Below, one piece after another: positions 1 to 64,000 of a stretch of DNA of 64,000 nucleotides; within the stretch, counting starts at the first letter, position 1, and every line of letters starts with the position of its first letter. The notes beneath the pieces were generated by a model. It did not search any database and was not told where the DNA came from. It worked only from the letters and a program-made list of their open reading frames with translations. Location of the stretch: assembly GCA_001468865.1 (NCBI GenBank), contig LDIY01000042.1, positions 22,066 to 86,065 of the forward strand, written 5' to 3'. This stretch comes from a candidate division TM6 bacterium SOIL31. GTDB lineage: Bacteria; Babelota; Babeliae; Babelales; Vermiphilaceae. The position numbers and the translations under genes were made by a program.

Positions 1-1427
1 CCGTCATTATCACCGATGAAAGCTTTGAAGAAGCACTATTCGATTGGTCACGCACCTTCGCTCAAGCAATGGATATCGCGCATAAAAAACATTATGCCAT
101 TACTGATCCCAAAGAAAATATGATTAAAGCAATTGATGGCTTTATCAATTCCCTCGATGCCCATTCCAATTTCTTAGATCCAAAAACATATCATGAAATG
201 CTGGAAATGACCTCTGGTGAATTTTTCGGTGTCGGCATTGTCATTGATAATATGAGAAAAAATAAAGATAAACATCTTACAATAGTCGATACCATTCCCG
301 ATGGCCCTGCTGATAAAGTGGGCATTCAACCGATGGATAAAATAGTAGAAGTTGATGGCCAACTCCTTGAGGGCCTTACCACTGAAAAAATAATCTCTCT
401 ACTCAAAGGTGAACGGCATACCACGGTTAAAGTAAAAGTTATGCGGGAAAATAGCCCTGATTTACTCTCTTTTGATATTGTACGCGATGTGGTTAAAGAA
501 CAACACTCACTCAGTTTTCATATCAAAAGTCACAACATTTCTTATATTTCACTCAGCATGTTCACCGATGCAGCAGTCAAACAAATTGAAGCTTTGCTCA
601 AAAAATCCCAGGAGCAAAATCATAAAGGATTAATTCTTGATTTGCGTAATAATTCAGGAGGATTGCTGAGTGCAGCAATTGATATCGCCGGGCTTTTTGT
701 CAGAAAAGGAAGTCTCGTTACGCTTACTAAAGACAAAAATGCACAAGAAATTGAAAGATACACTACCAAAAGAGATCCTGTCATCAAAAATACACTGCCT
801 ATCTTTATTTTGATCAATAATTATACTGCGTCTGCCGGAGAAATTCTTGCCGGCTGCCTGCAGATCAATTCTGATACAACGAATGATTACCAAGTATTTT
901 TAGTGGGCACCAAAACATTCGGCAAAGGATCAGTACAAGAAGTTATTCCGATAAGCAATAATTGCGCACTCAAAATAACCACGTGTCTTTATTTTTTACC
1001 TGATGATACCACCATTCAAGGAAGCGGTATTGAACCGGATTTTGTGATTGAACGCACCACACCACCATCCGAACAGGTGCAATGGTTTACCAAAAATTAT
1101 GGCCGAGAAGAAACGCTTGATAATTATATAAAAGTTACTAAAGATGGCAGACCTTTGCCAAAAGAAAAACCTACAAAGTCCGAGAAAGATAAAAAAAATA
1201 ACAAACATGATTCAGACAAAAAAGAAGGAAATCGTCGCCAAGATCGTGCCAAGGAAATGCTTCAAAATGATAATCAACTGCGTGATTGTATTTCTTTGAT
1301 TAGCACGTTGCACACAGCACAAACTTACACTCCTGATTTAGTAAAAACGCGCGCGGATGCGTTGGCATATCTTAAACAGAATCATATCAGTACCGATAAA
1401 CTCGAAATTGAGGAGGTTAAGATATAA
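1..1427 (+). CDS. ctp: C-terminal processing (tail-specific) peptidase, S41 family; 5' end outside window
   Basis: Frame is open from nt 3 to the listed ATG at 69, with no stop. PDZ-like GPADKVGIQPMDKIVEVDG. S41 motifs LILDLRNNSGG and TFGKGSVQE. Confidence 0.9.
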   Translation, partial: VIITDESFEEALFDWSRTFAQAMDIAHKKHYAITDPKENMIKAIDGFINSLDAHSNFLDPKTYHEMLEMTSGEFFGVGIVIDNMRKNKDKHLTIVDTIPDGPADKVGIQPMDKIVEVDGQLLEGLTTEKIISLLKGERHTTVKVKVMRENSPDLLSFDIVRDVVKEQHSLSFHIKSHNISYISLSMFTDAAVKQIEALLKKSQEQNHKGLILDLRNNSGGLLSAAIDIAGLFVRKGSLVTLTKDKNAQEIERYTTKRDPVIKNTLPIFILINNYTASAGEILAGCLQINSDTTNDYQVFLVGTKTFGKGSVQEVIPISNNCALKITTCLYFLPDDTTIQGSGIEPDFVIERTTPPSEQVQWFTKNYGREETLDNYIKVTKDGRPLPKEKPTKSEKDKKNNKHDSDKKEGNRRQDRAKEMLQNDNQLRDCISLISTLHTAQTYTPDLVKTRADALAYLKQNHISTDKLEIEEVKI

Positions 1428-1428
1428 C

Positions 1429-2187
1429 ATGGAAAGCATTATAAAATACACACTTCTTGCGCTATTTTTTTTCTCAAAAATTTCGGCAGATATCATAGAA
1501 AGTGATAAACTTGAAACAGTTCTTAATTATCTCGATACACCAAATACGCTCGTTATTTTTGATATTGATAATACACTAGCCCGCACCATAACAGAACTTG
1601 GCAGTGATGAATGGTTTTGTGATTTAGTGGATAAAAAGATGGCCGAAGGCCATGATTATATTACCTCTATTTACTATGCATTGCCTGCCACTTTTTATGC
1701 ACAATTTAATATTGGCTTACGGCCTACCGAAGAAGTAGCTGCAGAGCTGATAGCAAATTTAATTGATCAAAAAATCCCCGTAATGGCTCTGACCACCCGA
1801 AGCATTTTTGTAACAGAAAGAACGATGGAGCAGTTGGAAAATATCGGTATTTCATTTCTTATTCCAAGCATAAGCCAAGAAGACTTAGTTCTGCAGATGC
1901 CACATCCCTGTTTTTATCGACAAAGCATTTTATTTGGCGGCAACAATGATAAAGGAGAAGCACTGATTACGTTTTTCCATTGGATGAATTATTTTCCCAC
2001 AAGAGTCGTATTCATTGATGATAAGATGAAATATCTTTTGGCTGTTGAGAAAGCGTTAAAACACTATAATATAGAATTTGTTGGCATTCGGTACGCAGGA
2101 TGCGATGAATGCGTAAAAAATTTCGATGCTACCAAAGCTGAAGAACAGTGGAATAGGTTGCGACATAAAAAGGAACAGTACTCATGA
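1429..2187 (+). CDS. Secreted HAD-superfamily hydrolase-like protein
   Basis: ATG 1429 preceded by AGGAGG (1411-1416). Hydrophobic N-terminus. HAD motif I LVIFDIDNTLAR and late motif VVFIDDK. Confidence 0.7.
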   Translation: MESIIKYTLLALFFFSKISADIIESDKLETVLNYLDTPNTLVIFDIDNTLARTITELGSDEWFCDLVDKKMAEGHDYITSIYYALPATFYAQFNIGLRPTEEVAAELIANLIDQKIPVMALTTRSIFVTERTMEQLENIGISFLIPSISQEDLVLQMPHPCFYRQSILFGGNNDKGEALITFFHWMNYFPTRVVFIDDKMKYLLAVEKALKHYNIEFVGIRYAGCDECVKNFDATKAEEQWNRLRHKKEQYS

Positions 2188-2621
2188 ATAAAATTATAAA
2201 AAAGATCATAGTATTATGCTTGACCATGTGCTCCACAATCACCTTACGCACACACTGCATGCTCGCACAAATGCTCGCGGGAAAACAGAAATTCGGCAGA
2301 CATCCTCAGACTTTATTGCGCAAAAAAGTCGTTTTATCCCAATCCCGATTCCGCTTGCTATTTCGTCAACACCGATTTTATAATGCGGGCGTAGAAGTAA
2401 CTAATGCTCAGATTTTACTTGCGGTAGAAGAAACTAATCGTAAAATGGATGCCATTTTAAATGAAATCAGAAAACAATCTTTGCAAACACCAGTAATCAC
2501 CCCTGTCACCACAATGGCACGCAATGAAGCAGATTATAACTATAAACCCAACAATCGGCAACCAAATGAACCAAGTGAACCTGATTTATCGCAGTATAAT
2601 ATGCATTATGGCAATAGATAA
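2184..2621 (+). CDS. Small exported basic protein (leader-Met family)
   Basis: 4-nt overlap with the upstream gene. Leader ...LRTHCM followed by basic stretch LAGKQKFGRHPQTLLRKK. Resembles the 6534-8429 array proteins. Confidence 0.6.
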   Translation: MNKIIKKIIVLCLTMCSTITLRTHCMLAQMLAGKQKFGRHPQTLLRKKVVLSQSRFRLLFRQHRFYNAGVEVTNAQILLAVEETNRKMDAILNEIRKQSLQTPVITPVTTMARNEADYNYKPNNRQPNEPSEPDLSQYNMHYGNR

Positions 2622-2645
2622 CAACCACAACATATAGGCATCTTG

Positions 2646-3065
2646 ATGAACATTTACACGCTTGGCATCTTGGAACACAACGCAAAACTTTTACTTTTGC
2701 TTCGGCAAAATACAAAGTTCTTTAGCGGATATTATGGATTGATGGGTGGCAAAATTGAAGAAGATGAATCGCCTTCTGCAGCACTTATTCGTGAAACCTA
2801 TGAAGAAATAGGTATTAAAATCACAGCAGAAAATCTGCACTTTGTGCATTGTCTTTCATTCAAAAATGAAACGAATGATAAAGTTTTGGCATTAGTTTTT
2901 AAAATCATCAGCTGGCATGGTGAAACGGTAAATAAAGAACCAGACAAGTGCGCTGCACTTGCCTGGTTCTTTTATGATAATCTACCGGAAAATATTATTC
3001 CCCGTCATCGATTAATTCTTGATCACGTGAGACAATCTGAAATGTATTCTGAATGTGGTTGGTAA
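2646..3065 (+). CDS. NUDIX hydrolase
   Basis: Nudix box GGKIEEDESPSAALIRETYEEIGI. ATG at 2646 lies just inside the TTG-started ORF. Confidence 0.85.
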   Translation: MNIYTLGILEHNAKLLLLLRQNTKFFSGYYGLMGGKIEEDESPSAALIRETYEEIGIKITAENLHFVHCLSFKNETNDKVLALVFKIISWHGETVNKEPDKCAALAWFFYDNLPENIIPRHRLILDHVRQSEMYSECGW

Positions 3066-3077
3066 AGAATTATGCAA

Positions 3078-4181
3078 CTAAAGTATAGTGCATTGCTCTG
3101 CTGGCTTAACTAAATATTGTTGTCTTTTTTGTTCGAATGTTTTCTGTGCTTGTTCTTTTTTATTTAGTACACCTGTCATAATCCATGATTTTCCCACATT
3201 AAGCACATCTTCTCTATTATCTTTATATCCTATTGAATTGGTAATATATGAAAGAGTACTGTTTTTTGATGCATTTGAATCAGTACACGATAACAACGTA
3301 TCTGCAGTCTTTTCTTGCGCAGCAACTAATATTTTAAATTCTTCAGAATCACCATATTTTGGAATTCGATCAACTAAAGTAACACTATTTTTCTCGAACT
3401 CTTTTGCCTCTTGTTGCAACACAGATTGTCGATGATTAAATTCTTCTACTTTTGTAGAAGTCGGAAACCAAATTGCTTTTTTTATTTCATTTACGAGAAT
3501 CTCACTTTTATGTCGGATTTGATCTGAATCCTCTTTAAGTACCGCCACCGCATACTGGTGTACATCTCTTTCGAGCCCATGTTGCTCAACAAGATGTATA
3601 TGCTCATGCCCAAGCGCATGTTTTTGTACAAAAAGAGGTGCTCTATTTCTGAGCAAAGAAGAAATTCCCAGGTACATACCCGATATTGGCGCATTGGTCT
3701 GCATAGGATTAACTCGAGCATACGCAAGATTTCCGGGAATTTCGTCGATTCCTATATGAAAACTATGAGGGTTAGTTCCTTCTCGCGCACATTCTTCTTT
3801 TACAATGTTATATATGGGGTGAGAAGTTATTTCTGGATGGTGAATCGTATTAAAATTATTGCCCGGTTGATACAAAGCCTTTTTATTTCCTGCTTTATCA
3901 GTATCTTTTTTTGCTCTAATTTTTTGCCACATTCCATCGCTCAATCCCCAGAATTTCTTAACGCCCTCTTGCGCGGCCTTTTCGTTATCGTGTAAATAAG
4001 TTACCATATTTCCACGGTAATTTTTGAGCGCAACCTGTCCAATGGTTGATGGCGTAAAAAGAACACCCCACGAAGGCATTTGTGGCTTTTTCGGTTCATT
4101 TTCAGAGCCCATCATTGCAATAGAAACAGCCGATAAGGCAAATGCAGCGACAATGCTGCCTAAACGTACTTTTTTCATCAT
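3078..4181 (-). CDS. Exported protein with a single HExxH motif (putative Zn-metallopeptidase)
   Basis: GGGGGA RBS before ATG 4181. Signal-like leader ending SIAMM. Motif ALGHEHIHLVEQHG. Confidence 0.5.
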   Translation of the reverse strand: MMKKVRLGSIVAAFALSAVSIAMMGSENEPKKPQMPSWGVLFTPSTIGQVALKNYRGNMVTYLHDNEKAAQEGVKKFWGLSDGMWQKIRAKKDTDKAGNKKALYQPGNNFNTIHHPEITSHPIYNIVKEECAREGTNPHSFHIGIDEIPGNLAYARVNPMQTNAPISGMYLGISSLLRNRAPLFVQKHALGHEHIHLVEQHGLERDVHQYAVAVLKEDSDQIRHKSEILVNEIKKAIWFPTSTKVEEFNHRQSVLQQEAKEFEKNSVTLVDRIPKYGDSEEFKILVAAQEKTADTLLSCTDSNASKNSTLSYITNSIGYKDNREDVLNVGKSWIMTGVLNKKEQAQKTFEQKRQQYLVKPAEQCTIL

Positions 4182-4453
4182 ATGATCCCCCTATTAAAAA
4201 CTGAGAAATAGTCTTATTATCAGCCTAACAAAACTATTCAAATTGTCAATTCGGCCATAGATTGTGCCTATTTAAGGCATATTTTCGGGGACCACGATCA
4301 CACAAGAAGAAAGATAATGGATTAAAACTGACTCGTGGAATTGGCAAATCAACCTTGGGAAAAAAGGATATTTTGAGTTCAGAGATAGGTTCTATCTTCG
4401 ACTTTCTACGTTTTTTATACTATGTTGTCTTCAAAAAAACACGAAAGCCATCA

Positions 4454-5437
4454 ATGAAGTACACCAAGATAATTCACATCTTTCTCATAAATCTGTTTTT
4501 ATGCATAGCAAGCATCAAATCGGAAGGATTTATTTCTAACACTTTAATTAAAACTCCTTCAGGATATAGCACTGTCGATGCTCTTTTACTCGGCGATACA
4601 ATTGTAAGCCCTTCGGCCGATATCATACCGATTGCCCGAGTCAATCAATGCCGTTATACTTCTTGCATAAAAATCACCATGGAAGATATTTGCCTTCATT
4701 GTGCACCAGATCAAAAGTTATATTCGTATAATTATCAACAATGGATATGCGCTCAAGATTTAAAATCTACTGACTTTTTGATTGATTACCAAAAAAATCC
4801 TGTAGCTATTGATACAATCGAAATTATTAAACAAGAGTGTCTTTTCTATGCTCTTTCTTTAGATACAAACCATACCTTCTGTGTATCACCCCTTGATATT
4901 GTTGCTCACAACGCCGCCCCTATTATGGTTGTTATGGTTATAGAAACTATCGCAGAGATAGCTCCGATTATCAAAACAGGCCTTACTATTGGTGCAACGC
5001 TTCTTAGAGCTCATTTTGCAAAGAAGAGAGCTCATAAGAAATTTTCTTCAAATGCACACAATGATGTTCCATCTAATAATTATAGTTATAACTCACCAGA
5101 TCCCAATGATCCAAATAATAACCAAAACAAAGAGCATCCTCATGGCATTTATAAAGATGCTCCATATCATCACAAAAATTCGCGTCGCAAAAGCAAATGT
5201 CCTAATAATGGACAACACTGTCTTGATTATTCGCTACCAACAAAGACTAAGCAAAGAATTGCTATAGAAGGAGATTCTTTCGTAGTTCTTCATTATACAC
5301 GTCAAGGCGAATATCATGGATTTAAAGTGGATTGGAACAATTTGCATGATTCATTAAGAAGAATTCTAATTGAACATGGTTTTGTAAAAGAAACTGGAAA
5401 AATAATTAAACACATAACTGAAAAATGGCCTTCATGA
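4454..5437 (+). CDS. Hint-domain protein with C-terminal toxin-like module (polymorphic-toxin-like)
   Basis: ATG 4454 gives the leader MKYTKIIHIFLINLFLCIASIKS. Hint blocks: GFISNTLIKTPSGYSTVDALLLGDTIV, QWICAQDLKSTDFLI, FYALSLDTNHTFCVSPLDIVAHN. These are followed by a hydrophobic segment, an N/P-rich linker and a ~100-aa basic C-terminal domain (HGIYKDAPYHHKN...KSKCPNNGQHCLDYS...GEYHGFKVDW). Confidence 0.65.
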   Translation: MKYTKIIHIFLINLFLCIASIKSEGFISNTLIKTPSGYSTVDALLLGDTIVSPSADIIPIARVNQCRYTSCIKITMEDICLHCAPDQKLYSYNYQQWICAQDLKSTDFLIDYQKNPVAIDTIEIIKQECLFYALSLDTNHTFCVSPLDIVAHNAAPIMVVMVIETIAEIAPIIKTGLTIGATLLRAHFAKKRAHKKFSSNAHNDVPSNNYSYNSPDPNDPNNNQNKEHPHGIYKDAPYHHKNSRRKSKCPNNGQHCLDYSLPTKTKQRIAIEGDSFVVLHYTRQGEYHGFKVDWNNLHDSLRRILIEHGFVKETGKIIKHITEKWPS

Positions 5438-6063
5438 AAAAATCAACACATTGGATAAACTTTTCGATCGATAAACATACGAAAATATCTATTCCCTTAG
5501 AAGACCCTATTGAATATCTTGGTCCTGCGTACCAAGAAAATATTCTATTATTTTATAATAAGCACAAAATTGTACTTTCTGATTCTACAATCTATCACGA
5601 TATGATGGAATTAGCTAAGTCTCTAAAAAAGGCGCTTAACCAAGAACTTATTTTGCATTCTTCTATCATAAAAGATATCGGCTATCTTTATAACGAGTAT
5701 CATTATGACGATGCAAATTTTACAAAGCATACATTTTCGAACGGATTTATTGGTTGGGTAGGATGCCTAAATCATCTTTGGGAATCTCTTTCTCATTTTA
5801 ATTCCTGGATATACAATGCTCCGGATGGTTCAATCATTTTTGAAGTTACACTGCTTTATCCTTATATGTACTGCGAACCCGAAGAAGAACCTGATTATAT
5901 CTCCTATGAAGAATGGATTAAAACATATAAACCATATTTTATTACAACAATATCAAAAGAAACTGCTCTGCAATGGCTTGAGCAAGCAGAGCGTATTATA
6001 AAAATAGTTGAAGACAACCAAAAAAGATGGGATAGCATGCCCAAAGAAGACGTGGAGAGTTAA
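5434..6063 (+). CDS. Candidate cognate immunity protein (hypothetical, acidic, cytoplasmic)
   Basis: ATG 5434 overlaps the upstream stop as ATGA (an alternative ATG is at 5425). No signal peptide. Call rests on position immediately 3' of the toxin-like gene. Confidence 0.45.
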   Translation: MKKSTHWINFSIDKHTKISIPLEDPIEYLGPAYQENILLFYNKHKIVLSDSTIYHDMMELAKSLKKALNQELILHSSIIKDIGYLYNEYHYDDANFTKHTFSNGFIGWVGCLNHLWESLSHFNSWIYNAPDGSIIFEVTLLYPYMYCEPEEEPDYISYEEWIKTYKPYFITTISKETALQWLEQAERIIKIVEDNQKRWDSMPKEDVES

Positions 6064-6459
6064 TTATAGAACCTCTGGATACTTTTCTGGATCTGCACGA
6101 CAATATTTTTCGCCATAACCACCTGCTGGATGCTCTGCAATGGTGACAAATGCACGATCAAAAAAACCGCCTTTATGATCGCGTTTTTCAGTCTGCCGCA
6201 CACGAACTTCATCCAAGGATATTTGGTGCAACATGCACATGGCATCAACCACTTCGAGCACATCTGCCAATTCTTCAATCAGTTGTTCTCGCGTTTGAGC
6301 TGCACATATTTCTTGAACTTCTTCCACCAGCTTAATCTTCAATTGCTTTTCATATTCAGTATCGTCAAGTTCTTTAATATGCACTATTGATCCTATTGCT
6401 CGCATCAAATCAGGAGCTTTATCTCTCCATAGCTTATTTTGCAAAAATTTATGCATCAT
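6064..6459 (-). CDS. MazG-like nucleoside triphosphate pyrophosphohydrolase
   Basis: N-terminal KLWRDKAPDLM and EELADVLEVVDAM, typical of small all-alpha MazG/HisE-type NTP-PPases. Confidence 0.75.
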   Translation of the reverse strand: MMHKFLQNKLWRDKAPDLMRAIGSIVHIKELDDTEYEKQLKIKLVEEVQEICAAQTREQLIEELADVLEVVDAMCMLHQISLDEVRVRQTEKRDHKGGFFDRAFVTIAEHPAGGYGEKYCRADPEKYPEVL

Positions 6460-6533
6460 AATTTTCCATTTCTATGACTTATGTGTTACATCTCAGTTAT
6501 AAAGAGTATATCACCATTAAAAAGGATAACATT

Positions 6534-6794
6534 ATGAAACATATCAATCATATAGTGATTATTGCGGGAATCTTACTGACATGCGCCGACACATACAGCA
6601 TGAAAGCTCTTCAAAGATTACCCAAAAACACCCATCGCAAACCAACACCAAAAAAAGTGCATTATAGATCCAATACATCAAAGAAAAAAAAGGCTGAATA
6701 TCGCAATGAATTACGGCGACTCAATAACCAACACGAAGTAATATTTAGGTATTATCAATCATCTGCGGGTCTTTTTGAAGGCGATCCTGAATAA
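6534..6794 (+). CDS. Small exported basic protein (leader-Met family, array member 1)
   Basis: ATG 6534 after AAAAGGA. Leader ...CADTYSM, then KALQRLPKNTHRKPTPKK. Confidence 0.6.
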   Translation: MKHINHIVIIAGILLTCADTYSMKALQRLPKNTHRKPTPKKVHYRSNTSKKKKAEYRNELRRLNNQHEVIFRYYQSSAGLFEGDPE

Positions 6795-6897
6795 AAAAAC
6801 TGATTTATTTTCTTGGCTATCTTTTTTGCCAACCAACAGAAAAAACGCTATAGTTAATCAACTTAAAATATAAACAATTTTTTTTATTGGTTATTTC

Positions 6898-7308
6898 ATG
6901 ACACAAACAATCAATTTAAGCTTTTTCATACTCGCATTAATGAGCAGTACTAATACGCTTGGCATGCTTGCTATTCGTGCGTGCCACCAGTCGCATCGGG
7001 TTATTACCATCCGGCAACAGCAAAGATGGTGTAACAAAATGTCTCCCCCAGCACGCATAGAATTCATTCAAGCATTTGTAAGAGCAAATTATGAGATTGA
7101 AAAAATTATGGATCGCAATCATCAAGCAATAATGATTATGCTTGAGCAAAATAGAATCGGCCAACAAATTATTACAGCTAACTTGAAATCTATCGGAAAC
7201 CTTAAAAGCAACACCAATTACTGCGAAATATACGACATGAGAGAAGGTGTCGAATTATTTGATCAATTGGAAAAACGATTAACAAAATCAGATCAATCTT
7301 TTGAATAA
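6898..7308 (+). CDS. Small exported protein (leader-Met family, array member 2)
   Basis: Leader ...STNTLGM, then LAIRACHQSHRVITIRQQQRW. Confidence 0.65.
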   Translation: MTQTINLSFFILALMSSTNTLGMLAIRACHQSHRVITIRQQQRWCNKMSPPARIEFIQAFVRANYEIEKIMDRNHQAIMIMLEQNRIGQQIITANLKSIGNLKSNTNYCEIYDMREGVELFDQLEKRLTKSDQSFE

Positions 7309-7317
7309 GGAAAAGTA

Positions 7318-8025
7318 ATGAAAAAAATAATTATTCTCGGTACTATTATCACTACGATCAGCAGCAATAATGCATTAGCAATGCTTTTACTCGGCCGCCT
7401 TAAGCAAACTCCAAAGCGACCATTAATAATAATGCAACAGCAAAGATCGACATATCCACCATCAAAAAAAATAGTCACTACCACCCCAAATATATTTAAT
7501 ACCCCTCTCAATTCTTCATCCGATGATACTATTAAAGAACTTTTGAAAGATCATAATAAGAGAAATGAGAAGCTTAAAATACTATTGGCTGCCCACAAAA
7601 AATCATCGCAACTTATTGAAGGAGATGTGGCCGAGCAAACAAGCATTATTAATAATACATTGTCTCTTGGTCAACCTGTCCCTGTTGCTGCCCTTGATGA
7701 AATAGAAAAGCGACTAAGAAATCGTATCGGCGAGCATATATCATTGGGGGGTGCCATTATACAAGAAGCTGATCGTCTTCATAAAATAGAAACAACAAGA
7801 AGCATGTCGAACGAGACAACTATATTCAATGCTCAAATAGACTCTCTCCCAAAAAACGAGGTCTATGGCTTACTAGAAGATCTTTATGACAGAAATCAAT
7901 CAATTGCTAAAGTGATAGAAACGCAGCAAAATATAGCAGTAGACCATACATTTTATGAGGTCCCTTTAAATATGGAGCGCTTGAAAGAAGCAGAGATGAC
8001 ATTAAAAGATCTGCTCAAAGAATAG
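7318..8025 (+). CDS. Exported protein (leader-Met family, array member 3)
   Basis: AAGGAAAAG before the ATG. Leader ...SNNALAM, then LLLGRLKQTPKRPLIIMQQQRS. Confidence 0.65.
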   Translation: MKKIIILGTIITTISSNNALAMLLLGRLKQTPKRPLIIMQQQRSTYPPSKKIVTTTPNIFNTPLNSSSDDTIKELLKDHNKRNEKLKILLAAHKKSSQLIEGDVAEQTSIINNTLSLGQPVPVAALDEIEKRLRNRIGEHISLGGAIIQEADRLHKIETTRSMSNETTIFNAQIDSLPKNEVYGLLEDLYDRNQSIAKVIETQQNIAVDHTFYEVPLNMERLKEAEMTLKDLLKE

Positions 8026-8036
8026 AAGGAATGTTA

Positions 8037-8429
8037 ATGAAAAAATTCATTATTTTTATTTTATTGTTATCAAGCACTCATAGTGCACTGAGCATGTTCC
8101 GCTACATTCGCTTTGCTCAAACACACCCTCGCACACAGCCTTTACGTGCAAAACTTGTTTGCACAAAACCAATCGCTCCCCCGCACAATGAAATACTTGA
8201 GTTACTTAAAACCATTAAGGAACAAAATGAGACTCTTATCACACAAAACCATCGATTTTTTGAAATACTCAGTAACGAATTTCATTTTTCTAAGATAGAT
8301 TATGAGGGAAGAAAATATCTCCGCGAATTTTACAAAAAGAATAATATTGATTTGTGTGTTGATGACAGTTATGGATATAATCCAAGAACCACTGGTTATC
8401 GAAATGATGGTTGGAACTCTCCATACTAA
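8037..8429 (+). CDS. Small exported protein (leader-Met family, array member 4)
   Basis: ATG 8037 is 6 nt after AAGGA; ATG 8031 is too close to it. Leader ...THSALSM, then FRYIRFAQTHPRTQPLRAK. Confidence 0.65.
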   Translation: MKKFIIFILLLSSTHSALSMFRYIRFAQTHPRTQPLRAKLVCTKPIAPPHNEILELLKTIKEQNETLITQNHRFFEILSNEFHFSKIDYEGRKYLREFYKKNNIDLCVDDSYGYNPRTTGYRNDGWNSPY

Positions 8430-8446
8430 TTATTTCTTAACCTTTT

Positions 8447-10315
8447 TTATTCCACCGTTACTGATTTTGCGAGATTGCGCGGTTTGTCGATTGGACACCC
8501 GCGCTCTTTTGCGACTGCATAGATAAAATATTGCACCAAACCAATCATTGCCAAAGGACCAAGCAACGCGGGAATCTCAGCAGAAATAGTAAATGCTGTT
8601 TCTGCCAATTCAATCAATTCATTTTGATCAGCATACGCAAACGCAATAATAATGCCGCCGCGCGCTTTTACTTCATTGGCATTGGAAAGAAGTTTTTGGT
8701 AAATAATGGGATCACGATGAGAAAAAATATAGACAGGCATATTTTTATCAACCAATGCAAGTGGACCGTGTTTCAATTCCCCTGCTGCATAACTTTCAGC
8801 AAAAACGTACGCAATCTCTTTTAATTTTAATGCCGCTTCCATTGCAAGCGGATAACTAATATGTCTTCCCAAAAATAATGCTTTATCATAATGCGCATAG
8901 TGCATTGCATGAATGTGATCAATTATATCTTTATGCTGTTCGAGCGCATTTTCCAGCACGTGTGCCACATGTATTATATCCATTTCTGCTTGTAGCAAAT
9001 TTTCTTGCATTATTGCATTTTTTGCGTATGCAAAATAATGCACAAACCAATAGAGCGCTGCCAACTGCGTGGAAAACGCTTTTGTTGAAGCAACAGCAAC
9101 CTCAGGACCAGCACAAGTAACTAAAAAGCCACCTGCTTCGCGCACAATGGTACTTGTTGCAACATTGGTAAGCGCAATGGTAGATAAACCATGCGCATTA
9201 ATCAATCGTAATGCCTCAAGAGCATCTGCCGTTTCGCCTGATTGAGAAATAATAACATACAGCGTATTTTTGTGGGGAAAAAAAGAGTTGTACCTAAATT
9301 CAGAAGCTAAATGTACACTTACCGGAATGTGTGCGACTGCTTCAAAAAAGAATTGCGCTATACGCGCTGCATGCCACGATGTTCCGCATGCCACAAAACA
9401 GATATTTTCGGTGTTTTTTATCTGATCGGTGGAAAATCCCAGCTGTTCAAGTAACATCGTTTTTTTTGACTGCAATGAATCAACCGTTTTGATGATAACA
9501 TTTTTTTGCTCATATATTTCTTTAAGCATAAAATGTGTGTGCTCACCTTTATCTGCCGTTTCAAACGTTGCAGCAGTATGATGAACAACAATGGATAATT
9601 CATTACCGGCAAAATCGTATATTTTTACGTTATTTTTGGTAACAAGCGCAAAACTTTCATCCGGTAAGAAAATAACTTTATTCGTTTTACCTGCAAATGC
9701 AATAACATCTGAAGCAATGAACATTTCATTATCGCCCATACCAATGCACAACGGAGATTTTTTACGGACAACAATCAAAAGATCGGGAAAAGTCTGAAGC
9801 ATTGCAATGAATGCATACGCACCATCAAGTTGCTGCACAATTGCAGCAACATCACCTGCATTAACATTTTCTTTTTCTTTGATCGGTTCAAAAAGATGAC
9901 TAATAACTTCCGTATCAGTATCAGAAAAGAATGTATGTCCTTCATACAGCATATCTTCTTTTAATTTTAGATAATTTTCAATAATGCCATTATGCACCAC
10001 CGAAATGGTTTTTGAACAATCAAAATGAGGATGAGCATTTTCCTGAGACGTATCACCATGGGTGGACCATCGAGTATGACCGATACCCAAAAAGCCATCG
10101 ATGGGTTCCTTTTTTACCCGTTCGGTAAGATTAATTAACTGACCAGAAGACTTAGAATAAAGAAGTTTATGAGAATTGGCATCAAGACACGCAAAACCCG
10201 CGGAATCATATCCACGATATTCAAGGCGCGCAAGTCCTTCAAAAATGAAGGTACTGCAGAAAGAATTTCCTATGTAGCCAACAACAGTACACACTACTCT
10301 CTTCCTTTTATTCAT
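8447..10315 (-). CDS. glmS: Glutamine--fructose-6-phosphate aminotransferase
   Basis: Full-length GlmS: N-terminal CTVVGYIG, two SIS domains, canonical C-terminus KPRNLAKSVTVE. The true start is probably GTG at 10294, directly before the catalytic Cys codon. Confidence 0.95.
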   Translation of the reverse strand: MNKRKRVVCTVVGYIGNSFCSTFIFEGLARLEYRGYDSAGFACLDANSHKLLYSKSSGQLINLTERVKKEPIDGFLGIGHTRWSTHGDTSQENAHPHFDCSKTISVVHNGIIENYLKLKEDMLYEGHTFFSDTDTEVISHLFEPIKEKENVNAGDVAAIVQQLDGAYAFIAMLQTFPDLLIVVRKKSPLCIGMGDNEMFIASDVIAFAGKTNKVIFLPDESFALVTKNNVKIYDFAGNELSIVVHHTAATFETADKGEHTHFMLKEIYEQKNVIIKTVDSLQSKKTMLLEQLGFSTDQIKNTENICFVACGTSWHAARIAQFFFEAVAHIPVSVHLASEFRYNSFFPHKNTLYVIISQSGETADALEALRLINAHGLSTIALTNVATSTIVREAGGFLVTCAGPEVAVASTKAFSTQLAALYWFVHYFAYAKNAIMQENLLQAEMDIIHVAHVLENALEQHKDIIDHIHAMHYAHYDKALFLGRHISYPLAMEAALKLKEIAYVFAESYAAGELKHGPLALVDKNMPVYIFSHRDPIIYQKLLSNANEVKARGGIIIAFAYADQNELIELAETAFTISAEIPALLGPLAMIGLVQYFIYAVAKERGCPIDKPRNLAKSVTVE

Positions 10316-10352
10316 ATTGTTAGGGAAATTTCGAGCTGAGAATAAGATACAT

Positions 10353-10390
10353 TAAAAAAAAATTAGGGGCAACCGTAATGGATGCCCCTA
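10353..10390 (-). terminator. Rho-independent terminator after rpsI
   Basis: Minus-sense hairpin AGGGGCATCCATTACGGTTGCCCCT followed by a long T-run. Confidence 0.75.
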
Positions 10391-10411
10391 TTAAGATTCA
10401 AAAATCTATAA

Positions 10412-10837
10412 TTAACGCTTAACAAACTGGAATTTACGACGAGCAGCTTTTTGACCGTATTTTTTACGTTCTTTCTTACGAGCATCAACGGTCATAAGGC
10501 CATGTTTTTTCAACGCTGGTTTGCTGTTAGCATCAAATTCCACAAATGCACGAGCTATACCCAATTTTACTGCATCCGCTTGTGCGTTTTTACCGCCGCC
10601 AAACACATTAGCTTCAACATTAAAGCCTGATCCTACCGGAAAGACTTTGAAAGGGATTGCTGCAACATCTGCTGCGATTTGGGTATCAAAATAAGTAAGA
10701 TGATCTAACCCATTTACTTTAATTTGACCATTGCCGGGACGCAACCAGATACGTGCTACTGCAGTTTTTCTGCGTCCTACGCCGTGAGCAACAGGAATGC
10801 CCGCGTTATTTGTTTCTTTTTTTGCCATTTTTGCCAT
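10412..10837 (-). CDS. rpsI: 30S ribosomal protein S9
   Basis: GVGRRKTAVARIWL ... GGGKNAQADAVKLGIARAF ... C-terminal RRKFQFVKR. Confidence 0.95.
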   Translation of the reverse strand: MAKMAKKETNNAGIPVAHGVGRRKTAVARIWLRPGNGQIKVNGLDHLTYFDTQIAADVAAIPFKVFPVGSGFNVEANVFGGGKNAQADAVKLGIARAFVEFDANSKPALKKHGLMTVDARKKERKKYGQKAARRKFQFVKR

Positions 10838-10859
10838 ATCGCACTATAACCTTATGATT

Positions 10860-10897
10860 AACCCCATTTTCCATTGTATTACAAATGGGGACCCCAA
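10860..10897 (-). repeat. GGGG(T/A)CCCC-core hairpin element, copy A (upstream of rpsI)
   Basis: Minus-sense TTGGGGTCCCCATTTG-taatacaatgga-AAATGGGGTT. Confidence 0.7.
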
Positions 10898-11003
10898 TAA
10901 ATATGAGTCATTTAAAATAAAAACTGTCAAAATAATATTTGTTAACTAGTATAGGATCATAAAAGCCAATTGTCAAAAACTAGCAGTTATTGTAGCGGGC
11001 TTT

Positions 11004-11375
11004 TTACAAAGAATGTAACGCTCCTTGACCCACTTTTTCTTCAAAATTCTCTTGGCATGCCAAGCATCTCATAGTTCCAGGAAACGATTGCAGGCGTTTT
11101 TCGGAGATAGAATTGCCACAATCAGCACAGAGACCATAATTGCCTTCTTTTATCCGTTCGAGCGCTTTGGCTATCCCACGGTATTCTTCTACCTCGGCAT
11201 CCTGTAAAGACATGCGCAATGATTCCATGGTAGCAGTCAGTGCCTGATCGCCCGGATCTTGGACTTGACCGTCAGAAAATTGTTCTTTAGACATTTCGGT
11301 CAATTTCTGCTCCAATTCCATTTTTCGATTCAGTAAATCTGCTTCTATTTTTTTTAAATTACGTTTATTATTCAC
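11004..11375 (-). CDS. DksA/TraR-family C4 zinc-finger protein
   Basis: Coiled-coil N-terminus, then CADCGNSISEKRL...MRCLACQ. Confidence 0.8.
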   Translation of the reverse strand: MNNKRNLKKIEADLLNRKMELEQKLTEMSKEQFSDGQVQDPGDQALTATMESLRMSLQDAEVEEYRGIAKALERIKEGNYGLCADCGNSISEKRLQSFPGTMRCLACQENFEEKVGQGALHSL

Positions 11376-11868
11376 CTTTTTTCCTTTTTTTATGAAAAAA
11401 ATCCTTTAACAATGCTGCAGCCTCTTGCTCTTTAATTCCCTGAAGAATAAAAAGGGCGTCCCTTTTGTATACCCAAAGATCTTCCTCCTTGTCAAGACTA
11501 AATCCGAATAAAGGAGAAGCTGCGCCATATACAACTCCGCTCAGGCGGCTTAATGTAATAAGTCCCATACACATAGAGCACGGCTCAAGCGTTACATACA
11601 AAACATGACCGCTCAAACGCCAATCCCCAAGCGCCTTACTTGCTTGTTCAATAGCAATGCATTCAGCATGCGAACGCTGCGTATAATCTCGCTCAACACA
11701 ATTGTAACCGCGACCTACAATCTCACCAGCGGCATTAACTACCACCGCTCCAATAGGAACTTCATCGATTGTAGCCGCCAACTGTGCCTGCTCAAGCGCT
11801 TTTTGCATGAAAAATTGGTCTTTTTCTGCACCAAATACGGTTTCTAACATCATCCCCCACAAATCCAC
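11368..11868 (-). CDS. tadA: tRNA adenosine(34) deaminase
   Basis: CDA-fold zinc motifs HAECIAI and PCSMCMGLI. The exact start among several in-frame Met codons is uncertain. Confidence 0.85.
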   Translation of the reverse strand: MDLWGMMLETVFGAEKDQFFMQKALEQAQLAATIDEVPIGAVVVNAAGEIVGRGYNCVERDYTQRSHAECIAIEQASKALGDWRLSGHVLYVTLEPCSMCMGLITLSRLSGVVYGAASPLFGFSLDKEEDLWVYKRDALFILQGIKEQEAAALLKDFFHKKRKKGE

Positions 11869-11998
11869 AATTTCAGTTTGCTTATTTTATTTTAGTTTAA
11901 TTTTTATAATTTACAAGAAATATGGCTTTTTACTTAAAAATCCGTATAATAAGCGGCATTGTTACATTTTTAATTTATTTTTATCCAAAGGAGCCTGT

Positions 11999-12472
11999 AT
12001 GTATAAAAAACTACTTTTTTGCCTTACTACCCTTGCTCTATCAACAAATGCTCTTCAGGGAATGAAAAAAAACCCAAATATACCTCAGAAGGATAGTCGG
12101 TTTACCAGTAAATTTCCCAACATTAAGTTACCTCTCGGCCTCAAAGCTGCTCTTAAAGGTGGTAAAAATGGCGCAATCGCTGCCTTTTTAGTCGCTTTAC
12201 CTTCTATTGGACTTCTTGATGGTTCTCTCAAAGAAAAATTAGCTTTGCCTTTTTTGAGCGGATTTGCAGGAGGAATAATTGGCATTCTTACCAGTGGGCT
12301 TTCAACATTTCTTCCAACTGGAAATGAGGGTTTTACTTATACCCAGTCAACGGCAATAAAATTTCGAGCACAAGGAGTAGGAATAGGCGTTGGTAGCATG
12401 ATTGGGTTAGCTGCACTTGGTTATTGCTATTCGCTCAACAAATTAGAAAACTTCCGCATTTTCAACCCATAA
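11999..12472 (+). CDS. Gly-rich membrane protein (leader-Met family)
   Basis: ATG 11999 after AAGGAG. Leader ...STNALQGM. Gly/Ala-rich hydrophobic segments. Confidence 0.65.
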   Translation: MYKKLLFCLTTLALSTNALQGMKKNPNIPQKDSRFTSKFPNIKLPLGLKAALKGGKNGAIAAFLVALPSIGLLDGSLKEKLALPFLSGFAGGIIGILTSGLSTFLPTGNEGFTYTQSTAIKFRAQGVGIGVGSMIGLAALGYCYSLNKLENFRIFNP

Positions 12473-12500
12473 CAGAAATTAACAATTTTTATTATTTGAT

Positions 12501-12536
12501 GGCTGTAGTGAGACTTTTTTCTGCAGCCTTTTTTTG
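12501..12536 (+). terminator. Rho-independent terminator
   Basis: GGCTGTAG-loop-CTGCAGCC followed by TTTTTTT. Confidence 0.6.
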
Positions 12537-12660
12537 TGCTTATTAATAGGAAAAATAGAGAAACTAGACCTGTTATAATAATTCATTTTTTTTCTCTTTT
12601 AAAGTATAATGAAATTATATTATGAAATATCTAAGTAACAATAAAATTTGAAAAAAATTC

Positions 12661-12693
12661 ACCCATTTCAGGGTCCCCATACAAATGGGGTAT
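12661..12693 (+). repeat. GGGG(T/A)CCCC-core hairpin element, copy B (upstream of gyrB)
   Basis: ACCCatttcaGGGTCCCCATacaaATGGGGTAT, ending about 25 nt before the gyrB ATG. Confidence 0.7.
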
Positions 12694-12711
12694 TAAAGAA
12701 AGGGTCGGTAA

Positions 12712-15150
<2,439 letters not shown>

Positions 15151-15219
15151 AAATACGATGGGCGTTTATTATTGATAAATACTCCTCAATTAATAAGTCA
15201 TAAAAATAAAGATCAATCA

Positions 15220-15789
15220 ATGAACAACAAAATTCTTCTACTGTATAGTTTGCTCGTTATTCCTTATGTTGGGTTCGGCATGGAAGAGAAAAGCACAACT
15301 ATAGGTTATTTTTCGGGATGTCATGAGAGAGATTTAGCAAGCATTAAAAAACTACCGATACTCCAACAAGAGGGATTATTCTGCAATAAACTCTATAAAC
15401 CCGCAATCAAAGCACAACCTAGCTTTGAAGAAGATCGCGATAAGATGTATACTTTTGCCGCGCACTACAATAAGCAAACTAAGGTAGCAGTAATATATCT
15501 CAACGACATGGTCGTAGAACGCATTCGTGTGTATGACAATCCAGCTATTCCTATTGAGCTCTCGCCCGATAAATCTATTTTTATCTGCGTAAAAAAATAC
15601 AATCAACAGGTAGTAGGATACAAAGTTGACAAAGTAACAATAGCATCGGAACTCTCTTATCTTGATAAAGCGACCAAATTAGAAAAACCACAGACATCCC
15701 ACTGGCCCACAACCATTGCAGGTTTTTTGTACGGCTCTGTGCTCACCGCAACGTTGGTAATTATCTACAATGAACTATATCTTACATAA
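15220..15789 (+). CDS. Hypothetical exported protein with C-terminal TM anchor (leader-Met family)
   Basis: ATG 15220. Leader ...PYVGFGM. C-terminal hydrophobic TIAGFLYGSVLTATLVIIY. Confidence 0.6.
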   Translation: MNNKILLLYSLLVIPYVGFGMEEKSTTIGYFSGCHERDLASIKKLPILQQEGLFCNKLYKPAIKAQPSFEEDRDKMYTFAAHYNKQTKVAVIYLNDMVVERIRVYDNPAIPIELSPDKSIFICVKKYNQQVVGYKVDKVTIASELSYLDKATKLEKPQTSHWPTTIAGFLYGSVLTATLVIIYNELYLT

Positions 15790-16759
15790 TTTACATATGA
15801 CCCTTTTAGAAAACATCGAACAATACATTCAAAAACATACGCTTATTCAACACAATAACACAATTATCATCGGGCTCTCCGGAGGGCCCGATTCTGTATT
15901 TCTATTACACGCACTTATCGCATTGCAGAATAAATATAATCTCACGCTTATTGCTGCTCATCTTAATCATGAATGGCGTCAAGAAGCGGATAGCGAAGAA
16001 GAACTATGTCGCAATGTTGCTGCGCAACACAATATTCCTTTTGTTTCAGCAAAGCTATCATCACTACAACAAAGTAAAAAATATAATGGTTCCAAAGAAG
16101 AATTTGCACGTAATATGCGCCGCCAATTTTTAGAAAGCGTTGCGCAAGAACACAATGCAGATCACATTGCACTTGGTCATCATGCACAAGACCAACAAGA
16201 AACATTTTTTATTCGCTTAATTCGAGGTACTAGTTTATCTGGCTTGACTGGAATTGAGCCGCGGGCGGGTATTTATATCAGGCCGTTACTAGAAACCAAT
16301 AAATCTGACATTCTGCAATGGTTGAATGAAAACAATATTACCTATGCACATGATATCAGCAATGAATCACCTAATTATTTGCGCAATCGTATCCGATCGA
16401 ATGTGCTTCCTGCACTGGAGCAATGTGATGAACGTTGGAATGACAATTTTTTAACAACACTCAATCGCCTTAAACAAGATGATGCACTGCTAGATGAGGT
16501 CGCTACCGCGACACTCAACACATGTATGGATCATCAAAACATTCTCAACGCAGTATCCTTTGGCAAATGCCATAAATCATTACATCATCGCATGATTATG
16601 CGATGGTTAATTCTTAATAAGGTGCCATTTCCTGCAACGCAAGCATTCTTTGATGAAATAATTCGCTTTATTTGCGGCCCCAATGGCGGCACGCATGCTA
16701 TTCATGAAGAGTGGTCGCTCGTGAAAAAACAGAATAAAGTTTTAATTATAAAAAACTAA
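15770..16759 (+). CDS. tilS: tRNA(Ile)-lysidine synthase
   Basis: PP-loop IIIGLSGGPDSVFLLH. The start may instead be ATG 15797. Confidence 0.88.
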   Translation: MNYILHNLHMTLLENIEQYIQKHTLIQHNNTIIIGLSGGPDSVFLLHALIALQNKYNLTLIAAHLNHEWRQEADSEEELCRNVAAQHNIPFVSAKLSSLQQSKKYNGSKEEFARNMRRQFLESVAQEHNADHIALGHHAQDQQETFFIRLIRGTSLSGLTGIEPRAGIYIRPLLETNKSDILQWLNENNITYAHDISNESPNYLRNRIRSNVLPALEQCDERWNDNFLTTLNRLKQDDALLDEVATATLNTCMDHQNILNAVSFGKCHKSLHHRMIMRWLILNKVPFPATQAFFDEIIRFICGPNGGTHAIHEEWSLVKKQNKVLIIKN

Positions 16760-16770
16760 AACTAAAATGT

Positions 16771-16958
16771 ATTCCCCCCTCCCGTTCGCCCTGAGTGTTC
16801 GCTGAAGCGCAGTGCAAGCGAATGTATCGAAGGGTATTCTTCACTTAAATCTCATTTCAAATTAATACACATAAAATTATTCTTAAGATTAACCCTTCGA
16901 TACATTCTTCTACGCTAAAGCTTCGTAGAACACTCAGGGCGAACGGGGCTAGGGATTA
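16771..16958. mobile_element. MITE-like nested inverted-repeat element (FDKLR/PELVEG-type repeat family)
   Basis: CCCGTTCGCCCTGAGTGTTC (16781-16800) is the perfect reverse complement of 16928-16947. Inner arms GAATGTATCGAAGGGT (16820-16835) pair with 16892-16907. Confidence 0.75.
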
Positions 16959-16978
16959 TATTTATTTTTTCTTTTCTT

Positions 16979-17040
16979 CCGTACACCCTGAGTGTTTTTG
17001 TCTTCAAAAATGTATCGAAAGATCAGAACGAGCGCAGGAG
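16979..17040. repeat. Degenerate half-copy of the same repeat family
   Basis: CCGTACACCCTGAGTGTTT...AATGTATCGAAAG resembles the left arm of the 16771 element. Confidence 0.5.
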
Positions 17041-17105
17041 AAAAAATCTTATTTCCTTTTCCTCCCATATTGGCGTAGAATAGTAGTCAAAAAAAGGAAG
17101 TTCTC

Positions 17106-18086
17106 TTGAACATTCTTCGCCTCAGTAGAAATGCAACAATCATAGCACTCCTTTTATCCCTCCTTTTCCACGTATCGACCGTCCTTTACGTCTTCATGCA
17201 AAAAAAAGCACATCTTGTTAATAATGCTGATCAGCAAGCTGAGCAACAACAAGAATTAGAAAGAATACAAAAACAAAAAGAATGGGCAGAAACAAAAGCC
17301 CTTGCAAGCAATTTTGGTGCACCAGTATTTTTTGAAGATGCACCTGAAGAAGAAAAAGATGAATCTGCAGAACAAATAGATCCAGCAGGGCCCCAAGAAA
17401 TTACAGAACCGGAACCACTGCCCGAAGAAAATAATCCTGTGGAAGACAACGTTATAGAACCCACCGCGGTAGCTTCACCTGACTTTCATAGTTTTAATGA
17501 AGTAGCTCTCCAAAAAACAACATCCTCCTTCGCTAACATGTCCTCCGAAGCTTTAGCGAAGGAGGAAGCTACGGCGAACACAGCAAAGAAGAAGCCTCGC
17601 AAAAAAAGAATACACAAGCCAAGAGTTAGCCAAACCAATAATTCCACAATCGAGCTCACTAGCCCCAAAAAACCTCCACTATCACTCGCGCAACTCACCC
17701 AAGGATTTATGCATCGCCTCAAGGATGAAGGAAGATACGCTGTATCAATGCTTGGTAATAAAAGTGGACGACCAACAGAAGAGCAACTTAAATATGAACG
17801 ATATTTGCAGAAACTTGAATGGTGTTTTCAGAACTCGCTTCGGATTAATCGTGATCGCATTCCACCGACACCTCAAGACGCAACTGTTTATATACGTATG
17901 ATCTTGAATCGTGATGGAACACCTCAACAACTTTCTGTAGCAAAACCATCAGGAAACATCTTGCTGGATAAATTTATCCTTTTTGTGTTTCAAGATGCGA
18001 GTTCATCATTTCCTCCAATACCCCCTTATTTAAAAGATGATCCATTTGCAATTACCTGCTTAGTTCCTTGCTCACGACAACTCTAG
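17106..18086 (+). CDS. TonB/TolA-like energy-transducer protein
   Basis: TTG start. N-terminal anchor containing SLLFH (SxxxH-type). Glu/Pro-rich linker EPEPLPEENNPVED. TonB-C-like C-terminal end. Confidence 0.6.
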   Translation: MNILRLSRNATIIALLLSLLFHVSTVLYVFMQKKAHLVNNADQQAEQQQELERIQKQKEWAETKALASNFGAPVFFEDAPEEEKDESAEQIDPAGPQEITEPEPLPEENNPVEDNVIEPTAVASPDFHSFNEVALQKTTSSFANMSSEALAKEEATANTAKKKPRKKRIHKPRVSQTNNSTIELTSPKKPPLSLAQLTQGFMHRLKDEGRYAVSMLGNKSGRPTEEQLKYERYLQKLEWCFQNSLRINRDRIPPTPQDATVYIRMILNRDGTPQQLSVAKPSGNILLDKFILFVFQDASSSFPPIPPYLKDDPFAITCLVPCSRQL

Positions 18087-18168
18087 TTTAATAAAAAACT
18101 TCACCGATCAAGTATGAGTATGATAGGGTGGATAGCAAAACCAAACCTCTAAGACTGAGAGATAACCA

Positions 18169-18720
18169 ATGAAGCATCTCATACGAATTCTATTCCCCCT
18201 CATCATAAGCGCCGTAGTAAGTACTACGTATTGCTTAGAAAATTTTGATATCTGTCTTAAATCAAAATGGCGGGAACTTGATAACAACTGTGATAGATGT
18301 ACCAACTTTGGAGGAAAATGGGTAGTTGTAGGCAGCATCACTTTCAAAAAAAGATCTAAAGAACCGATCGCAGTAGATGCTATTAACCTTCATTGGCATG
18401 GCGAAAGACTTAATCAGCTAATCGGATCTTTGTATAGAAAAATACCCGGCAAAGACTTTTTAGCTCTGGAAAGTAACTTGGTTTGCGATGGTGTTTGGAA
18501 TGAAAAAAAACAAACACTGATGTTTGATTTCGATGAAAAACAAAACTTGGGTCCCACGACCGTTTTTTATTTAGTTCTTACCATGCCTTCTTCGATCGAA
18601 CCCATTCTTAAAAATGGCTATTTTTGCCTAGAAAATGACTGTCTACCTCGCCCATTTAAGCATTCCATTCAGCATGAAAAGCTCTTCTTAGCCATCAATG
18701 ACGCTCATCCTAAACACTAA
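18169..18720 (+). CDS. Hypothetical exported protein
   Basis: Long ORF with a hydrophobic leader; no recognisable domain. Confidence 0.6.
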   Translation: MKHLIRILFPLIISAVVSTTYCLENFDICLKSKWRELDNNCDRCTNFGGKWVVVGSITFKKRSKEPIAVDAINLHWHGERLNQLIGSLYRKIPGKDFLALESNLVCDGVWNEKKQTLMFDFDEKQNLGPTTVFYLVLTMPSSIEPILKNGYFCLENDCLPRPFKHSIQHEKLFLAINDAHPKH

Positions 18721-18846
18721 TCCCTAAAAACCTGGCAAAAAACCCTAACACCCCCTTAGCATACAGGTTTTTTTCTGCTATAATTGTAAAATAATGGCGT
18801 AAAATTACTATGCCAACCCTACAAAGAATACCTAAGTTCTTGTTTA

Positions 18847-18885
18847 GGGGTCCCCAATCGGAATGGAATAAAGATTGGGGCTAAA
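18847..18885 (+). repeat. GGGG(T/A)CCCC-core hairpin element, copy C (upstream of J-protein gene)
   Basis: GGGGTCCCCAATcggaatggaataaagATTGGGGCTAAAAA. Confidence 0.7.
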
Positions 18886-18932
18886 AATATCAACTTGGCC
18901 ATATAAGGTGGCCTCAAAATATACGGGTGATC

Positions 18933-19196
18933 ATGAAACATTATAGAGTTCTTGGACTTGATTCTTTGGCTACATGGGATGAAATTAAAACTGCATACCG
19001 CGCATTGGCGATGAAATACCATCCAGATCGTAATCCTGGAGACGCTGCCGCGGAAGCAAAATTTAAGCAAATCCAAACTGCATACGATGTCCTAGAAGAA
19101 CGAAAACATCAACGCACCCCTAAATTAGACGGCCTCCGCTCACCAAAGCCTAAAAAACCTGAAGCTGAAGTGATGGCAGAGGAAGAGACTGAATAA
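18933..19196 (+). CDS. Small J-domain-only protein
   Basis: [34 protein letters not shown], followed by a short basic tail. Confidence 0.8.
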
Positions 19197-19260
19197 TTGA
19201 GCCCTACGTGCGCTTTACGAGCTCTAAAGGGGCTAGCCCATTTATAGGGAGAATGTATCT

Positions 19261-20403
19261 ATGAACAAAACAGACTATTATAAAGTATTAGGCGTCGGCC
19301 AATCAGCTACAACAGATGAAATTAAAACAGCATACCGCAAACTTGCTATGAAATATCATCCTGACCGTAATCCTGATAATAAAAACGCCGAAGAAAAATT
19401 TAAAGAAGCAACCGAGGCTTATGAAGTGCTCGGGGATGCACAAAAACGTTCTCAATATGATCAATTTGGTCATGCTGGCATGAATAATAATGGCATGGGT
19501 GGTGGTGGACATGGACACCCCGGCAGTATGAATATGGATGATATTTTTGAAAACTTTGGCGATATCTTTGGTTCTATGTTTGGCGGCGGCGCTGCTAAAA
19601 ATCGCCGTAAAAAAGGTCCTCAGCCACAGGCTGGACTTTCGCTCACTAAAGAAATTGAAATTACCCTCAAAGAAGCTTTTCTAGGCACTAAAAAAGAAAT
19701 TGCATATCATCACTATTTCTGTTGTGATACTTGCAAGGGAAGTGGCGCACGTCCTGGAACCAGCGCGCAAACATGTACCACCTGTAATGGTTCAGGTGAA
19801 ATGCACTTTAAACAAGGCTTTTTCATGTATGCGCAAGCGTGCGGAGCCTGCTCTGGAAAAGGTTTCATTATTGCAACACCATGCTCAACATGTAATGGAC
19901 AATCACGCGTGCAACGCTATGACAAATTTACCGTTAATATTCCTCAAGGTATTTTTGATAATGCAGAGCTTCGTGTTTCTGAAAAAGCTGATGCTGGCCT
20001 TTTTGGCGGTCCAGCGGGAGATCTCTTTTTACGTATCAACGTTAAAGAAGATAAAACATTTAAACGCGATGGCGATGATTTAATTTGTAACGTGATGCTC
20101 ACCTACCCTCAACTCACTCTTGGTTGCCAAGTGGATATTGAAAATATTGATGGAACAAAACATACCATCAAAATCCCAAAAGGGTGCCCGGTTGGTGAAA
20201 AAATAGTGATTTCTAACGAAGGTTTTCCTAAACTTCGCGGTAAAACTCGCGGTAATTTAATTATTATCACGCAATGCTTTATCCCTACCAAAATATCTGC
20301 TGATGCAAAAAAGAAGCTTCAGGAATATTCTGACATTGTGGGAACTCAGGCTAGTGGTAATGATGGATTTATCACGAGCTTCTTTAAGAAATTCTTGGGG
20401 TAA
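19261..20403 (+). CDS. dnaJ: Molecular chaperone DnaJ (type I)
   Basis: J domain with HPD, G/F-rich region, four CxxCxGxG zinc-finger repeats, C-terminal substrate-binding domains. Confidence 0.95.
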
Positions 20404-20413
20404 ATATTTTTTT

Positions 20414-20502
20414 GAGCTCGTATCCTTCGACAAGCTCAGGACGAACGGGATTAGAAATTTTCTTTCTACGTTCGTGGTGAGCCCGTCGAACCATACGAAC
20501 TC
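20414..20502. mobile_element. MITE-like inverted-repeat element with 10-bp target-site duplication
   Basis: Arms GAGCTCGTATCCTTCGACAAGCTCAGGACGAACGGGA and ACGTTCGTGGTGAGCCCGTCGAACCATACGAACTC. Flanked by identical ATATTTTTTT at 20404-20413 and 20503-20512. Confidence 0.8.
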
Positions 20503-20510
20503 ATATTTTT

Positions 20511-21638
20511 TTAAATCCCTATCCCACGTTTCTTTAAACTTTTCCTCGAAATAGATTGGGTATGGTTCCGTTCCATGCCCATTTTTTGTAAGAAATGGTA
20601 AAAAAATTCTCGATCAGGCCCTTTCACCACCGCCTGCTCATGAGCTTCTGCCAACACCACCGGATACCCGCCACCTTTGATACATTGATCAATCACTATT
20701 TGGGCAATCAGATCAACCGCAGACGCATCTTGTGCTATCCATGCCGGAATTTCTACTCTTCCAATCTCATTACCCGTATGCAGATAAAAGAAAAACGGCC
20801 TCAGGTGCGCCGGATAATAAACACTAATAGTACTATGATTACTAAAGACAATAGAACGCGTACATGGTGCCAACACGCTATTCATAATCCCACTATCAAT
20901 AACATTATCTACCGATTCATAAAGCTCTTTTTTATCAACATCAAAATTGCATAAATATAATCGCACCAAACTCATCAGCTCTTTACTCTTAGGCATACTG
21001 ATATACCAGCATATAGGTATTTTTTCATGATAAAGTTCATCTAATAGGGTAAGATAGGCGTTCAAAAATTGATCTCTGAGATGCGTTTCTTTGGATGAAA
21101 GGTGCCAAAATATAAGCGATCCATCAAAAAGCAATAATTGTGCTACGGCGCTATATTCATTTCGTATCTTTTTTCCCAATTCAAGACCCGCGCGCAATTC
21201 AAGTTCTTGTCGCTTACAATTGACCCCATCGGTAGTAAATGGCTGCTGATTTTCATCAAGTCCTGCAAAAACCGTTGGATCTGAAAAAAGCTCTACGCGT
21301 TTATTTTCTATGCCATATGGCAGCACAACAGAACCAGTATTAATCAAGCAACACGAAAGAACATTGTGACGATCGGGATAAATCTGAGACCCATCAACAG
21401 AAAGAGCTACATACGCAAACGCAACTTTTTCGATCGAAAGGGTTGCATCAAGATCATCTTGCCATAATGGGACAGGCCAGGGAGCGTTATGAACTTGGCG
21501 TACTTTATATAAAAAGGTGGAATCGGCGATAATGGACTGCCAAACATCCCGGGCAAGATGATATGAAGGGCTAGGATCAGCAAATAGTTGTCCGGCGACT
21601 TTTTGAAGTTCGATAAGTAGTTTGAGTCGATCGAGCAT
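20511..21638 (-). CDS. NurA-like nuclease domain protein
   Basis: LSVDGSQIYPDRH, LLFDGSLIFW, IGRVEIPAWI and GGGYPVVLAEAHEQAVV resemble bacterial NurA signatures. Confidence 0.55.
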   Translation of the reverse strand: MLDRLKLLIELQKVAGQLFADPSPSYHLARDVWQSIIADSTFLYKVRQVHNAPWPVPLWQDDLDATLSIEKVAFAYVALSVDGSQIYPDRHNVLSCCLINTGSVVLPYGIENKRVELFSDPTVFAGLDENQQPFTTDGVNCKRQELELRAGLELGKKIRNEYSAVAQLLLFDGSLIFWHLSSKETHLRDQFLNAYLTLLDELYHEKIPICWYISMPKSKELMSLVRLYLCNFDVDKKELYESVDNVIDSGIMNSVLAPCTRSIVFSNHSTISVYYPAHLRPFFFYLHTGNEIGRVEIPAWIAQDASAVDLIAQIVIDQCIKGGGYPVVLAEAHEQAVVKGPDREFFYHFLQKMGMERNHTQSISRKSLKKRGIGI

Positions 21639-21649
21639 TTAACCTCATG

Positions 21650-22021
21650 TTACTGCTTATACCCCCGTATCCCATCCTGCAACGCTGTCAGTGATAATAA
21701 TCCACATAATAATCTCACAGGTCCCAGAGACATTCCTAGCATAGCAATAAGATCGTCCTTATCAAGAGCCAAAATATCTTCTAAAGACATGTCAACAACC
21801 TTTTCTGAAAGCAAAGAAGCCGCGGCTTGGCTGATAACACACCCTTTGCCCTGAAAAGCAATCTTAACCAGAGTATTATTATCCACGACTCCCCCGAAAG
21901 TTATCTCATCGCCACACGAGCTATTACGCTGCTGCGCGCTGAAATCGCATGGGACAAGAATGCCATTATTGCGGGGATTACGATAATGATCCATAAGTAT
22001 TTCTTGATAAAGATTGAGCAT
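21650..22021 (-). CDS. sufU: SufU/IscU-like Fe-S cluster scaffold
   Basis: LYQEILMDHYRNPRN, SCGDEI, GKGCVISQAAAS. ATG 22021 follows AAGGAAAA. Confidence 0.8.
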   Translation of the reverse strand: MLNLYQEILMDHYRNPRNNGILVPCDFSAQQRNSSCGDEITFGGVVDNNTLVKIAFQGKGCVISQAAASLLSEKVVDMSLEDILALDKDDLIAMLGMSLGPVRLLCGLLSLTALQDGIRGYKQ

Positions 22022-22155
22022 AGGAATTTTCCTTAAGGAATAAAAAAGCACCTCCTTAGCTTACCAAAAGCGCCTCATTCCTGCAATTTGTTGCAAACTG
22101 AAATTATGAAGTGATAAAATAAGGTTTAAGAAGGTGAAATATTAAAAAGGAGACG

Positions 22156-22569
22156 ATGATGAAAAAAGTATCTTTAGTTCTTTTAACTGCAGTAATTGGC
22201 TGCCTGAGCATTACCAGCCACATGAATGCTACCGATGAAATCTACCTAAAAAATGAATATGGCGCTCCTCTGACCTGTAAGTTTATGGAACCAGGACAGA
22301 ACACCCCGGCAACGAAAGAGGAGAAAATTGTGGGAAATGGGCAAAGTCTGTTTTTAATGAAGACTAGTGGATTACCAGGTATAGTCGATATTTGGATAAC
22401 AACAGGAGGAGGGGTAATGTCGATTATCAATCGCTTGGAATTACTCAGTACTCTCTCTACAATCATAAACCACAGTCAAGGCAATAAAAATACCTATGCC
22501 GTCATCACAATCAAGCCAAATCGTTGGACGTGGCAGGTAGAAACAACTTATACCAATATTAAACCATAG
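22156..22569 (+). CDS. Hypothetical exported protein (leader-Met family)
   Basis: AAAGGAG RBS. Leader ...CLSITSHM. Confidence 0.65.
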   Translation: MMKKVSLVLLTAVIGCLSITSHMNATDEIYLKNEYGAPLTCKFMEPGQNTPATKEEKIVGNGQSLFLMKTSGLPGIVDIWITTGGGVMSIINRLELLSTLSTIINHSQGNKNTYAVITIKPNRWTWQVETTYTNIKP

Positions 22570-22596
22570 TAAAAAGCCTTTTCTTGTTAGATTTAA

Positions 22597-22632
22597 CCAC
22601 CCAAAGCCGCTAAGCTTGGGTGGTTTTTATTT
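22597..22632 (+). terminator. Rho-independent terminator
   Basis: CCACCCAA-agccgctaagc-TTGGGTGG followed by TTTTTATTT. Confidence 0.75.
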
Positions 22633-22713
22633 CAAATATCTTATTTTGCCCTTTTTCTCCATACATGGTATACTGAAAATGTACCATAATGAAGCATAAA
22701 AACAGGAAATTCT

Positions 22714-23691
22714 ATGAATATGCGCCGCTATACCTATCAAATTATCATTAATCTGCTCTTAGTGACCTCTACTGTTCTTCCCCAAGATTTTATTTTTGAT
22801 TTCGGGGGCGTACTGATCCTAACGGATATGATGCAATCATTCAAAAATATAGGTCTCAGGGATGTTACTTCTTGTAGCATACAACTGGGTATCAACCCCT
22901 TATATTTGGATAAATACATAAAAACTAGGCTTTTTGAGATTATGGATAGAGTAGCCACCGTGGATACTATCCCTATGGCATATCCCTGCCATATTACTTA
23001 TGATGAAAAAGGCAATAAACTTCCGCTTCTTATGTGCGCGTGGCTTCAAGGAGCTGTAAACAGTGCCAATGCCCAATCGTTTCTTGAAAATGAAATAAAT
23101 ACCCATCCTGAATGGTTTAAGTGTGCTGCAGAAAAACGCATTATCTGTAACACGATTCGTCTTATCTTTACGCCGGAACTATTTGTCAGTTCCCGAAAAA
23201 TGTCTCCCGCATGTATCGCATTTATTAAAAAATGTAAACGAGAAGGACATCGCATCTACGGTCTTTCAAATTGGGATGCTGAATCTTTTGAATTGCTGAA
23301 AGCAAGACATGCTGAACTATTTGACCTATTTGATGGAATAGTAATCTCTGCGCATGTAAATGCAAATAAACCGCATGAGACAATCTATCATGCACTGTTG
23401 AATCGTTATGAACTTACCGCAGAAAATTGTTGGTTCATTGATGATCAGCTCGAAAATATTGAAGCTGCACAAAAACTAGGCATTAATGCCATTCAACACA
23501 CATCAACATTCAAAAATCTTATCAAAAAAATTAAGTTAGCTCATTCTAAATCGCTCACGCGTCGGGAAAATCTGAATAATAGCGGCATAAGCGATACACC
23601 AATCAACAGCAATAACATAGCGATAATTGAAGGCGAAAAGATATCTCTTACTGATTCAACTAAATATAACTGTCTGCCGGCAAAAGCATAA
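22714..23691 (+). CDS. Exported HAD-superfamily (subfamily IA-like) hydrolase
   Basis: Motif I FIFDFGGVL (YihX-like DxGxV type). NKPHETIY. WFIDDQLENIEAAQKLGI. The 3' tail overlaps the convergent gene. Confidence 0.75.
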   Translation: MNMRRYTYQIIINLLLVTSTVLPQDFIFDFGGVLILTDMMQSFKNIGLRDVTSCSIQLGINPLYLDKYIKTRLFEIMDRVATVDTIPMAYPCHITYDEKGNKLPLLMCAWLQGAVNSANAQSFLENEINTHPEWFKCAAEKRIICNTIRLIFTPELFVSSRKMSPACIAFIKKCKREGHRIYGLSNWDAESFELLKARHAELFDLFDGIVISAHVNANKPHETIYHALLNRYELTAENCWFIDDQLENIEAAQKLGINAIQHTSTFKNLIKKIKLAHSKSLTRRENLNNSGISDTPINSNNIAIIEGEKISLTDSTKYNCLPAKA

Positions 23692-24236
23692 ATAAAAATA
23701 ATCGGTATCGATCCCACGCAGGTTGTCCACACAAAGGTAAAAATAGAAACATTCGCCAACGCTGCTAACGTATTGATAATAAAGTAAGGGATAATTCCCA
23801 TCAATTGCAAGGTCAATAAATAGCTTGCCGCACCATGGGATGCTATCTTTTCATTAAAACGCTCTAATTTTTGTGCATATTTTCCCCTAATCAAATTGCT
23901 TAATAGATAGCGAATCAAAAGAAATGAAATGGTGGTACCAACTGTTGCGCTCACCGTTGCATATAAACCAGCTTGCCAAAAACCAAATAAAAAACCACCG
24001 ATCATTGTCAGTGGTGGAACTCCGGGCATAGCAAGTGCAATAACTGCCGTATATATGGCAATAAATATCGCAACTGCTTTCCAATAATTGCGTATAACCG
24101 CTTCTTCTAAATGGGTCCTATTTGATTGCATTGATGCTAACGTAAAATAGTTATGCCATCCCATATACCAAACAAATATTATTATCCCTACAATAACAAA
24201 CCCTACTACTAACGCCTTTTTTACGCCATTATTCAT
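23541..24236 (-). CDS. TVP38/TMEM64 (DedA-related) family membrane protein
   Basis: Multi-TM protein with GVPPLTMIGGFLFGFWQAGLYATVSATVGTTISFLLIRY. Confidence 0.8.
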   Translation of the reverse strand: MNNGVKKALVVGFVIVGIIIFVWYMGWHNYFTLASMQSNRTHLEEAVIRNYWKAVAIFIAIYTAVIALAMPGVPPLTMIGGFLFGFWQAGLYATVSATVGTTISFLLIRYLLSNLIRGKYAQKLERFNEKIASHGAASYLLTLQLMGIIPYFIINTLAALANVSIFTFVWTTCVGSIPIIFIYAFAGRQLYLVESVRDIFSPSIIAMLLLLIGVSLMPLLFRFSRRVSDLE

Positions 24237-24300
24237 TGTTATACACTCCCCTTTACCGGAATTAAAGCCATATAAGCATAATATACCGCATAAACATTAT

Positions 24301-26151
24301 TTATTGAAACAGGCTCTTGCTATTCTTCGTTTGTTTTTTGGTAAAGGCAACTGCTGGCGCTTCTATCTTTGGCAAGGTCTCTCCAGAACGTTGGCTCAAA
24401 ATTGAAAACACCAAACCTGGTTGTGAATTCTTAGAATACAATTGATCCTTGCTCTTTTTTTTCGATTTCAATATGGGATCAATAGAAAAATTCCTAGGAT
24501 TTGAAGTAATCAACATTGATGACGCAGGCTGTTCACAAGATGGATTAATAAATTGTTGTCCCAACAATATATCATGGGTTGCAGCATTTTGCCCCTGTAT
24601 AATTCCCAGCTTATTATACATTTGCTCGATAGCAACCCCCAAATCTCGACGCAATGTAACCATGTTTTCCGAGTTTTCGGAACGTGAATCCTGCAATGTT
24701 TGTTGCAATTCTTTAGTTCTCTTTTTCTCTTTTTTATATTTTTCTAATAAAATTTTATAATTTTCTTGAGTCTTACGTAATAACTCCTCATGATTAGCTT
24801 GAATTGTTATCTGCATCGTATCAGTTTTTTCTTCTATAGCCGTTATCCGTTGATTCACGGCATGCATTTGATCAAAAACTGAATTGAGAGAAGATTGAAC
24901 TACTGCATGCGCCTTATTCACTTCTGTAACATGCTTGCCAAAATCAGTAGTACTTTTTTCATGCGCTGATATTATTTGTTCCAATGATTTTAATTTTAAC
25001 GCATCTTTTGCAGAAAGTTCTTTAAGTTTTATATCTAAATTAATCAATTGCTTACCGTTTTCTTTTTGCACTCGCTGGAACGATTCCAATACCTCATTTT
25101 TCGCTTTGGCATCGTCTAATAATTTATTTATTTGTTGTTCTGTATGCTCGTTATAAACAGCAGTTTTTAAATCAATACTTTTTATTTGCTCGGTTGTTTC
25201 TTGAGCTAGGTCAACCATTTTTTGAGTAATTTGACCGGCTAAAGAATCGAATTGTTCTTTTGTTGATACAAATTTCTTAACCGCTTCTTCTAACTGTTCC
25301 GATAAGCCTCGTGTTTGTTTCAGTATTGTTTCATTTTGTGCTTCTATGCCTTGAACCCTATCGACCAATGATAATATGGTATTTGGTACATCTTTTAATT
25401 CTGCACTTAAAGTCTCTATTTTATTATCAACACCTTTTACATCGGAACCAACAAGTTTTACTTCTGCAGACACCTTTGCCGTTTCCTTCTGTATTTCTTG
25501 CGTTATTTCTTTTTGAGCACCATCAAGTTGTTTCGACAACAAAACTACTTCTGCCTTAACTGCATCAATTTTTTTCTGCGTTTTTTCATGCTGCCTTTTA
25601 TTTTCTGCTGCCATTTGACTAAAATGACCGGCAGCCAAAGTAACACCTACTCCAACGCCCCCAAGTTTTGGATATCCAAAATAATGTCCTGCATAAAGTA
25701 AAATTGCTGCTGTTACCATATACCACTTGCCACAGGAAAAATATTTTGGAAGTCCCTTTGCAAAAGGCGCAAGACTAGCCATTATTAACTGATCCCTCAA
25801 AGAAAGATCTCTTCCTGTTTTAATCAATTGATCTTTTGCCTTTTTTTTTAGCCCTTTATACTTATCGTAAGCCATTTGTTGAAGCGCACCTGTCATACCA
25901 TATGTCAAAATAAGACAAACACCAATACCTGTCACACCCAATAAAATAGCCTTAGGATTCTCCCTAATCATTGGCAAAATATCTTCTGAAATATTTGTTA
26001 ATAAAGAAGTTCCACCTTCCACAACTTCTTGAGAACTAAAAGGAACGGTATCAGGAATCGGCATATAATAGTCGGAAGATATGATAAAGGTAGCATTCAA
26101 GCACGTGGTAATTATGCATAAAGATTGAAGATATTTTTTTATATTGCTCAT
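24301..26151 (-). CDS. Membrane-anchored long coiled-coil protein
   Basis: ATG 26151 after GGGGAG. Two hydrophobic segments, one long and bilobed. About 400 aa of heptad-like Q/E/K-rich sequence. Confidence 0.7.
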   Translation of the reverse strand: MSNIKKYLQSLCIITTCLNATFIISSDYYMPIPDTVPFSSQEVVEGGTSLLTNISEDILPMIRENPKAILLGVTGIGVCLILTYGMTGALQQMAYDKYKGLKKKAKDQLIKTGRDLSLRDQLIMASLAPFAKGLPKYFSCGKWYMVTAAILLYAGHYFGYPKLGGVGVGVTLAAGHFSQMAAENKRQHEKTQKKIDAVKAEVVLLSKQLDGAQKEITQEIQKETAKVSAEVKLVGSDVKGVDNKIETLSAELKDVPNTILSLVDRVQGIEAQNETILKQTRGLSEQLEEAVKKFVSTKEQFDSLAGQITQKMVDLAQETTEQIKSIDLKTAVYNEHTEQQINKLLDDAKAKNEVLESFQRVQKENGKQLINLDIKLKELSAKDALKLKSLEQIISAHEKSTTDFGKHVTEVNKAHAVVQSSLNSVFDQMHAVNQRITAIEEKTDTMQITIQANHEELLRKTQENYKILLEKYKKEKKRTKELQQTLQDSRSENSENMVTLRRDLGVAIEQMYNKLGIIQGQNAATHDILLGQQFINPSCEQPASSMLITSNPRNFSIDPILKSKKKSKDQLYSKNSQPGLVFSILSQRSGETLPKIEAPAVAFTKKQTKNSKSLFQ

Positions 26152-26340
26152 AGATACTCCCCTGCTGCTTATTTCTTTTTTATAATTTTCTATCTGCACG
26201 TTTATACAGCATGAGTCTCTATTGTACAAAATAGTTTTAAATACGCAACTATCTCAATAAATTACTTGCATGTAAAAAACATAATAAGATACGCTGTTAA
26301 GCGAAATCATTATACACGCAATACACACAAAGGAGAAACA

Positions 26341-27186
26341 ATGCGCTTTCTTCGTTATACTTGCATATCATTTCTGTTTGTTTTTATGTGCATTACATCT
26401 GGAATAAAAAAAAGGAAGACTGTCTCTGAACAGAATAAAAAATATGTCATCCTTTTTGAGCTGACAAATGTATTAGTCAAAGAAAACCAGAAAGGATTTT
26501 CAAAAAAGGTTGGCTATGGAAATCTTGCAAGCTATACCTTAACACACTGGAAAAATCCTGGCCATCGTTGTTTAGATATGCTTGAAGCAATGAGTAAGCA
26601 TGACAGTCAAAAACCACATATTATTACTACATTTAACAAAAAAATTCTGCCTCGCTGCCTTGTAGAACTACAAGAAGGAAAAAAAACATGCGCTCAAGTA
26701 AGCGCAGAAATCCAAGAAGGAATTGAACTTCTTGATACTCAAAACTATTTCAGCAGCACCAAAGAAAAAAATCTTATGTCTACCATCATGAACATTGCTC
26801 TTGATCCAGAATTTACCACAACACTTGTGGAACCTATCAAACCTACGGTACAACTTGCGCATAAATTAAAAGCGGCAGGTCATTCCATTTATATTGTTGC
26901 AAATACTCCTGATGAATTATATAAAGCGTTCCACAAAAAACATCCGGACATCATTGATATGTTTGATGGTGTTGTTATTTCATCACATGTTAAAGCAATA
27001 AAACCCGATCCGATCATTTTTGATCATCTGATAAATACGCATAATGTAAACCCAAAAGATTGTATTATGATTGATGACCGTGAAGAAAATATAAGTGCTG
27101 CAAAGAAGTTAGGGATGCAAGTTATTATCTATGATAAAAGTTCGAGTGTGATGAGTAAGCTCAAAAGATGCGGCGTAAGATTATAA
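26341..27186 (+). CDS. Exported HAD-like paralogue with altered motif I (Asp to Glu)
   Basis: ATG 26341 after AAAGGAG. Motif I reads ILFELTNVLV. FDMFDGVVISSHVKAIKPDP and IMIDDREENISAAKKLGM parallel the 22714 gene. Confidence 0.7.
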   Translation: MRFLRYTCISFLFVFMCITSGIKKRKTVSEQNKKYVILFELTNVLVKENQKGFSKKVGYGNLASYTLTHWKNPGHRCLDMLEAMSKHDSQKPHIITTFNKKILPRCLVELQEGKKTCAQVSAEIQEGIELLDTQNYFSSTKEKNLMSTIMNIALDPEFTTTLVEPIKPTVQLAHKLKAAGHSIYIVANTPDELYKAFHKKHPDIIDMFDGVVISSHVKAIKPDPIIFDHLINTHNVNPKDCIMIDDREENISAAKKLGMQVIIYDKSSSVMSKLKRCGVRL

Positions 27187-28398
27187 AACCATCTCACGTA
27201 CCGCCCCAATAATCCGATCAACATCCTCCATTGTATTATAAAAATAAAAACTGACACGCACGGAAGCGTCATAGCCTAATTTTTTGGCAAAAGGTTGAGC
27301 GCAATGGTGCCCAGCGCGAACAGAAATGCCCCGAGAATCTAAAAATGTTGCCACGTCATGGCTGTGAATATGGTCGACAAGAAAACTCACCAAATGACCC
27401 TTTTTTTTGAGTTCTTCAATAGGGCCTAAAATTTTGACTTGCTTAATTTGAGATAATCCATCAATTAATCGCTGGCATAATTGCGCTTCATAAAGCGCAA
27501 GCGCATTAAAATCAACATGGTTATTAAGATAATCAATTGCAGCGCCTAAACCAATTGCTTGCGCTATAGGTGGAGTACCAGCCTCAAACTTATGTGGTGC
27601 TTTACGCCACGTTGCATGAATGCAATCAACATCTTCAACCATACCCCCGCCAACTTCATACGGTGAGATTGAATCATGCAAATCTTTTTTAATATATAAA
27701 ACGCCAATACCCGTTGGTCCTAATAATTTGTGTCCAGAAAATACCAGAAAATCACATCCCAGTGCATGCACATCAATTTTTTGATGTGCCACTGATTGCG
27801 CAGCATCAATAAGCGTGCGTGCACCCACCGCTTGAGCTCGCGCAATAATCGTTGCAATATCCACGAGTGTGCCAACTGCATTAGACACATGAATCACGGA
27901 AACCATTTTAGTTTTATGATTAATAATGGAATCAAGGCGAGAAAGATCAAGTGATCCATCAGGAAAAATAGGAATACATTTAATTATTGCACCTTTTTCT
28001 TGCGCAAGTCTTTGCCACGGTAACAAATTGGCATGATGTTCTAGTTCGGTGATAACAATTTCATCCCCAGGATTAATATTCTCCCTTCCCCATGTTGCAA
28101 CCACAAAATTGATTCCTGAGGTGCATCCACGAGTAAAGATAATTTCTTGGGGGCTTGCGCCGATAAATTGTGCTACTTTGTTGCGTGCATTTTCATACAT
28201 CTGCGTTGCTTGTTCTGCAAAAAGATGAATGCCACGATAAATGTTAGCATTTGTTGTGGTATAAAAATGAACAATTGCATCAATCACTGATTGTGGCTTA
28301 TGAGTTGTTGAAGCATTGTCGCACGGCGCCAACGGATATCCATTTATTTTTTGAGATAAAATCGGAAAATCTGAGCGTAATTTGTTAAAATCCATCAA
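27181..28398 (-). CDS. sufS: Cysteine desulfurase SufS
   Basis: PLP-Lys region FSGHKLLGPTGIGVLY. Active-site region RAGHHCAQP. Confidence 0.93.
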   Translation of the reverse strand: MMDFNKLRSDFPILSQKINGYPLAPCDNASTTHKPQSVIDAIVHFYTTTNANIYRGIHLFAEQATQMYENARNKVAQFIGASPQEIIFTRGCTSGINFVVATWGRENINPGDEIVITELEHHANLLPWQRLAQEKGAIIKCIPIFPDGSLDLSRLDSIINHKTKMVSVIHVSNAVGTLVDIATIIARAQAVGARTLIDAAQSVAHQKIDVHALGCDFLVFSGHKLLGPTGIGVLYIKKDLHDSISPYEVGGGMVEDVDCIHATWRKAPHKFEAGTPPIAQAIGLGAAIDYLNNHVDFNALALYEAQLCQRLIDGLSQIKQVKILGPIEELKKKGHLVSFLVDHIHSHDVATFLDSRGISVRAGHHCAQPFAKKLGYDASVRVSFYFYNTMEDVDRIIGAVREMVL

Positions 28399-29020
28399 TA
28401 AGCCTTTTTATTTTACCGTTCGTATCCCCACGGATAACATTTTCAAAAAAAGCAGTCAGCAACATCTTCTCTGCTGTTTTTTCATCAATACCACGGCACG
28501 CGGCATAAAACAACTGTTGTGCATCAAATCTGCCAACTGCACTGCCATGAAAACATTTCACGTCATTATTCAAAACTTCCAAGTTAGGCACAGAAACTGC
28601 CCGAGCACTGTTACTGAGCAAGATATTTTTATTTTCTTGAGAAGCATGCGTCCCACGTGCCTCTTTTTCCACCCGAATGGTGCCACGATACTGAACTTGT
28701 GCGCAATCTTTAAGAGCGCCTTTCATAACTAATGCGCTGCGTGTATAAGCATTATGATGATGTTGCATTGTAGTAATAGTAGCCTTATGATCCCCTGATA
28801 AAAGATAGGCACCATTAATGCGCACATCAGATTGTTTGCCACTAATGTGGCAATTAATGGTGATATCTATATCAACATCCACAATAAGTATGTACACGAT
28901 AAGCACTGCATCAGATGCAATATCAAACGAAAGATGCGCGTGGTCAGCGCTATTATCTTTATCAAAAACAAAACTGTATTCTTGTTGTTGATTTGGGTCA
29001 ACAACATATTTTTGTAACAT
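28385..29020 (-). CDS. sufD: Fe-S cluster assembly protein SufD (short form)
   Basis: C-terminal SufBD core: NNDVKCFHGSAVGRFDAQQLFYAACRGI. Confidence 0.85.
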   Translation of the reverse strand: MLQKYVVDPNQQQEYSFVFDKDNSADHAHLSFDIASDAVLIVYILIVDVDIDITINCHISGKQSDVRINGAYLLSGDHKATITTMQHHHNAYTRSALVMKGALKDCAQVQYRGTIRVEKEARGTHASQENKNILLSNSARAVSVPNLEVLNNDVKCFHGSAVGRFDAQQLFYAACRGIDEKTAEKMLLTAFFENVIRGDTNGKIKRLIDGF

Positions 29021-29025
29021 GGGAT

Positions 29026-48340: not shown

Positions 48341-49083
48341 TCTTTATCCTTATCTCTTTTTTTTAAACCTTGTTGCGGTTGTTTGACATACAGATCAAAT
48401 TGATCATGTAACTTTTTAATATAAATGTTGGCAAAAATGCACACGCTAATGGGAAGTAACAATGCAGCAATTAAATTAATCGCTAGAGGAATCTTTGGAG
48501 CAAGCGCAATATCATATGAGGTCAACATTTGCGCAATCAATTGATTGCCTGTCCAACTCGATAGATAAACCACTGCTCCAATAGGTATAACGAGCGGTAA
48601 ATTAAATACCACCATTTTTATTGCATTCCATATTGATAAGAGAAAGTTCTTAAGCCCACCTTCAGAATCGGCAAAGAAAAGAACAGTAAATATATATCCA
48701 TAATAGCTAACCGATGACCACGAAAAAATGGGCACAAATAACCAATACAAAATAATTCTTCCCAATTGTGTATGAAAATAATGCCAGTCCTTTTGAGCAA
48801 TTGAAGGCCGAGTGCTCAAACAACTAGCCAAAAATAATAACTCGAATAACCAATAAGTTATCCGAGTGACACTTAAAATGGCATCTGTCCTCTCCATAAA
48901 AATACGATTGGACAGATCAGGATTAATAAAACATATCCCCATCAATACTATTACCCACCAAAAATAGCGGAAATATAACTTATATACTTCTATTATTGAT
49001 TTAATGGTAACCATTACAAAAAGTTGTAAATTCTTTGGTTTCAATAGCGTCAGTGAGTCGATCCATGATTGAATGAGGGTCAT
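48337..49083 (-). CDS. Polytopic membrane protein, tandem paralogue A
   Basis: MTLIQSWIDSLTLLKPKNLQLF... ...ANIYIKKLHDQFDLYVKQPQ. 4-nt overlap with paralogue B. Confidence 0.7.
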   Translation of the reverse strand: MTLIQSWIDSLTLLKPKNLQLFVMVTIKSIIEVYKLYFRYFWWVIVLMGICFINPDLSNRIFMERTDAILSVTRITYWLFELLFLASCLSTRPSIAQKDWHYFHTQLGRIILYWLFVPIFSWSSVSYYGYIFTVLFFADSEGGLKNFLLSIWNAIKMVVFNLPLVIPIGAVVYLSSWTGNQLIAQMLTSYDIALAPKIPLAINLIAALLLPISVCIFANIYIKKLHDQFDLYVKQPQQGLKKRDKDKE

Positions 49084-49155
49084 TCTTAGTTCCTGCTTTT
49101 ATATGTTAACTTACCTTTACCTTATAAAAGATTTGCTCTTTCGACAAGAGCATCC

Positions 49156-49521
49156 TCATTCGTAGATAGGTTCATTGTGCTCCAATGCATACAAACAGCG
49201 CTGCGCGTCTTCAGGCTTAACACCACCCTCTTCCTCTAATTCTTCCAGCATCTGAATAACGCTTGTAATACAATCGGCATCTTCATCTGCGCACGTAAAA
49301 TAATCGGAAAACCAGACAAAATGGACCCAGTCAAAAATATCTTCCTGAGTAATACGCTCCTGCTTAAAACGCTTGAACAGATGAACGAGATGTTCACGCT
49401 CAATGATTATTGGGTCTTCCAAGAGATCATTTTCATCTTCATAGGTCAAAGGAGGCATATCATCTTTGTTTAATTTTAAATCTCTTACTTTTTCCAGTAA
49501 TTCACGATATTTGGTCGCCAT
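49156..49521 (-). CDS. Hypothetical acidic cytoplasmic protein
   Basis: Clean 121-aa ORF; no recognisable domain. Confidence 0.55.
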   Translation of the reverse strand: MATKYRELLEKVRDLKLNKDDMPPLTYEDENDLLEDPIIIEREHLVHLFKRFKQERITQEDIFDWVHFVWFSDYFTCADEDADCITSVIQMLEELEEEGGVKPEDAQRCLYALEHNEPIYE

Positions 49522-49691
49522 TGTTTCCCTTTAATGCTTTATTTTTTTTCTATAATATAGTGTACACAAAGATATTTTTAACACAAAAAGGCTTTAATAA
49601 GCCTTTTTACCCCCCTAATACTATAGTATTAGACCCTCAAGAAAGAATCCCCCCTATAGAACCAAACTATCATATGGGGGCTATAAATTAT

Positions 49692-49721
49692 TTGACTTTT
49701 TGAAAATACATATTTTATTAT
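49692..49721 (+). promoter_or_regulatory. Candidate sigma70-type promoter for topA
   Basis: TTGACT (49692-49697), 18-nt spacer, TATTAT (49716-49721), about 43 nt before the ATG. Confidence 0.35.
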
Positions 49722-49764
49722 ATAAGAAGAATGCAAAACACAAACATCGCCTAAAAAGATAAAT

Positions 49765-52014
49765 ATGAAAAAGTTAATCATTGTTGAATCACCATCAAAA
49801 ATCAAAACTATTGCCAAGTTGCTGGACAAAGACTATGTCATTATGTCCACCATGGGGCATATTAAAGACTTGCCGTCAAAAAAGATTGGTGTTTCCATTG
49901 ATAAAAATGGCGTCTCTATAGAGTATGTCGTACTTGATGGCAAAGAGCAAACAATTGCCAGCATCTGTAGACAGGCATCTACCTGCGATATCATCTATCT
50001 CGCACCCGATCCTGACCGGGAGGGAGAAATCATAGGATGGCACATCGCCCAAGAAATTGCAAAAGTAGCCAAAAAAAATGCCCAAATATTTCGCATCAGT
50101 TTCAATGAAATAACTGAACCAGCCATTATAGAAGCAATCAGTCACCCCGGTGATCTTAATATGAAACTCGTTGAAGCTCAACAAGCCCGCCGCGTTCTGG
50201 ACCGCTGGGTAGGATATGAAGTTTCTCCTATATTATGGAGAAAAATAGCAAAAGGCCTTTCAGCCGGGCGTGTTCAATCAGTAGCATTACGCATGATCTG
50301 CGACCGAGAAAAATCAATCCGCAACTTCGTCCCTGAAGAATATTGGAGCATTACCGGCAACTTCGCTCATAATAAAGCAATGATTGCAGCACCTTTGACC
50401 AATATCGGCAAAGAAAAAGCAGAAATTAAAGATGAAAAAACCGCTCAAAAAGTTGTTGAATCACTCAAAAAAGAAAATTACGCGATCGATTCAATCACTG
50501 ATAAAGTACGTATCAGAAACCCGCTTCCCCCTTTTATGACCAGTACCTTGCAGCAAGCTGCATATAATTTACTTGGCTTTTCAGTAAAAAAAACAATGCA
50601 AATTGCACAGCATCTGTATGAAGGCTTGCCTCTGAAAGATCCTAGTTCACCCGTGGCACTCATTACCTATATGCGTACTGATTCATTGCGTATAGCAGAT
50701 ACAGCCTTGCAACAGGTACGTGGGTATATTAATAAAAATTATAAAGCTGATTATTTGCCGGCCAAAGCAAATGTATTTGCTAAAAAAACAAAAGCAAAAA
50801 CACAAGACGCCCATGAAGCAATTCGTCCCATTGACGTAAATATGTCACCCGAAAAAATTAGACAATATCTTCCGCCTGATGAAGCAAAGCTCTACGATCT
50901 TATTTGGAAACGCTTTGTAGCATGCCAAATGAAACCTGCAGAATATGCACAACGTCAAGTAACCATTAAAGGTGGCATTTATACCTTCAAAGTCACCGGC
51001 TCAACACTTATCTTTGATGGATTTTTACAGGTCTATCAAGAAGAGGAAGAAGGTGAAAAAGATGAAAAAATTGCATTACCAGCAGACTTGAAAGAAAAAA
51101 ATCCTCTTGCGTTGAAAAAGGTTGATCCTAAGCAACATTTTACTCAACCTCAACCACGATTCACTGAAAGCTCGCTCGTTAAAGAATTAGAAAAAGAAGG
51201 AATTGGCAGACCAAGTACGTATGCAACTATTCTTAACACCATCCGTGCGCGTGCATATACAGCTCTTGAAAAAAAGAAATTTGTGCCTACAGAATTAGGA
51301 ATGGTCGTCACTGATTTGCTCGTTAAAAACTTACCAGAAATTATGGATCCTAAGTTTACCGCGCTCATGGAAGAAGAACTTGATAAGGTTGCACACGGAG
51401 AATTGGAGCGCGATATCTTGTTGAAAGACTTCCATAAAACATTTGAAAAAGATCTTGCAGAATTTATGGGTAAAGATGGCGGTAAAAAAGCAGTTGAAAC
51501 TGAAATCATGTGCCCACAATGCAAAAAACATAAGCTCGCAATACGTTTTAGTAAAACAGGCGAATTTTTAGGATGTACCGGTTTTCCTGAATGCCATTTC
51601 ACTTCTAATTTTACGCGCGATGAAAAAGGCACTATTGAACTGAAAGAGGTAGAAGCTCCCAAATTGCTTGATAAAAAATGTCCAAATTGTGGCAAACAGT
51701 TACGCCAAATGCACGGTAAATTTGGAGACTTCATTGCATGTTCTGGATATCCTGAATGTAAATATATCGAACGCAAAACATTACCATTCAAATGCCCATT
51801 ATCGGGCGATGATATTATTGAACGCGCATGGCGCGGCGGTAAATTCTGGGGCTGCTCTGGCTATCCAAAATGTAAACTCGCAATTTTTGATCCGATTGAA
51901 GAAACTCCCTGTCCGCAATGCAAATGGCCCTTCTTGACGAAGAAGACGAACAAGGATGGAGAATCTACATTGATTTGTGTGAATAAGGATTGTGGTTATA
52001 AATCCCAGCAATAA
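49765..52014 (+). CDS. topA: DNA topoisomerase I
   Basis: TOPRIM LIIVESPSKIKTI. Active-site Tyr region LITYMRTDS. Several C-terminal CxxC...CxxC zinc ribbons. Confidence 0.96.
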   Translation: MKKLIIVESPSKIKTIAKLLDKDYVIMSTMGHIKDLPSKKIGVSIDKNGVSIEYVVLDGKEQTIASICRQASTCDIIYLAPDPDREGEIIGWHIAQEIAKVAKKNAQIFRISFNEITEPAIIEAISHPGDLNMKLVEAQQARRVLDRWVGYEVSPILWRKIAKGLSAGRVQSVALRMICDREKSIRNFVPEEYWSITGNFAHNKAMIAAPLTNIGKEKAEIKDEKTAQKVVESLKKENYAIDSITDKVRIRNPLPPFMTSTLQQAAYNLLGFSVKKTMQIAQHLYEGLPLKDPSSPVALITYMRTDSLRIADTALQQVRGYINKNYKADYLPAKANVFAKKTKAKTQDAHEAIRPIDVNMSPEKIRQYLPPDEAKLYDLIWKRFVACQMKPAEYAQRQVTIKGGIYTFKVTGSTLIFDGFLQVYQEEEEGEKDEKIALPADLKEKNPLALKKVDPKQHFTQPQPRFTESSLVKELEKEGIGRPSTYATILNTIRARAYTALEKKKFVPTELGMVVTDLLVKNLPEIMDPKFTALMEEELDKVAHGELERDILLKDFHKTFEKDLAEFMGKDGGKKAVETEIMCPQCKKHKLAIRFSKTGEFLGCTGFPECHFTSNFTRDEKGTIELKEVEAPKLLDKKCPNCGKQLRQMHGKFGDFIACSGYPECKYIERKTLPFKCPLSGDDIIERAWRGGKFWGCSGYPKCKLAIFDPIEETPCPQCKWPFLTKKTNKDGESTLICVNKDCGYKSQQ

Positions 52015-52023
52015 TGTATTAAG

Positions 52024-52066
52024 AGAGCGAAGCGGATAATAATTTTCTCATTATCCGCTTCGCTCT
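52024..52066. terminator. Strong terminator hairpin between convergent genes
   Basis: 17-bp perfect stem AGAGCGAAGCGGATAAT / ATTATCCGCTTCGCTCT. Confidence 0.75.
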
Positions 52067-52092
52067 TACTTATCATTTTAACTTTATTTTAT

Positions 52093-53121
52093 TTATTTAG
52101 TCCCATATTCTTTCTCATACAACCTTTTCAAATAATCGGCGCTCTTTCTTATTTTTATAACGTCTTCTTCCGATAAAAATCCCTTTGCAACCAGTTTGCT
52201 CAGCTTTGCGGGATCAAAATTATTCATAAATTTTTCATATTCCGCACGAACATAGCTAATATATTTCTCAGGCTCAACGTTATCGCCGAACGAAAATAAA
52301 TTCAAGCACTTCCTCAAAGAATTCGGTTCTAATTGAATTGGTTTATGCGGTTGAGCATTATATTTGGCATACGCTTCTTTTAAACGTTTTCCATACAATA
52401 TTGTCCTAGAAACATCTTCCTGTGACAATTCTCCCTTTTTTACTTCTTCTTCTATATTTTGGGGGTCATAATACTCAATCTGCTTAATATACTCATTATG
52501 AATCTGTTGATCTGATGCATCTTCTGGCAATTTTAAACGTTTTTGTATGGATTTTGATGCTAAACTATCTATATTGTCTAAAATCATCATATATGCTTGA
52601 ATGACAAATTTATTTCTCCCCACCAACATGAAACGATAAGGAGATCTTCTCCATACATCTTCAATATTGTCGAAGTATTGGATTTTTAATTTCAGATTCT
52701 CCACAGCACTTTTAAGTTCAGAAAACCCACTTGTATCGAAAAAATCTCCCGATTGATTTTTTTTATATTTATTATAATCATCGATTGAATCATAAACAAT
52801 GAAGGGCTTATCAATAATATCTTTATATCGATTTATAAAATTACTATAATTGTGCACAAACTTATCCACAGCTGATTTTGTCCAAGGAATCCATGTTTTC
52901 TTAAACAGACTATGTATATATGAATTAGTTCCTATATACATACGCCGTACACGATCCTGAGTGGTTAATCTCTTCCACGATACAACCCAATCAGGAAGAT
53001 AATCAGTAAATTTGCGTGGATTGAGAATAATCTCATAAGAATTGTTTGCTTGTATTTGCATTGAAGATAAAGTTACAAACACACCCATTCCAAATAAAAT
53101 TTTTTTTATTATCATTGTCAT
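52093..53121 (-). CDS. Hypothetical exported protein (leader-Met family) with two C-terminal internal repeats
   Basis: Leader ...VTLSSM. Two ~55-aa repeats: ...YYDPQN...GELSQEDV...LKEAYAKY and ...NFDPAK...GFLSEEDV...LKRLYEKEY. Confidence 0.65.
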   Translation of the reverse strand: MTMIIKKILFGMGVFVTLSSMQIQANNSYEIILNPRKFTDYLPDWVVSWKRLTTQDRVRRMYIGTNSYIHSLFKKTWIPWTKSAVDKFVHNYSNFINRYKDIIDKPFIVYDSIDDYNKYKKNQSGDFFDTSGFSELKSAVENLKLKIQYFDNIEDVWRRSPYRFMLVGRNKFVIQAYMMILDNIDSLASKSIQKRLKLPEDASDQQIHNEYIKQIEYYDPQNIEEEVKKGELSQEDVSRTILYGKRLKEAYAKYNAQPHKPIQLEPNSLRKCLNLFSFGDNVEPEKYISYVRAEYEKFMNNFDPAKLSKLVAKGFLSEEDVIKIRKSADYLKRLYEKEYGTK

Positions 53122-53204
53122 ATCCTCTTATTTTTAGTAAGTAATATCTCTATTCAACCATACACACATTATATTCAAATATACAATCCAATATCAATGG
53201 TCAA

Positions 53205-53236
53205 AGAAAAAGGCTGATAAATTCAGCCTTTTTCTT
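53205..53236 (-). terminator. Rho-independent terminator
   Basis: AAAAAGGCTGA-ataaat-TCAGCCTTTTT. T-run on both strands. Confidence 0.7.
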
Positions 53237-53273
53237 AAAATTTAGGTACTTCTTCTTAAGCTAGTAATCAATC

Positions 53274-53720
53274 TTACTTCATTCTTTTTTTAATATACTC
53301 TTCTACCACATCATTTTCTAATTTACTTTTAATATATTGAATGGTGGCTTCTTTTTTGGCTTTTGCTGAATCACTTGAATCTTTTAAACTCAAACTTAAT
53401 ACATAAAGCGCCTCCATCCATGCTTCATCTACCTGTGCAAGCAAACCAGCATTTTGAGTAAAAACATCTTTATTTCTTAATAACCAGGCATCATGCTCTG
53501 CAATAATAGTATATGCTTTACGTCCAAAAGAAAGCGTCCCTTCATCTCCCTCACACAAAGCTATTACCTGCTCAATGCGATCAGCATTTTCCTTCATGAT
53601 CTGCGCGATTGGGTCTGCGGAACTTATAGCACTTGGTTGATATTGCCAATACCTTATTATCAAGCCTACACTGAGCAAAGCAATTGAAATTGTTAACAAA
53701 ATCAGACATAATTTTTTCAT
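53274..53720 (-). CDS. Hypothetical N-terminally anchored protein
   Basis: 148-aa ORF with a single N-terminal TM. Confidence 0.6.
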   Translation of the reverse strand: MKKLCLILLTISIALLSVGLIIRYWQYQPSAISSADPIAQIMKENADRIEQVIALCEGDEGTLSFGRKAYTIIAEHDAWLLRNKDVFTQNAGLLAQVDEAWMEALYVLSLSLKDSSDSAKAKKEATIQYIKSKLENDVVEEYIKKRMK

Positions 53721-53830
53721 TGAAACTCCTATTGCATCAAAAAAAATAACACTTTAATAGTGTAGCGCCAATATTTATTAAAGTATAAGGGTTATAAATC
53801 TTGATTGCTTGTTAGAAATTTTTATGGAAT

Positions 53831-54259
53831 TTATTCGGATTCTTTTTTCGGTGGTTCTATCTTGAATACATTTTTGTCTGGCAATTGCGGTGTAACAGGA
53901 CTCGAAGGAACAAAATAATTCTGTACATATTCCCATGCTTTTTTTAATCCAGGAACAAATCTATCAACTCGGATTAAGAAAATTGGTATTCCAATAGCAT
54001 AACCCAAAGATATCCACATGGCAGTTCTTGCTAAAGACGAAGCCGTAGGCGTCAAAATATCTTTTCTCCAGGTTGGATCATTCCATTGTCGCGGTTCTGT
54101 TAAAAATTTTTTATGGGTCACAAGACTTTTTGGTAAAGGAACTTGTTTTATTCGCGCAGATCCCGTCTTGAGTAACTCCCTCATAGCGTGTACAGGAAAG
54201 GTACTACCAACAAAAATCAACACAAATAAAATCTTCTTCTGTTTCATTGATTTTTTCAT
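53831..54259 (-). CDS. Small membrane/exported protein (leader-Met family)
   Basis: Leader ...STFPVHAM, then RELLKTGSARIKQVPLPKS. Has a later TM segment. Confidence 0.6.
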   Translation of the reverse strand: MKKSMKQKKILFVLIFVGSTFPVHAMRELLKTGSARIKQVPLPKSLVTHKKFLTEPRQWNDPTWRKDILTPTASSLARTAMWISLGYAIGIPIFLIRVDRFVPGLKKAWEYVQNYFVPSSPVTPQLPDKNVFKIEPPKKESE

Positions 54260-54339
54260 AAAAGTAGACCCTTATTTTAAAATAGTTTATATCCTTATGC
54301 CTATTATAAAATAAAGGTCTTAATCAATTAAAATACAAT

Positions 54340-56355
54340 TTACTTCAACCGCACGCCATTCTTCACTAACTCAGGAAATTGCACCACCCGGGAATTACCA
54401 TTTTCATCTTCTGCAACAAGCATCATCCCTTGCGATTCCATTCCTGCCATTTTACGCGGTTTTAGATTGGTGATAAATAATCCTCGTTTACCGATAAGTT
54501 CTGCTGGCTCATATGATTTTCTGATGCCTGCTAAAATGGTGCGTTTACCCATACTACCAAGATCAACAGTCATCTTAAGTAATTTATCGGAACCTTCCAC
54601 TGCTTCGCATGCTTCAATGGTCCCAGTATGTAATTCAACTTTCATCACATCATCAATAGTAATGTAATTATCTTGTGATACTTTTACTTCTTCTTGCGGT
54701 AACATCGATTGTCCTTCTTCTATCGGTTCGGGCCCACCGTCGCTAAAGCTATGGCGGACTTCGCCTGTAGCCTTGGCTAAGGCTTGCTTTTCAAACAATG
54801 TTGGAATTTTTTTCAAGGTAAATGTTTTATTCCACTTACATAAATCATCTATGTTTTTGAATGCATGTTCTTCTAATTTAAACCTTATTCCAAGACTGAT
54901 AAGCAACTCTTCCATTTTATGTGGCATTACTGGCCATAATAAAATAGCAATCATATACAAGCTATGACACGTATCGGAAAGTACCGTCATAAACATCTGC
55001 GGATCAGTTTTAGCAATTTTCCATGGTTCCACCTCGTGAAAAGATGTATTTGTTGCATGAATAAATTTCCACAGTGTTGCAAGCGCATGATGGAACATAT
55101 AATTATTCATATGGCCAGCAAATTCTTCGACTAAAACAAAAGCATCCGCATTCAAACATAGTGAGCTAACTCTAGTCATACCTTCTTGCGGCACAACGTG
55201 CATCACACCATGCTTTTCTGCCAATGCAACCATACGATTCAATAAATTACCTAAATCATTGGCGAGATCAGATTCAATGCGGTTTTCAACATCAGCAATG
55301 CTAAAATCACCATCTTGGTTGATCGGAATTTGGCGTAATAAATAATATCTGATTGGATCAGTACCATATTTTTTCTGCAATTCAATTGGATCAATCACAT
55401 TACCTAAAGATTTTGACATCTTTTGTTTATCAACCTTAATCCAACCATGCACTAATAATCTTTTTGGCAGTGGCAAATCAGCAGCCATCAAAAGCGCGGG
55501 CCAATAAACCGCATGAAAGCGAATAATATCTTTACCCAAAACTTGTACATCTGCGGGCCACCATTTACGCAGTTCATTTTCACAACCTGGTTGACCGTAA
55601 CCAACACCCGTGATGTAATTGGATAATGCCTCTACCCACACATAAATAGTATGCAATGGATCTTGTGGAAACGGCACCCCCCAACGCACGGTTGTGCGAG
55701 AAATGCTTAAATCTTTTAATCCTGATTCAACAAAACTGGTAACTTCATGAGTGCGTTCTTTTGGTGCAATAAAATCAGGATTATTTTGGTAAAATGCAAG
55801 AAGTTTATCGGTGAACGCTGATAATTTAAAAAAGTAACTTTCTTCAGAAATGATGTGCGTATCACGTCCACATGTTGGGCATGATGGTCCTTGCACCACT
55901 TCTGTGCCCTTCGTAGCCTCTGGCGAAGTAGGGTCCTCCGTGATTTCTGCAACAAACGTTTCGCACGGCGTGCAATACCACCCTTTATAGACTGATTTAT
56001 AAATGTAACCTTTATCGATCAAAACGGTGACCAGATGCTGCGCCCCTTTAATATGATACTGATCAGTTGTACGCATAAACTTATCATATTTAATATCGTA
56101 AAGTTGCCATGCATTTTTAAAATCAGGAACAAAGCTATCAATAAAATCTTTAGGAAGTTTTCCCGCTTTTTCTGCTGCTTGTGCTATTTTTTGCCCATGC
56201 TCATCTGTGCCTGTTAGGAAAAAAACATCTTTACCTTGCAGTTTATTCCAGCGCGCAAGCGCGTCAGCAAGCAATGTTGAATAAAGTGACCCTAAGTGGG
56301 GCTTTGCCGTAACATAATAAATGGGGGTTGTTACATAAAATTTATTTTTTGCCAT
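54340..56355 (-). CDS. metG: Methionine--tRNA ligase with C-terminal tRNA-binding domain
   Basis: HIGH-type PHLGSLYS, KMSKS, C-terminal EMAP/Trbp111-like domain (KLLKMTVDLG). Confidence 0.96.
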   Translation of the reverse strand: MAKNKFYVTTPIYYVTAKPHLGSLYSTLLADALARWNKLQGKDVFFLTGTDEHGQKIAQAAEKAGKLPKDFIDSFVPDFKNAWQLYDIKYDKFMRTTDQYHIKGAQHLVTVLIDKGYIYKSVYKGWYCTPCETFVAEITEDPTSPEATKGTEVVQGPSCPTCGRDTHIISEESYFFKLSAFTDKLLAFYQNNPDFIAPKERTHEVTSFVESGLKDLSISRTTVRWGVPFPQDPLHTIYVWVEALSNYITGVGYGQPGCENELRKWWPADVQVLGKDIIRFHAVYWPALLMAADLPLPKRLLVHGWIKVDKQKMSKSLGNVIDPIELQKKYGTDPIRYYLLRQIPINQDGDFSIADVENRIESDLANDLGNLLNRMVALAEKHGVMHVVPQEGMTRVSSLCLNADAFVLVEEFAGHMNNYMFHHALATLWKFIHATNTSFHEVEPWKIAKTDPQMFMTVLSDTCHSLYMIAILLWPVMPHKMEELLISLGIRFKLEEHAFKNIDDLCKWNKTFTLKKIPTLFEKQALAKATGEVRHSFSDGGPEPIEEGQSMLPQEEVKVSQDNYITIDDVMKVELHTGTIEACEAVEGSDKLLKMTVDLGSMGKRTILAGIRKSYEPAELIGKRGLFITNLKPRKMAGMESQGMMLVAEDENGNSRVVQFPELVKNGVRLK
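54731..54785. repeat. Hairpin-repeat unit embedded in-frame in the metG linker
   Basis: Contains TCGCTAAAGCT (identical to 37820-37830) and CTATGGCGGAC (compare CTACGGCGGAC at 37570-37580). Encodes ALAKATGEVRHSFSDGGP. Confidence 0.6.
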
Positions 56356-57283
56356 GTTTTTTTCGTTTCATTTGTTTTGTGTTTTTTTGTTGAAGTATCT
56401 TTTTTTCAAGAGTTTCAATGCGCTTGGCGTTCATTTTATTATAAATATAACCTTCAATTTCCGTGAACGTTATCAACATCGTTTTATATCTGATAAAATG
56501 CACCGCCTCTTCAAGAGGGGTTATTAATCGAGCACCAGCATTTTTTCTGCATGTTTTCATCTGGGCTCTTTCAGTAAGTTCTTTAATATCAAACCAACGA
56601 GCAATATCTTCTGCTTTCTTTTGATCGTTATCGAAATATATATCTACTAAATATTTTGCTATTGTTAAGTATTCATGCCGTAAATCACTTATCGCATCCT
56701 GTACCTTATCTGCATTACGCGCAGAAAGATCAGGAGAGATACCTGTAGCATACAACGATGAAAAACCTATCGTCATGCTTCCAAACCAAGAAACTGCCGC
56801 CGGCGTTAAAATGGTTGATGCTGAAGACAAACAATCATGTAATGTTCCATTAACACATTGCAAAAAACTCACCGCCGAAACAAAAGGAAATCCCGAGGCT
56901 GCAGTAATAATTACACCATTAATCCAAAAACACCGTCCCACCCACTGCTTTATTCCTTCTGCACGATCAAATTTCTTTTGTTGCACACAGGTAAAGAGTG
57001 TTTTTGATTTGTTACCTTCTTTGCTTATGGTGGATAAATAGAGTAAATGCTCCAATGAAGAAGCATTCGAATGTAAGCAAGATTGTGCTTTAAGTGATTC
57101 TCTTAATTTTTGCAAACCTGCAATATCAGGAATATTTTTAATTTCTTCACTATATCTATTGCACCACAGACTTTGCCGCGGTGGTATATTCACCAAAATG
57201 TCGTTACGTTCTATGGGTTGCATAGCATAAAAAGAATGCATGCACACTACCATGATGAGTAAAAAAGATCTCACATACCGCAT
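56342..57283 (-). CDS. Hypothetical membrane protein (leader-Met family)
   Basis: Leader ...CMHSFYAM. Central hydrophobic region. 14-nt overlap with metG. Confidence 0.6.
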   Translation of the reverse strand: MRYVRSFLLIMVVCMHSFYAMQPIERNDILVNIPPRQSLWCNRYSEEIKNIPDIAGLQKLRESLKAQSCLHSNASSLEHLLYLSTISKEGNKSKTLFTCVQQKKFDRAEGIKQWVGRCFWINGVIITAASGFPFVSAVSFLQCVNGTLHDCLSSASTILTPAAVSWFGSMTIGFSSLYATGISPDLSARNADKVQDAISDLRHEYLTIAKYLVDIYFDNDQKKAEDIARWFDIKELTERAQMKTCRKNAGARLITPLEEAVHFIRYKTMLITFTEIEGYIYNKMNAKRIETLEKKILQQKNTKQMKRKKHGKK

Positions 57284-57286
57284 CTT

Positions 57287-58255
57287 TTACAAACCCTTTT
57301 CCTCAAAAACAATTGGTTTCTTTTCATGAAAAAGGTAAAGGCCAAAAACTACGCATATCATAGTAGCAAAGAAATGCCAGGTTACTTGTTCGTTCAAAAA
57401 AATCCGCCCAAGCAATGCTGCAAATAACGGCGTCATAAAACCTGCAAATGAAAGAAATGTTGCTGAATAGCGTGAAAGCAAATAACCATATAAATTATAA
57501 CCAATGATATTTGCAATAAGCACCAGCGCAAAGCTATAGACCCCTAACATGATAAATTGTTCTCCCATTAGCCCAAACCTATCAACCAGTTGCGGCAGAA
57601 CTACCGGTACATTTTTCACTATTGGCAATCCCTCTTTCACCAGAGAGAGAAGCAATGCCAAGATACCGCCCCCCGTCATACCTATTCCATTGATAAGCAC
57701 TAATGAATAATTTTTATCCATTAATTTTTTTACCATCATCCATCCATATGCGCTTGATACAACTGATGCAATAAGCGCAATTTCATAACATGATAAAAAT
57801 CCAAAATGCCAACCAATTTTTTCCAGTGGCGTTTGCGCGATTAGGATAGGAATAAATCCTAAAAATCCAATGATAAGACCACATATTTGTTTGCTCGTTA
57901 AACGTTCGTTGCGCAAAAAATAACATAAAAGTGCCGTAACAAATGGCGATAAATTATAGAGCAAACAAGCTTTAGCAGAAGTTACATATTCCAGAGCCCA
58001 AAATTCCAACGTATAGGCACAGAAAATATGAAATAAAATAATACGAGCAAATAATAAATAGTCAGCAAATTTAATCGTAGTGCGTTCTTTTCCCCGTAAG
58101 GTGTAATAGGCCAAAAGCATGCTGCCGCCAAGCATCATACGTATACCGATAAATAAAAATGGTGAAACGTATGAAAGTGCGGCTTTGCCGAGCGTAAAAG
58201 TACTGGCAAAAAGGAGGTATAAAAGGATGACAAGGACCATATATTCGCTCCACAA
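57287..58255 (-). CDS. EamA/DMT-superfamily transporter
   Basis: About 10 TM segments arranged as two EamA-like halves. Confidence 0.75.
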   Translation of the reverse strand: MWSEYMVLVILLYLLFASTFTLGKAALSYVSPFLFIGIRMMLGGSMLLAYYTLRGKERTTIKFADYLLFARIILFHIFCAYTLEFWALEYVTSAKACLLYNLSPFVTALLCYFLRNERLTSKQICGLIIGFLGFIPILIAQTPLEKIGWHFGFLSCYEIALIASVVSSAYGWMMVKKLMDKNYSLVLINGIGMTGGGILALLLSLVKEGLPIVKNVPVVLPQLVDRFGLMGEQFIMLGVYSFALVLIANIIGYNLYGYLLSRYSATFLSFAGFMTPLFAALLGRIFLNEQVTWHFFATMICVVFGLYLFHEKKPIVFEEKGL

Positions 58256-58344
58256 AATGGGAATTTAACTCGTAATTTACCTTTTATTATACCATTTTCC
58301 AGCCTTTTAACGAGCCCTATGATCTTACGTTTCTTTTTTACTAC

Positions 58345-58388
58345 GAAAGAAGCGAGACGCAGCCGTTGAGCCACATCTCGCCTCTTTC
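58345..58388 (-). terminator. Strong 3' stem-loop after the Cys-rich protein gene (no canonical T-tract)
   Basis: 13-bp stem GAAAGAAGCGAGA / TCTCGCCTCTTTC with one mismatch. Confidence 0.4.
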
Positions 58389-58404
58389 TATATATTGTAT
58401 GATT

Positions 58405-59244
58405 TTATTGAAGACAACACACGCATGAATGTATTCGATATACTAACTCAGTGATAGTCTTAAGCCAGGTCAGAATATCCGCATCACTACCATTAATAAT
58501 AGCATCAGCAACCGTAATTGGTGCACAGAGTGGAATATCAAGGAAAGATGCTTCCGCCGGATCACCAAGAGTAGTTTCTATAACTGAACAACATTCAGCT
58601 GATGTATCAATTACTGATTCAATCAACTCTTCAACATCATGTATTTTATGTCCCAGTTTTTTGCAACATTTTTTTGAATCTTTTTCCAGTTGAATTATGC
58701 GCTGATTAAGGATAGAAATGTAGGTGCGAAGACATGGATCTGTACAACATTTCTTACAAGGTTCTATATCTCCACAAGGATTACATGGATCAGCAAGTTC
58801 TTCACGTGGTGCGCGTGATGCATCAGCAGGAACTTCATCAAGCTCTGATTCTTTTGCTACTGCACGTGCTGCGGCAGCCACTGCTGCCATTCCATCACGG
58901 CATGTTTTTTGACAACCGCATTTTTCCAAATCTCCAACAACTCCGTCACGGCATGTTCTTTGACAACCGCAACATCTTTCCAGCACAAGTTCTCCGGAGA
59001 GTTCATCGCGTGTTGTTCTTGCACATCCACATTTCCCTGCATCTAATGTTGATTGACGGGAAAAGCTTCCCCCTGCTGCCAATGCTGCCATTTGAACATC
59101 TTTGATTGATTGCGCAAGCGCATCTCGCATTGATTTAGCTAATTGGCATGGGGAACATTTTGCAGCATCTGCTTGCGCTGCCAAAGGAAAAATCATTGCA
59201 CCCATCACCACCAGTGAAAAGGCTGATCTTATTATTGATTTCAT
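58405..59244 (-). CDS. Exported cysteine-rich protein
   Basis: Signal peptide ...PLAAQA/DA. About 30 Cys, including three tandem 17-aa CGCxxTxRD repeats, CNPCGDIEPCKKCCTDPC and the terminal SCVCCLQ. Confidence 0.8.
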   Translation of the reverse strand: MKSIIRSAFSLVVMGAMIFPLAAQADAAKCSPCQLAKSMRDALAQSIKDVQMAALAAGGSFSRQSTLDAGKCGCARTTRDELSGELVLERCCGCQRTCRDGVVGDLEKCGCQKTCRDGMAAVAAAARAVAKESELDEVPADASRAPREELADPCNPCGDIEPCKKCCTDPCLRTYISILNQRIIQLEKDSKKCCKKLGHKIHDVEELIESVIDTSAECCSVIETTLGDPAEASFLDIPLCAPITVADAIINGSDADILTWLKTITELVYRIHSCVCCLQ

Positions 59245-59274
59245 CTTCTTTACCTTTCTTAAAAAGTATCTTCT

Positions 59275-61164
59275 TTAGAAGTATATTACTAAGCCAAGAT
59301 GACCTTCAGATTCTTTCATCGCATGTCTACCAGAAACGATTTGTGTTCCACCACCAAAGATTTCAAAGTAGCCAGAACGATAGAAGATTTGACCACGCAA
59401 CTTATTGGTAAGCGAACGTGTATTATGCTCAAGAATTTCTACATCGAGCGGTTGATTTGGTCTACCAAATAAATCTGTTGCAGTTGGATTACCGTCATTG
59501 CACGGAACGCATGAACCAAGAGAAACATGATCATTACCCTTAGCAAACAATTCATAGCCAAGTTGGAATCCAAGATCAGGATTATGTGGATGGAAGAAAC
59601 TGAAATCAGTACGCAAGACAAAGTAATTCCATGCAACGCTTACATCAATTTCCGGTCCAATATTGACAACGGTCTGACCCGCAAATGGCGCTGCACGTTT
59701 TTCATTGCGTTTACATGCATGGTAAAAGTATGGACGAATTTCAAACGCAAACCACGGACATGGTTTCCAACCACCATCTAAACCAAGATTAATCACCACG
59801 TGACCATTGTTACCCGTTGGTTGATAGTAAATACGCTTAGCATTTTCTGCTCTTTTTGCAGTAGGGAATTGAACACCAAAAATACCATCAACAAACCAAT
59901 TATCGGCATCACCGATACCGCCATATAGTTGAGCGTTTAAATCGCCAATGCCTACAATGCGTTCATATGCGAGCAAATTAATACCATTATTTAAAAAGAA
60001 AGTTGATGCAGGTTCTGCTATTGCAAGATCCGCATCAATAATTGCTGTTATGTTAGTTAAAATATCTTGCGCATTCTGCGTGAGTTCATTGCCATTAGCA
60101 TCAGTAGCACGCGGAACCAAGAATAAGGTTGCTTGTGCACATCTATCTTTTGCTAAAACACCTGCGTAATCAACACCCATATTCATGTAATAAGTTTCGC
60201 CCTCAATACCTTCACCATCTGCTCCCAGTACCCCATTTACTTGACTTGCTTGTCTTCTGAAAGGAAGATTTGGTACCGTGCCATCATTACTTTTAGTGAA
60301 ATAACCAGCAAGGTTATTCATTGCCGGGCTCGTACCAGAAACTAACTGACCTGAAACATCCACCGATCCTGGAGGAGCATCAGCATAGTCTACTACCGCA
60401 ACAGGTGTTGGTATTTCTGATGGAGTGGTTACTGAATTAAAAACTAATGTACTTAAAAAATCAAATCGCATCGCGAATTCAACTTGATTAGGTTGTGGTC
60501 CTTCATCAGCGTTTACAATTCTGGTTACAAAAACATCATCCAATGTTTCTTCAAGTGCAGTGCTGGTATCTTGTTCAATTTCAATAATTTTATAGGGAAT
60601 ATATACACGACCACCCACATGGTATTTCTCATCACATCCCAGATTACTACGAGCAAAATCAACACCAATATGCGCGCCAGTTTCATTATAATCAAAAACT
60701 GGTCTGATACGTGCAAATGCTAAAAATGGGTTAATACTATTAACTAATTCTTGGTTGAGAGAAGCTGGTCCTGCAAAGGTGCCGTTATTAAACACATTTT
60801 CACCACGGAACACTGTTTGACCAAAGAACAATTCTGAAAGTGGTGCTGTATGCCGAGTTACTTTATCAGATCTATGTCTTGTGCATCCTTCAGTAACAGG
60901 ACCGCATGAATCAGCACATTTATCAAAAAATGCTCTACTTGCGGTACGCGTATACGCAGCGCCCCAGAAATGAATGTTCCAATCGGTGTTGGTTTTTTGG
61001 CTTGGCATTTGTTCATACCACCATGCTTGGTCGGCTGGGGCAAGTAACCAATGCATATAACCACGATCTTCTAAGCTGAGCGGCGATCTAAATTGAAAAG
61101 TCGCATGAAGTGCCCCACCACATAATGTGCCGAGCAGCACAATACTTTTTAAGGATTTCTTCAT
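59275..61164 (-). CDS. Outer-membrane beta-barrel protein (porin-like), Cys-containing
   Basis: ATG 61164 after AAGGAA. Signal peptide ...GGALHA/TF. Alternating-hydrophobic strands. Beta-signal-like C-terminus GHLGLVIYF. Confidence 0.75.
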   Translation of the reverse strand: MKKSLKSIVLLGTLCGGALHATFQFRSPLSLEDRGYMHWLLAPADQAWWYEQMPSQKTNTDWNIHFWGAAYTRTASRAFFDKCADSCGPVTEGCTRHRSDKVTRHTAPLSELFFGQTVFRGENVFNNGTFAGPASLNQELVNSINPFLAFARIRPVFDYNETGAHIGVDFARSNLGCDEKYHVGGRVYIPYKIIEIEQDTSTALEETLDDVFVTRIVNADEGPQPNQVEFAMRFDFLSTLVFNSVTTPSEIPTPVAVVDYADAPPGSVDVSGQLVSGTSPAMNNLAGYFTKSNDGTVPNLPFRRQASQVNGVLGADGEGIEGETYYMNMGVDYAGVLAKDRCAQATLFLVPRATDANGNELTQNAQDILTNITAIIDADLAIAEPASTFFLNNGINLLAYERIVGIGDLNAQLYGGIGDADNWFVDGIFGVQFPTAKRAENAKRIYYQPTGNNGHVVINLGLDGGWKPCPWFAFEIRPYFYHACKRNEKRAAPFAGQTVVNIGPEIDVSVAWNYFVLRTDFSFFHPHNPDLGFQLGYELFAKGNDHVSLGSCVPCNDGNPTATDLFGRPNQPLDVEILEHNTRSLTNKLRGQIFYRSGYFEIFGGGTQIVSGRHAMKESEGHLGLVIYF

Positions 61165-61224
61165 CAGTTTCCTTTTTTTTATTACGTCCATACTAACTAC
61201 CTTTTTTATTGCTGGTGTGAGATG

Positions 61225-61256
61225 AAGGGATGAGTGCAATTGCACCCATCCCTCTC
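61225..61256 (-). other. Intercistronic stem-loop between the large envelope-protein gene and the OMP gene
   Basis: AGGGATGAGTGCAATTGCACCCATCCCT (imperfect palindrome); no T-tract. Confidence 0.5.
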
Positions 61257-61259
61257 TTA

Positions 61260-64000
61260 TTAGTCTTCTATATTTGATGCTGTTACTATTTCATTGACAG
61301 TTGTATCAATATTCACAAACACAGCTGCAGTATCGATTGCATCTCTACGTTTACTATCTTCTGTACCAGGACCAAAGAGATCATATAAGGAACCGCGAAC
61401 AATGTTACCTTGAATGATGGTATCAAGAAGAGCTCCGTTATACTCTGGTCTAAAGCTATCGCCCGCACTTGCAGCATTTGCTCTACCGAACGTATTTTGA
61501 CGTTCAAATTCTAACACTGCATCATGAGTTTTGAGATAATTATAGAATTGTGCACCCGTTAATCCTGCTTGATCAACATTATCTGTTTGCAATAGTGTTG
61601 ATGCCATAATTCCTGCTGTTAAACGATTAGAAAGAACACCATCTTGATCGAGAACGATTGGATGAATACCACCAGTTCCTGGCTCAACGAGTACAAAGTT
61701 ACCACCACCAGCAAGATTAAATTGCGTTGTTCTTTCCAAAGTAGGATCAACATTTTCATCTTGTACTGCAAAATTGATATTAAATGAACTTCCTCCACTG
61801 TTACTCACCGCAACTAAGGATGCTTTGGTATCATCACCGGAGAAAATACGATCGTGTTCAAAGCGACCACTCATAAAGTTGAAAGTAATTGAATTAAGAT
61901 TGCTAAGATTATTAACAATATTTTCATTTGGAATTGGCATGAATGGACATACTCGTGCGCGTAGTACTGATGCTTCAGCATCAAATCGTTCAATACCCAC
62001 ACCAAGTCCCAAGAATCCTTGGCTACCAATTGAGAAGTTAGCATCGTCACCATCAAGCGTTAAAGTAAAGCTAACGCTATGACCAGCAGTCTCATCAACG
62101 TTTCCAATTTGAAGCACACCACCTTCATTGAAGTTGAAGTGCCCAATTGCAAACGCACCATTATCCGCAATGTTTAATTTAATATCTGTTGTTGGAATAA
62201 CGCATGTTGGTGTGTTGAGCGTTTCAATACCTACAAACGCATTGTATGGCAATGACGCTTGTGCATTATCAACGATTTCAATGGTGCCTCGACCAACAAT
62301 TTTAACACGGAACTGATCGGTGTTATGCAGATTCGCTCCAAAATTAGTTAAGTAGGAAAGAGGATTATGAATATCAGCTGCAGGAACTCCCACAATTGGA
62401 AGTGTTGAATCATGTGCACCATGAGGAATTGCAGCGAAGAAATCTTGCGCATTTACTGCTGGTTCAAATAAGAGTTTTGAATCGCCAGAGAAACGCAATG
62501 TTCCTAAACCAGTAATGAGCTGAGAACCTGGCTCGAACACTAATTTCAACTCTCCTGCAATTGCAACAATATCTGTTACATCAGTAAATGATGCCAAGTT
62601 CAGTGTACCTGTTGATTTCACCAAAATTTGGCGCTCTACGGCACTGTATAGTTCTAACACATCACAAGAAGCAAAGTTAGGTCCTTTGACAATTGCGCAC
62701 ATGTTATTAATCTCTAAATCGCTATTGACAACCACCTGACCAGAACCATCTGCAATAATGATAACACCATTCACACCAAGTGCTGTTTGATTATCAAGAC
62801 CGATGCGGCCATTATTGCGGAGAACTACTGTTGCCACAGGCGCTTCTGCGCTACATTGCGTTGGTATGAAGGTTAAGCTACGAACAAAACCACCATCAAT
62901 TAAGAACTGTGCAGGATCACCGATACGCGTTCCTTGTAACTGTAAATCATCAACTTCACCTTGAATAGTTGGTAATGATGTTACGTTTGCTTCAGTTACT
63001 ACAGGACAGGTACACGAACTAGTGCAACAACTGAATGGTAAGAAGTTCGGACAGTCTTTTTTAGCAAGCAACCAATTCAATATATAAGTAGATAATTGTT
63101 GATCTGGTCCGATAATAACTTGATCTTCAAGATCACTTAAATCGATATCCCACGTTGCAATACCTGCACCATCACAGAAGAATACTTGGCTTGCAGGAAG
63201 ATCAACGATCCCGTTATGACTCTTAATAACCATCACGCATATATTTGCGATAAATCCAGGTTCGATACTAAATTTACCATTCAAATCAACAAATATGGCA
63301 TTTTTACCCGTGATCATACTTCTGGTTGGAGGAGTAGTACGCCCTTCAAATGAGAACACATTACCTGCAATACGCAACCATGGATTTGTATCGATGTTAA
63401 AGCCTGTTGTATCAGCATTCACACCAATGGAAATATTACTATTACCACCCAAGAATATGGTGTGAATTGAAGTTGTATCATCTACAATATTGTTATTGAT
63501 GGTGTCATCATTAGATGCCGTTTTAAGATCTAATGTTTGATTACCATTTGGATCAAGTGGATTAAGTGCTGATATTATTGCTTCATCCTGTTCCATAATA
63601 TCAAGATGAGCATCTGCGCTGATGCGAGAACAACCATCGGCTGCAGTTGAACCAATACGCGTACCAAGAATCATCTGACGACCGGTACCATTATCAACAC
63701 ATGAACCATTTGAGAAGAAAATAAACTGAGAAAGATTTGCGCGAAGCACGCCGAGAGAATCAACATAATTTGGCACGACTAAATCTAATCCAGTCAGTGC
63801 TATATCAGTATGCACTTGAAGCTGAGCGTTAATGAAACGTATATTTGGTCTTACATCTGAAGATAATAAATTGAATGTATCACCACCGATATACGCTGGT
63901 TCAGATCTTAAATCGCTGTTTGGGCACACCGTATGACATTCATCAGTGTGATTTAACACGGTATCCATTAAATTCATTCTGTTGTTGATCAAGAACGCAC
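61260..64000 (-). CDS. Very large Cys-containing repetitive protein, possibly beta-helix-like (surface/envelope candidate); 5' end may lie outside the window
   Basis: >900-aa ORF, still open at the window edge (first in-window ATG is 63977). Gly/Asn/Asp/Thr-rich repetitive segments that may be beta-strand-rich. CCTSSCTC cluster. Confidence 0.75.
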   Translation of the reverse strand, partial: AFLINNRMNLMDTVLNHTDECHTVCPNSDLRSEPAYIGGDTFNLLSSDVRPNIRFINAQLQVHTDIALTGLDLVVPNYVDSLGVLRANLSQFIFFSNGSCVDNGTGRQMILGTRIGSTAADGCSRISADAHLDIMEQDEAIISALNPLDPNGNQTLDLKTASNDDTINNNIVDDTTSIHTIFLGGNSNISIGVNADTTGFNIDTNPWLRIAGNVFSFEGRTTPPTRSMITGKNAIFVDLNGKFSIEPGFIANICVMVIKSHNGIVDLPASQVFFCDGAGIATWDIDLSDLEDQVIIGPDQQLSTYILNWLLAKKDCPNFLPFSCCTSSCTCPVVTEANVTSLPTIQGEVDDLQLQGTRIGDPAQFLIDGGFVRSLTFIPTQCSAEAPVATVVLRNNGRIGLDNQTALGVNGVIIIADGSGQVVVNSDLEINNMCAIVKGPNFASCDVLELYSAVERQILVKSTGTLNLASFTDVTDIVAIAGELKLVFEPGSQLITGLGTLRFSGDSKLLFEPAVNAQDFFAAIPHGAHDSTLPIVGVPAADIHNPLSYLTNFGANLHNTDQFRVKIVGRGTIEIVDNAQASLPYNAFVGIETLNTPTCVIPTTDIKLNIADNGAFAIGHFNFNEGGVLQIGNVDETAGHSVSFTLTLDGDDANFSIGSQGFLGLGVGIERFDAEASVLRARVCPFMPIPNENIVNNLSNLNSITFNFMSGRFEHDRIFSGDDTKASLVAVSNSGGSSFNINFAVQDENVDPTLERTTQFNLAGGGNFVLVEPGTGGIHPIVLDQDGVLSNRLTAGIMASTLLQTDNVDQAGLTGAQFYNYLKTHDAVLEFERQNTFGRANAASAGDSFRPEYNGALLDTIIQGNIVRGSLYDLFGPGTEDSKRRDAIDTAAVFVNIDTTVNEIVTASNIED

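Follow-up and report, generated by a model that had tools for sequence, protein, structure and literature searches.

Classical Sec signal peptides cut by signal peptidase I follow the von Heijne -3,-1 rule and consist of a basic n-region, a hydrophobic core of 10-15 residues and a polar c-region, with small residues at -3 and -1. The leaders described here have the same build and LepB is encoded in the same window, while the difference lies at +1, where classical sites have only a mild Ala excess and the Dependentiae class has a Met under selection. Lipoproteins are also an exported class defined by an invariant first mature residue (+1 Cys of the lipobox), and in the lipobox, the +2 'Lol avoidance' rule and the lipoprotein export signal of Bacteroidota the new N-terminal residues set the final destination. 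The Dependentiae leaders differ from these in having Met and not Cys at +1, residues -3 to -1 which fit signal peptidase I and not the L-[AS]-[GA] lipobox, no expected lipid modification, and soluble ORFans and repeat proteins as cargo. The T2SS-linked class III leader of type IV pilins and T2SS pseudopilins (G↓F or G↓M, PilD) gives a defined +1 residue that is sometimes Met, and a link to type II secretion genes is shared by the present leaders; however, prepilins have a conserved Glu+5 and are cleaved ahead of their hydrophobic segment, whereas the hydrophobic core here comes before the site.

Bipartite plastid signals of diatoms and cryptophytes (ASAFAP, +1 Phe) expose on cleavage a +1 residue heading a second, organelle-type targeting peptide, which is like the basic 'ML' subclass described below, but they are eukaryotic and use Phe instead of Met, and in Dependentiae the amphipathicity is weak and organelle targeting hypothetical. 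Plasmodium PEXEL/HT and oomycete RxLR proteins carry a signal peptide and then a short conserved element which marks the host-targeted secretome, and cleavage of PEXEL makes a defined new N-terminus needed for export. Both belong to eukaryotic parasites and the ER pathway with a dedicated protease (plasmepsin V), whereas the Dependentiae signal would be a single residue at a bacterial signal peptidase I site.

The phytoplasma SVM signal is a conserved signal-peptide motif on divergent Sec-dependent effectors (SAP11/SAP54 type) of an obligate intracellular bacterium (PMC8026896). It is likewise lineage-specific, with a conserved leader and variable cargo, but no +1 Met rule was reported for it (PMC8026896), it has no sequence relationship to the Dependentiae leaders, and no match to its Pfam family (PF12113) was found at E<=0.01. 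Since Dependentiae are diderm, they need a second export step, unlike SVM effectors.

Leaders in the 64-kb window

The window, which is the whole 64-kb stretch of DNA analysed, comes from an intracellular parasite of the phylum Dependentiae (Babeliales), in agreement with the TM6/Dependentiae guess made earlier. It contained 17 ORFs for which the preliminary description had claimed a leader ending in Met at residue 20-26. The translations agreed, since every start coordinate was an ATG and every claimed tetrapeptide ended in Met within that range. All 17 leaders had a basic n-region and a hydrophobic core followed by small-x-small↓Met, with the n-region of the leader at 6898 uncharged and an atypical His at -1 in the one at 22156. 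No Pfam domain was found in any of the 17 listed proteins, those at 2184 and 4181 included. Below, leader sequences are in lower case, and SD pairing is given in kcal/mol, for the leader start and then for the internal Met.

Leaders of the basic 'ML' type were those of a 145-aa ORFan (2184..2261, plus strand, mnkiikkiivlcltmcstitlrthc↓MLAQMLAGKQ, SD -5.6 and +1.9), a 136-aa ORFan (6898..6966, plus, mtqtinlsffilalmsstntlg↓MLAIRACHQS, SD -2.2 and +0.7) and a 235-aa ORFan (7318..7383, plus, mkkiiilgtiittissnnala↓MLLLGRLKQT), the last belonging to a family with only 3 members among 5.8e9 proteins, in which the Met is invariant. The basic type was also present in an 86-aa ORFan (6534..6602, plus, mkhinhiviiagilltcadtys↓MKALQRLPKN), a 130-aa ORFan (8037..8096, plus, mkkfiifilllssthsals↓MFRYIRFAQT, SD -5.7 and +0.7) and a 142-aa ORFan (54182..54259, minus, mkksmkqkkilfvlifvgstfpvha↓MRELLKTGSA).

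The remaining leaders belonged to ORFans of 367 aa (4113..4181, minus, mmkkvrlgsivaafalsavsia↓MMGSENEPKK, SD -9.3 and -1.7), 157 aa (11999..12064, plus, mykkllfclttlalstnalqg↓MKKNPNIPQK, SD -7.9 and +1.6), 189 aa (15220..15282, plus, mnnkilllysllvipyvgfg↓MEEKSTTIGY, SD -0.9 and -3.1), 297 aa (30541..30618, plus, mkntltgtfslvslallaapsiiys↓MEQNIMAIKN, SD -4.2 and +2.9), 341 aa (32343..32411, plus, mirlssldiflsllltmfasht↓MEPEHKITLN, a member of a 16-member family), 158 aa (33427..33492, plus, mtafksltalmflvahitvtc↓MEQDSRNAET), 130 aa (38264..38329, plus, mkkyiiiaaiaflffgtqlna↓MRDRKKEDQF), 131 aa (38713..38778, plus, mrniymllfigslffsyelqa↓MDQKDKEDTF), 342 aa (53059..53121, minus, mtmiikkilfgmgvfvtlss↓MQIQANNSYE) and 313 aa (57221..57283, minus, mryvrsfllimvvcmhsfya↓MQPIERNDIL), and to a 137-aa protein (22156..22224, plus, mmkkvslvlltavigclsitsh↓MNATDEIYLK) whose L001 and L007 homologues were without Met. 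The gene equivalent in position to 33427 in locus L096 encoded TTAC↓MENKQ, and the 38713 ORFan, in tandem with 38264, is its apparent paralogue. For 4181 the motif SIAMM was correct, but the relevant Met is the first one, residue 23, directly after the small residue. Among the listed leaders, start usage was least clear at 15220.

Housekeeping exported proteins had been said to lack the motif, which was true of the OMP (61164) and the Cys-rich protein (58405) and wrong for BatD. The BatD-domain protein (PF13584, 1.9e-23) starts at 43826 on the minus strand with the leader MVKIVGKFLLCVFLGCVATFLNAGIS (43746..43826) followed by MSV, and brought the motif cases in the window to 18.

Geometry, cargo and conservation of the Met site

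Cleavage sites were called blind to +1 from the -3/-1 residues alone, a crude rule and not SignalP. The sequence covered was not of whole genomes but of about 0.9 Mb at two syntenic regions (the window, 11 related genomes and 80 distant Dependentiae metagenome loci). Met was more frequent than any other +1 residue in the window (8/22, 36%), in the close relatives (14/85, 16%) and in the distant loci (33/216, 15%, p=3e-20), and it had also ranked first in an earlier version of the prediction (23/90, p=1e-18). The same pipeline on 200 kb of E. coli K-12 gave Met at 1 of 39 sites, with Ala on top. The Dependentiae pattern greatly exceeds chance, and AT-rich codon usage cannot account for the excess because the baseline was the Met frequency of the same genomes (2.1% at internal positions).

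Along leader-like ORFs, Met reached its maximum at residues 21-23, with about 10% per position. It was preceded by A/G/S/C in 45/61 cases (background 20%, p=4e-19), the -3 residue was S/I/T/A/L/V, and the residue following the Met was E/D/N/L in about 64%. The motif reads roughly N-N-[S/I/L]-[F/L/Y]-[S/G/C/A]↓M-[L/E] in the clade of the window and [S/A/V]-x-[A/G/T/S]↓M-[E/D/N] in distant Dependentiae. By this geometry, the Met is the predicted +1 residue of a signal peptidase I-type site.

Blind +1 Met was found in 49/171 ORFans and in 0/121 conserved exported proteins. About 30-40% of lineage-specific exported proteins had the Met, and the majority of ORFan leader proteins (about 60-70%) were without it. 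The median number of other loci with homologues was 0 for Met-class proteins and 16 for the remaining leader proteins (p=1.6e-14), and Met frequency by family was bimodal, with 0-3% in big conserved families and Met at the leader end in 0/24 aligned members of a conserved exported anchor family. Ten large Met-class proteins included three with ANK, two with WD40 and one with Sel1/TPR repeats. In 23/25 pairs from tandem arrays, conservation was higher in the leader than in the cargo, and the reverse was seen in a conserved exported family. The Met marks a lineage-specific, fast-evolving secretome of small tandem-array ORFans and ankyrin/WD40/Sel1 repeat proteins, while conserved envelope and periplasmic proteins are without it. 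Ankyrin and ORFan proteins with signal peptides have been viewed as effectors secreted into the host in Babela (PMC4378268) and Chromulinavorax (PMC6561590).

Of 15 cross-genome pairs, 13 kept the ATG, where neutrality would predict 3.2 (0/200,000 simulations reached 13), and neighbouring residues in them were 15-62% identical. In the 16-member family of 32343 (25% mean identity) the Met was invariant, as were only two other columns. It was not absolute, since some orthologues have Val or Ser in its place (6534 versus L001_766, which has TQC↓VTPR; L006_16897 versus L004_16942). The Met is thus under purifying selection, as an amino acid and not as an initiation codon. The earlier proposal of a lineage-specific sorting or cleavage signal therefore stands as far as sequence goes, in its signal peptidase I +1 site, its lineage-specific cargo and its Dependentiae-wide occurrence, with further support from the selected Met and the E. 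coli control without Met excess.

Candidate export route and readings of the Met

A signal peptidase I gene (LepB, S26 family, 39164..40138, minus strand; PF10502, 5.5e-34) with a visible catalytic-Ser motif (TGSMETTM) was identified in the window, and its product is the enzyme expected to cut the Met leaders. A type II/IV secretion ATPase gene of the T2SSE family (34623..35846, minus) adjoins the ORFan array at 32343-34528, and PF00437 T2SSE was found at the same position in the syntenic loci L096 and L098; this system is a candidate for the second-step export route. Linear N-terminal signals are not known for T2SS substrates, which counts against this route. In Babela, T2SS was the sole secretion system detected (PMC4378268).

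The leaders would be true signal peptides of the Sec type, processed by signal peptidase I, with Met at P1' and hence at the start of the mature exported protein. Once Sec export and cleavage have exposed it, this N-terminal Met could be read as a tag by a later step, most likely by the bacterium's own routing of Met proteins out of the periplasm, which fits the T2SS-adjacent arrays, and second most likely by the host. Our main reading, a class-specific and lineage-specific variant of the Sec signal peptide, cut before Met and tagging a putative effector secretome, is given a probability of roughly 0.6.

A possible but clearly less probable reading is that the export machinery ignores the Met, which instead makes the mature effector resemble, at its N-terminus, an ordinary primary translation product (Met-Glu/Asp/Asn or Met-Leu) once it is in the host cytosol, for host N-terminal acetyltransferases, organelle import receptors or N-degron avoidance. 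The Met class does include eukaryote-like ANK/WD40/Sel1 proteins, E/D/N/L do prevail after Met, 'stabilising' +1 residues (Met counted) were found in 96/171 ORFan leader proteins against 35/121 conserved ones, and Chromulinavorax replicates free in the host cytoplasm, wrapped by the mitochondrion (PMC6561590). Against it, a protein would escape the Arg/N-degron pathway just as well with Ala, Ser, Thr, Gly or Val in first place, and among non-Met proteins these residues were not significantly enriched in ORFans (39% versus 29%, p=0.14). In addition, Met-Leu without acetylation acts as a degron of its own in yeast and mammals, and mitochondrial import does not require Met.

The basic subclass, presequence-like in composition, bears on the host as second candidate reader in the main reading and also on this host-side alternative. 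It made up 26% of the Met class and 3% of the remaining leader proteins (p=3e-10); 15 of 24 had 'ML', so that about a quarter of the Met class resembles, in its exposed 'ML' and basic, acid-free stretch, a eukaryotic N-terminal targeting peptide; leader and Met-initiated segment would here act as a bipartite signal. The amphipathic-helix signal was weak (z=0.44), with a moment no higher than in shuffles. As Sec export is normally hindered by basic residues early in the mature protein, the subclass may differ in behaviour and may be, for example, membrane anchors.

It is unlikely that the Met is a fossil start without present function, left where a leader was added upstream of the native ATG of a leaderless ORF. 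Such a footprint would make the mature protein equal to the original product, and it agrees with the concentration of Met in young or fast-evolving genes and with leaders acting as semi-independent modules in arrays, but not with strong purifying selection on the ATG. None of three apparently leaderless relatives was demonstrated to start at the Met, as they reflected a gene-caller mis-start, a contig-end truncation and a leader-like stretch without ATG. Mature parts matched other leader+Met proteins 39 times and non-leader ORFs four times, the latter including local repeat-domain matches (e.g. ankyrin). No SD remnant was left upstream of the Met, the region being SD-poorer than random internal ATGs; DNA similarity ran without a breakpoint at the ATG, and the following residue was unlike that of native starts.

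An internal alternative start, by which one gene would yield both a secreted protein and a cytoplasmic isoform without leader, had also been suggested and is now very improbable. It would account for the ATG conservation, gene callers sometimes pick the internal ATG (P0047), and at 15220 SD pairing is somewhat better there. However, SD pairing at the internal ATG averaged +0.5 kcal/mol, weaker than the -1.2 of random internal ATGs, while leader starts (-3.5) were like ordinary genes (-3.6), and 0/17 internal Mets reached -4 kcal/mol. GTG and TTG occurred 1 and 2 times among 323 site codons against 55 ATG, though they make up 15.5% of SD-backed starts, Lys was the next residue in 5% of cases, compared with 34% for true starts, and the small -1/-3 residues would be left unexplained.

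The artefact reading, in which the leaders are untranslated AT-rich sequence open by chance and the Met is the true start, or the pattern itself is chance, is essentially refuted: Lys/Asn/Ile/Phe/Leu-rich peptides are readily encoded by AT-rich DNA and a few distant-locus cases are of this kind (the epimerase-like ORFs L066_3636 and L077_4566, in whose relatives the Met is the start), but SD motifs precede the leader ATG and not the Met, a tripartite n/h/c structure with small -3/-1 residues is present (p~1e-19), leaders are kept in frame across orthologues, and the E. coli control gives the pipeline floor.

No published description of the +1 Met signal was found in a literature search. Under the main reading, a tagged Sec signal peptide variant, the +1 Met rule, which was not seen in ordinary bacteria as represented by the E. 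coli control, may flag the host-directed proteins of the parasite.

Leaders ending before methionine

The preliminary description had reported 17 exported proteins in the window whose leader ends in a Met at residue 20-26, and this held throughout: 17/17 start coordinates were ATG, the tetrapeptide named for each protein was seen in its translation with Met at residue 20-26, and the ORFs opened by these codons encoded 86-367 aa. The OMP, the Cys-rich protein and BatD had been described as lacking the motif. Its absence was confirmed in the first two, whereas the BatD leader (start 43826, minus strand; PF13584) read ...FLNAGIS/MSV (the slash marks the predicted signal peptidase I cut), which brought the window total to 18 cases.

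The leaders, found by hydrophobicity alone, had an uncharged hydrophobic h-region followed by a polar, N/S/T-rich c-region, as in Sec signal peptides. Net charge of residues 1-8 was at least +1 in 16 of the 18 window leaders and 0 in two, those of the 136-aa ORFan starting at 6898 and the 341-aa ORFan starting at 32343, and the second residue at leader starts was Lys in 49%. The leader-end Met stood at median residue 22 both in the window's clade and in distant loci. The -1 residue was A, G, S or C in 45/61 leaders (20% background, p=4e-19) and the -3 residue was S, I, T, A, L or V in 52/61, a pattern which places Met at P1' of a signal peptidase I-type site. The extended motif read N-N-[SIL]-[FLY]-[SGCA]/M-[LE] for the window's clade; for distant loci it was [SAV]-x-[AGTS]/M-[EDN]. 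A signal peptidase I (Peptidase_S26, PF10502, E=5.5e-34) was encoded at window 39164-40138. The assignment of these leaders as Sec-type signal peptides, with a predicted signal peptidase I cut before Met, was supported.

Other types of export signal were rejected. The +1 residue was Met and not the Cys of the lipobox L-[AS]-[GA]-C of a lipoprotein (SPase II) leader; Cys, where present, stood at -1, and the residues preceding it (H, T or S, for example) did not fit a lipobox. No RR, as expected of a Tat signal peptide, was present in any of the 18 window leaders. In a type IV prepilin-like leader a Gly end is followed by a hydrophobic segment after the cut, with Glu at +5; here the hydrophobic core preceded Met, and polar or charged sequence came after it. 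The phytoplasma SVM signal (PF12113) had no match at E<=0.01 among the 17 proteins.

About 0.9 Mb of sequence was sampled, centred on two syntenic regions. GyrB of the window shared 96% identity with its counterpart in one uncultured MAG and 55-90% with those in MAGs that carry the label Candidatus Dependentiae or Babeliales, and the GyrB scan gave 11 syntenic loci (L001-L011) as close relatives. The distant set consisted of 80 further metagenome loci anchored on the conserved exported protein, specific to the lineage, that starts at window 18169; the anchor was 38-81% identical in these loci. E. coli K-12, in four pieces of 50 kb, was the negative control. Leader-like N-termini were picked by charge and hydrophobicity only. 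A loose criterion (Met in the leader end plus a small -1 residue) scored about 10% even in E. coli (5/46) and could not separate the distant Dependentiae from this control, so it was replaced by a blind +1 test, in which a hand-made cleavage rule used the -3/-1 residues alone and ignored +1.

Met frequency in the leader-like N-termini peaked at residues 21-23, with about 10% per position against a background of 2.1%. In the blind test Met was the commonest +1 residue in the window (8/22), and it was found at 14/85 sites in the close relatives and 33/216 in the distant loci (p=3e-20), counts which include paralogues and are not independent; in E. coli Ala was on top and Met occurred at 1/39. 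The leader-end Met rule was thereby confirmed and extended from the window to the phylum. Literature searches found no published description of it, and the papers on Babela (PMC4378268) and Chromulinavorax (PMC6561590) do not mention it; as far as could be found, the rule is an undescribed variant of the Sec signal peptide.

In one Babeliales MAG locus (L009, GyrB 63% identical to the window), 0/9 leader-like ORFs had a convincing leader-end Met, while L010 and L011, about as far away or farther, do have it. In some lineages, such as that of L009, the rule may be rarer or have been lost.

Purifying selection on the leader-end methionine

At four-fold degenerate sites of GyrB the window was 41-58% identical to L001-L008, so a neutral ATG would persist in roughly 7-20% of comparisons. 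Retention was scored family by family and on best cross-genome hits; in an all-pairs version the large conserved families, with their occasional Met members, had drowned the signal. Among 15 cross-genome best-hit pairs, matched by mature region only (mean identity 49%), Met was retained in 13 against 3.2 expected, a number reached in 0/200,000 simulations, and the residues flanking it in those pairs were just 15-62% identical. For the 32343 family, a deep profile search among 1.84 billion representatives found 12 relatives, and the leader/Met arrangement was present in every leader-bearing member; in an alignment of 16 members, whose mature parts had 25% mean identity (minimum 9%), Met was one of three invariant columns. 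The residue is not absolute, since some orthologues have Val or Ser there. These comparisons of sequence showed the leader-end Met to be under purifying selection.

AlphaFold2 gave a mean pLDDT of 35 for the 32343 family, too low to use. The C-terminus of the 32343 protein (window 33300-33365) reads ..KRPFDL..NRQI...KKRRL[LI] and was invariant in four homologues whose identity is otherwise 57-77%; it resembles a basic C-terminal signal, either NLS-like or a putative secretion or retention motif.

Capture of a leader at a native start could be the origin of the leader-Met arrangement, and the Met might then be a purely historical relic of that event. The relic idea is argued against by the purifying selection on Met, by the lack of any SD remnant before it, by the lack of a DNA breakpoint at the ATG, and by the fact that no leaderless relative was demonstrated among the relatives checked. 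Three relatives of the 32343 family had seemed leaderless. For P0047 (L096:2926-3945) the public gene call begins at the internal Met (MEIETC...), although the full leader, MNLLIKLSLTSIFFSLLSASCALNA, is present in frame immediately before it; P0057 was truncated by a contig end. P0055 (L098:2230-3135 and L099:39-944), identical in sequence in two samples, has a leader-like stretch ..IIKNFLFVLPFLFINSISLA/MNEK.. without ATG and with a stop codon just upstream, and could be a pseudogene, a gene that uses a rare start codon or a leader in decay. An in-frame Met at the leader end gives mis-started gene calls, as in P0047, and hidden leaders in MAG annotation. The secretomes of Dependentiae are probably undercounted, because automatic annotation drops leaders at the invariant Met.

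An internal alternative start, one of the two readings offered in the preliminary description, found no backing. Mean anti-SD duplex energy was -3.46 kcal/mol at leader starts and -3.64 at other genes; at the leader-end ATG it was +0.51 kcal/mol, a weaker value than the -1.20 of random ATGs in frame, and -4 kcal/mol was reached by 13/17 leader starts and 0/17 internal Mets. SD-backed true starts in these genomes are GTG or TTG in 15.5%; the codons at the blind +1 site were 55 ATG, 1 GTG and 2 TTG, with GTG/TTG at or below background. Lys followed Met at 34% of true starts vs 5% of leader ends (p=7.5e-10). With no RBS, no interchange of ATG, GTG and TTG and a downstream codon that was not start-like, this reading was rejected; the weak SD, the scarce GTG/TTG and the rare Lys point to selection on the amino acid, and the leader-end Met is, as far as sequence can tell, not a hidden start codon. 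A spurious 5' extension of the ORFs was contradicted by the SD energies, by the residues at -3/-1 and by leaders being conserved in frame.

Two constraints on the nucleic acid were also rejected. For a cassette or recombination site, the only nucleotides conserved within +-18 nt were the ATG and, in the -1 codon, the second base, and the DNA similarity of tandem paralogues, highest at the RBS and leader start, decayed gradually without a break at the ATG. For an RNA-level constraint, the -1 codon in the window and L001-L011 ended in C in 27/49 cases (21% genome-wide), with GGC in 10/12 Gly, TGC in 8/9 Cys and 'GCATG' in 23/49; the C-ending bias was not replicated in the independent metagenome set L012-L091 (8/44 vs 10.6 expected) and was treated as a clade or paralogue effect.

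Proteins and gene arrays with the motif

No Pfam or NCBIfam domain was found in the 17 window proteins, nor any curated N-terminal signal model, and two of them had only 3-4 relatives among 5.8 billion proteins. Over 92 loci, the median number of homologues in other loci was 0 for proteins of the Met class vs 16 for other leader proteins (p=1.6e-14). Families, made by clustering leader proteins on mature-part homology, were bimodal, with 20 lacking Met members and 8 all-Met; the large conserved ones (72, 40, 24, 13 and 11 members) had 0-3% Met, and singletons had it in 57/144. In the blind +1 test Met was present in 49/171 ORFans (lineage-specific proteins) vs 0/121 conserved leader proteins (p=1.6e-13), and in the anchor family it ended the leader in 0/24 aligned members. 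Ten large Met-class proteins outside the window included three with ankyrin repeats, two WD40 propellers and one Sel1/TPR protein. Eukaryote-like repeat proteins are considered host-secreted in Babela and Chromulinavorax, and most have signal peptides (PMC4378268, PMC6561590); type II was the sole secretion system detected in Babela (PMC4378268).

The anchor protein itself (window 18169-18720, 183 aa, exported, without Pfam domain) had 39 homologues, and its relatives in two collections came only from Dependentiae-like contigs. With 25 invariant positions (W34, C106-D107 and W110, for example) and a leader that is never Met-ended, this family is a good phylogenetic marker.

Two hot spots of leader/Met genes were observed. 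The first, in syntenic position, lay between sufC and the gene for the T2SS ATPase and held anywhere from 1 to 6 leader/Met ORFan genes, depending on the locus (window 32343-34528; L096:1133-6458; L098:2296-3135, the latter two on contigs with 32343-family relatives), and all six consecutive genes in L096 read small/ME. Upstream of gyrB, tandem arrays of 4-7 small leader/Met genes (86-235 aa) were present (window 6534-8429; L001:766-4761; L003:3091-6257; L004:3136-6351 in close relatives); most belonged to a basic 'ML' type whose C-terminal half was coiled-coil-like, with a recurrent ..LL..I.EQN..L. In a distant locus (L082:5405-8728, anchor 45% identical), six tandem genes of 68-122 aa all had A-x-A/M leaders, with Asn after Met in 5/6 (MNE, MNG, MNN, MNS, MNK) and Ala in one (MAV), and their cargos were acidic, Pro/Gln-rich and probably disordered.

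In tandem arrays the leader was more conserved than the cargo (identity 0.38 vs 0.22; leader higher in 23/25 pairs, p=3e-5), and a conserved exported family had the reverse pattern (0.29 vs 0.49). The same conserved leader and variable cargo are known from phytoplasma SVM effectors (PMC8026896).

Other neighbours in the window were two adjacent overlapping membrane-protein paralogues of 243 and 248 aa (47609-48340 and 48337-49083, minus strand), whose near-identical N-termini (MTLIQSWIDSLTLLKPKNLQLF...) suggest a recent tandem duplication, and a stand-alone J-domain ORF of 89 aa (18927-19196) immediately upstream of full-length DnaJ (19261-20403), with a motif common to both.

Possible reading of the exposed methionine

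The sequence after Met came in two flavours. A basic subclass (0 D/E and at least 3 K/R in the 20 residues after Met) made up 24/92 of the Met class vs 3% of other leader proteins (p=3e-10); it was mostly 'ML' (15/24), had a median length of 132 aa and was confined to the window's clade, and the remaining proteins were mostly ME, MD or MN. Sec substrates usually prefer a neutral or acidic early mature region, from which the basic subclass departs. Its composition resembles a eukaryotic N-terminal presequence, with the N-terminal placement following from the predicted cut, whereas its helical hydrophobic moment did not stand clearly above that of shuffles (mean z of 0.44, with 21% above z=1). 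The resemblance is of interest in view of Chromulinavorax, which is wrapped in the host mitochondrion as it replicates (PMC6561590).

Simple avoidance of N-degrons found no support as a rationale: among non-Met proteins, small 'stabilising' +1 residues were present in 39% of ORFans vs 29% of conserved proteins (p=0.14), which is no significant excess.

The geometry of the +1 site, the selected Met and its restriction to the fast-turnover, putatively host-directed secretome across Dependentiae supported the other reading of the preliminary description, a sorting or cleavage signal. Since the first residue of these mature soluble proteins is invariant and selected, something would read the processed N-terminus, which to our knowledge is known in bacteria only for lipoproteins; their sorting by the first mature residues is a precedent for the reading of Met-1. 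Cleavage would expose Met-1 as a neo-N-terminal tag, and a later step would read it. The main rival puts the reader on the host side, which would require a 'primary-translation-like' N-terminus on the mature effector. The parasite's own post-Sec routing is preferred as the reader, since, in the window as in syntenic loci, leader/Met arrays adjoin the gene for the T2SS ATPase. In the joint reading, to which we would give about one chance in four, the Met exposed by SPase I is an unrecognised sorting code for soluble proteins, a specialised factor in the periplasm or outer membrane reads it and routes effectors to the host through T2SS or vesicles, and the 'ML' plus basic subset of one clade is a bipartite Sec and organelle signal, perhaps for the host mitochondrion.

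Dependentiae, obligate intracellular parasites of protists, form a widespread phylum that is almost wholly uncultured; they remodel the host mitochondrion. As many as 44% of their genes code for proteins that carry a signal peptide (PMC6561590). Small-x-small/Met would give a cheap, phylum-wide predictor of candidate effectors from sequence only, and this one-residue rule would set conserved envelope proteins apart from the fast-evolving secretome of ORFans, ankyrin and WD40 proteins. The rule could be used in practice for effector prediction and gene-start calling, and it suggests that a sorting or host-recognition step awaits discovery.

Follow-up and report, generated by a model that had tools for sequence, protein, structure and literature searches.

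A putative Hint-bearing toxin and its candidate immunity protein in a protist-dwelling soil bacterium of the Babeliales/Dependentiae

ORF A and ORF B, two overlapping genes located in a 64,000-nucleotide stretch of DNA (the window, that is, the whole of what was analysed) from a soil bacterium of the Babeliales/Dependentiae that lives inside protists, probably constitute a toxin/immunity module of the polymorphic-toxin kind. Both parts of the module belong to known kinds, and we consider it probable that ORF A is a Hint-bearing toxin of the family crystallised from Cupriavidus taiwanensis (PDB 5T87) and that ORF B is its immunity protein. The C-terminal module of ORF A, which could not be named by eye in an earlier sequence-only reading of this DNA, has now a family that is tied to a solved structure. 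A toxin module with presumed Hint processing is thus documented, and found expanded, in the Babeliales/Dependentiae, a group of intracellular protist parasites that has been little studied; our literature search found no publication on such a module in this lineage.

Results

ORF A (positions 4454..5437, forward strand) has an ATG start and encodes 327 aa followed by a stop codon; a longer TTG start at 4262 was used neither by its homologs nor by the gene callers. Full-length homologs were found down to E 1e-132 and ORF A is therefore not a chance open reading frame; in addition, an identical gene has been called on the JGI contig soilH2_10000579, and 18 close homologs were alike in length and layout. 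The 327 aa were wholly covered by a leader, a Hint domain, a hydrophobic segment, an Asn/Pro-rich linker and a basic C-terminal toxin domain, in agreement with the layout read from the letters alone. The lack of a delivery region, claimed in the same reading, was also borne out, because the protein was fully accounted for by these parts and Pfam detected no two-partner-secretion (TPS) domain, filamentous haemagglutinin repeats or VENN pre-toxin motif in it. The layout had been called unusually compact; compact it is, but it is not unusual, since some 50 or more clusters of the lineage (clustered at 50% identity) have it, one member of which is named by NCBI as a "polymorphic toxin-type HINT domain-containing protein".

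ORF B (5434..6063, forward strand; 209 aa plus stop) has its start codon at 5434, overlapping the stop codon of ORF A as ATGA, an alternative in-frame ATG at 5425 being also possible, and its product is leaderless and acidic (pI 5.07); the overlap, the missing leader and the acidity had been noticed beforehand. When promoters and terminators were searched for, their counts did not exceed the expectation from shuffled sequence. The stop codon of ORF B directly meets that of a convergent gene on the reverse strand (6064..6459, 131 aa), which encodes the MazG-like NTP pyrophosphohydrolase that had been described as lying tail-to-tail with the immunity gene, as the Pfam matches to PF01503 (26 bits, cut-off 21.3) and PF03819 (22 bits) confirmed. 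We considered a link of this gene to the module and treat it as a neighbour: its orthologue, 73% identical, adjoins the toxin locus of Candidatus Dependentiae AS-MICRO-OLR.1 on the opposite side, and there is no MazG-like gene at that position in two other genomes (loci L003 and L004).

The predicted Sec-type leader of ORF A (aa 1-24; 4454..4525, forward strand), delimited by hydropathy, charge and the junctions seen in homologs, consists of MKYTK, a hydrophobic core of 16 aa and IKS/E. In homologs an AxA-like motif at the end of the leader immediately adjoins EGF in the Hint domain (AHA|EGF in P0094; QA|EGF is also seen), from which we infer that about one residue would precede Hint position 1 in the mature ORF A protein.

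The Hint domain (aa 25-153; 4526..4912, forward strand) is of the bacterial intein-like or PT-HINT type, as indicated by the structural model, by Foldseek and by the profile. AlphaFold2 gave a pLDDT of 90-96 over aa 30-150, and Foldseek matched this fold to the intein-like domains 6Y75 (E 4e-11) and 2LWY (TM 0.88). The same fold is found in 2LWY of C. thermocellum, against which the family profile reached E 6.9e-21, and in BUBL BIL2 of Tetrahymena (6TMM/6Y75; E 2e-18). The profile check that had been proposed for the Hint domain failed on the single protein, since the Pfam matches of ORF A alone were below threshold (Hint_2 20 bits, PT-HINT 19.7 bits, E ~1e-3), but succeeded with the family profile; PF07591 was on record for 9/17 ORF A homologs and PF13403 for 1/17.

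The three Hint blocks quoted previously lie within aa 25-153, and the two departures from the canonical domain that had been pointed out, Gly at position 1 and Ala after the terminal His-Asn, were both confirmed. Position 1 is Gly25, which in the alignment falls on the alanine (C1A) of the crystal structures 2LWY and 6TMM, and the residue after His152-Asn153 is Ala154. In the comparison of the family profile with 2LWY, Gln87 aligned with the block-B His, with neither Cys/Ser at position 1 nor T-x-x-H being present, and the NHTF...VAHN blocks of ORF A aligned with HTY...VHN of 2LWY. Residues Q87, W97, H140, H152 and N153 were invariant in 18 diverse sequences. Given Gly25 at position 1 and Gln87 in place of the block-B His, neither splicing nor cleavage at the N-terminus is expected. 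The residues for C-terminal cleavage are kept, namely His140 in block F, the penultimate His152 and the terminal Asn153, and it is known from intein biochemistry that a Hint domain without Cys1 is still able to cleave at its C-terminal Asn. C-terminal cleavage by the ORF A Hint domain is thus likely, and a variant that combines Gly at position 1 with Gln in block B and retains the His-Asn pair may represent a natural Hint domain that cleaves at its C-terminus only. In four proteins (P0012, P0014, P0015 and P0017) the Hint domain was deleted in frame and the leader, the anchor and the toxin were retained, suggesting that Hint cleavage may be dispensable in some lineages.

The hydrophobic segment (aa 154-188; 4913..5017, forward strand) begins right after the predicted cleavage site at Asn153. 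Its Kyte-Doolittle hydropathy reached a maximum of 1.99 over 19 aa, its Pro171 was invariant within the close family, and AlphaFold2 modelled it, with low confidence, as one long helix spanning residues 160-198. It is followed by a basic cluster (AKKRAHKK) and a disordered linker rich in Asn, Pro and Asp (together aa 189-226; 5018..5131, forward strand), as recognised by charge and by a pLDDT below 50 over aa 197-237. From the K/R cluster onwards, 12 aa had a net charge of about +3, as against 0 before the His-Asn. Among 51 proteins of the same layout, the segment had a median length of 37 aa and a median maximum hydropathy over 19 aa of 1.77, and its C-terminal flank was more positive than its N-terminal flank in 94%. 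Because the K/R cluster lies after the hydrophobic segment, this segment is predicted to be a stop-transfer anchor that would leave the toxin facing the cytoplasm of the producer. Such a topology is at odds with the canonical textbook model, in which the toxin is released to the outside, and a toxin lying inside its producer would be unexpected for a weapon.

The C-terminal toxin domain (aa 227-327; 5132..5434, forward strand) has a pI of 9.55. Its profile matched the crystallised CdiA-CT toxin of C. taiwanensis, 5T87_E, with E 5.1e-13 and 52 bits over 69 profile positions (22-90), so that, by this comparison and by the conservation of residues, the last 101 residues of ORF A are homologous to that toxin. 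The profile search recovered 958 cluster representatives of the toxin family at E<=1e-3, of which 546 remained at E<=1e-10, and the domain formed the extreme C-terminus, with zero residues after it, in 140/164 family proteins and likewise in ORF A. Its carriers comprise RHS proteins (Vallitalea, Ralstonia), CdiA (5T87), a Hint cassette of Neisseria, the compact layout described here, and long PT-HINT proteins (P0087, P0093 and P0107). One further candidate carrier (P0072, 3015 aa, 16 matched stretches) was discarded as a repetitive PKD/REJ-like protein with a spurious summed match.

At least 90% of the 164 family proteins conserved G231, Y233, Y238, H239, K246, P250, G253, Q254, L257 and S260 in the first part of the domain and R268, V277, H288, G289, W294, L305, G315, K316 and I317 in the second. 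The most conserved polar residues were His239, Lys246, Arg268 and His288, Gln254 being also invariant, and Glu272 was not conserved across the family. The model of the domain (pLDDT 80-94) contained a helix (253-258), four strands (260-262, 267-272, 275-283 and 286-292) and a second helix (299-307), a predicted order that would be compatible with the BECR definition, with no BECR match in Pfam. No toxin family was matched when the C-terminal modules of 18 proteins were scanned with Pfam, and the Foldseek search of the full-length ORF A model in PDB and BFVD returned Hint matches only. On account of the predicted order of secondary structure elements and of the conserved His, Lys and Arg residues, the toxin may be an RNase, a reading for which we see about even chances; no published activity of the 5T87 toxin was found in our literature search.

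ORF B had 50 homologs, some of them named Candidatus Babeliales. In every one of the 14 distinct modules examined an ORF B homolog came directly after the toxin domain, its profile match beginning 2-83 nt after that of the toxin; in these modules the toxin-domain gene is always trailed by an ORF B homolog, across phyla and delivery scaffolds. A 1377-aa PT-HINT protein (P0107), for example, is followed with a 4-bp overlap by an ORF B-type gene (hhalign 99.4%, E 8e-22), and the RHS toxin of Vallitalea guaymasensis is another of the 14. Together with the homology to 5T87_E, this constant association upholds the order of Hint, then toxin, then immunity gene that had been proposed from the sequence. 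Toxin and immunity identities co-varied (r 0.86, Mantel p 2e-4), a pattern that linked genes of common phylogeny would be expected to show in any case.

The ORF B model was of good quality (pLDDT 93.8, pTM 0.89), and its best and sole notable fold match was a CdiI, that of Burkholderia dolosa (5FFP; E 0.021, probability 0.97, TM 0.50). At the sequence level ORF B matched nothing in Pfam, NCBIfam or PDB. Assignments to HEPN (E 0.072) or Rota_NSP3 (E 0.02) were rejected, as neither recurred at the profile level. Homology to the CdiI of the 5T87_A type, which is the partner of this toxin in Proteobacteria, was rejected as well, since the ORF B profiles gave no 5T87_A match at E<=10 and hhalign gave a probability of 0.06% between ORF B and a Ralstonia relative of 5T87_A. 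The ORF B type is apparently a second, undescribed immunity family for this toxin; one toxin family would then be countered by two unrelated immunity families, and ORF B, having no Pfam/NCBIfam entry and no solved relative, would be a candidate for a new one.

Comparison of the window with its closest relative showed synteny of the toxin/immunity pair, at 63% protein identity. Several loci contained more than a single pair: an extra tandem ORF B paralog was present in two (L003 and L009), two CdiI_ImmP genes in another (L012), and in L017 a row of three toxin-CT/ORF B modules, of which two lack Hint; truncated or frameshifted toxin pieces were seen in L005 and L017. The exchange of C-terminal domains among relatives that would be looked for in a polymorphic toxin was not found, as the recovered cassettes all bore the same toxin. 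No alternative C-terminal toxin was detected on the leader-Hint-hydrophobic cassette in searches with N-terminal profiles of low sensitivity (5 proteins, 4 loci), the four metagenome loci with the N-terminal cassette having the same toxin or being cut off. The scan of genome contigs was made with a narrow pattern and matched one genome.

Discussion

In the mechanism that we propose, the Sec-dependent leader would carry the Hint domain across the inner membrane and signal peptidase would leave this domain at the N-terminus of the mature protein. The Hint domain would cut at its own C-terminus by cyclisation of Asn153, helped by His140 and His152, and the freed fragment would begin at Ala154 and comprise the hydrophobic segment, the linker and the toxin, which may act as a small metal-independent RNase. 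In the cytoplasm of the producer, ORF B would bind and block the toxin. According to our preferred reading the freed fragment, once released, would enter the membrane of the target via its hydrophobic N-terminus. Export and delivery to another cell is the weakest step of this scheme, and we put it forward tentatively.

The toxin might instead be tethered to the membrane, face the cytoplasm and never leave the cell, serving for addiction, dormancy or suicide as a toxin-antitoxin system fixed to the inner membrane would, with the periplasmic Hint domain as a vestige or a trigger. The positive-inside charge and the hydrophobic segment of about 37 aa in the 51 proteins of this layout would suit a tethered toxin, and so would the leaderless ORF B, which implies that both partners are in one compartment, the Hint-less in-frame variants that retain leader, anchor and toxin, and the syntenic pair, vertically kept in a reduced genome of ~1-1.2 Mb. 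However, we regard this explanation as unlikely. The toxin domain is found as a genuine C-terminal module in RHS, CdiA and Hint toxins that are exported, orphan toxin-CT/immunity arrays are a hallmark of competition loci, and the invariant C-terminal Hint chemistry speaks against a vestigial domain. Moreover, unlike type II antitoxins, ORF B is encoded downstream, is larger (209 aa) than the toxin, is well folded and matches no DNA-binding family.

A use of the module on the protist host and not on other bacteria, for example in cutting host RNA, with ORF B as self-protection before export, seems to us improbable too. The need for an immunity protein indicates that the target is present in bacteria too, the diverged paralogous toxin/immunity pairs found per locus (L017, L005) look like a diversification of specificity among bacteria, neither a motif nor a domain specific to eukaryotes was seen, and no export route to the host was evident. 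A host effector would nevertheless agree with the lineage, with the expansion of the toxin family in the Babeliales/Dependentiae, and with the genes for ATP/ADP translocase, ankyrin-repeat and Fic proteins at related loci, which are typical of intracellular life. The strong conservation of toxin and immunity, with no observed swapping, is also more in keeping with a stable host target than with an arms race among kin.

It is decidedly unlikely, in our opinion, that the leader-Hint-hydrophobic cassette works by itself as a delivery or control device of a type not described so far, a low probability that covers jointly the two forms which such a device could take. In form (a) it would be a minimal Sec-dependent translocator, in which the Hint domain detaches itself by cleavage on the outer side of the membrane; the hydrophobic N-terminus thereby released would take the RNase toxin into the membrane of a host or rival without a dedicated secretion system. 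In form (b) the toxin would be tethered to the inner membrane facing the cytoplasm, its fate would be set from the periplasm by Hint autoproteolysis, and ORF B would be a new immunity fold. Each of the two forms, if true, would account for the retention and multiplication of the pair in an obligate intracellular lineage whose genome measures ~1 Mb.

Finally, a decaying remnant of a larger polymorphic toxin gene with no current function, retained only because loss of the immunity gene would be harmful or neutral, could account for the Hint-deleted variants and the truncated or frameshifted toxin pieces (L005, L017) and would recall the degraded modules of the same toxin family in Rickettsia (PMC9111745), but it is scarcely credible given the intact full-length ORFs in about 50 or more same-layout clusters, the invariant catalytic-type residues of both the Hint and the toxin domains, the conserved leader junction and a locus that is syntenic at 63% protein identity.

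The module can be compared with known systems part by part. The Hint domain of ORF A shares with 2LWY, BUBL BIL2 and PF07591 the block F/G ending His...His-Asn, and differs from the intein-like domains in its Gly at position 1 and its invariant Gln in block B. Unlike those domains, it also forms the first part of the mature protein and has practically no N-extein before it. A hydrophobic helix on a toxin that acts in the cytoplasm is a feature of the T6SS prePAAR effectors, where it is proposed to insert into the target membrane; these effectors, which lack both a Sec leader and a Hint domain, leave the cell through the T6SS with the help of Eag chaperones. In ORF A, by contrast, the helix would meet the Sec translocon of the producer itself first.

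With the C. taiwanensis CdiA-CT/CdiI pair (5T87) the ORF A toxin has in common KSxxPxxGQxxLxxS, an R, the FVV strand, YHGH, a W and GK, whereas the crystallised fragment lacks the conserved GxYxDAxYH...K motif. The 5T87 toxin is found at the end of a giant two-partner-secretion CdiA with no Hint domain, unlike ORF A, and its CdiI, of about 116 aa and helical, is unrelated to ORF B; toxin and immunity protein of this pair have been named cd20695 and cd20694 in CDD (PMC9111745).

Toxins of the same family with a YKDAPYH motif occur in a Neisseria gonorrhoeae Hint-toxin cassette (L019:1018-1749), whose preceding Hint domain ends in VHN, and in a Ralstonia wenshanensis RHS-CT (L018:913-1749), where the toxin sits after the Rhs "DPLGL" site. 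Both cassettes have an immunity gene directly downstream, as in the ORF A/ORF B pair, but this gene is of the 5T87_A CdiI type (E 2e-7) and not of the ORF B type. Unlike ORF A, they have no hydrophobic segment or long linker before the toxin: in Neisseria about 12 aa separate the toxin from the cleavage site, and in Ralstonia 3 aa lie between DPLGL and the toxin. [quoted passage not shown] This 2169-aa RHS shell protein differs from ORF A in that it comes from a free-living member of the Firmicutes, lacks a Hint domain and has no membrane segment ahead of the toxin.

The rCRCT-3a/rCRCA-3a modules of Rickettsia provide 5T87-family toxins in another obligate intracellular lineage, without CdiB (PMC9111745; bioRxiv 10.1101/2023.02.26.530123); they are often degraded, and their antidotes carry a CdiI_Ct-like domain. 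No leader-Hint-anchor cassette like that of ORF A has been described for them. Sec export combined with a HINT peptidase directly before the toxin is a described layout (Zhang et al. 2012, PMC3482391), and, of the features by which the same authors recognise polymorphic toxins, a C-terminal toxin, varied scaffolds, a downstream immunity gene and orphan modules or arrays were found in the family to which ORF A and ORF B belong.

The toxin and immunity genes and their surroundings

ORF A (4454..5437, + strand; 327 aa) had homologs with E values down to 1e-132, and was therefore considered a real gene starting at the ATG at 4454. Examination of its translation by hydropathy and charge recovered the segments proposed in the sequence-only reading, in the same order: aa 1-24 formed a leader, aa 25-153 were Hint-like and aa 154-188 were hydrophobic. 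A basic cluster and an Asn/Pro-rich linker then led to the C-terminal module, which was itself basic (pI 9.55). ORF B (5434..6063, + strand; 209 aa) was acidic (pI 5.07) and leaderless and started in an ATGA overlap with the ORF A stop, as had been described; an alternative in-frame ATG was present at 5425. The MazG-like pyrophosphohydrolase gene (6064..6459, - strand) abutted the ORF B stop in the tail-to-tail arrangement noted before. Its 73%-identical orthologue in Candidatus Dependentiae bacterium AS-MICRO-OLR.1, one of the related genomes, was upstream of the toxin locus and divergent (L005:7496-7891).

The window lies on a 211-kb JGI soil metagenome contig, soilH2_10000579. Homologs of ORF B carried the NCBI name 'Candidatus Babeliales bacterium'. 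The related contigs were up to 1.0-1.2 Mb long and contained ATP/ADP translocase, ankyrin-repeat and Fic genes, a size and gene content that fit an intracellular life. The closest relative of the window (locus L003; toxin identity 63%) had the same order of S41 peptidase, DUF2608, NUDIX, toxin and ORF B genes, with GlmS further on, and the toxin/ORF B pair was therefore inherited in place. The place of the MazG-like gene was taken in L003 by a second paralog of ORF B. Between the toxin locus and glmS, both the window and L003 had an array of small genes (4-5 paralogs of 86-235 aa; window 6474-8429, + strand, and 2184-2621, + strand; L003:7393-9716) with no Pfam family on record, whose products had a 'MKKIII...SxNNAxxM(L)' leader in which a Met near position 23 was invariant, a basic stretch and then 'L..L.DRN ... 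HTFY' motifs. The gene at 3078-4181 (- strand) encoded a protein of 367 aa, possibly a secreted metalloprotease, that had a leader and contained an HExxH motif ('LGHEHIHLVEQHG'); it had no significant Pfam or NCBIfam match and was absent at the same position in L003.

A Hint domain predicted to cleave only at its C-terminal end

When ORF A alone was compared with Pfam, the Hint matches were below threshold. Nevertheless, the presence of a Hint domain was clear from the AlphaFold2 model (pLDDT 90-96 across aa 30-150), whose best PDB fold matches were bacterial intein-like domains (6Y75, E 4e-11; 2LWY, TM 0.88) followed by mini-inteins and hedgehog, and from a profile built on 18 diverse N-terminal regions, which matched 2LWY (E 6.9e-21) and BIL2 of Tetrahymena (E ~2e-18). 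Residue-level alignment put Gly25 at the first Hint position, where the crystal constructs carry their C1A alanine, bearing out the Gly read there from the sequence; in addition, an invariant Gln87 replaced the block-B His (APDQKFY versus TFDHPFY). The C-terminal Hint blocks were intact, with invariant His140, His152 and Asn153. A Hint domain without such N-terminal residues cannot start the N-terminal acyl shift, and is still able to cleave C-terminally via Asn cyclisation. The ORF A Hint would thus cleave only C-terminally, by Asn cyclisation, with no N-terminal acyl shift. The leaders of the homologs ended in AxA-like motifs directly before 'EGF', so that the mature protein would start roughly one residue ahead of the Hint domain, leaving no N-extein to be released, in keeping with the loss of Cys1.

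In four proteins bearing the same toxin domain (P0012, P0014, P0015 and P0017), the Hint core was deleted in frame (Hint profile positions ~62-146). They kept the leader, the first Hint strands, the 'VHN' and the hydrophobic segment, and their toxin was intact, suggesting that Hint cleavage is not always needed. Two of these Hint-deleted genes lay in tandem in AS-MICRO-OLR.1, each with one ORF B (P0014 and P0015; L005:8001-8717 and 9342-10082).

A toxin domain of the 5T87 family

The C-terminal modules (18 compared) had no Pfam family match. Their profile matched chain E of PDB 5T87, the CdiA toxin of Cupriavidus taiwanensis (E 5.1e-13), which upheld the reading of this module as a toxin. In CDD the family of this toxin is cd20695 and that of its immunity partner is cd20694 (PMC9111745). 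An exhaustive search with the toxin profile matched 958 cluster representatives (E<=1e-3), 546 of them at E<=1e-10; one strong-looking match, P0072, was a repetitive protein and was rejected as spurious. Local re-analysis showed the domain to be the exact C-terminus in 140 of 164 proteins. It was also carried by long PT-HINT proteins (P0087, P0093 and P0107) and by an RHS protein of Vallitalea guaymasensis, and began 3 residues past the Rhs DPLGL site in Ralstonia wenshanensis and ~12 residues past the Hint VHN in Neisseria gonorrhoeae.

Positions with at least 90% conservation across the 164 proteins included G231, Y233, Y238, H239 (99%), K246 (96%), P250, G253, Q254, L257, S260, R268, H288, G289, W294, G315 and K316; Glu272 was not conserved among them. 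The crystallised 5T87 fragment starts after the equivalent of Lys246 and therefore lacks the GxYxDAxYH...K motif, which was disordered in the ORF A model; the solved structure may be missing part of the active site. The modelled core (a helix at 253-258, four strands in succession and another helix at 299-307) has a predicted order of elements that fits the BECR RNase definition, and the two near-invariant His together with the Lys and Arg would fit a metal-independent RNase. No published activity of the 5T87 toxin was found in the literature searched.

ORF B as the predicted immunity protein

ORF B had 50 homologs (57-73% identity among close relatives), was better conserved than the whole of ORF A, and had no sequence relative in Pfam, NCBIfam or PDB. 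Its model was highly confident (pLDDT 93.8, pTM 0.89), and its sole notable fold match, a weak one, was to a Burkholderia dolosa CdiI (5FFP; E 0.021, probability 0.97, TM 0.50). Seventeen loci were fetched, giving 14 distinct toxin modules with downstream DNA to inspect, and in all 14 a match to the ORF B profile followed the toxin domain on the same strand, starting 2-83 nt past the toxin-domain match. This included the gene that shares 4 bp with the RHS toxin gene of Vallitalea (hhalign 98.5%, E 3e-15) and the gene after P0107, the 1377-aa PT-HINT protein (hhalign 99.4%, E 8e-22), both of which were ORF B homologs. Genomic evidence was decisive for the predicted immunity role, and a homolog of the next gene, proposed as candidate immunity gene, was present in every one of these modules. 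Toxin and ORF B identities co-varied (r 0.86, Mantel p 2e-4), which is consistent with co-evolution and also expected from shared ancestry.

An extra ORF B paralog was found in L003 and in another locus (L009), two tandem toxin/ORF B pairs in L005, and an uninterrupted run of three toxin-CT/ORF B modules, of which two lacked Hint, in a Babeliales genome (L017:212-3884, GCA_035455925.1), resembling the orphan arrays of cdi and rhs loci. The first toxin of this array was frameshifted or truncated and the third was a 145-aa CT-only gene; its toxins were 46-54% identical and its immunity proteins 56-61%. Behind P0107 and its ORF B-type gene there were two CdiI_ImmP (PF24172) genes (L012:7801-8785), apparently orphans that belong to a different immunity family. 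The upstream AAA ATPase genes and a downstream VapE-like gene could be signs of a mobile element.

Topology and export

In 51 compact proteins, the hydrophobic segment (median maximum KD19 1.77) was followed by a K/R cluster with a net charge of ~+3, versus 0 before the His-Asn, and the C-terminal side was the more positive in 94% of them. Together with the Sec leader, this charge pattern predicts that the Hint is outside and the toxin in the cytoplasm of the producer, beside the leaderless ORF B. This is the opposite of what a released toxin requires, and export is the least supported step of our preferred model, in which Hint self-cleavage frees the hydrophobic segment, linker and toxin for entry into a target membrane. 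Because of this predicted cytoplasmic toxin and the Hint-core-deleted variants, two rivals to this model were kept. A tethered toxin that is never exported would agree with a toxin domain placed inside the producer and with variants that retain leader, anchor and toxin; we consider it unlikely. A host-directed effector seems equally improbable.

Comparison with known systems

The layout had been called unusually compact in the sequence-only reading. It was not unusual for this lineage, as the same compact order was found in about 50-60 cluster representatives (294-400 aa); a profile of the Hint plus hydrophobic segment was matched by 85 of the 164 toxin-domain proteins, and a compact relative, HLC06889.1, is labelled 'polymorphic toxin-type HINT domain-containing protein' by NCBI. 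Searches with the N-terminal cassette, of low reach, recovered only proteins bearing the same toxin. A phage protein of 318 aa (A0A8S5VVQ4, BFVD) could be aligned with the model of the whole of ORF A across 261 columns (E 1.1e-9), beyond the Hint alone, and may have the same overall layout. No paper on this Babeliales Hint-toxin/immunity module was found in the literature searched.

In Proteobacteria, the same toxin family was followed by a helical protein of ~110 aa homologous to the CdiI of 5T87 (chain A; E 2e-7), as in Ralstonia wenshanensis p56D2 (L018:913-2078) and Neisseria gonorrhoeae (L019:1018-2081); in the latter, another Hint-CT cassette, which differed in its C-terminus, lay downstream (L019:2219-2656). 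ORF B was rejected as a homolog of this protein (hhalign probability 0.06%); therefore, one toxin family is accompanied by two unrelated immunity families, of which the predicted ORF B type is apparently undescribed.

An architecture that combines Sec export and a HINT peptidase just ahead of the toxin has been described (Zhang et al. 2012, PMC3482391). ORF A differs from it in that a hydrophobic segment of ~37 aa and a long linker separate its toxin from the cleavage site, an insertion that its Neisseria and Ralstonia relatives do not have. ORF A and ORF B form a genuine module of a predicted Hint-processed toxin and its predicted immunity protein. The module combines a Hint predicted to cleave only C-terminally with a membrane segment behind the cleavage site, a 5T87-family toxin and an immunity family that appears to be new, and it is expanded in Babeliales.

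Follow-up and report, generated by a model that had tools for sequence, protein, structure and literature searches.

REPs are extragenic by definition, and the sequences of the REP/BIME/REPIN group are mobilised by RAYTs, which are Y1 transposases of the IS200/IS605 type. MITEs are recognised by terminal inverted repeats and a target-site duplication, and have a related autonomous IS element. RPEs are presented, in a review of the work of Ogata et al. (2000, Science; 2002, Genome Res), as elements of about 100-150 bp, each family of which encodes a conserved peptide (PMC10969869). More recently, the Ssn proteins, single-domain GIY-YIG proteins of about 90-100 aa (CDD cd10448, GIY-YIG_unchar_3), were described as ssDNA nucleases that go with NTS/SRM hairpin repeats and cleave these repeats, as ssDNA, in a strand-specific manner; an Ssn gene with its flanking repeats resembles an insertion sequence, according to the same authors (Chenal et al., 2025; PMC11893778).

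Within a 64,000-nt window, the whole stretch of DNA analysed here, from candidate division TM6 bacterium SOIL31, the disordered linker of methionyl-tRNA synthetase (MetRS) very probably carries a dispersed 27-nt hairpin repeat that was inserted in frame; the insert would consist of two inverted units, tolerated by the protein as a passenger. The host is an amoeba-associated bacterium of the Dependentiae. In-gene hairpin insertion is already known from Rickettsia; the 27-nt size of the unit and a core found in multiple phyla are what differ. An earlier note, made from the sequence alone, had interpreted the segment as a hairpin repeat of intergenic type inserted in frame in metG, and this overall reading is supported by our analysis. 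The features discussed below are collected in Table 1.

Table 1. Positions in the window of metG, its repeat-derived inserts and other copies of the repeat family.
Feature	Position	Strand	Evidence
metG (methionyl-tRNA synthetase, 671 aa), host gene	54340..56355	-	ORF and Pfam PF09334 at 1.8e-107
Entire in-frame repeat-derived linker insert, residues 524-541, QALAKATGEVRHSFSDGG	54733..54786	-	Protein and DNA alignments with nine same-genus orthologues
Clear family unit in the metG linker, CCCACCGTCGCTAAAGCTATGGCGGAC	54733..54759	+	nhmmer E = 1.1e-4 genome-wide, 1.5e-7 within gene
Decayed second unit, inverted, CAAGCCTTAGCCAAGGCTACAGGCGAA, read Q-ALAKATGE	54760..54786	-	Weak profile match alone (E = 0.17 within gene)
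Second family unit of metG, in the CP loop, CCTACTTCGCCAGAGGCTACGAAGGGC, read PTSPEATKG, residues 142-150	55906..55932	-	nhmmer E = 9.6e-5 within gene
Intergenic unit adjoining tRNA-Leu, nested in the loop of another unit (GCCCAGCCTTCGC[..unit..]TGGGCTATGGCGGGC)	37554..37581	+	
Intergenic unit between tRNA-Leu and tRNA-Cys, CCCTACTTCGCTAAAGCTTCGTAGGGC	37815..37841	+	E = 5.1e-6
Best-scoring copy of the genome, inside a plus-strand 296-aa gene, read antisense SSEALAKEE	17539..17566	-	nhmmer E = 4.8e-8

By Pfam, the tRNA-synt_1g domain of MetRS covers residues 6-375, the anticodon domains reach to about residue 490, and the C-terminal tRNA_bind domain (PF01588) covers residues 576-668. These coordinates confirm that the flagged stretch (residues 524-542) lies at the junction of the body of the enzyme and its C-terminal tRNA-binding domain, as had been noted. 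An AlphaFold2 model of the protein (mean pLDDT 87.1) falls below a pLDDT of 50 only at residues 144-152 and 527-562, the former corresponding to an insert in a loop of the connective peptide (CP) and the latter spanning most of the linker insert together with the remaining linker. The proposed location of the linker insert in an unstructured region was borne out by the model, in which both inserts would occupy loop or linker sites compatible with the fold. The CP-loop insert had escaped notice in the earlier note. It is a single unit of exactly 27 nt (9 codons), sits between two zinc-knuckle Cys pairs of the CP, and is absent from all nine orthologues from the GTDB genus representatives.

The sense strand of the clear linker unit is the plus strand of the window, so that metG reads this unit antisense, as VRHSFSDGG; the translation previously given for the segment, ALAKATGEVRHSFSDGGP, is correct. 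The 21-mer CCGTCGCTAAAGCTATGGCGG recurs exactly at C42:2357, C57:39615 and C36:52899 (E = 3.3e-5 each in the 1.46-Mb genome), all three of them intergenic as judged from context, and a 19-mer is found exactly at C7:142584. The decayed unit is homologous to an intact one, CCAGCCTTCGCCAAGGCTTCGGCTGG, at the same place in the relatives P0026 and P0011, with whose composite inserts the window insert shares 84-86% DNA identity. From its sequence, then, the linker insert appears to be a composite of one clear unit and a decayed, inverted second unit that is weak when taken alone. The hairpin formed by GCTACAGGCG and CGCCATAGC is present, but a composite of two inverted units takes the place of the single hairpin that had been described. 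As DNA, the 63-nt linker region has a folding energy of -13.5 kcal/mol (z = -2.2), only a moderate improvement on shuffled sequences, and a single linker unit folded by itself does no better than shuffles (z = 0.2). Two strings of the segment had also been said to recur near the tRNA genes, and both do, each one base away from the position assigned to it: TCGCTAAAGCT at 54740-54750 is identical to 37821-37831 (not 37820-37830), in the copy at 37815-37841 with which the earlier note had made its comparison, and AAGCTATGGCGGAC (54746-54759) matches AAACTACGGCGGAC (37567-37580) at 12 of 14 positions. We could thus confirm that the linker segment is repeat-derived DNA inserted in frame, in a metG sequence that comes from one assembly and with a translation predicted from the open frame.

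Comparison with relatives established that the extra residues are an insertion, as had been suspected. All nine same-genus MetRS proteins read EKP(V/I)RE..IEE where the window protein has an additional 16-18 residues, the net gain relative to the same-genus metG orthologues being 48 nt, and the five-row clade that includes the window protein (SH-aLRT 99) holds no other carrier. Among 83 MetRS proteins, nine have family inserts directly after LFEKP, four of these being the same composite, and six have the CP-loop unit. On a MetRS tree built with the insert columns removed, carrier sets of 8, 4 and 6 need 8, 4 and 6 changes, respectively, and monophyly of the four composite carriers is rejected (AU test, p = 2.8e-6). 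Related Babeliales in which the family occupies the same codon of metG are scattered over the tree, a pattern that suggests repeated gain, gain with subsequent precise loss, or segment exchange at a hot spot. Carriers share 84-86% identity in the DNA of the insert, compared with 67-72% for the flanking coding DNA, and the orientation of the insert differs by lineage, being read as PAVAKAMAD in sense or as VRHSFSDGG in antisense, so that the insert peptide is not conserved. The composite of P0026 has CCA...CCA at its boundaries, and its removal restores the sister sequence EKPIRE.

The repeat itself is a 27-nt hairpin with the consensus TCCTCC-TTCGCTAAAGCTTCG-GAGGA-C, which occurs in at least 14 phyla and of which an nhmmer profile finds 59 copies in the genome at E<=0.01. 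The suspected kinship of the linker segment to the intergenic repeats near the tRNAs is borne out by this family, whose profile recovers the segment at E = 1.1e-4 genome-wide; an Rfam scan of the tRNA spacer (37300-38000, E<=10) returned the two tRNAs and noise, and nothing else. The stems covary, with 91% of stem cells pairing against 78.5% in shuffles and 53 cells altered on both sides against 16. Neither value was reached in 500 shuffles, and slid stem registers pair at 29-52%. When copies were counted inside and outside coding sequences, as had been proposed, about one third fell in genes (19 of 59, ~32%, in ORFs of at least 150 aa) and two thirds outside; compared with a coding fraction estimated crudely at 87%, the family is depleted in genes (binomial p = 1e-22). 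Most copies are free of stop codons in at least four of their six frames, and units open in all six make up 4 of 19 genic but 2 of 40 intergenic copies, a difference that is suggestive only (Fisher p = 0.078). Genic hosts confirmed by Pfam include UvrA, FtsK, IF-2, S1, FtsZ, MnmA and a second class-I synthetase (aaRS). The inserts of UvrA (+33 nt) and aaRS (+18 nt) are both missing from 8-9 same-genus genomes, and one UvrA that lacks the insert is 92% identical to that of the window genome. No consistent target-site duplication was seen in the flanks of the 59 copies or in four comparisons of filled with empty sites, nor do those flanks hold a clear target motif; apart from units nested within the loops of other repeats, and a CCN microhomology that may exist at metG, no context of insertion recurs.

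In its behaviour, the family resembles the RPEs, which are likewise dispersed palindromes of an obligate intracellular host, occur both between genes and, in frame, in essential genes unrelated to one another, are read as added peptide at positions compatible with the fold, and are patchy among related species. In-frame copies are found at both metG sites and in UvrA, aaRS, FtsK, IF-2, S1, FtsZ and MnmA, with translation predicted. The parallel with RPEs drawn in the earlier note holds for this behaviour (in frame, in essential proteins, in loops) but does not extend to membership of the family: the unit measures 27 nt and the composite 54-57 nt, the unit has no fixed reading frame, several being used, nor a fixed orientation, and is often nested or paired, it encodes no conserved peptide domain, its host belongs to the Dependentiae/Babeliales and not to the Alphaproteobacteria, and its core is common to many phyla. 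Unit length, host phylum and peptide thus set it apart from the RPEs as the review describes them. With the REP/BIME/REPIN sequences it shares the form of imperfect palindromes of 20-40 nt with covarying stems, clusters of alternating orientation (inverted pairs and nested copies), a position near tRNA genes and gene ends, and a copy number that varies among relatives. REPs are extragenic, however, whereas one third of the copies in the window genome lie in genes and are predicted to be translated. Because the 95%-complete genome gave no match to the RAYT domain Y1_Tnp (PF01797), for which six control genomes were matched, we dropped the REP/RAYT mechanism. A MITE was also rejected, as filled and empty sites of UvrA, the metG CP loop and aaRS show no target-site duplication and the unit is a single 27-nt hairpin rather than a pair of terminal inverted repeats around a core.

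A similar layout is seen in the Ssn system. The genome has three small GIY-YIG genes (95, 98 and 80 aa; PF01541 at 61.8-67.2 bits), whose products show no further domain above the cut-off. One of them (C17) lies between inverted family units, with a minus-strand unit at 21 nt on its upstream side and a plus-strand unit at 19 nt on its downstream side, and its orthologues in same-genus genomes have units on both sides (G002) or on one side (G006); another (C57) is flanked by a different repeat family. A GIY-YIG gene is present in 15 of 18 related genomes with the repeat pattern and in 0 of 13 without it, these genomes being related and not independent, and a GIY-YIG ORF abuts a unit, by coordinates, at 3 of 120 cross-phylum loci. 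The repeat and small Ssn-type GIY-YIG genes go together, then, as a correlation among kin genomes. In common with the Ssn system are the small single-domain GIY-YIG gene (80-98 aa here), its position between inverted hairpin repeats that are themselves dispersed in tens of copies, and the co-occurrence of repeat and nuclease gene across genomes. In contrast, the solved sequences nearest to the nucleases of the window genome are UPF0213 proteins (best PDB sequence matches 1ZG2 and 1YWL; E = 4e-13 and 1.5e-12); NCBIfam offered no specific family for them, and they are of Ssn type by layout and size. The published SRM search string, HGTCWYN(0-2)YYVSBRHN(0-5)WNVSBRGN(0-2)RNCYNB (PMC11893778), matched twice in the genome, where Markov controls gave 0-2 matches, and overlapped none of the 59 copies. 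Since the string is at chance level and does not overlap the family, the repeat was not filed as an SRM.

Based on these observations, we can propose how the linker came to be extended. The family would spread as ssDNA hairpins, by a route that is connected with Ssn-type GIY-YIG genes, small and encoding a single domain, and is independent of a Y1 (RAYT) transposase, the proposed nuclease genes lying between inverted copies of the same repeats. Why the family survives in genes is shown in part: as the unit is exactly 9 codons long, a clean single-unit insertion keeps the frame, and in most copies the majority of frames are open; in addition, selection would purge copies except from loops, linkers and tails. 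In metG, a fresh unit would be read antisense and a decayed unit in sense, and the ribosome would translate the extra DNA, adding some 16-18 residues to a tolerant loop. The insert would persist as a tolerated passenger and not as a functional module.

It could be argued that the insert is instead selected for a function, be it as an mRNA or DNA hairpin that lies where the domains meet and pauses translation, as a mark for recombination or for a nuclease, or as a means of tuning the length of the linker. Such a role would fit the presence of family units at the same metG codon in at least nine scattered lineages, the covariation of the stems across the family, and an insert that is better conserved than the flanking coding DNA (84-86% vs 67-72%) despite lying in a disordered linker. 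High conservation is, however, also expected of recent copies of a conserved master sequence, the peptide is not conserved (PAVAKAMAD in sense vs VRHSFSDGG in antisense), most close relatives manage without the insert, and many other proteins carry copies of this family in loops that are unrelated, so we consider a selected function unlikely. The notion that the linker is ancestral and was deleted in the relatives, with the intergenic look-alikes being fragments or coincidences, is disfavoured. Hairpin-flanked DNA can vanish precisely, and taking the CCA...CCA composite out of P0026 does yield EKPIRE; but dozens of independent precise losses would be required, the inserts vary in orientation and composition across lineages, the DNA is identical over 21 nt to that at three other places in the genome, and the family numbers some 60 copies and is found in at least 14 phyla. 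We regard this account as highly improbable.

An artefact of assembly or binning, in which the metagenome assembler collapsed a repeat or spliced it into metG, might be suspected in a 69-contig assembly, given that repeats can mislead assemblers. Against this, the metG frame is open through both inserts, each with a length divisible by three, and the contig of the window is a long one, the MetRS protein on record being on a 211-kb contig. Comparable inserts at the same site come from independent assemblies (ENA, JGI, Logan), with P0011 found on five contigs and P0026 on two, which makes an assembly artefact so unlikely that we give it next to no weight. In-frame insertion of a dispersed hairpin repeat, tolerated as a passenger, is thus the explanation that we adopt.

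Hairpin-repeat insertion in metG implies that selfish DNA in essential genes reaches beyond Rickettsia: in the Dependentiae, a far smaller unit has struck the same protein loops repeatedly. Segments such as SFAKASAD, VRHSFSDGG and PTSPEATKG in conserved proteins are accordingly best taken as marks of repeat insertion and not as lineage-specific functional motifs. A link to Ssn-type nucleases would provide a concrete and testable mechanism for cross-phylum hairpin repeats, and a natural 9-codon insert that loops tolerate might be of use in mapping permissive sites in proteins. Our literature search, which covered sources outside the subscription journals, found no published description of a cross-phylum hairpin-repeat class, and nothing relevant on palindromic repeats or GIY-YIG proteins in Dependentiae, on RPEs in combination with GIY-YIG proteins, or on the insert peptides or the DNA core.

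More tentatively, the unit may be a cargo-free, pan-bacterial element, an ssDNA hairpin moved by an Ssn-like GIY-YIG nuclease into preferred sites and compatible with coding by design, a possibility that we find attractive but doubtful. If this is true, loop insertions in essential bacterial proteins would have a general source that has so far gone undescribed. The element would favour loops within other hairpins, and several Babeliales lineages would each have received it at the same metG codon, independently of one another. Compatibility with coding would lie in the 9-codon length and in mostly open frames.

The methionyl-tRNA synthetase (MetRS) of this genome, an essential enzyme, carries in-frame insertions of a dispersed 27-nt hairpin repeat in two disordered loops. 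By Pfam, its class-I catalytic domain spans residues 6-375, its anticodon-binding domains reach roughly to residue 490, and a tRNA_bind domain forms the C-terminal part (residues 576-668). The segment flagged in the earlier note, 54731-54785, encodes residues 524-542, in the linker between the anticodon-binding and tRNA_bind domains. The strings quoted there occur in the window and the translation given was correct; the comparison strings also exist, although their positions were off by one base (actually 37821-37831 and 37567-37580). Within an orthologue set taken from 30 related genomes, all nine same-genus proteins read LFEKP(V/I)RE-x-IEE at this point, whereas the window MetRS reads LFEK-QALAKATGEVRHSFSDGG-PEPIEE and is longer there by a net 16 residues (48 nt); that these residues are an insertion, as the note had proposed, is thus borne out. 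The metG of the related genome G010 is also interrupted at this codon by a family insert, though a different one that points the opposite way (CCCACCTCCGCTAAAGCTATGGCGGAC, translated TSAKAMAD).

Coordinates of metG, its repeat copies and related features (C17, C36 and C57 are other contigs of the same genome; the remaining positions are in the window)
Feature	Position	Strand	Details
metG	54340..56355	minus	671 aa
Linker insert	54733-54786	minus	
Second metG copy	55905-55932	coding strand of metG	family-profile match
Best-scoring family copy	17539-17566		E = 4.8e-8; read antisense
Host gene of best-scoring copy	~17196-18086	plus	
GIY-YIG cassette	C17:11817-12240		95-aa gene; between or beside inverted hairpin repeats
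GIY-YIG cassette	C57:14780-15330		98-aa gene; between or beside inverted hairpin repeats
GIY-YIG cassette	C36:52840-53360		80-aa gene; between or beside inverted hairpin repeats

When 54700-54820 was compared by BLAST with the 1.46-Mb genome (69 contigs, 37.8% G+C), the 21-mer CCGTCGCTAAAGCTATGGCGG of the insert was recovered exactly at three other sites (short-word search, E = 3.3e-5 each), along with a 19-mer and many partial matches. Three rounds of nhmmer on the same genome gave 99 matches at E<=1 and 59 at E<=0.01, with the consensus TCCTCC-TTCGCTAAAGCTTCG-GAGGA-C. The proposed hairpin has an outer stem of 6 bp, a 3x3 internal loop and an inner stem of 3 bp. In an alignment of 48 distinct units, 91% of stem cells were paired (78.5% in shuffles) and 53 cells were altered on both sides (16 in shuffles), values that none of 500 shuffles reached; slid registers paired at just 29-52%, and the inner stem was paired throughout (100% of cells), GC/TA swaps included. 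By itself the metG copy folds no better than shuffles; the whole 63-nt metG region folds moderately better than they do (-13.5 kcal/mol, z = -2.2).

The second metG copy, overlooked in the earlier note, is a unit of exactly 27 nt, CCTACTTCGCCAGAGGCTACGAAGGGC, translated as PTSPEATKG (residues 142-150) in the connective-peptide (CP) loop between Cys pairs; it was found in none of the nine same-genus genomes. An AlphaFold2 model built from an alignment of 83 sequences (mean pLDDT 87.1, pTM 0.76) falls below a pLDDT of 50 only at residues 144-152, the CP insert, and 527-562, the linker with its insert. In the related genome G009, the same CP loop is occupied by a unit from a different family of repeats (…PSFDKLRTSG…). 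MetRS loops seem to have been invaded repeatedly by repeats. Other families (FDKLRTSG, PYSAEAMKG, VRPE..-type and FAKATPD) were seen in L003 (the G009 metG) and in four further Babeliales MetRS proteins (P0031, P0034, P0100 and P0104), in the same CP loop, just upstream of the linker or further along it.

Among 83 Babeliales MetRS proteins, nine show a family insert immediately following LFEKP, five as a single sense unit (PAVAKAMAD-type) and four as a composite of two inverted units; the CP-loop unit is carried by six, and two have one at yet another site (PYSAEA(M/T)KG). In the DNA of other carriers, the composite runs from a sense unit CCAGCCTTCGCCAAGGCTTCGGCTGG through GCA to an antisense unit GTCCGCCATAGCT(C/T)(G/T)AGCGACGGCGGGCC. 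The window insert has this arrangement, its first unit being decayed by the loss of one codon and several substitutions, and in P0011 the loop of the first unit encloses a third one. Insert DNA is 84-86% identical between the window and the composite carriers P0026 and P0011, against 67-72% for the flanking coding DNA. The inserts are distributed patchily, not by clade. On a tree computed with the insert columns left out, the carriers caught by the search patterns (8, 4 and 6) required 8, 4 and 6 changes, the linker count being eight of nine because the sense-unit pattern missed P0025; the well-supported five-row clade of the window holds no second carrier. Monophyly of the four composite carriers, a group chosen after inspection of the tree, was rejected (AU test, delta lnL 270, p = 2.8e-6). 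Repeated gain at a hot spot, gain followed by precise loss of the insert, or exchange of the insert segment could each account for this distribution; we infer that the metG site is a hot spot. The metG insert is probably translated and neutral.

Residence within genes is a habit of the whole family. When genes are called crudely from ORFs, which makes 87% of the genome coding, 19 of the 59 copies fall inside ORFs 150 aa or longer, a share that departs from random placement (binomial p = 1e-22). Their hosts, by Pfam, include UvrA, FtsK, IF-2, ribosomal protein S1, FtsZ, MnmA, a PD40/TolB-like protein and a second class-I aminoacyl-tRNA synthetase (aaRS), and most of the copies in these hosts fall in linkers or tails when ORF offsets are set against domain spans. 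In UvrA the insert measures a clean 33 nt and is missing from nine same-genus genomes, including one whose UvrA is 92% identical; in the aaRS it is a net 18 nt and is missing from eight. No target-site duplication is visible. The best-scoring copy lies in a 296-aa Pro/Glu-rich TonB-like gene, as the peptide SSEALAKEE. In the same-genus genome G008, the orthologues of the aaRS and UvrA genes (G008:C1:939680-941513 and G008:C1:297925-300496) contain numerous in-line stops, one match showing 9 TGA and 3 TAA; these may be pseudogenes, a frameshift-rich assembly or something else.

The unit is also conserved across phyla. Matches to a strict 18-nt pattern number 28 in this genome and 0-41 in same-genus genomes; they are sporadic in the order's other families and absent from controls. 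A 21-nt pattern with 17 fixed bases, searched in a species-representative collection, matched at least 120 stretches where we estimate about 4-7 by chance. Those listed come, by record title, from Bradyrhizobium, Verrucomicrobiota, Acidobacteriota, Bacteroidota, Planctomycetota, Saccharibacteria, Gracilibacteria, Nitrospirae, Elusimicrobia, Armatimonadetes and others, and their flanks are completely different. Since at least five of the six bases 5' of the pattern are complementary to GGMGGA in 114 of 123 matches listed, they represent the same hairpin.

The unit co-occurs with small GIY-YIG genes, three single-domain examples of which are present in this genome, in cassettes whose layout resembles an insertion sequence. 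The C17 gene is flanked by perfect inverted copies, about 60 nt each, of a composite repeat in which a family unit is nested in an FDKLR-type repeat, the units lying 21 and 19 nt from the gene ends; its orthologues have units on both sides in G002 and on one side in G006. The C36 gene lies just downstream of a unit cluster holding one of the exact 21-mer matches. Such a gene is present in 15 of 18 pattern-bearing related genomes and in 0 of 13 pattern-free ones, a pattern rather than a statistical test, as these 31 genomes are kin and not independent; by coordinates, a GIY-YIG ORF adjoins the unit at 3 of 120 cross-phylum loci among the matches listed. The closest known system in gene context is that of the small Ssn nucleases and their SRM hairpin repeats (Chenal et al., 2025; PMC11893778), but the family is not matched by the SRM string published there and thus lacks the SRM motif, and the GIY-YIG proteins here have UPF0213 proteins as their nearest solved sequences, which counts against Ssn membership. 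In behaviour the Rickettsia palindromic elements (PMC10969869) are closest, and the family departs from their defining features in element size and taxon. The genome has no RAYT, the Y1 transposase of REP elements, and no published description of the unit was found in the searchable literature. The family would have spread through single-stranded hairpin DNA with a GIY-YIG nuclease.

Many intergenic copies are nested in the loop of another unit or of an FDKLR-type repeat. The most frequent 12-mers of the genome, ACACTCAGGGCGAACGG (42-45 copies) and ACCCTTCGATACAT (about 35), are parts of another repeat, translated TLRANG / PFDT, whose loop often encloses a family unit. A further hairpin variant, CCAGCCTACGCGTAAAGCTACGGCTGG, lies directly 3' of tRNA-Leu at 37640-37690 and recurs beside tRNA-like 3' ends on contigs C32, C66, C42 (at 2450) and C17, always flanked by ...GGCTGGTGCC/GGCGC.

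Follow-up and report, generated by a model that had tools for sequence, protein, structure and literature searches.

In a Babeliales/Dependentiae genome of the amoeba-parasite type, three consecutive genes form a conserved, hitherto undescribed set, coding for a giant protein with a predicted β-solenoid, a predicted outer-membrane β-barrel, and a small secreted Cys-rich protein. The conserved unit within this set is the pair of giant and barrel genes. As a tentative explanation, we favor an envelope operon of the Dependentiae in which a dedicated barrel may translocate or anchor the giant protein, with a layer of the Cys-rich protein added. The genes lie at the end of the window, i.e., the whole stretch of 64,000 nucleotides that was analyzed (Table 1). 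An earlier note on this DNA had assumed a host-associated lineage, in agreement with its source in the Dependentiae.

Table 1. Coordinates of the operon and its features in the window
Feature	Position	Strand	Remarks
Three consecutive ORFs	58405-59244; 59275-61245; 61260 to window edge	-	
Small Cys-rich secreted helical-repeat protein gene	58405..59244	-	279 aa
Outer-membrane barrel gene (predicted)	59275..61191	-	638 aa from ATG 61191, with signal peptide
Giant gene, 3' two-thirds	61260..64000	-	aa 538-1449 of 1449 plus stop codon; 5' end outside the window
Core of the putative barrel-partner module of the giant protein (aa 1081-1340)	61590..62369	-	Homology to esterase protein
Intercistronic RNA stem-loop	61225..61254	-	Directly after the giant stop codon; conserved
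Stem-loop, 20 bp	58345..58388	-	Just downstream of the small gene stop codon

Gene layout and predicted products

The three adjacent minus-strand genes of the earlier note were present as ORFs, together with all peptide strings quoted from them, and export signals were found on each of the three products. Barrel and small genes are separated by 30 nt, as described, and the gap between the giant and barrel genes, put at ∼95 nt, measures 68 or 95 nt, depending on which of two likely starts of the barrel gene is taken (ATG 61191, 638 aa; ATG 61164, 629 aa). The cluster had also appeared to be richer in GC than its surroundings. Its GC content (0.40) compares with 0.32 to 0.41 in the rest of the window, so that the cluster is not distinct and the notion of a GC-rich island was rejected. 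None of the three proteins matched entries in Pfam, NCBIfam or PDB sequences (hmmscan against Pfam-A was run at E ≤ 1 with all three and with the full 1449-aa giant), and profile searches of the PDB with the three family alignments yielded nothing meaningful. In the literature on Cys-rich envelope proteins or autotransporters in the Dependentiae, no description of these genes was found; the seven secreted proteins with a Cys-rich N terminus and a β-barrel of the Babela paper apparently belong to a different family.

The giant ORF is indeed open at the window edge, and the source contig provides the complete 1449-aa protein. Its upstream sequence revealed a signal peptide, MKRCFSRYRLALFAISLASSSVWA, which looks cleavable and not like a signal anchor. 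The protein has 153 kDa and is acidic (pI 4.4); its homologues (n = 60) are mostly ∼1450 aa long. AF2 modeling of the C-terminal 910 aa gave an all-β structure (pLDDT 86.1, pTM 0.82), confidently predicted to be a solenoid. When this model was compared by Foldseek with the PDB and BFVD (viral structures), no significant structural neighbor was detected; the best matches were weak (TM ≤ 0.19) and all of them extracellular β-helices, i.e., RsaA, Ag43, IgA1 protease, pertactin and tailspikes. The repetitive character ascribed to the giant protein applies to its structure only: tandem sequence repeats were rejected, as none occur in the DNA. The conservation of the giant protein among close relatives is similar to that of MetRS, which is unusual for an exposed adhesin.

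For the middle product, both the signal peptide and the C-terminal GHLGLVIYF were confirmed, and its assignment as an outer-membrane β-barrel agrees with the AF2 model (pLDDT 83.9, pTM 0.79), in which 12 long strands are joined on the periplasmic side by short turns and on the outer side by long loops. The surface loops L1 (85-165) and L2 (208-417) together comprise ∼290 aa. The best Foldseek match was FapF (E 2e-8, TM to target 0.62-0.65, sequence identity 8-9%); the β-domains of the autotransporters EspP and EstA were also found (E ∼4e-6, a likeness at fold level only), and the best TM-score (0.76) belonged to a COG4313 channel. Structural likeness among small barrels is generic. In the representative library, the barrel family forms 437 clusters at 50% identity, and its distant homologues are annotated only as "hypothetical protein" and contain no Pfam domains. 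Conservation is highest in a periplasmic turn, FHPHNPDLG (534-539; 0.93), and lowest in the outer loops (0.57-0.59), a distribution that would fit a periplasmic partner of the barrel.

The stem-loop between the giant and barrel genes, previously placed at 61225-61256, is real. It has a folding energy of -24.7 kcal/mol (z -4.9 versus shuffles), was found in 13 of 17 related loci, and shows compensatory changes on both sides in 7 of its 12 pairs (8 sequences). The stem-loop behind the small gene (-32.6 kcal/mol, z -6.7) probably marks the end of the transcription unit. A consensus terminator scan missed both hairpins because neither is followed by a U-tract, and an Rfam scan of 57000-64000 gave no match.

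Adjacency of the giant and barrel genes and a putative alternative cargo

The trio proved to be syntenic in relatives, within a neighborhood running from potABCD over the trio to MetRS that is kept across the Babeliales, and the operon is single-copy and strongly conserved. The giant gene is followed directly by the barrel gene in all 17 genomic loci and likewise in all 29 metagenomic loci that are not truncated (detected with a 5-sequence module alignment as query)—i.e., in all 46 informative loci. The pair also occurs in Cys-poor forms and, in most of the distant loci, without any Cys-rich third gene.

Such an arrangement could arise without any functional unit, simply through the high synteny of small symbiont genomes. 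In that case, the barrel would serve as a common porin or substrate channel, unrelated to the secreted giant. The syntenic stretch from potABCD to MetRS agrees with this, as does the fact that 12-stranded barrels include nutrient channels, e.g., the COG4313 family, which provided the best TM-score. However, the adjacency outlasts a complete exchange of the flanking genes (L018, L020 and L022), the covarying hairpin is kept between the two genes, and a barrel paralogue again lies beside a protein carrying the C-terminal module of the giant. Adjacency and shared module already make this reading quite improbable.

This shared module was found in L020 and L022, where the barrel paralogue is flanked by two module-related genes. 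The first codes for 136-139 aa that match the giant profile at ∼925-1030; the second codes for a secreted protein of 758-781 aa with an N-terminal PF00756 esterase domain, whose C-terminal region matches the profile at ∼1072-1425. The relationship between the giant module and the C-terminal half of the esterase protein was evident from blastp (E 9e-23) as well as from HMM matches. In the giant, the shared module extends from ∼aa 925 to the C terminus (61263-62837) and contains the conserved motifs GGxLQVGN, GFLGLGVGI and GGGN; its conservation is no higher than that of the rest of the protein. The presence of an esterase with the giant C-terminal region next to a barrel paralogue points to a system of cargo plus dedicated barrel, comparable to type V or type 11 secretion, and not to a lattice of the MOMP type.

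The Cys-rich protein and the chlamydial analogy

[quoted passage not shown] Within the trio, only the third protein is truly Cys-rich. Instead of the ∼30 Cys residues claimed, 25 were counted (9.0%), and in 26 alignment columns, Cys is present in half or more of the 25 homologues. The protein, a member of a helical-repeat family that is clade-restricted, has an (R/K)APR motif, repeats punctuated by CC/CxC in variable number among homologues, and a TWLKT helix at the C terminus that ends in CxCC; more divergent members of the same layout occur in L008, L011-L013, L017, L026 and L043. The family Baculo_PEP_C (PF04513) covers the baculovirus polyhedron envelope protein. None of the 25 homologues, including the protein of the window, matched it at E ≤ 0.01; the divergent third-gene homologue of L026 passes with 40.4 bits (cut-off 38). 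No Dsb or thioredoxin-like gene was present among the window ORFs scanned.

The barrel, said to have an unusual dozen of Cys residues, contains 10, one of which lies in the signal peptide. At 1.5%, it does not differ from the window background (1.53%), and as the family median is 8 (1.28%), the barrel is not Cys enriched. Orthologues range from 0 (L008) to 32 (L015) Cys (0-23 within the barrel alignment), with a single near-invariant Cys column. Cys positions of the giant are likewise largely nonconserved (4-57 residues among orthologues). The analogy with the COMC is therefore only partly supported: export of the products, the barrel, and the Cys-rich third protein stood, but conservation of Cys among orthologues, the lack of which the note itself had named as a refutation, failed for the barrel and largely also for the giant. 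Homology to chlamydial proteins had not been claimed, and hmmscan against Pfam-A (E ≤ 1, trio and full giant) detected none of the families MOMP (PF01308), OmcA, OmcB or Pmp (PF02415). The giant has no GGA[ILV] motif, and FxxN occurs 10 times versus 6.9 ± 2.5 in shuffles, i.e., without enrichment; a relationship to Pmps was rejected on these counts.

A full counterpart of the chlamydial lattice would make the trio a disulfide-cross-linked, redox-switchable envelope shell, with the barrel in the role of MOMP and the Cys-rich protein, perhaps together with the giant, as an OmcA/OmcB-like periplasmic scaffold replacing missing tethers. We consider this rather doubtful. The third protein with its 9% Cys at conserved positions, the odd Cys numbers of the mature barrel (9) and the mature small protein (25), the highly conserved periplasmic turn, and the L026 homologue above the Baculo_PEP_C threshold would all be consistent with it, and the lineage itself provides a setting: Babeliales have no LPS genes (PMC4776705), a phylum-wide survey of the Dependentiae detected homologues of none of the four known outer-membrane tethers (bioRxiv 10.1101/2021.05.31.446380), and the extracellular particles that Chromulinavorax forms as one of its stages contain dense material in the periplasm (PMC6561590). 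Moreover, the current COMC model has an OmcA/OmcB scaffold under MOMP (PMC13254160). In contrast to MOMP, in which Cys residues are conserved (PMC13254160), the barrel Cys are neither enriched nor conserved, and giant-barrel pairs occur in Cys-poor forms and, in most of the distant loci, without the third gene. The variant with an esterase cargo is left unexplained, and no component is homologous to a chlamydial one. A more limited resemblance remains: the Dependentiae, like the Chlamydiae, live as intracellular parasites and pass through an extracellular stage, and in each lineage a secreted Cys-rich protein occurs together with an outer-membrane barrel and a large β-helical protein. The idea of a disulfide-stapled layer in place of conventional wall tethering (PMC13254160, PMC6752827) is common to both, and such a layer of the third protein is possible. 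That protein is, however, predicted to be α-helical with CC/CxC repeats, whereas immunoglobulin-like domains are predicted for OmcB (PMC13254160).

The lack of known tethers (10.1101/2021.05.31.446380) also bears on a further, unlikely reading, in which the giant would dock to the periplasmic face of the barrel and link the outer membrane to peptidoglycan or the inner membrane, replacing Lpp, Pal, OmpA or OmpM. The high and even conservation of the giant, its near-constant length, and the conserved periplasmic turn of the barrel would suit such a scaffold. However, no peptidoglycan-binding or membrane-anchor domain was found (hmmscan, Pfam), ∼290 aa of outer loops would be left without a role, the same module on an esterase suggests delivery, and the weak fold neighbors of the giant are all extracellular. 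Highly improbable is a TamB/AsmA-like conduit, by which the giant would carry phospholipids to the LPS-free outer membrane (PMC4776705), with the barrel as its TamA-like partner. A large β-rich protein encoded beside an outer-membrane barrel recalls such a pair, but hmmscan gave no AsmA, TamB or DUF490 match, the barrel is 12-stranded and has neither POTRA domains nor an Omp85 match, and the Foldseek matches of the giant included no TamB-like structure. The conduit was rejected, since AsmA/DUF490 domain, signal anchor (the signal peptide looks cleavable) and Omp85 partner were all absent.

Relation to known systems and proposed role

That the best structural matches of the barrel are polypeptide-transporting 12-stranded barrels (FapF, EspP and EstA) was counted in favor of a cargo-barrel system, as were the adjacency, the esterase variant, the extracellular nature of the weak fold neighbors of the giant, its signal peptide and low pI, the covarying hairpin, the conserved Cys columns and variable repeat number of the third protein, and the lack of LPS genes and known tethers in the lineage. 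The conserved periplasmic turn, the MetRS-like conservation of the giant, the generic likeness of small barrels, and a module no more conserved than its surroundings were counted against it. Barrel and giant matched none of the type V, type 11 or Fap family models in Pfam and NCBIfam, and each of the known systems shares only part of its features with the operon. As in type Va secretion (EspP, EstA, Ag43 and chlamydial Pmps), a large β-helical passenger with a Sec signal is combined with a 12-stranded barrel, the order from passenger to barrel domain is mirrored by the gene order, and the barrel model superposes on the β-domains of EspP and EstA. In contrast to the single polypeptide of type Va, two genes 68-95 nt apart each code for a signal peptide, the barrel has ∼290 aa of outer loops, and no PF03797 or Pmp match exists. 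Two-partner secretion (type Vb, TpsA/TpsB) likewise places a separate giant β-helical exoprotein beside a dedicated barrel. There, the barrel TpsB belongs to Omp85, with 16 strands and POTRA domains, and the TPS domain of TpsA is N-terminal. In the present pair, the module in common lies at the C terminus, the barrel is 12-stranded, and Pfam and NCBIfam scans detected no Omp85, POTRA or haemagglutination-domain match in the trio. FapF, the best structural match, is also a 12-stranded polypeptide transporter in an operon with its substrates, but no other fap genes are present here, and the substrate would be a folded 153-kDa solenoid and not a small amyloid subunit.

A dedicated barrel encoded beside a Sec-dependent cargo is also typical of type 11 secretion (Slam/DUF560). 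Slam barrels have 14 strands, in contrast to 12 here; neither DUF560 nor TPR was matched by the barrel at E ≤ 1, the cargo module is a predicted β-solenoid of ∼350-500 aa instead of a small 8-stranded barrel, and the phylum is different. Type 11 cargo proteins have a common C-terminal domain and differing N-terminal functional parts (PMC8406197; bioRxiv 10.1101/2024.09.26.615229), and here a giant β-solenoid or an esterase carries the same C-terminal module, which represents a functional analogy and not membership.

In the cargo-barrel explanation that we tentatively favor, the giant would be exported via Sec as a 153-kDa β-solenoid, and its C-terminal region (∼aa 925-1449) would most likely be recognized by the barrel, which would then either move the giant across the outer membrane or anchor it there, so that an adhesin or a surface coat would result. 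The ratio of expression is probably set by the conserved intercistronic hairpin, in favor of the giant over the barrel. In the clade of the window, a third cotranscribed gene would add a secreted α-helical CC/CxC repeat protein, whose disulfide-stapled layer would probably strengthen the envelope in the extracellular stage. Physical interaction, transport direction, surface location and disulfide cross-linking are features that we infer. A farther-reaching version, which seems somewhat unlikely, would regard the pair as a "split autotransporter," a new outer-membrane system for secretion or anchoring present throughout the Dependentiae, in which the 12-stranded barrel with its large surface domains would handle cargo with the ∼350-500-aa C-terminal module. 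Together with the CC/CxC protein, this system would build the envelope or coat of a phylum lacking LPS and the four known tethers.

As parasites of protists, the Dependentiae form a widespread phylum, whose envelope has been called "degenerate," and the operon bears on how they hold their outer membrane together and display proteins to the host. It is an envelope-directed candidate made wholly of unannotated protein families, among them that of the 153-kDa giant, whose fold is confidently predicted and has no structural neighbor, and may show how an envelope is built and decorated in bacteria without the usual outer-membrane anchors. If the cargo-barrel explanation is true, protein export by dedicated barrels would gain a further barrel family and reach another phylum. 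A disulfide layer of the third protein, if true, would mean that the chlamydial way of living without a conventional wall has arisen independently a second time.

Organization of the gene cluster and its surroundings

The giant, barrel and small Cys-rich genes are arranged head to tail on the minus strand, so that the earlier note's observation of three minus-strand genes in one cluster was largely borne out by the ORF map. The barrel and small genes are separated by 30 nt. The ATG listed for the barrel is its most likely start, since it was the one called in the source metagenome annotation and is preceded by a conserved element, an A-run followed by GGT(A/G)G (AAAAAAGGTAG). This element was found just upstream of barrel and giant start codons, was invariant in 8 related loci and probably represents a ribosome-binding context.

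The intercistronic hairpin folds with a dG of -24.7 kcal/mol, which none of 200 shuffles matched. Hairpins of differing sequence followed the giant stop codon in 13 of 17 loci, and in an alignment of 8 sequences, 7 of 12 pairs still paired despite changes on both sides. A consensus terminator scan called neither this hairpin nor the one behind the small gene, because both lack a U-tract; U-runs may be generally absent from terminators or RNA-stability elements of this genome. The cluster had also been thought to be GC-richer than its surroundings, but its GC content (0.40) lies within the range of the rest of the window (0.32-0.41), and hence it forms no island. The giant gene proved free of tandem repeats at the DNA level.

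Coordinates of the features described (window positions unless a related locus, L, is named; barrel loops in residues)
Feature	Position	Strand	Remarks
DUF2608 protein	1357-2187	+	
NurA-domain nuclease	20511-21638	-	
PilB/GspE-type ATPase	34623-36348	-	T2SSE domain 34623-35846; MshEN domain 35794-36348
FUN14-family protein	36359-36814	-	
Bat-like operon	41416-46900	-	TPR, BatD, TPR, VWA, VWA/DUF58 proteins; ~12 kb from the trio
Stem-loop, 20 bp, very strong	58345-58388	-	just after small-gene stop codon; dG -32.6, z -6.7
Small Cys-rich gene, 279 aa	58405-59244	-	ORF
Barrel gene	59275-61245	-	ORF; likeliest start ATG 61191 (638 aa)
A-run + GGT(A/G)G element	61192-61205; L001 5565-5582		
Intercistronic stem-loop, 13 bp, GC-rich	61225-61254	-	directly after giant stop codon
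Giant gene	61260 to window edge	-	ORF
Long loops of the barrel	L1 85-165; L2 208-417; L5 552-592		AF2 model; L2 is a 210-aa domain
Variant locus: 136-139-aa protein, barrel paralogue, esterase	L020 7576-12084; L022 3915-8361		in this order
Giant gene, two tandem barrel-family genes	L040 10094-14365		
Divergent third-protein homologue	L026 7488-8978		496 aa
Cys-containing secreted protein after MetRS	L010 12146-17803		1885 aa

The window is identical in sequence to part of a 211-kb contig from a soil metagenome. Its other genes are ordinary small-genome housekeeping genes, including those for GlmS, GyrB, TilS, DnaJ, Suf, signal peptidase I, TopA and MetRS. The PilB/GspE-type ATPase is encoded by two overlapping ORFs, which could mean that the gene is truly split, that a frameshift occurred or that the sequence contains an error. 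The FUN14 (a mitochondrial outer-membrane family), NurA and DUF2608 domains of the table are unusual for bacteria. VWA genes, as in the Bat-like operon, also occur near the barrel pair of the related locus L021.

Predicted structures of the giant and the barrel

The full giant comprises 1449 aa with a cleavable-looking signal peptide, and its mature form (153 kDa, pI 4.4) is rich in G, N, D and T. Its 60 homologues are mostly ~1440-1470 aa long, 41 of them (about two-thirds) being 63-91% identical. Searches of Pfam, NCBIfam and PDB sequence profiles gave no match for the giant. The AF2 model of the 910 aa encoded in the window was confident (pLDDT 86.1, pTM 0.82) and contains many short strands. 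Foldseek returned no significant match to this model, and neither did a search of BFVD; the best weak Foldseek matches (E ≥ 0.027, TM ≤ 0.18) were all extracellular beta-helices, namely the RsaA S-layer protein, Ag43, IgA1 protease, pertactin and tailspikes.

The barrel was likewise modeled with confidence (pLDDT 83.9, pTM 0.79), with 12 long strands joined by turns of 2-6 residues on the presumed periplasmic side. Its closest structures were 12-stranded barrels: FapF (E 2e-8), the autotransporter beta-domains of EspP and EstA, and a COG4313 channel (TM to target 0.76). An exhaustive profile search placed 437 clusters at 50% identity in the barrel family, 320 of them with E below 1e-30; full-length members among the best 150 of the 437 clusters measure ~560-730 aa. 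The members sampled carried neither a name nor a Pfam domain.

Conservation of the pair and alternative cargo

In all 17 genomic loci found by tblastn, the giant gene is directly followed by the barrel gene. Homologues with an organism name all belong to 'Candidatus Babeliales' or 'Dependentiae'; most of the related genome loci have titles that give Dependentiae, Babeliales or no name, and two bear the submitter label 'uncultured Pseudomonadota'. Since the wider neighborhood (potABCD, trio, MetRS) is syntenic too, adjacency among close relatives is weak proof by itself, and the decisive cases are distant loci with changed flanks. At locus L018, the flanking genes are unrelated, yet the order persists: a giant homologue of 1707 aa (E 3e-30) comes before a homologue of the barrel (24% identity), both of them Cys-poor. 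A metagenome scan seeded with the C-terminal module of the giant yielded 31 loci; in 29 of the 29 that were not truncated, the module-bearing gene directly adjoins a gene of the barrel family and shares its strand.

Two loci, L020 and L022, carry a barrel paralogue without a giant gene upstream. One of its two flanking genes encodes a secreted protein of 136-139 aa that matches positions ~925-1030 of the giant profile. The other encodes a secreted protein of 758-781 aa with an N-terminal PF00756 esterase domain (E 4e-24) and, in its C-terminal half, homology to positions ~1072-1425 of the same profile (blastp E 9e-23 with the giant of the window). The C-terminal 500 aa of the giant are in effect split around the barrel gene. 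The motifs GGxLQVGN, GFLGLGVGI, GxFxHxRIFxGDD and GGGN are conserved in the shared module. Two different N-terminal "passengers" with one C-terminal module, each beside the same barrel family, are the signature of a cargo with a dedicated barrel.

Other arrangements were seen as well. Locus L040 has a single giant gene ahead of two barrel-family genes. In six distant loci (L023, L029, L030, L032, L035 and L036), the gene after the barrel encodes a different large secreted protein of 556-1184 aa as seen, several being cut by contig ends. These proteins are low in Cys and showed no Pfam domain and no giant module; they may be another partner or cargo.

The Cys-rich partner and a possible role at the cell surface

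[quoted passage not shown] Cys makes up 1.53% of the other ORFs of the window. In the barrel family the median is 8 Cys (1.28%), counts run from 0 (locus L008) to 32 (L015), and one Cys column is near-invariant; in the giant family the median is 1.87% and counts run from 4 to 57. In contrast, the small protein contains 25 Cys (9.0%), and across 25 homologues Cys occupies 26 alignment columns in half or more of the sequences. The cysteines are the point only for this third protein; in the barrel, and to a large extent in the giant, they are not conserved among orthologues, an outcome that the earlier note had itself named as refuting its reading. The likeness to the chlamydial complex is thus borne out only in part.

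The small protein further displays KCSPCQ, CGCxRTxRDE units whose number varies, an invariant (R/K)APR, KKCCKK, a variable number of CCS-containing helical units and a C-terminal DADxxTWLKxI...CxCC helix. In closer relatives, the ORF after the barrel encodes a secreted Cys-rich protein; at several distant loci the third gene is beyond BLAST detection, with its layout still recognizable (signal peptide, (R/K)APR, helical repeats punctuated by CC or CxC, and an ...IQWLKT... C-terminal helix). It is present in at least 18 of about 46 loci, every one in the clade with giants of ~1400-1500 aa. The (R/K)APR motif, often APRPDAP or APREEL, separates the N-terminal part from the CC-repeat part in members that are otherwise highly divergent (the window protein and those of L008, L011-L013, L017 and L026) and may be a processing or docking site. 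The L026 member (7.7% Cys, many LCSCVS-type repeats) scores above the Pfam cut-off for the C-terminal domain of the baculovirus polyhedron envelope protein (E 3.7e-10); the 25 closer homologues all fell short of it. At locus L010, the barrel is not followed by a small Cys-rich gene; a secreted protein with 57 Cys comes after MetRS instead.

The trio differs from the chlamydial families in sequence, Pmp motifs and barrel Cys conservation. It lies outside the autotransporter family because passenger and barrel are separate polypeptides, and outside the two-partner family because the barrel has no Omp85 or POTRA match and the giant no TPS domain. Membership in Slam/DUF560 or TamB/AsmA failed on sequence. 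Type V secretion follows the same logic of cargo plus dedicated barrel, and in type 11 (Slam) secretion, barrel-adjacent cargo have a common C-terminal domain (PMC8406197; bioRxiv 10.1101/2024.09.26.615229). By functional analogy, the core pair would come nearest to a split autotransporter or a type-11-like pair, and the third protein to the chlamydial OmcA/OmcB scaffold (PMC13254160).

From sequences and models, we infer export or anchoring through a dedicated barrel. The giant would be exported by Sec, and its C-terminal region would engage the barrel, which would anchor it at the outer membrane or help it across, resulting in an adhesin or a coat at the cell surface. The intercistronic hairpin probably stabilizes the upstream message or partly terminates transcription, which would yield more giant than barrel, and in the clade of the window the co-transcribed third protein would form a disulfide-stapled helical layer. 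However, the most conserved barrel element is the periplasmic turn FHPHNPDLG (conservation 0.93) and the outer loops are its least conserved parts, which would fit a periplasmic role as a COMC-like lattice or a tether. Moreover, conservation of the giant among close relatives is about equal to that of MetRS, which would be atypical of an adhesin exposed at the surface. For these reasons, we regard the surface model as tentative, at slightly under an even chance; lattice and tether jointly are a serious possibility, though clearly short of even.

No paper describing the giant, the barrel or the third gene was found in the literature searched. The pair appears to be an undescribed cargo/barrel system, apparently common across Dependentiae and joined in one clade by a Cys-rich partner. 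LPS genes are missing from Babeliales (PMC4776705), and none of the 4 known outer-membrane tethers turned up when Dependentiae were surveyed (10.1101/2021.05.31.446380). Babela entirely lacks peptidoglycan genes (PMC4378268), and Chromulinavorax forms free particles with dense periplasmic material (PMC6561590). Against this background of the lineage, the gene set is worth pursuing.
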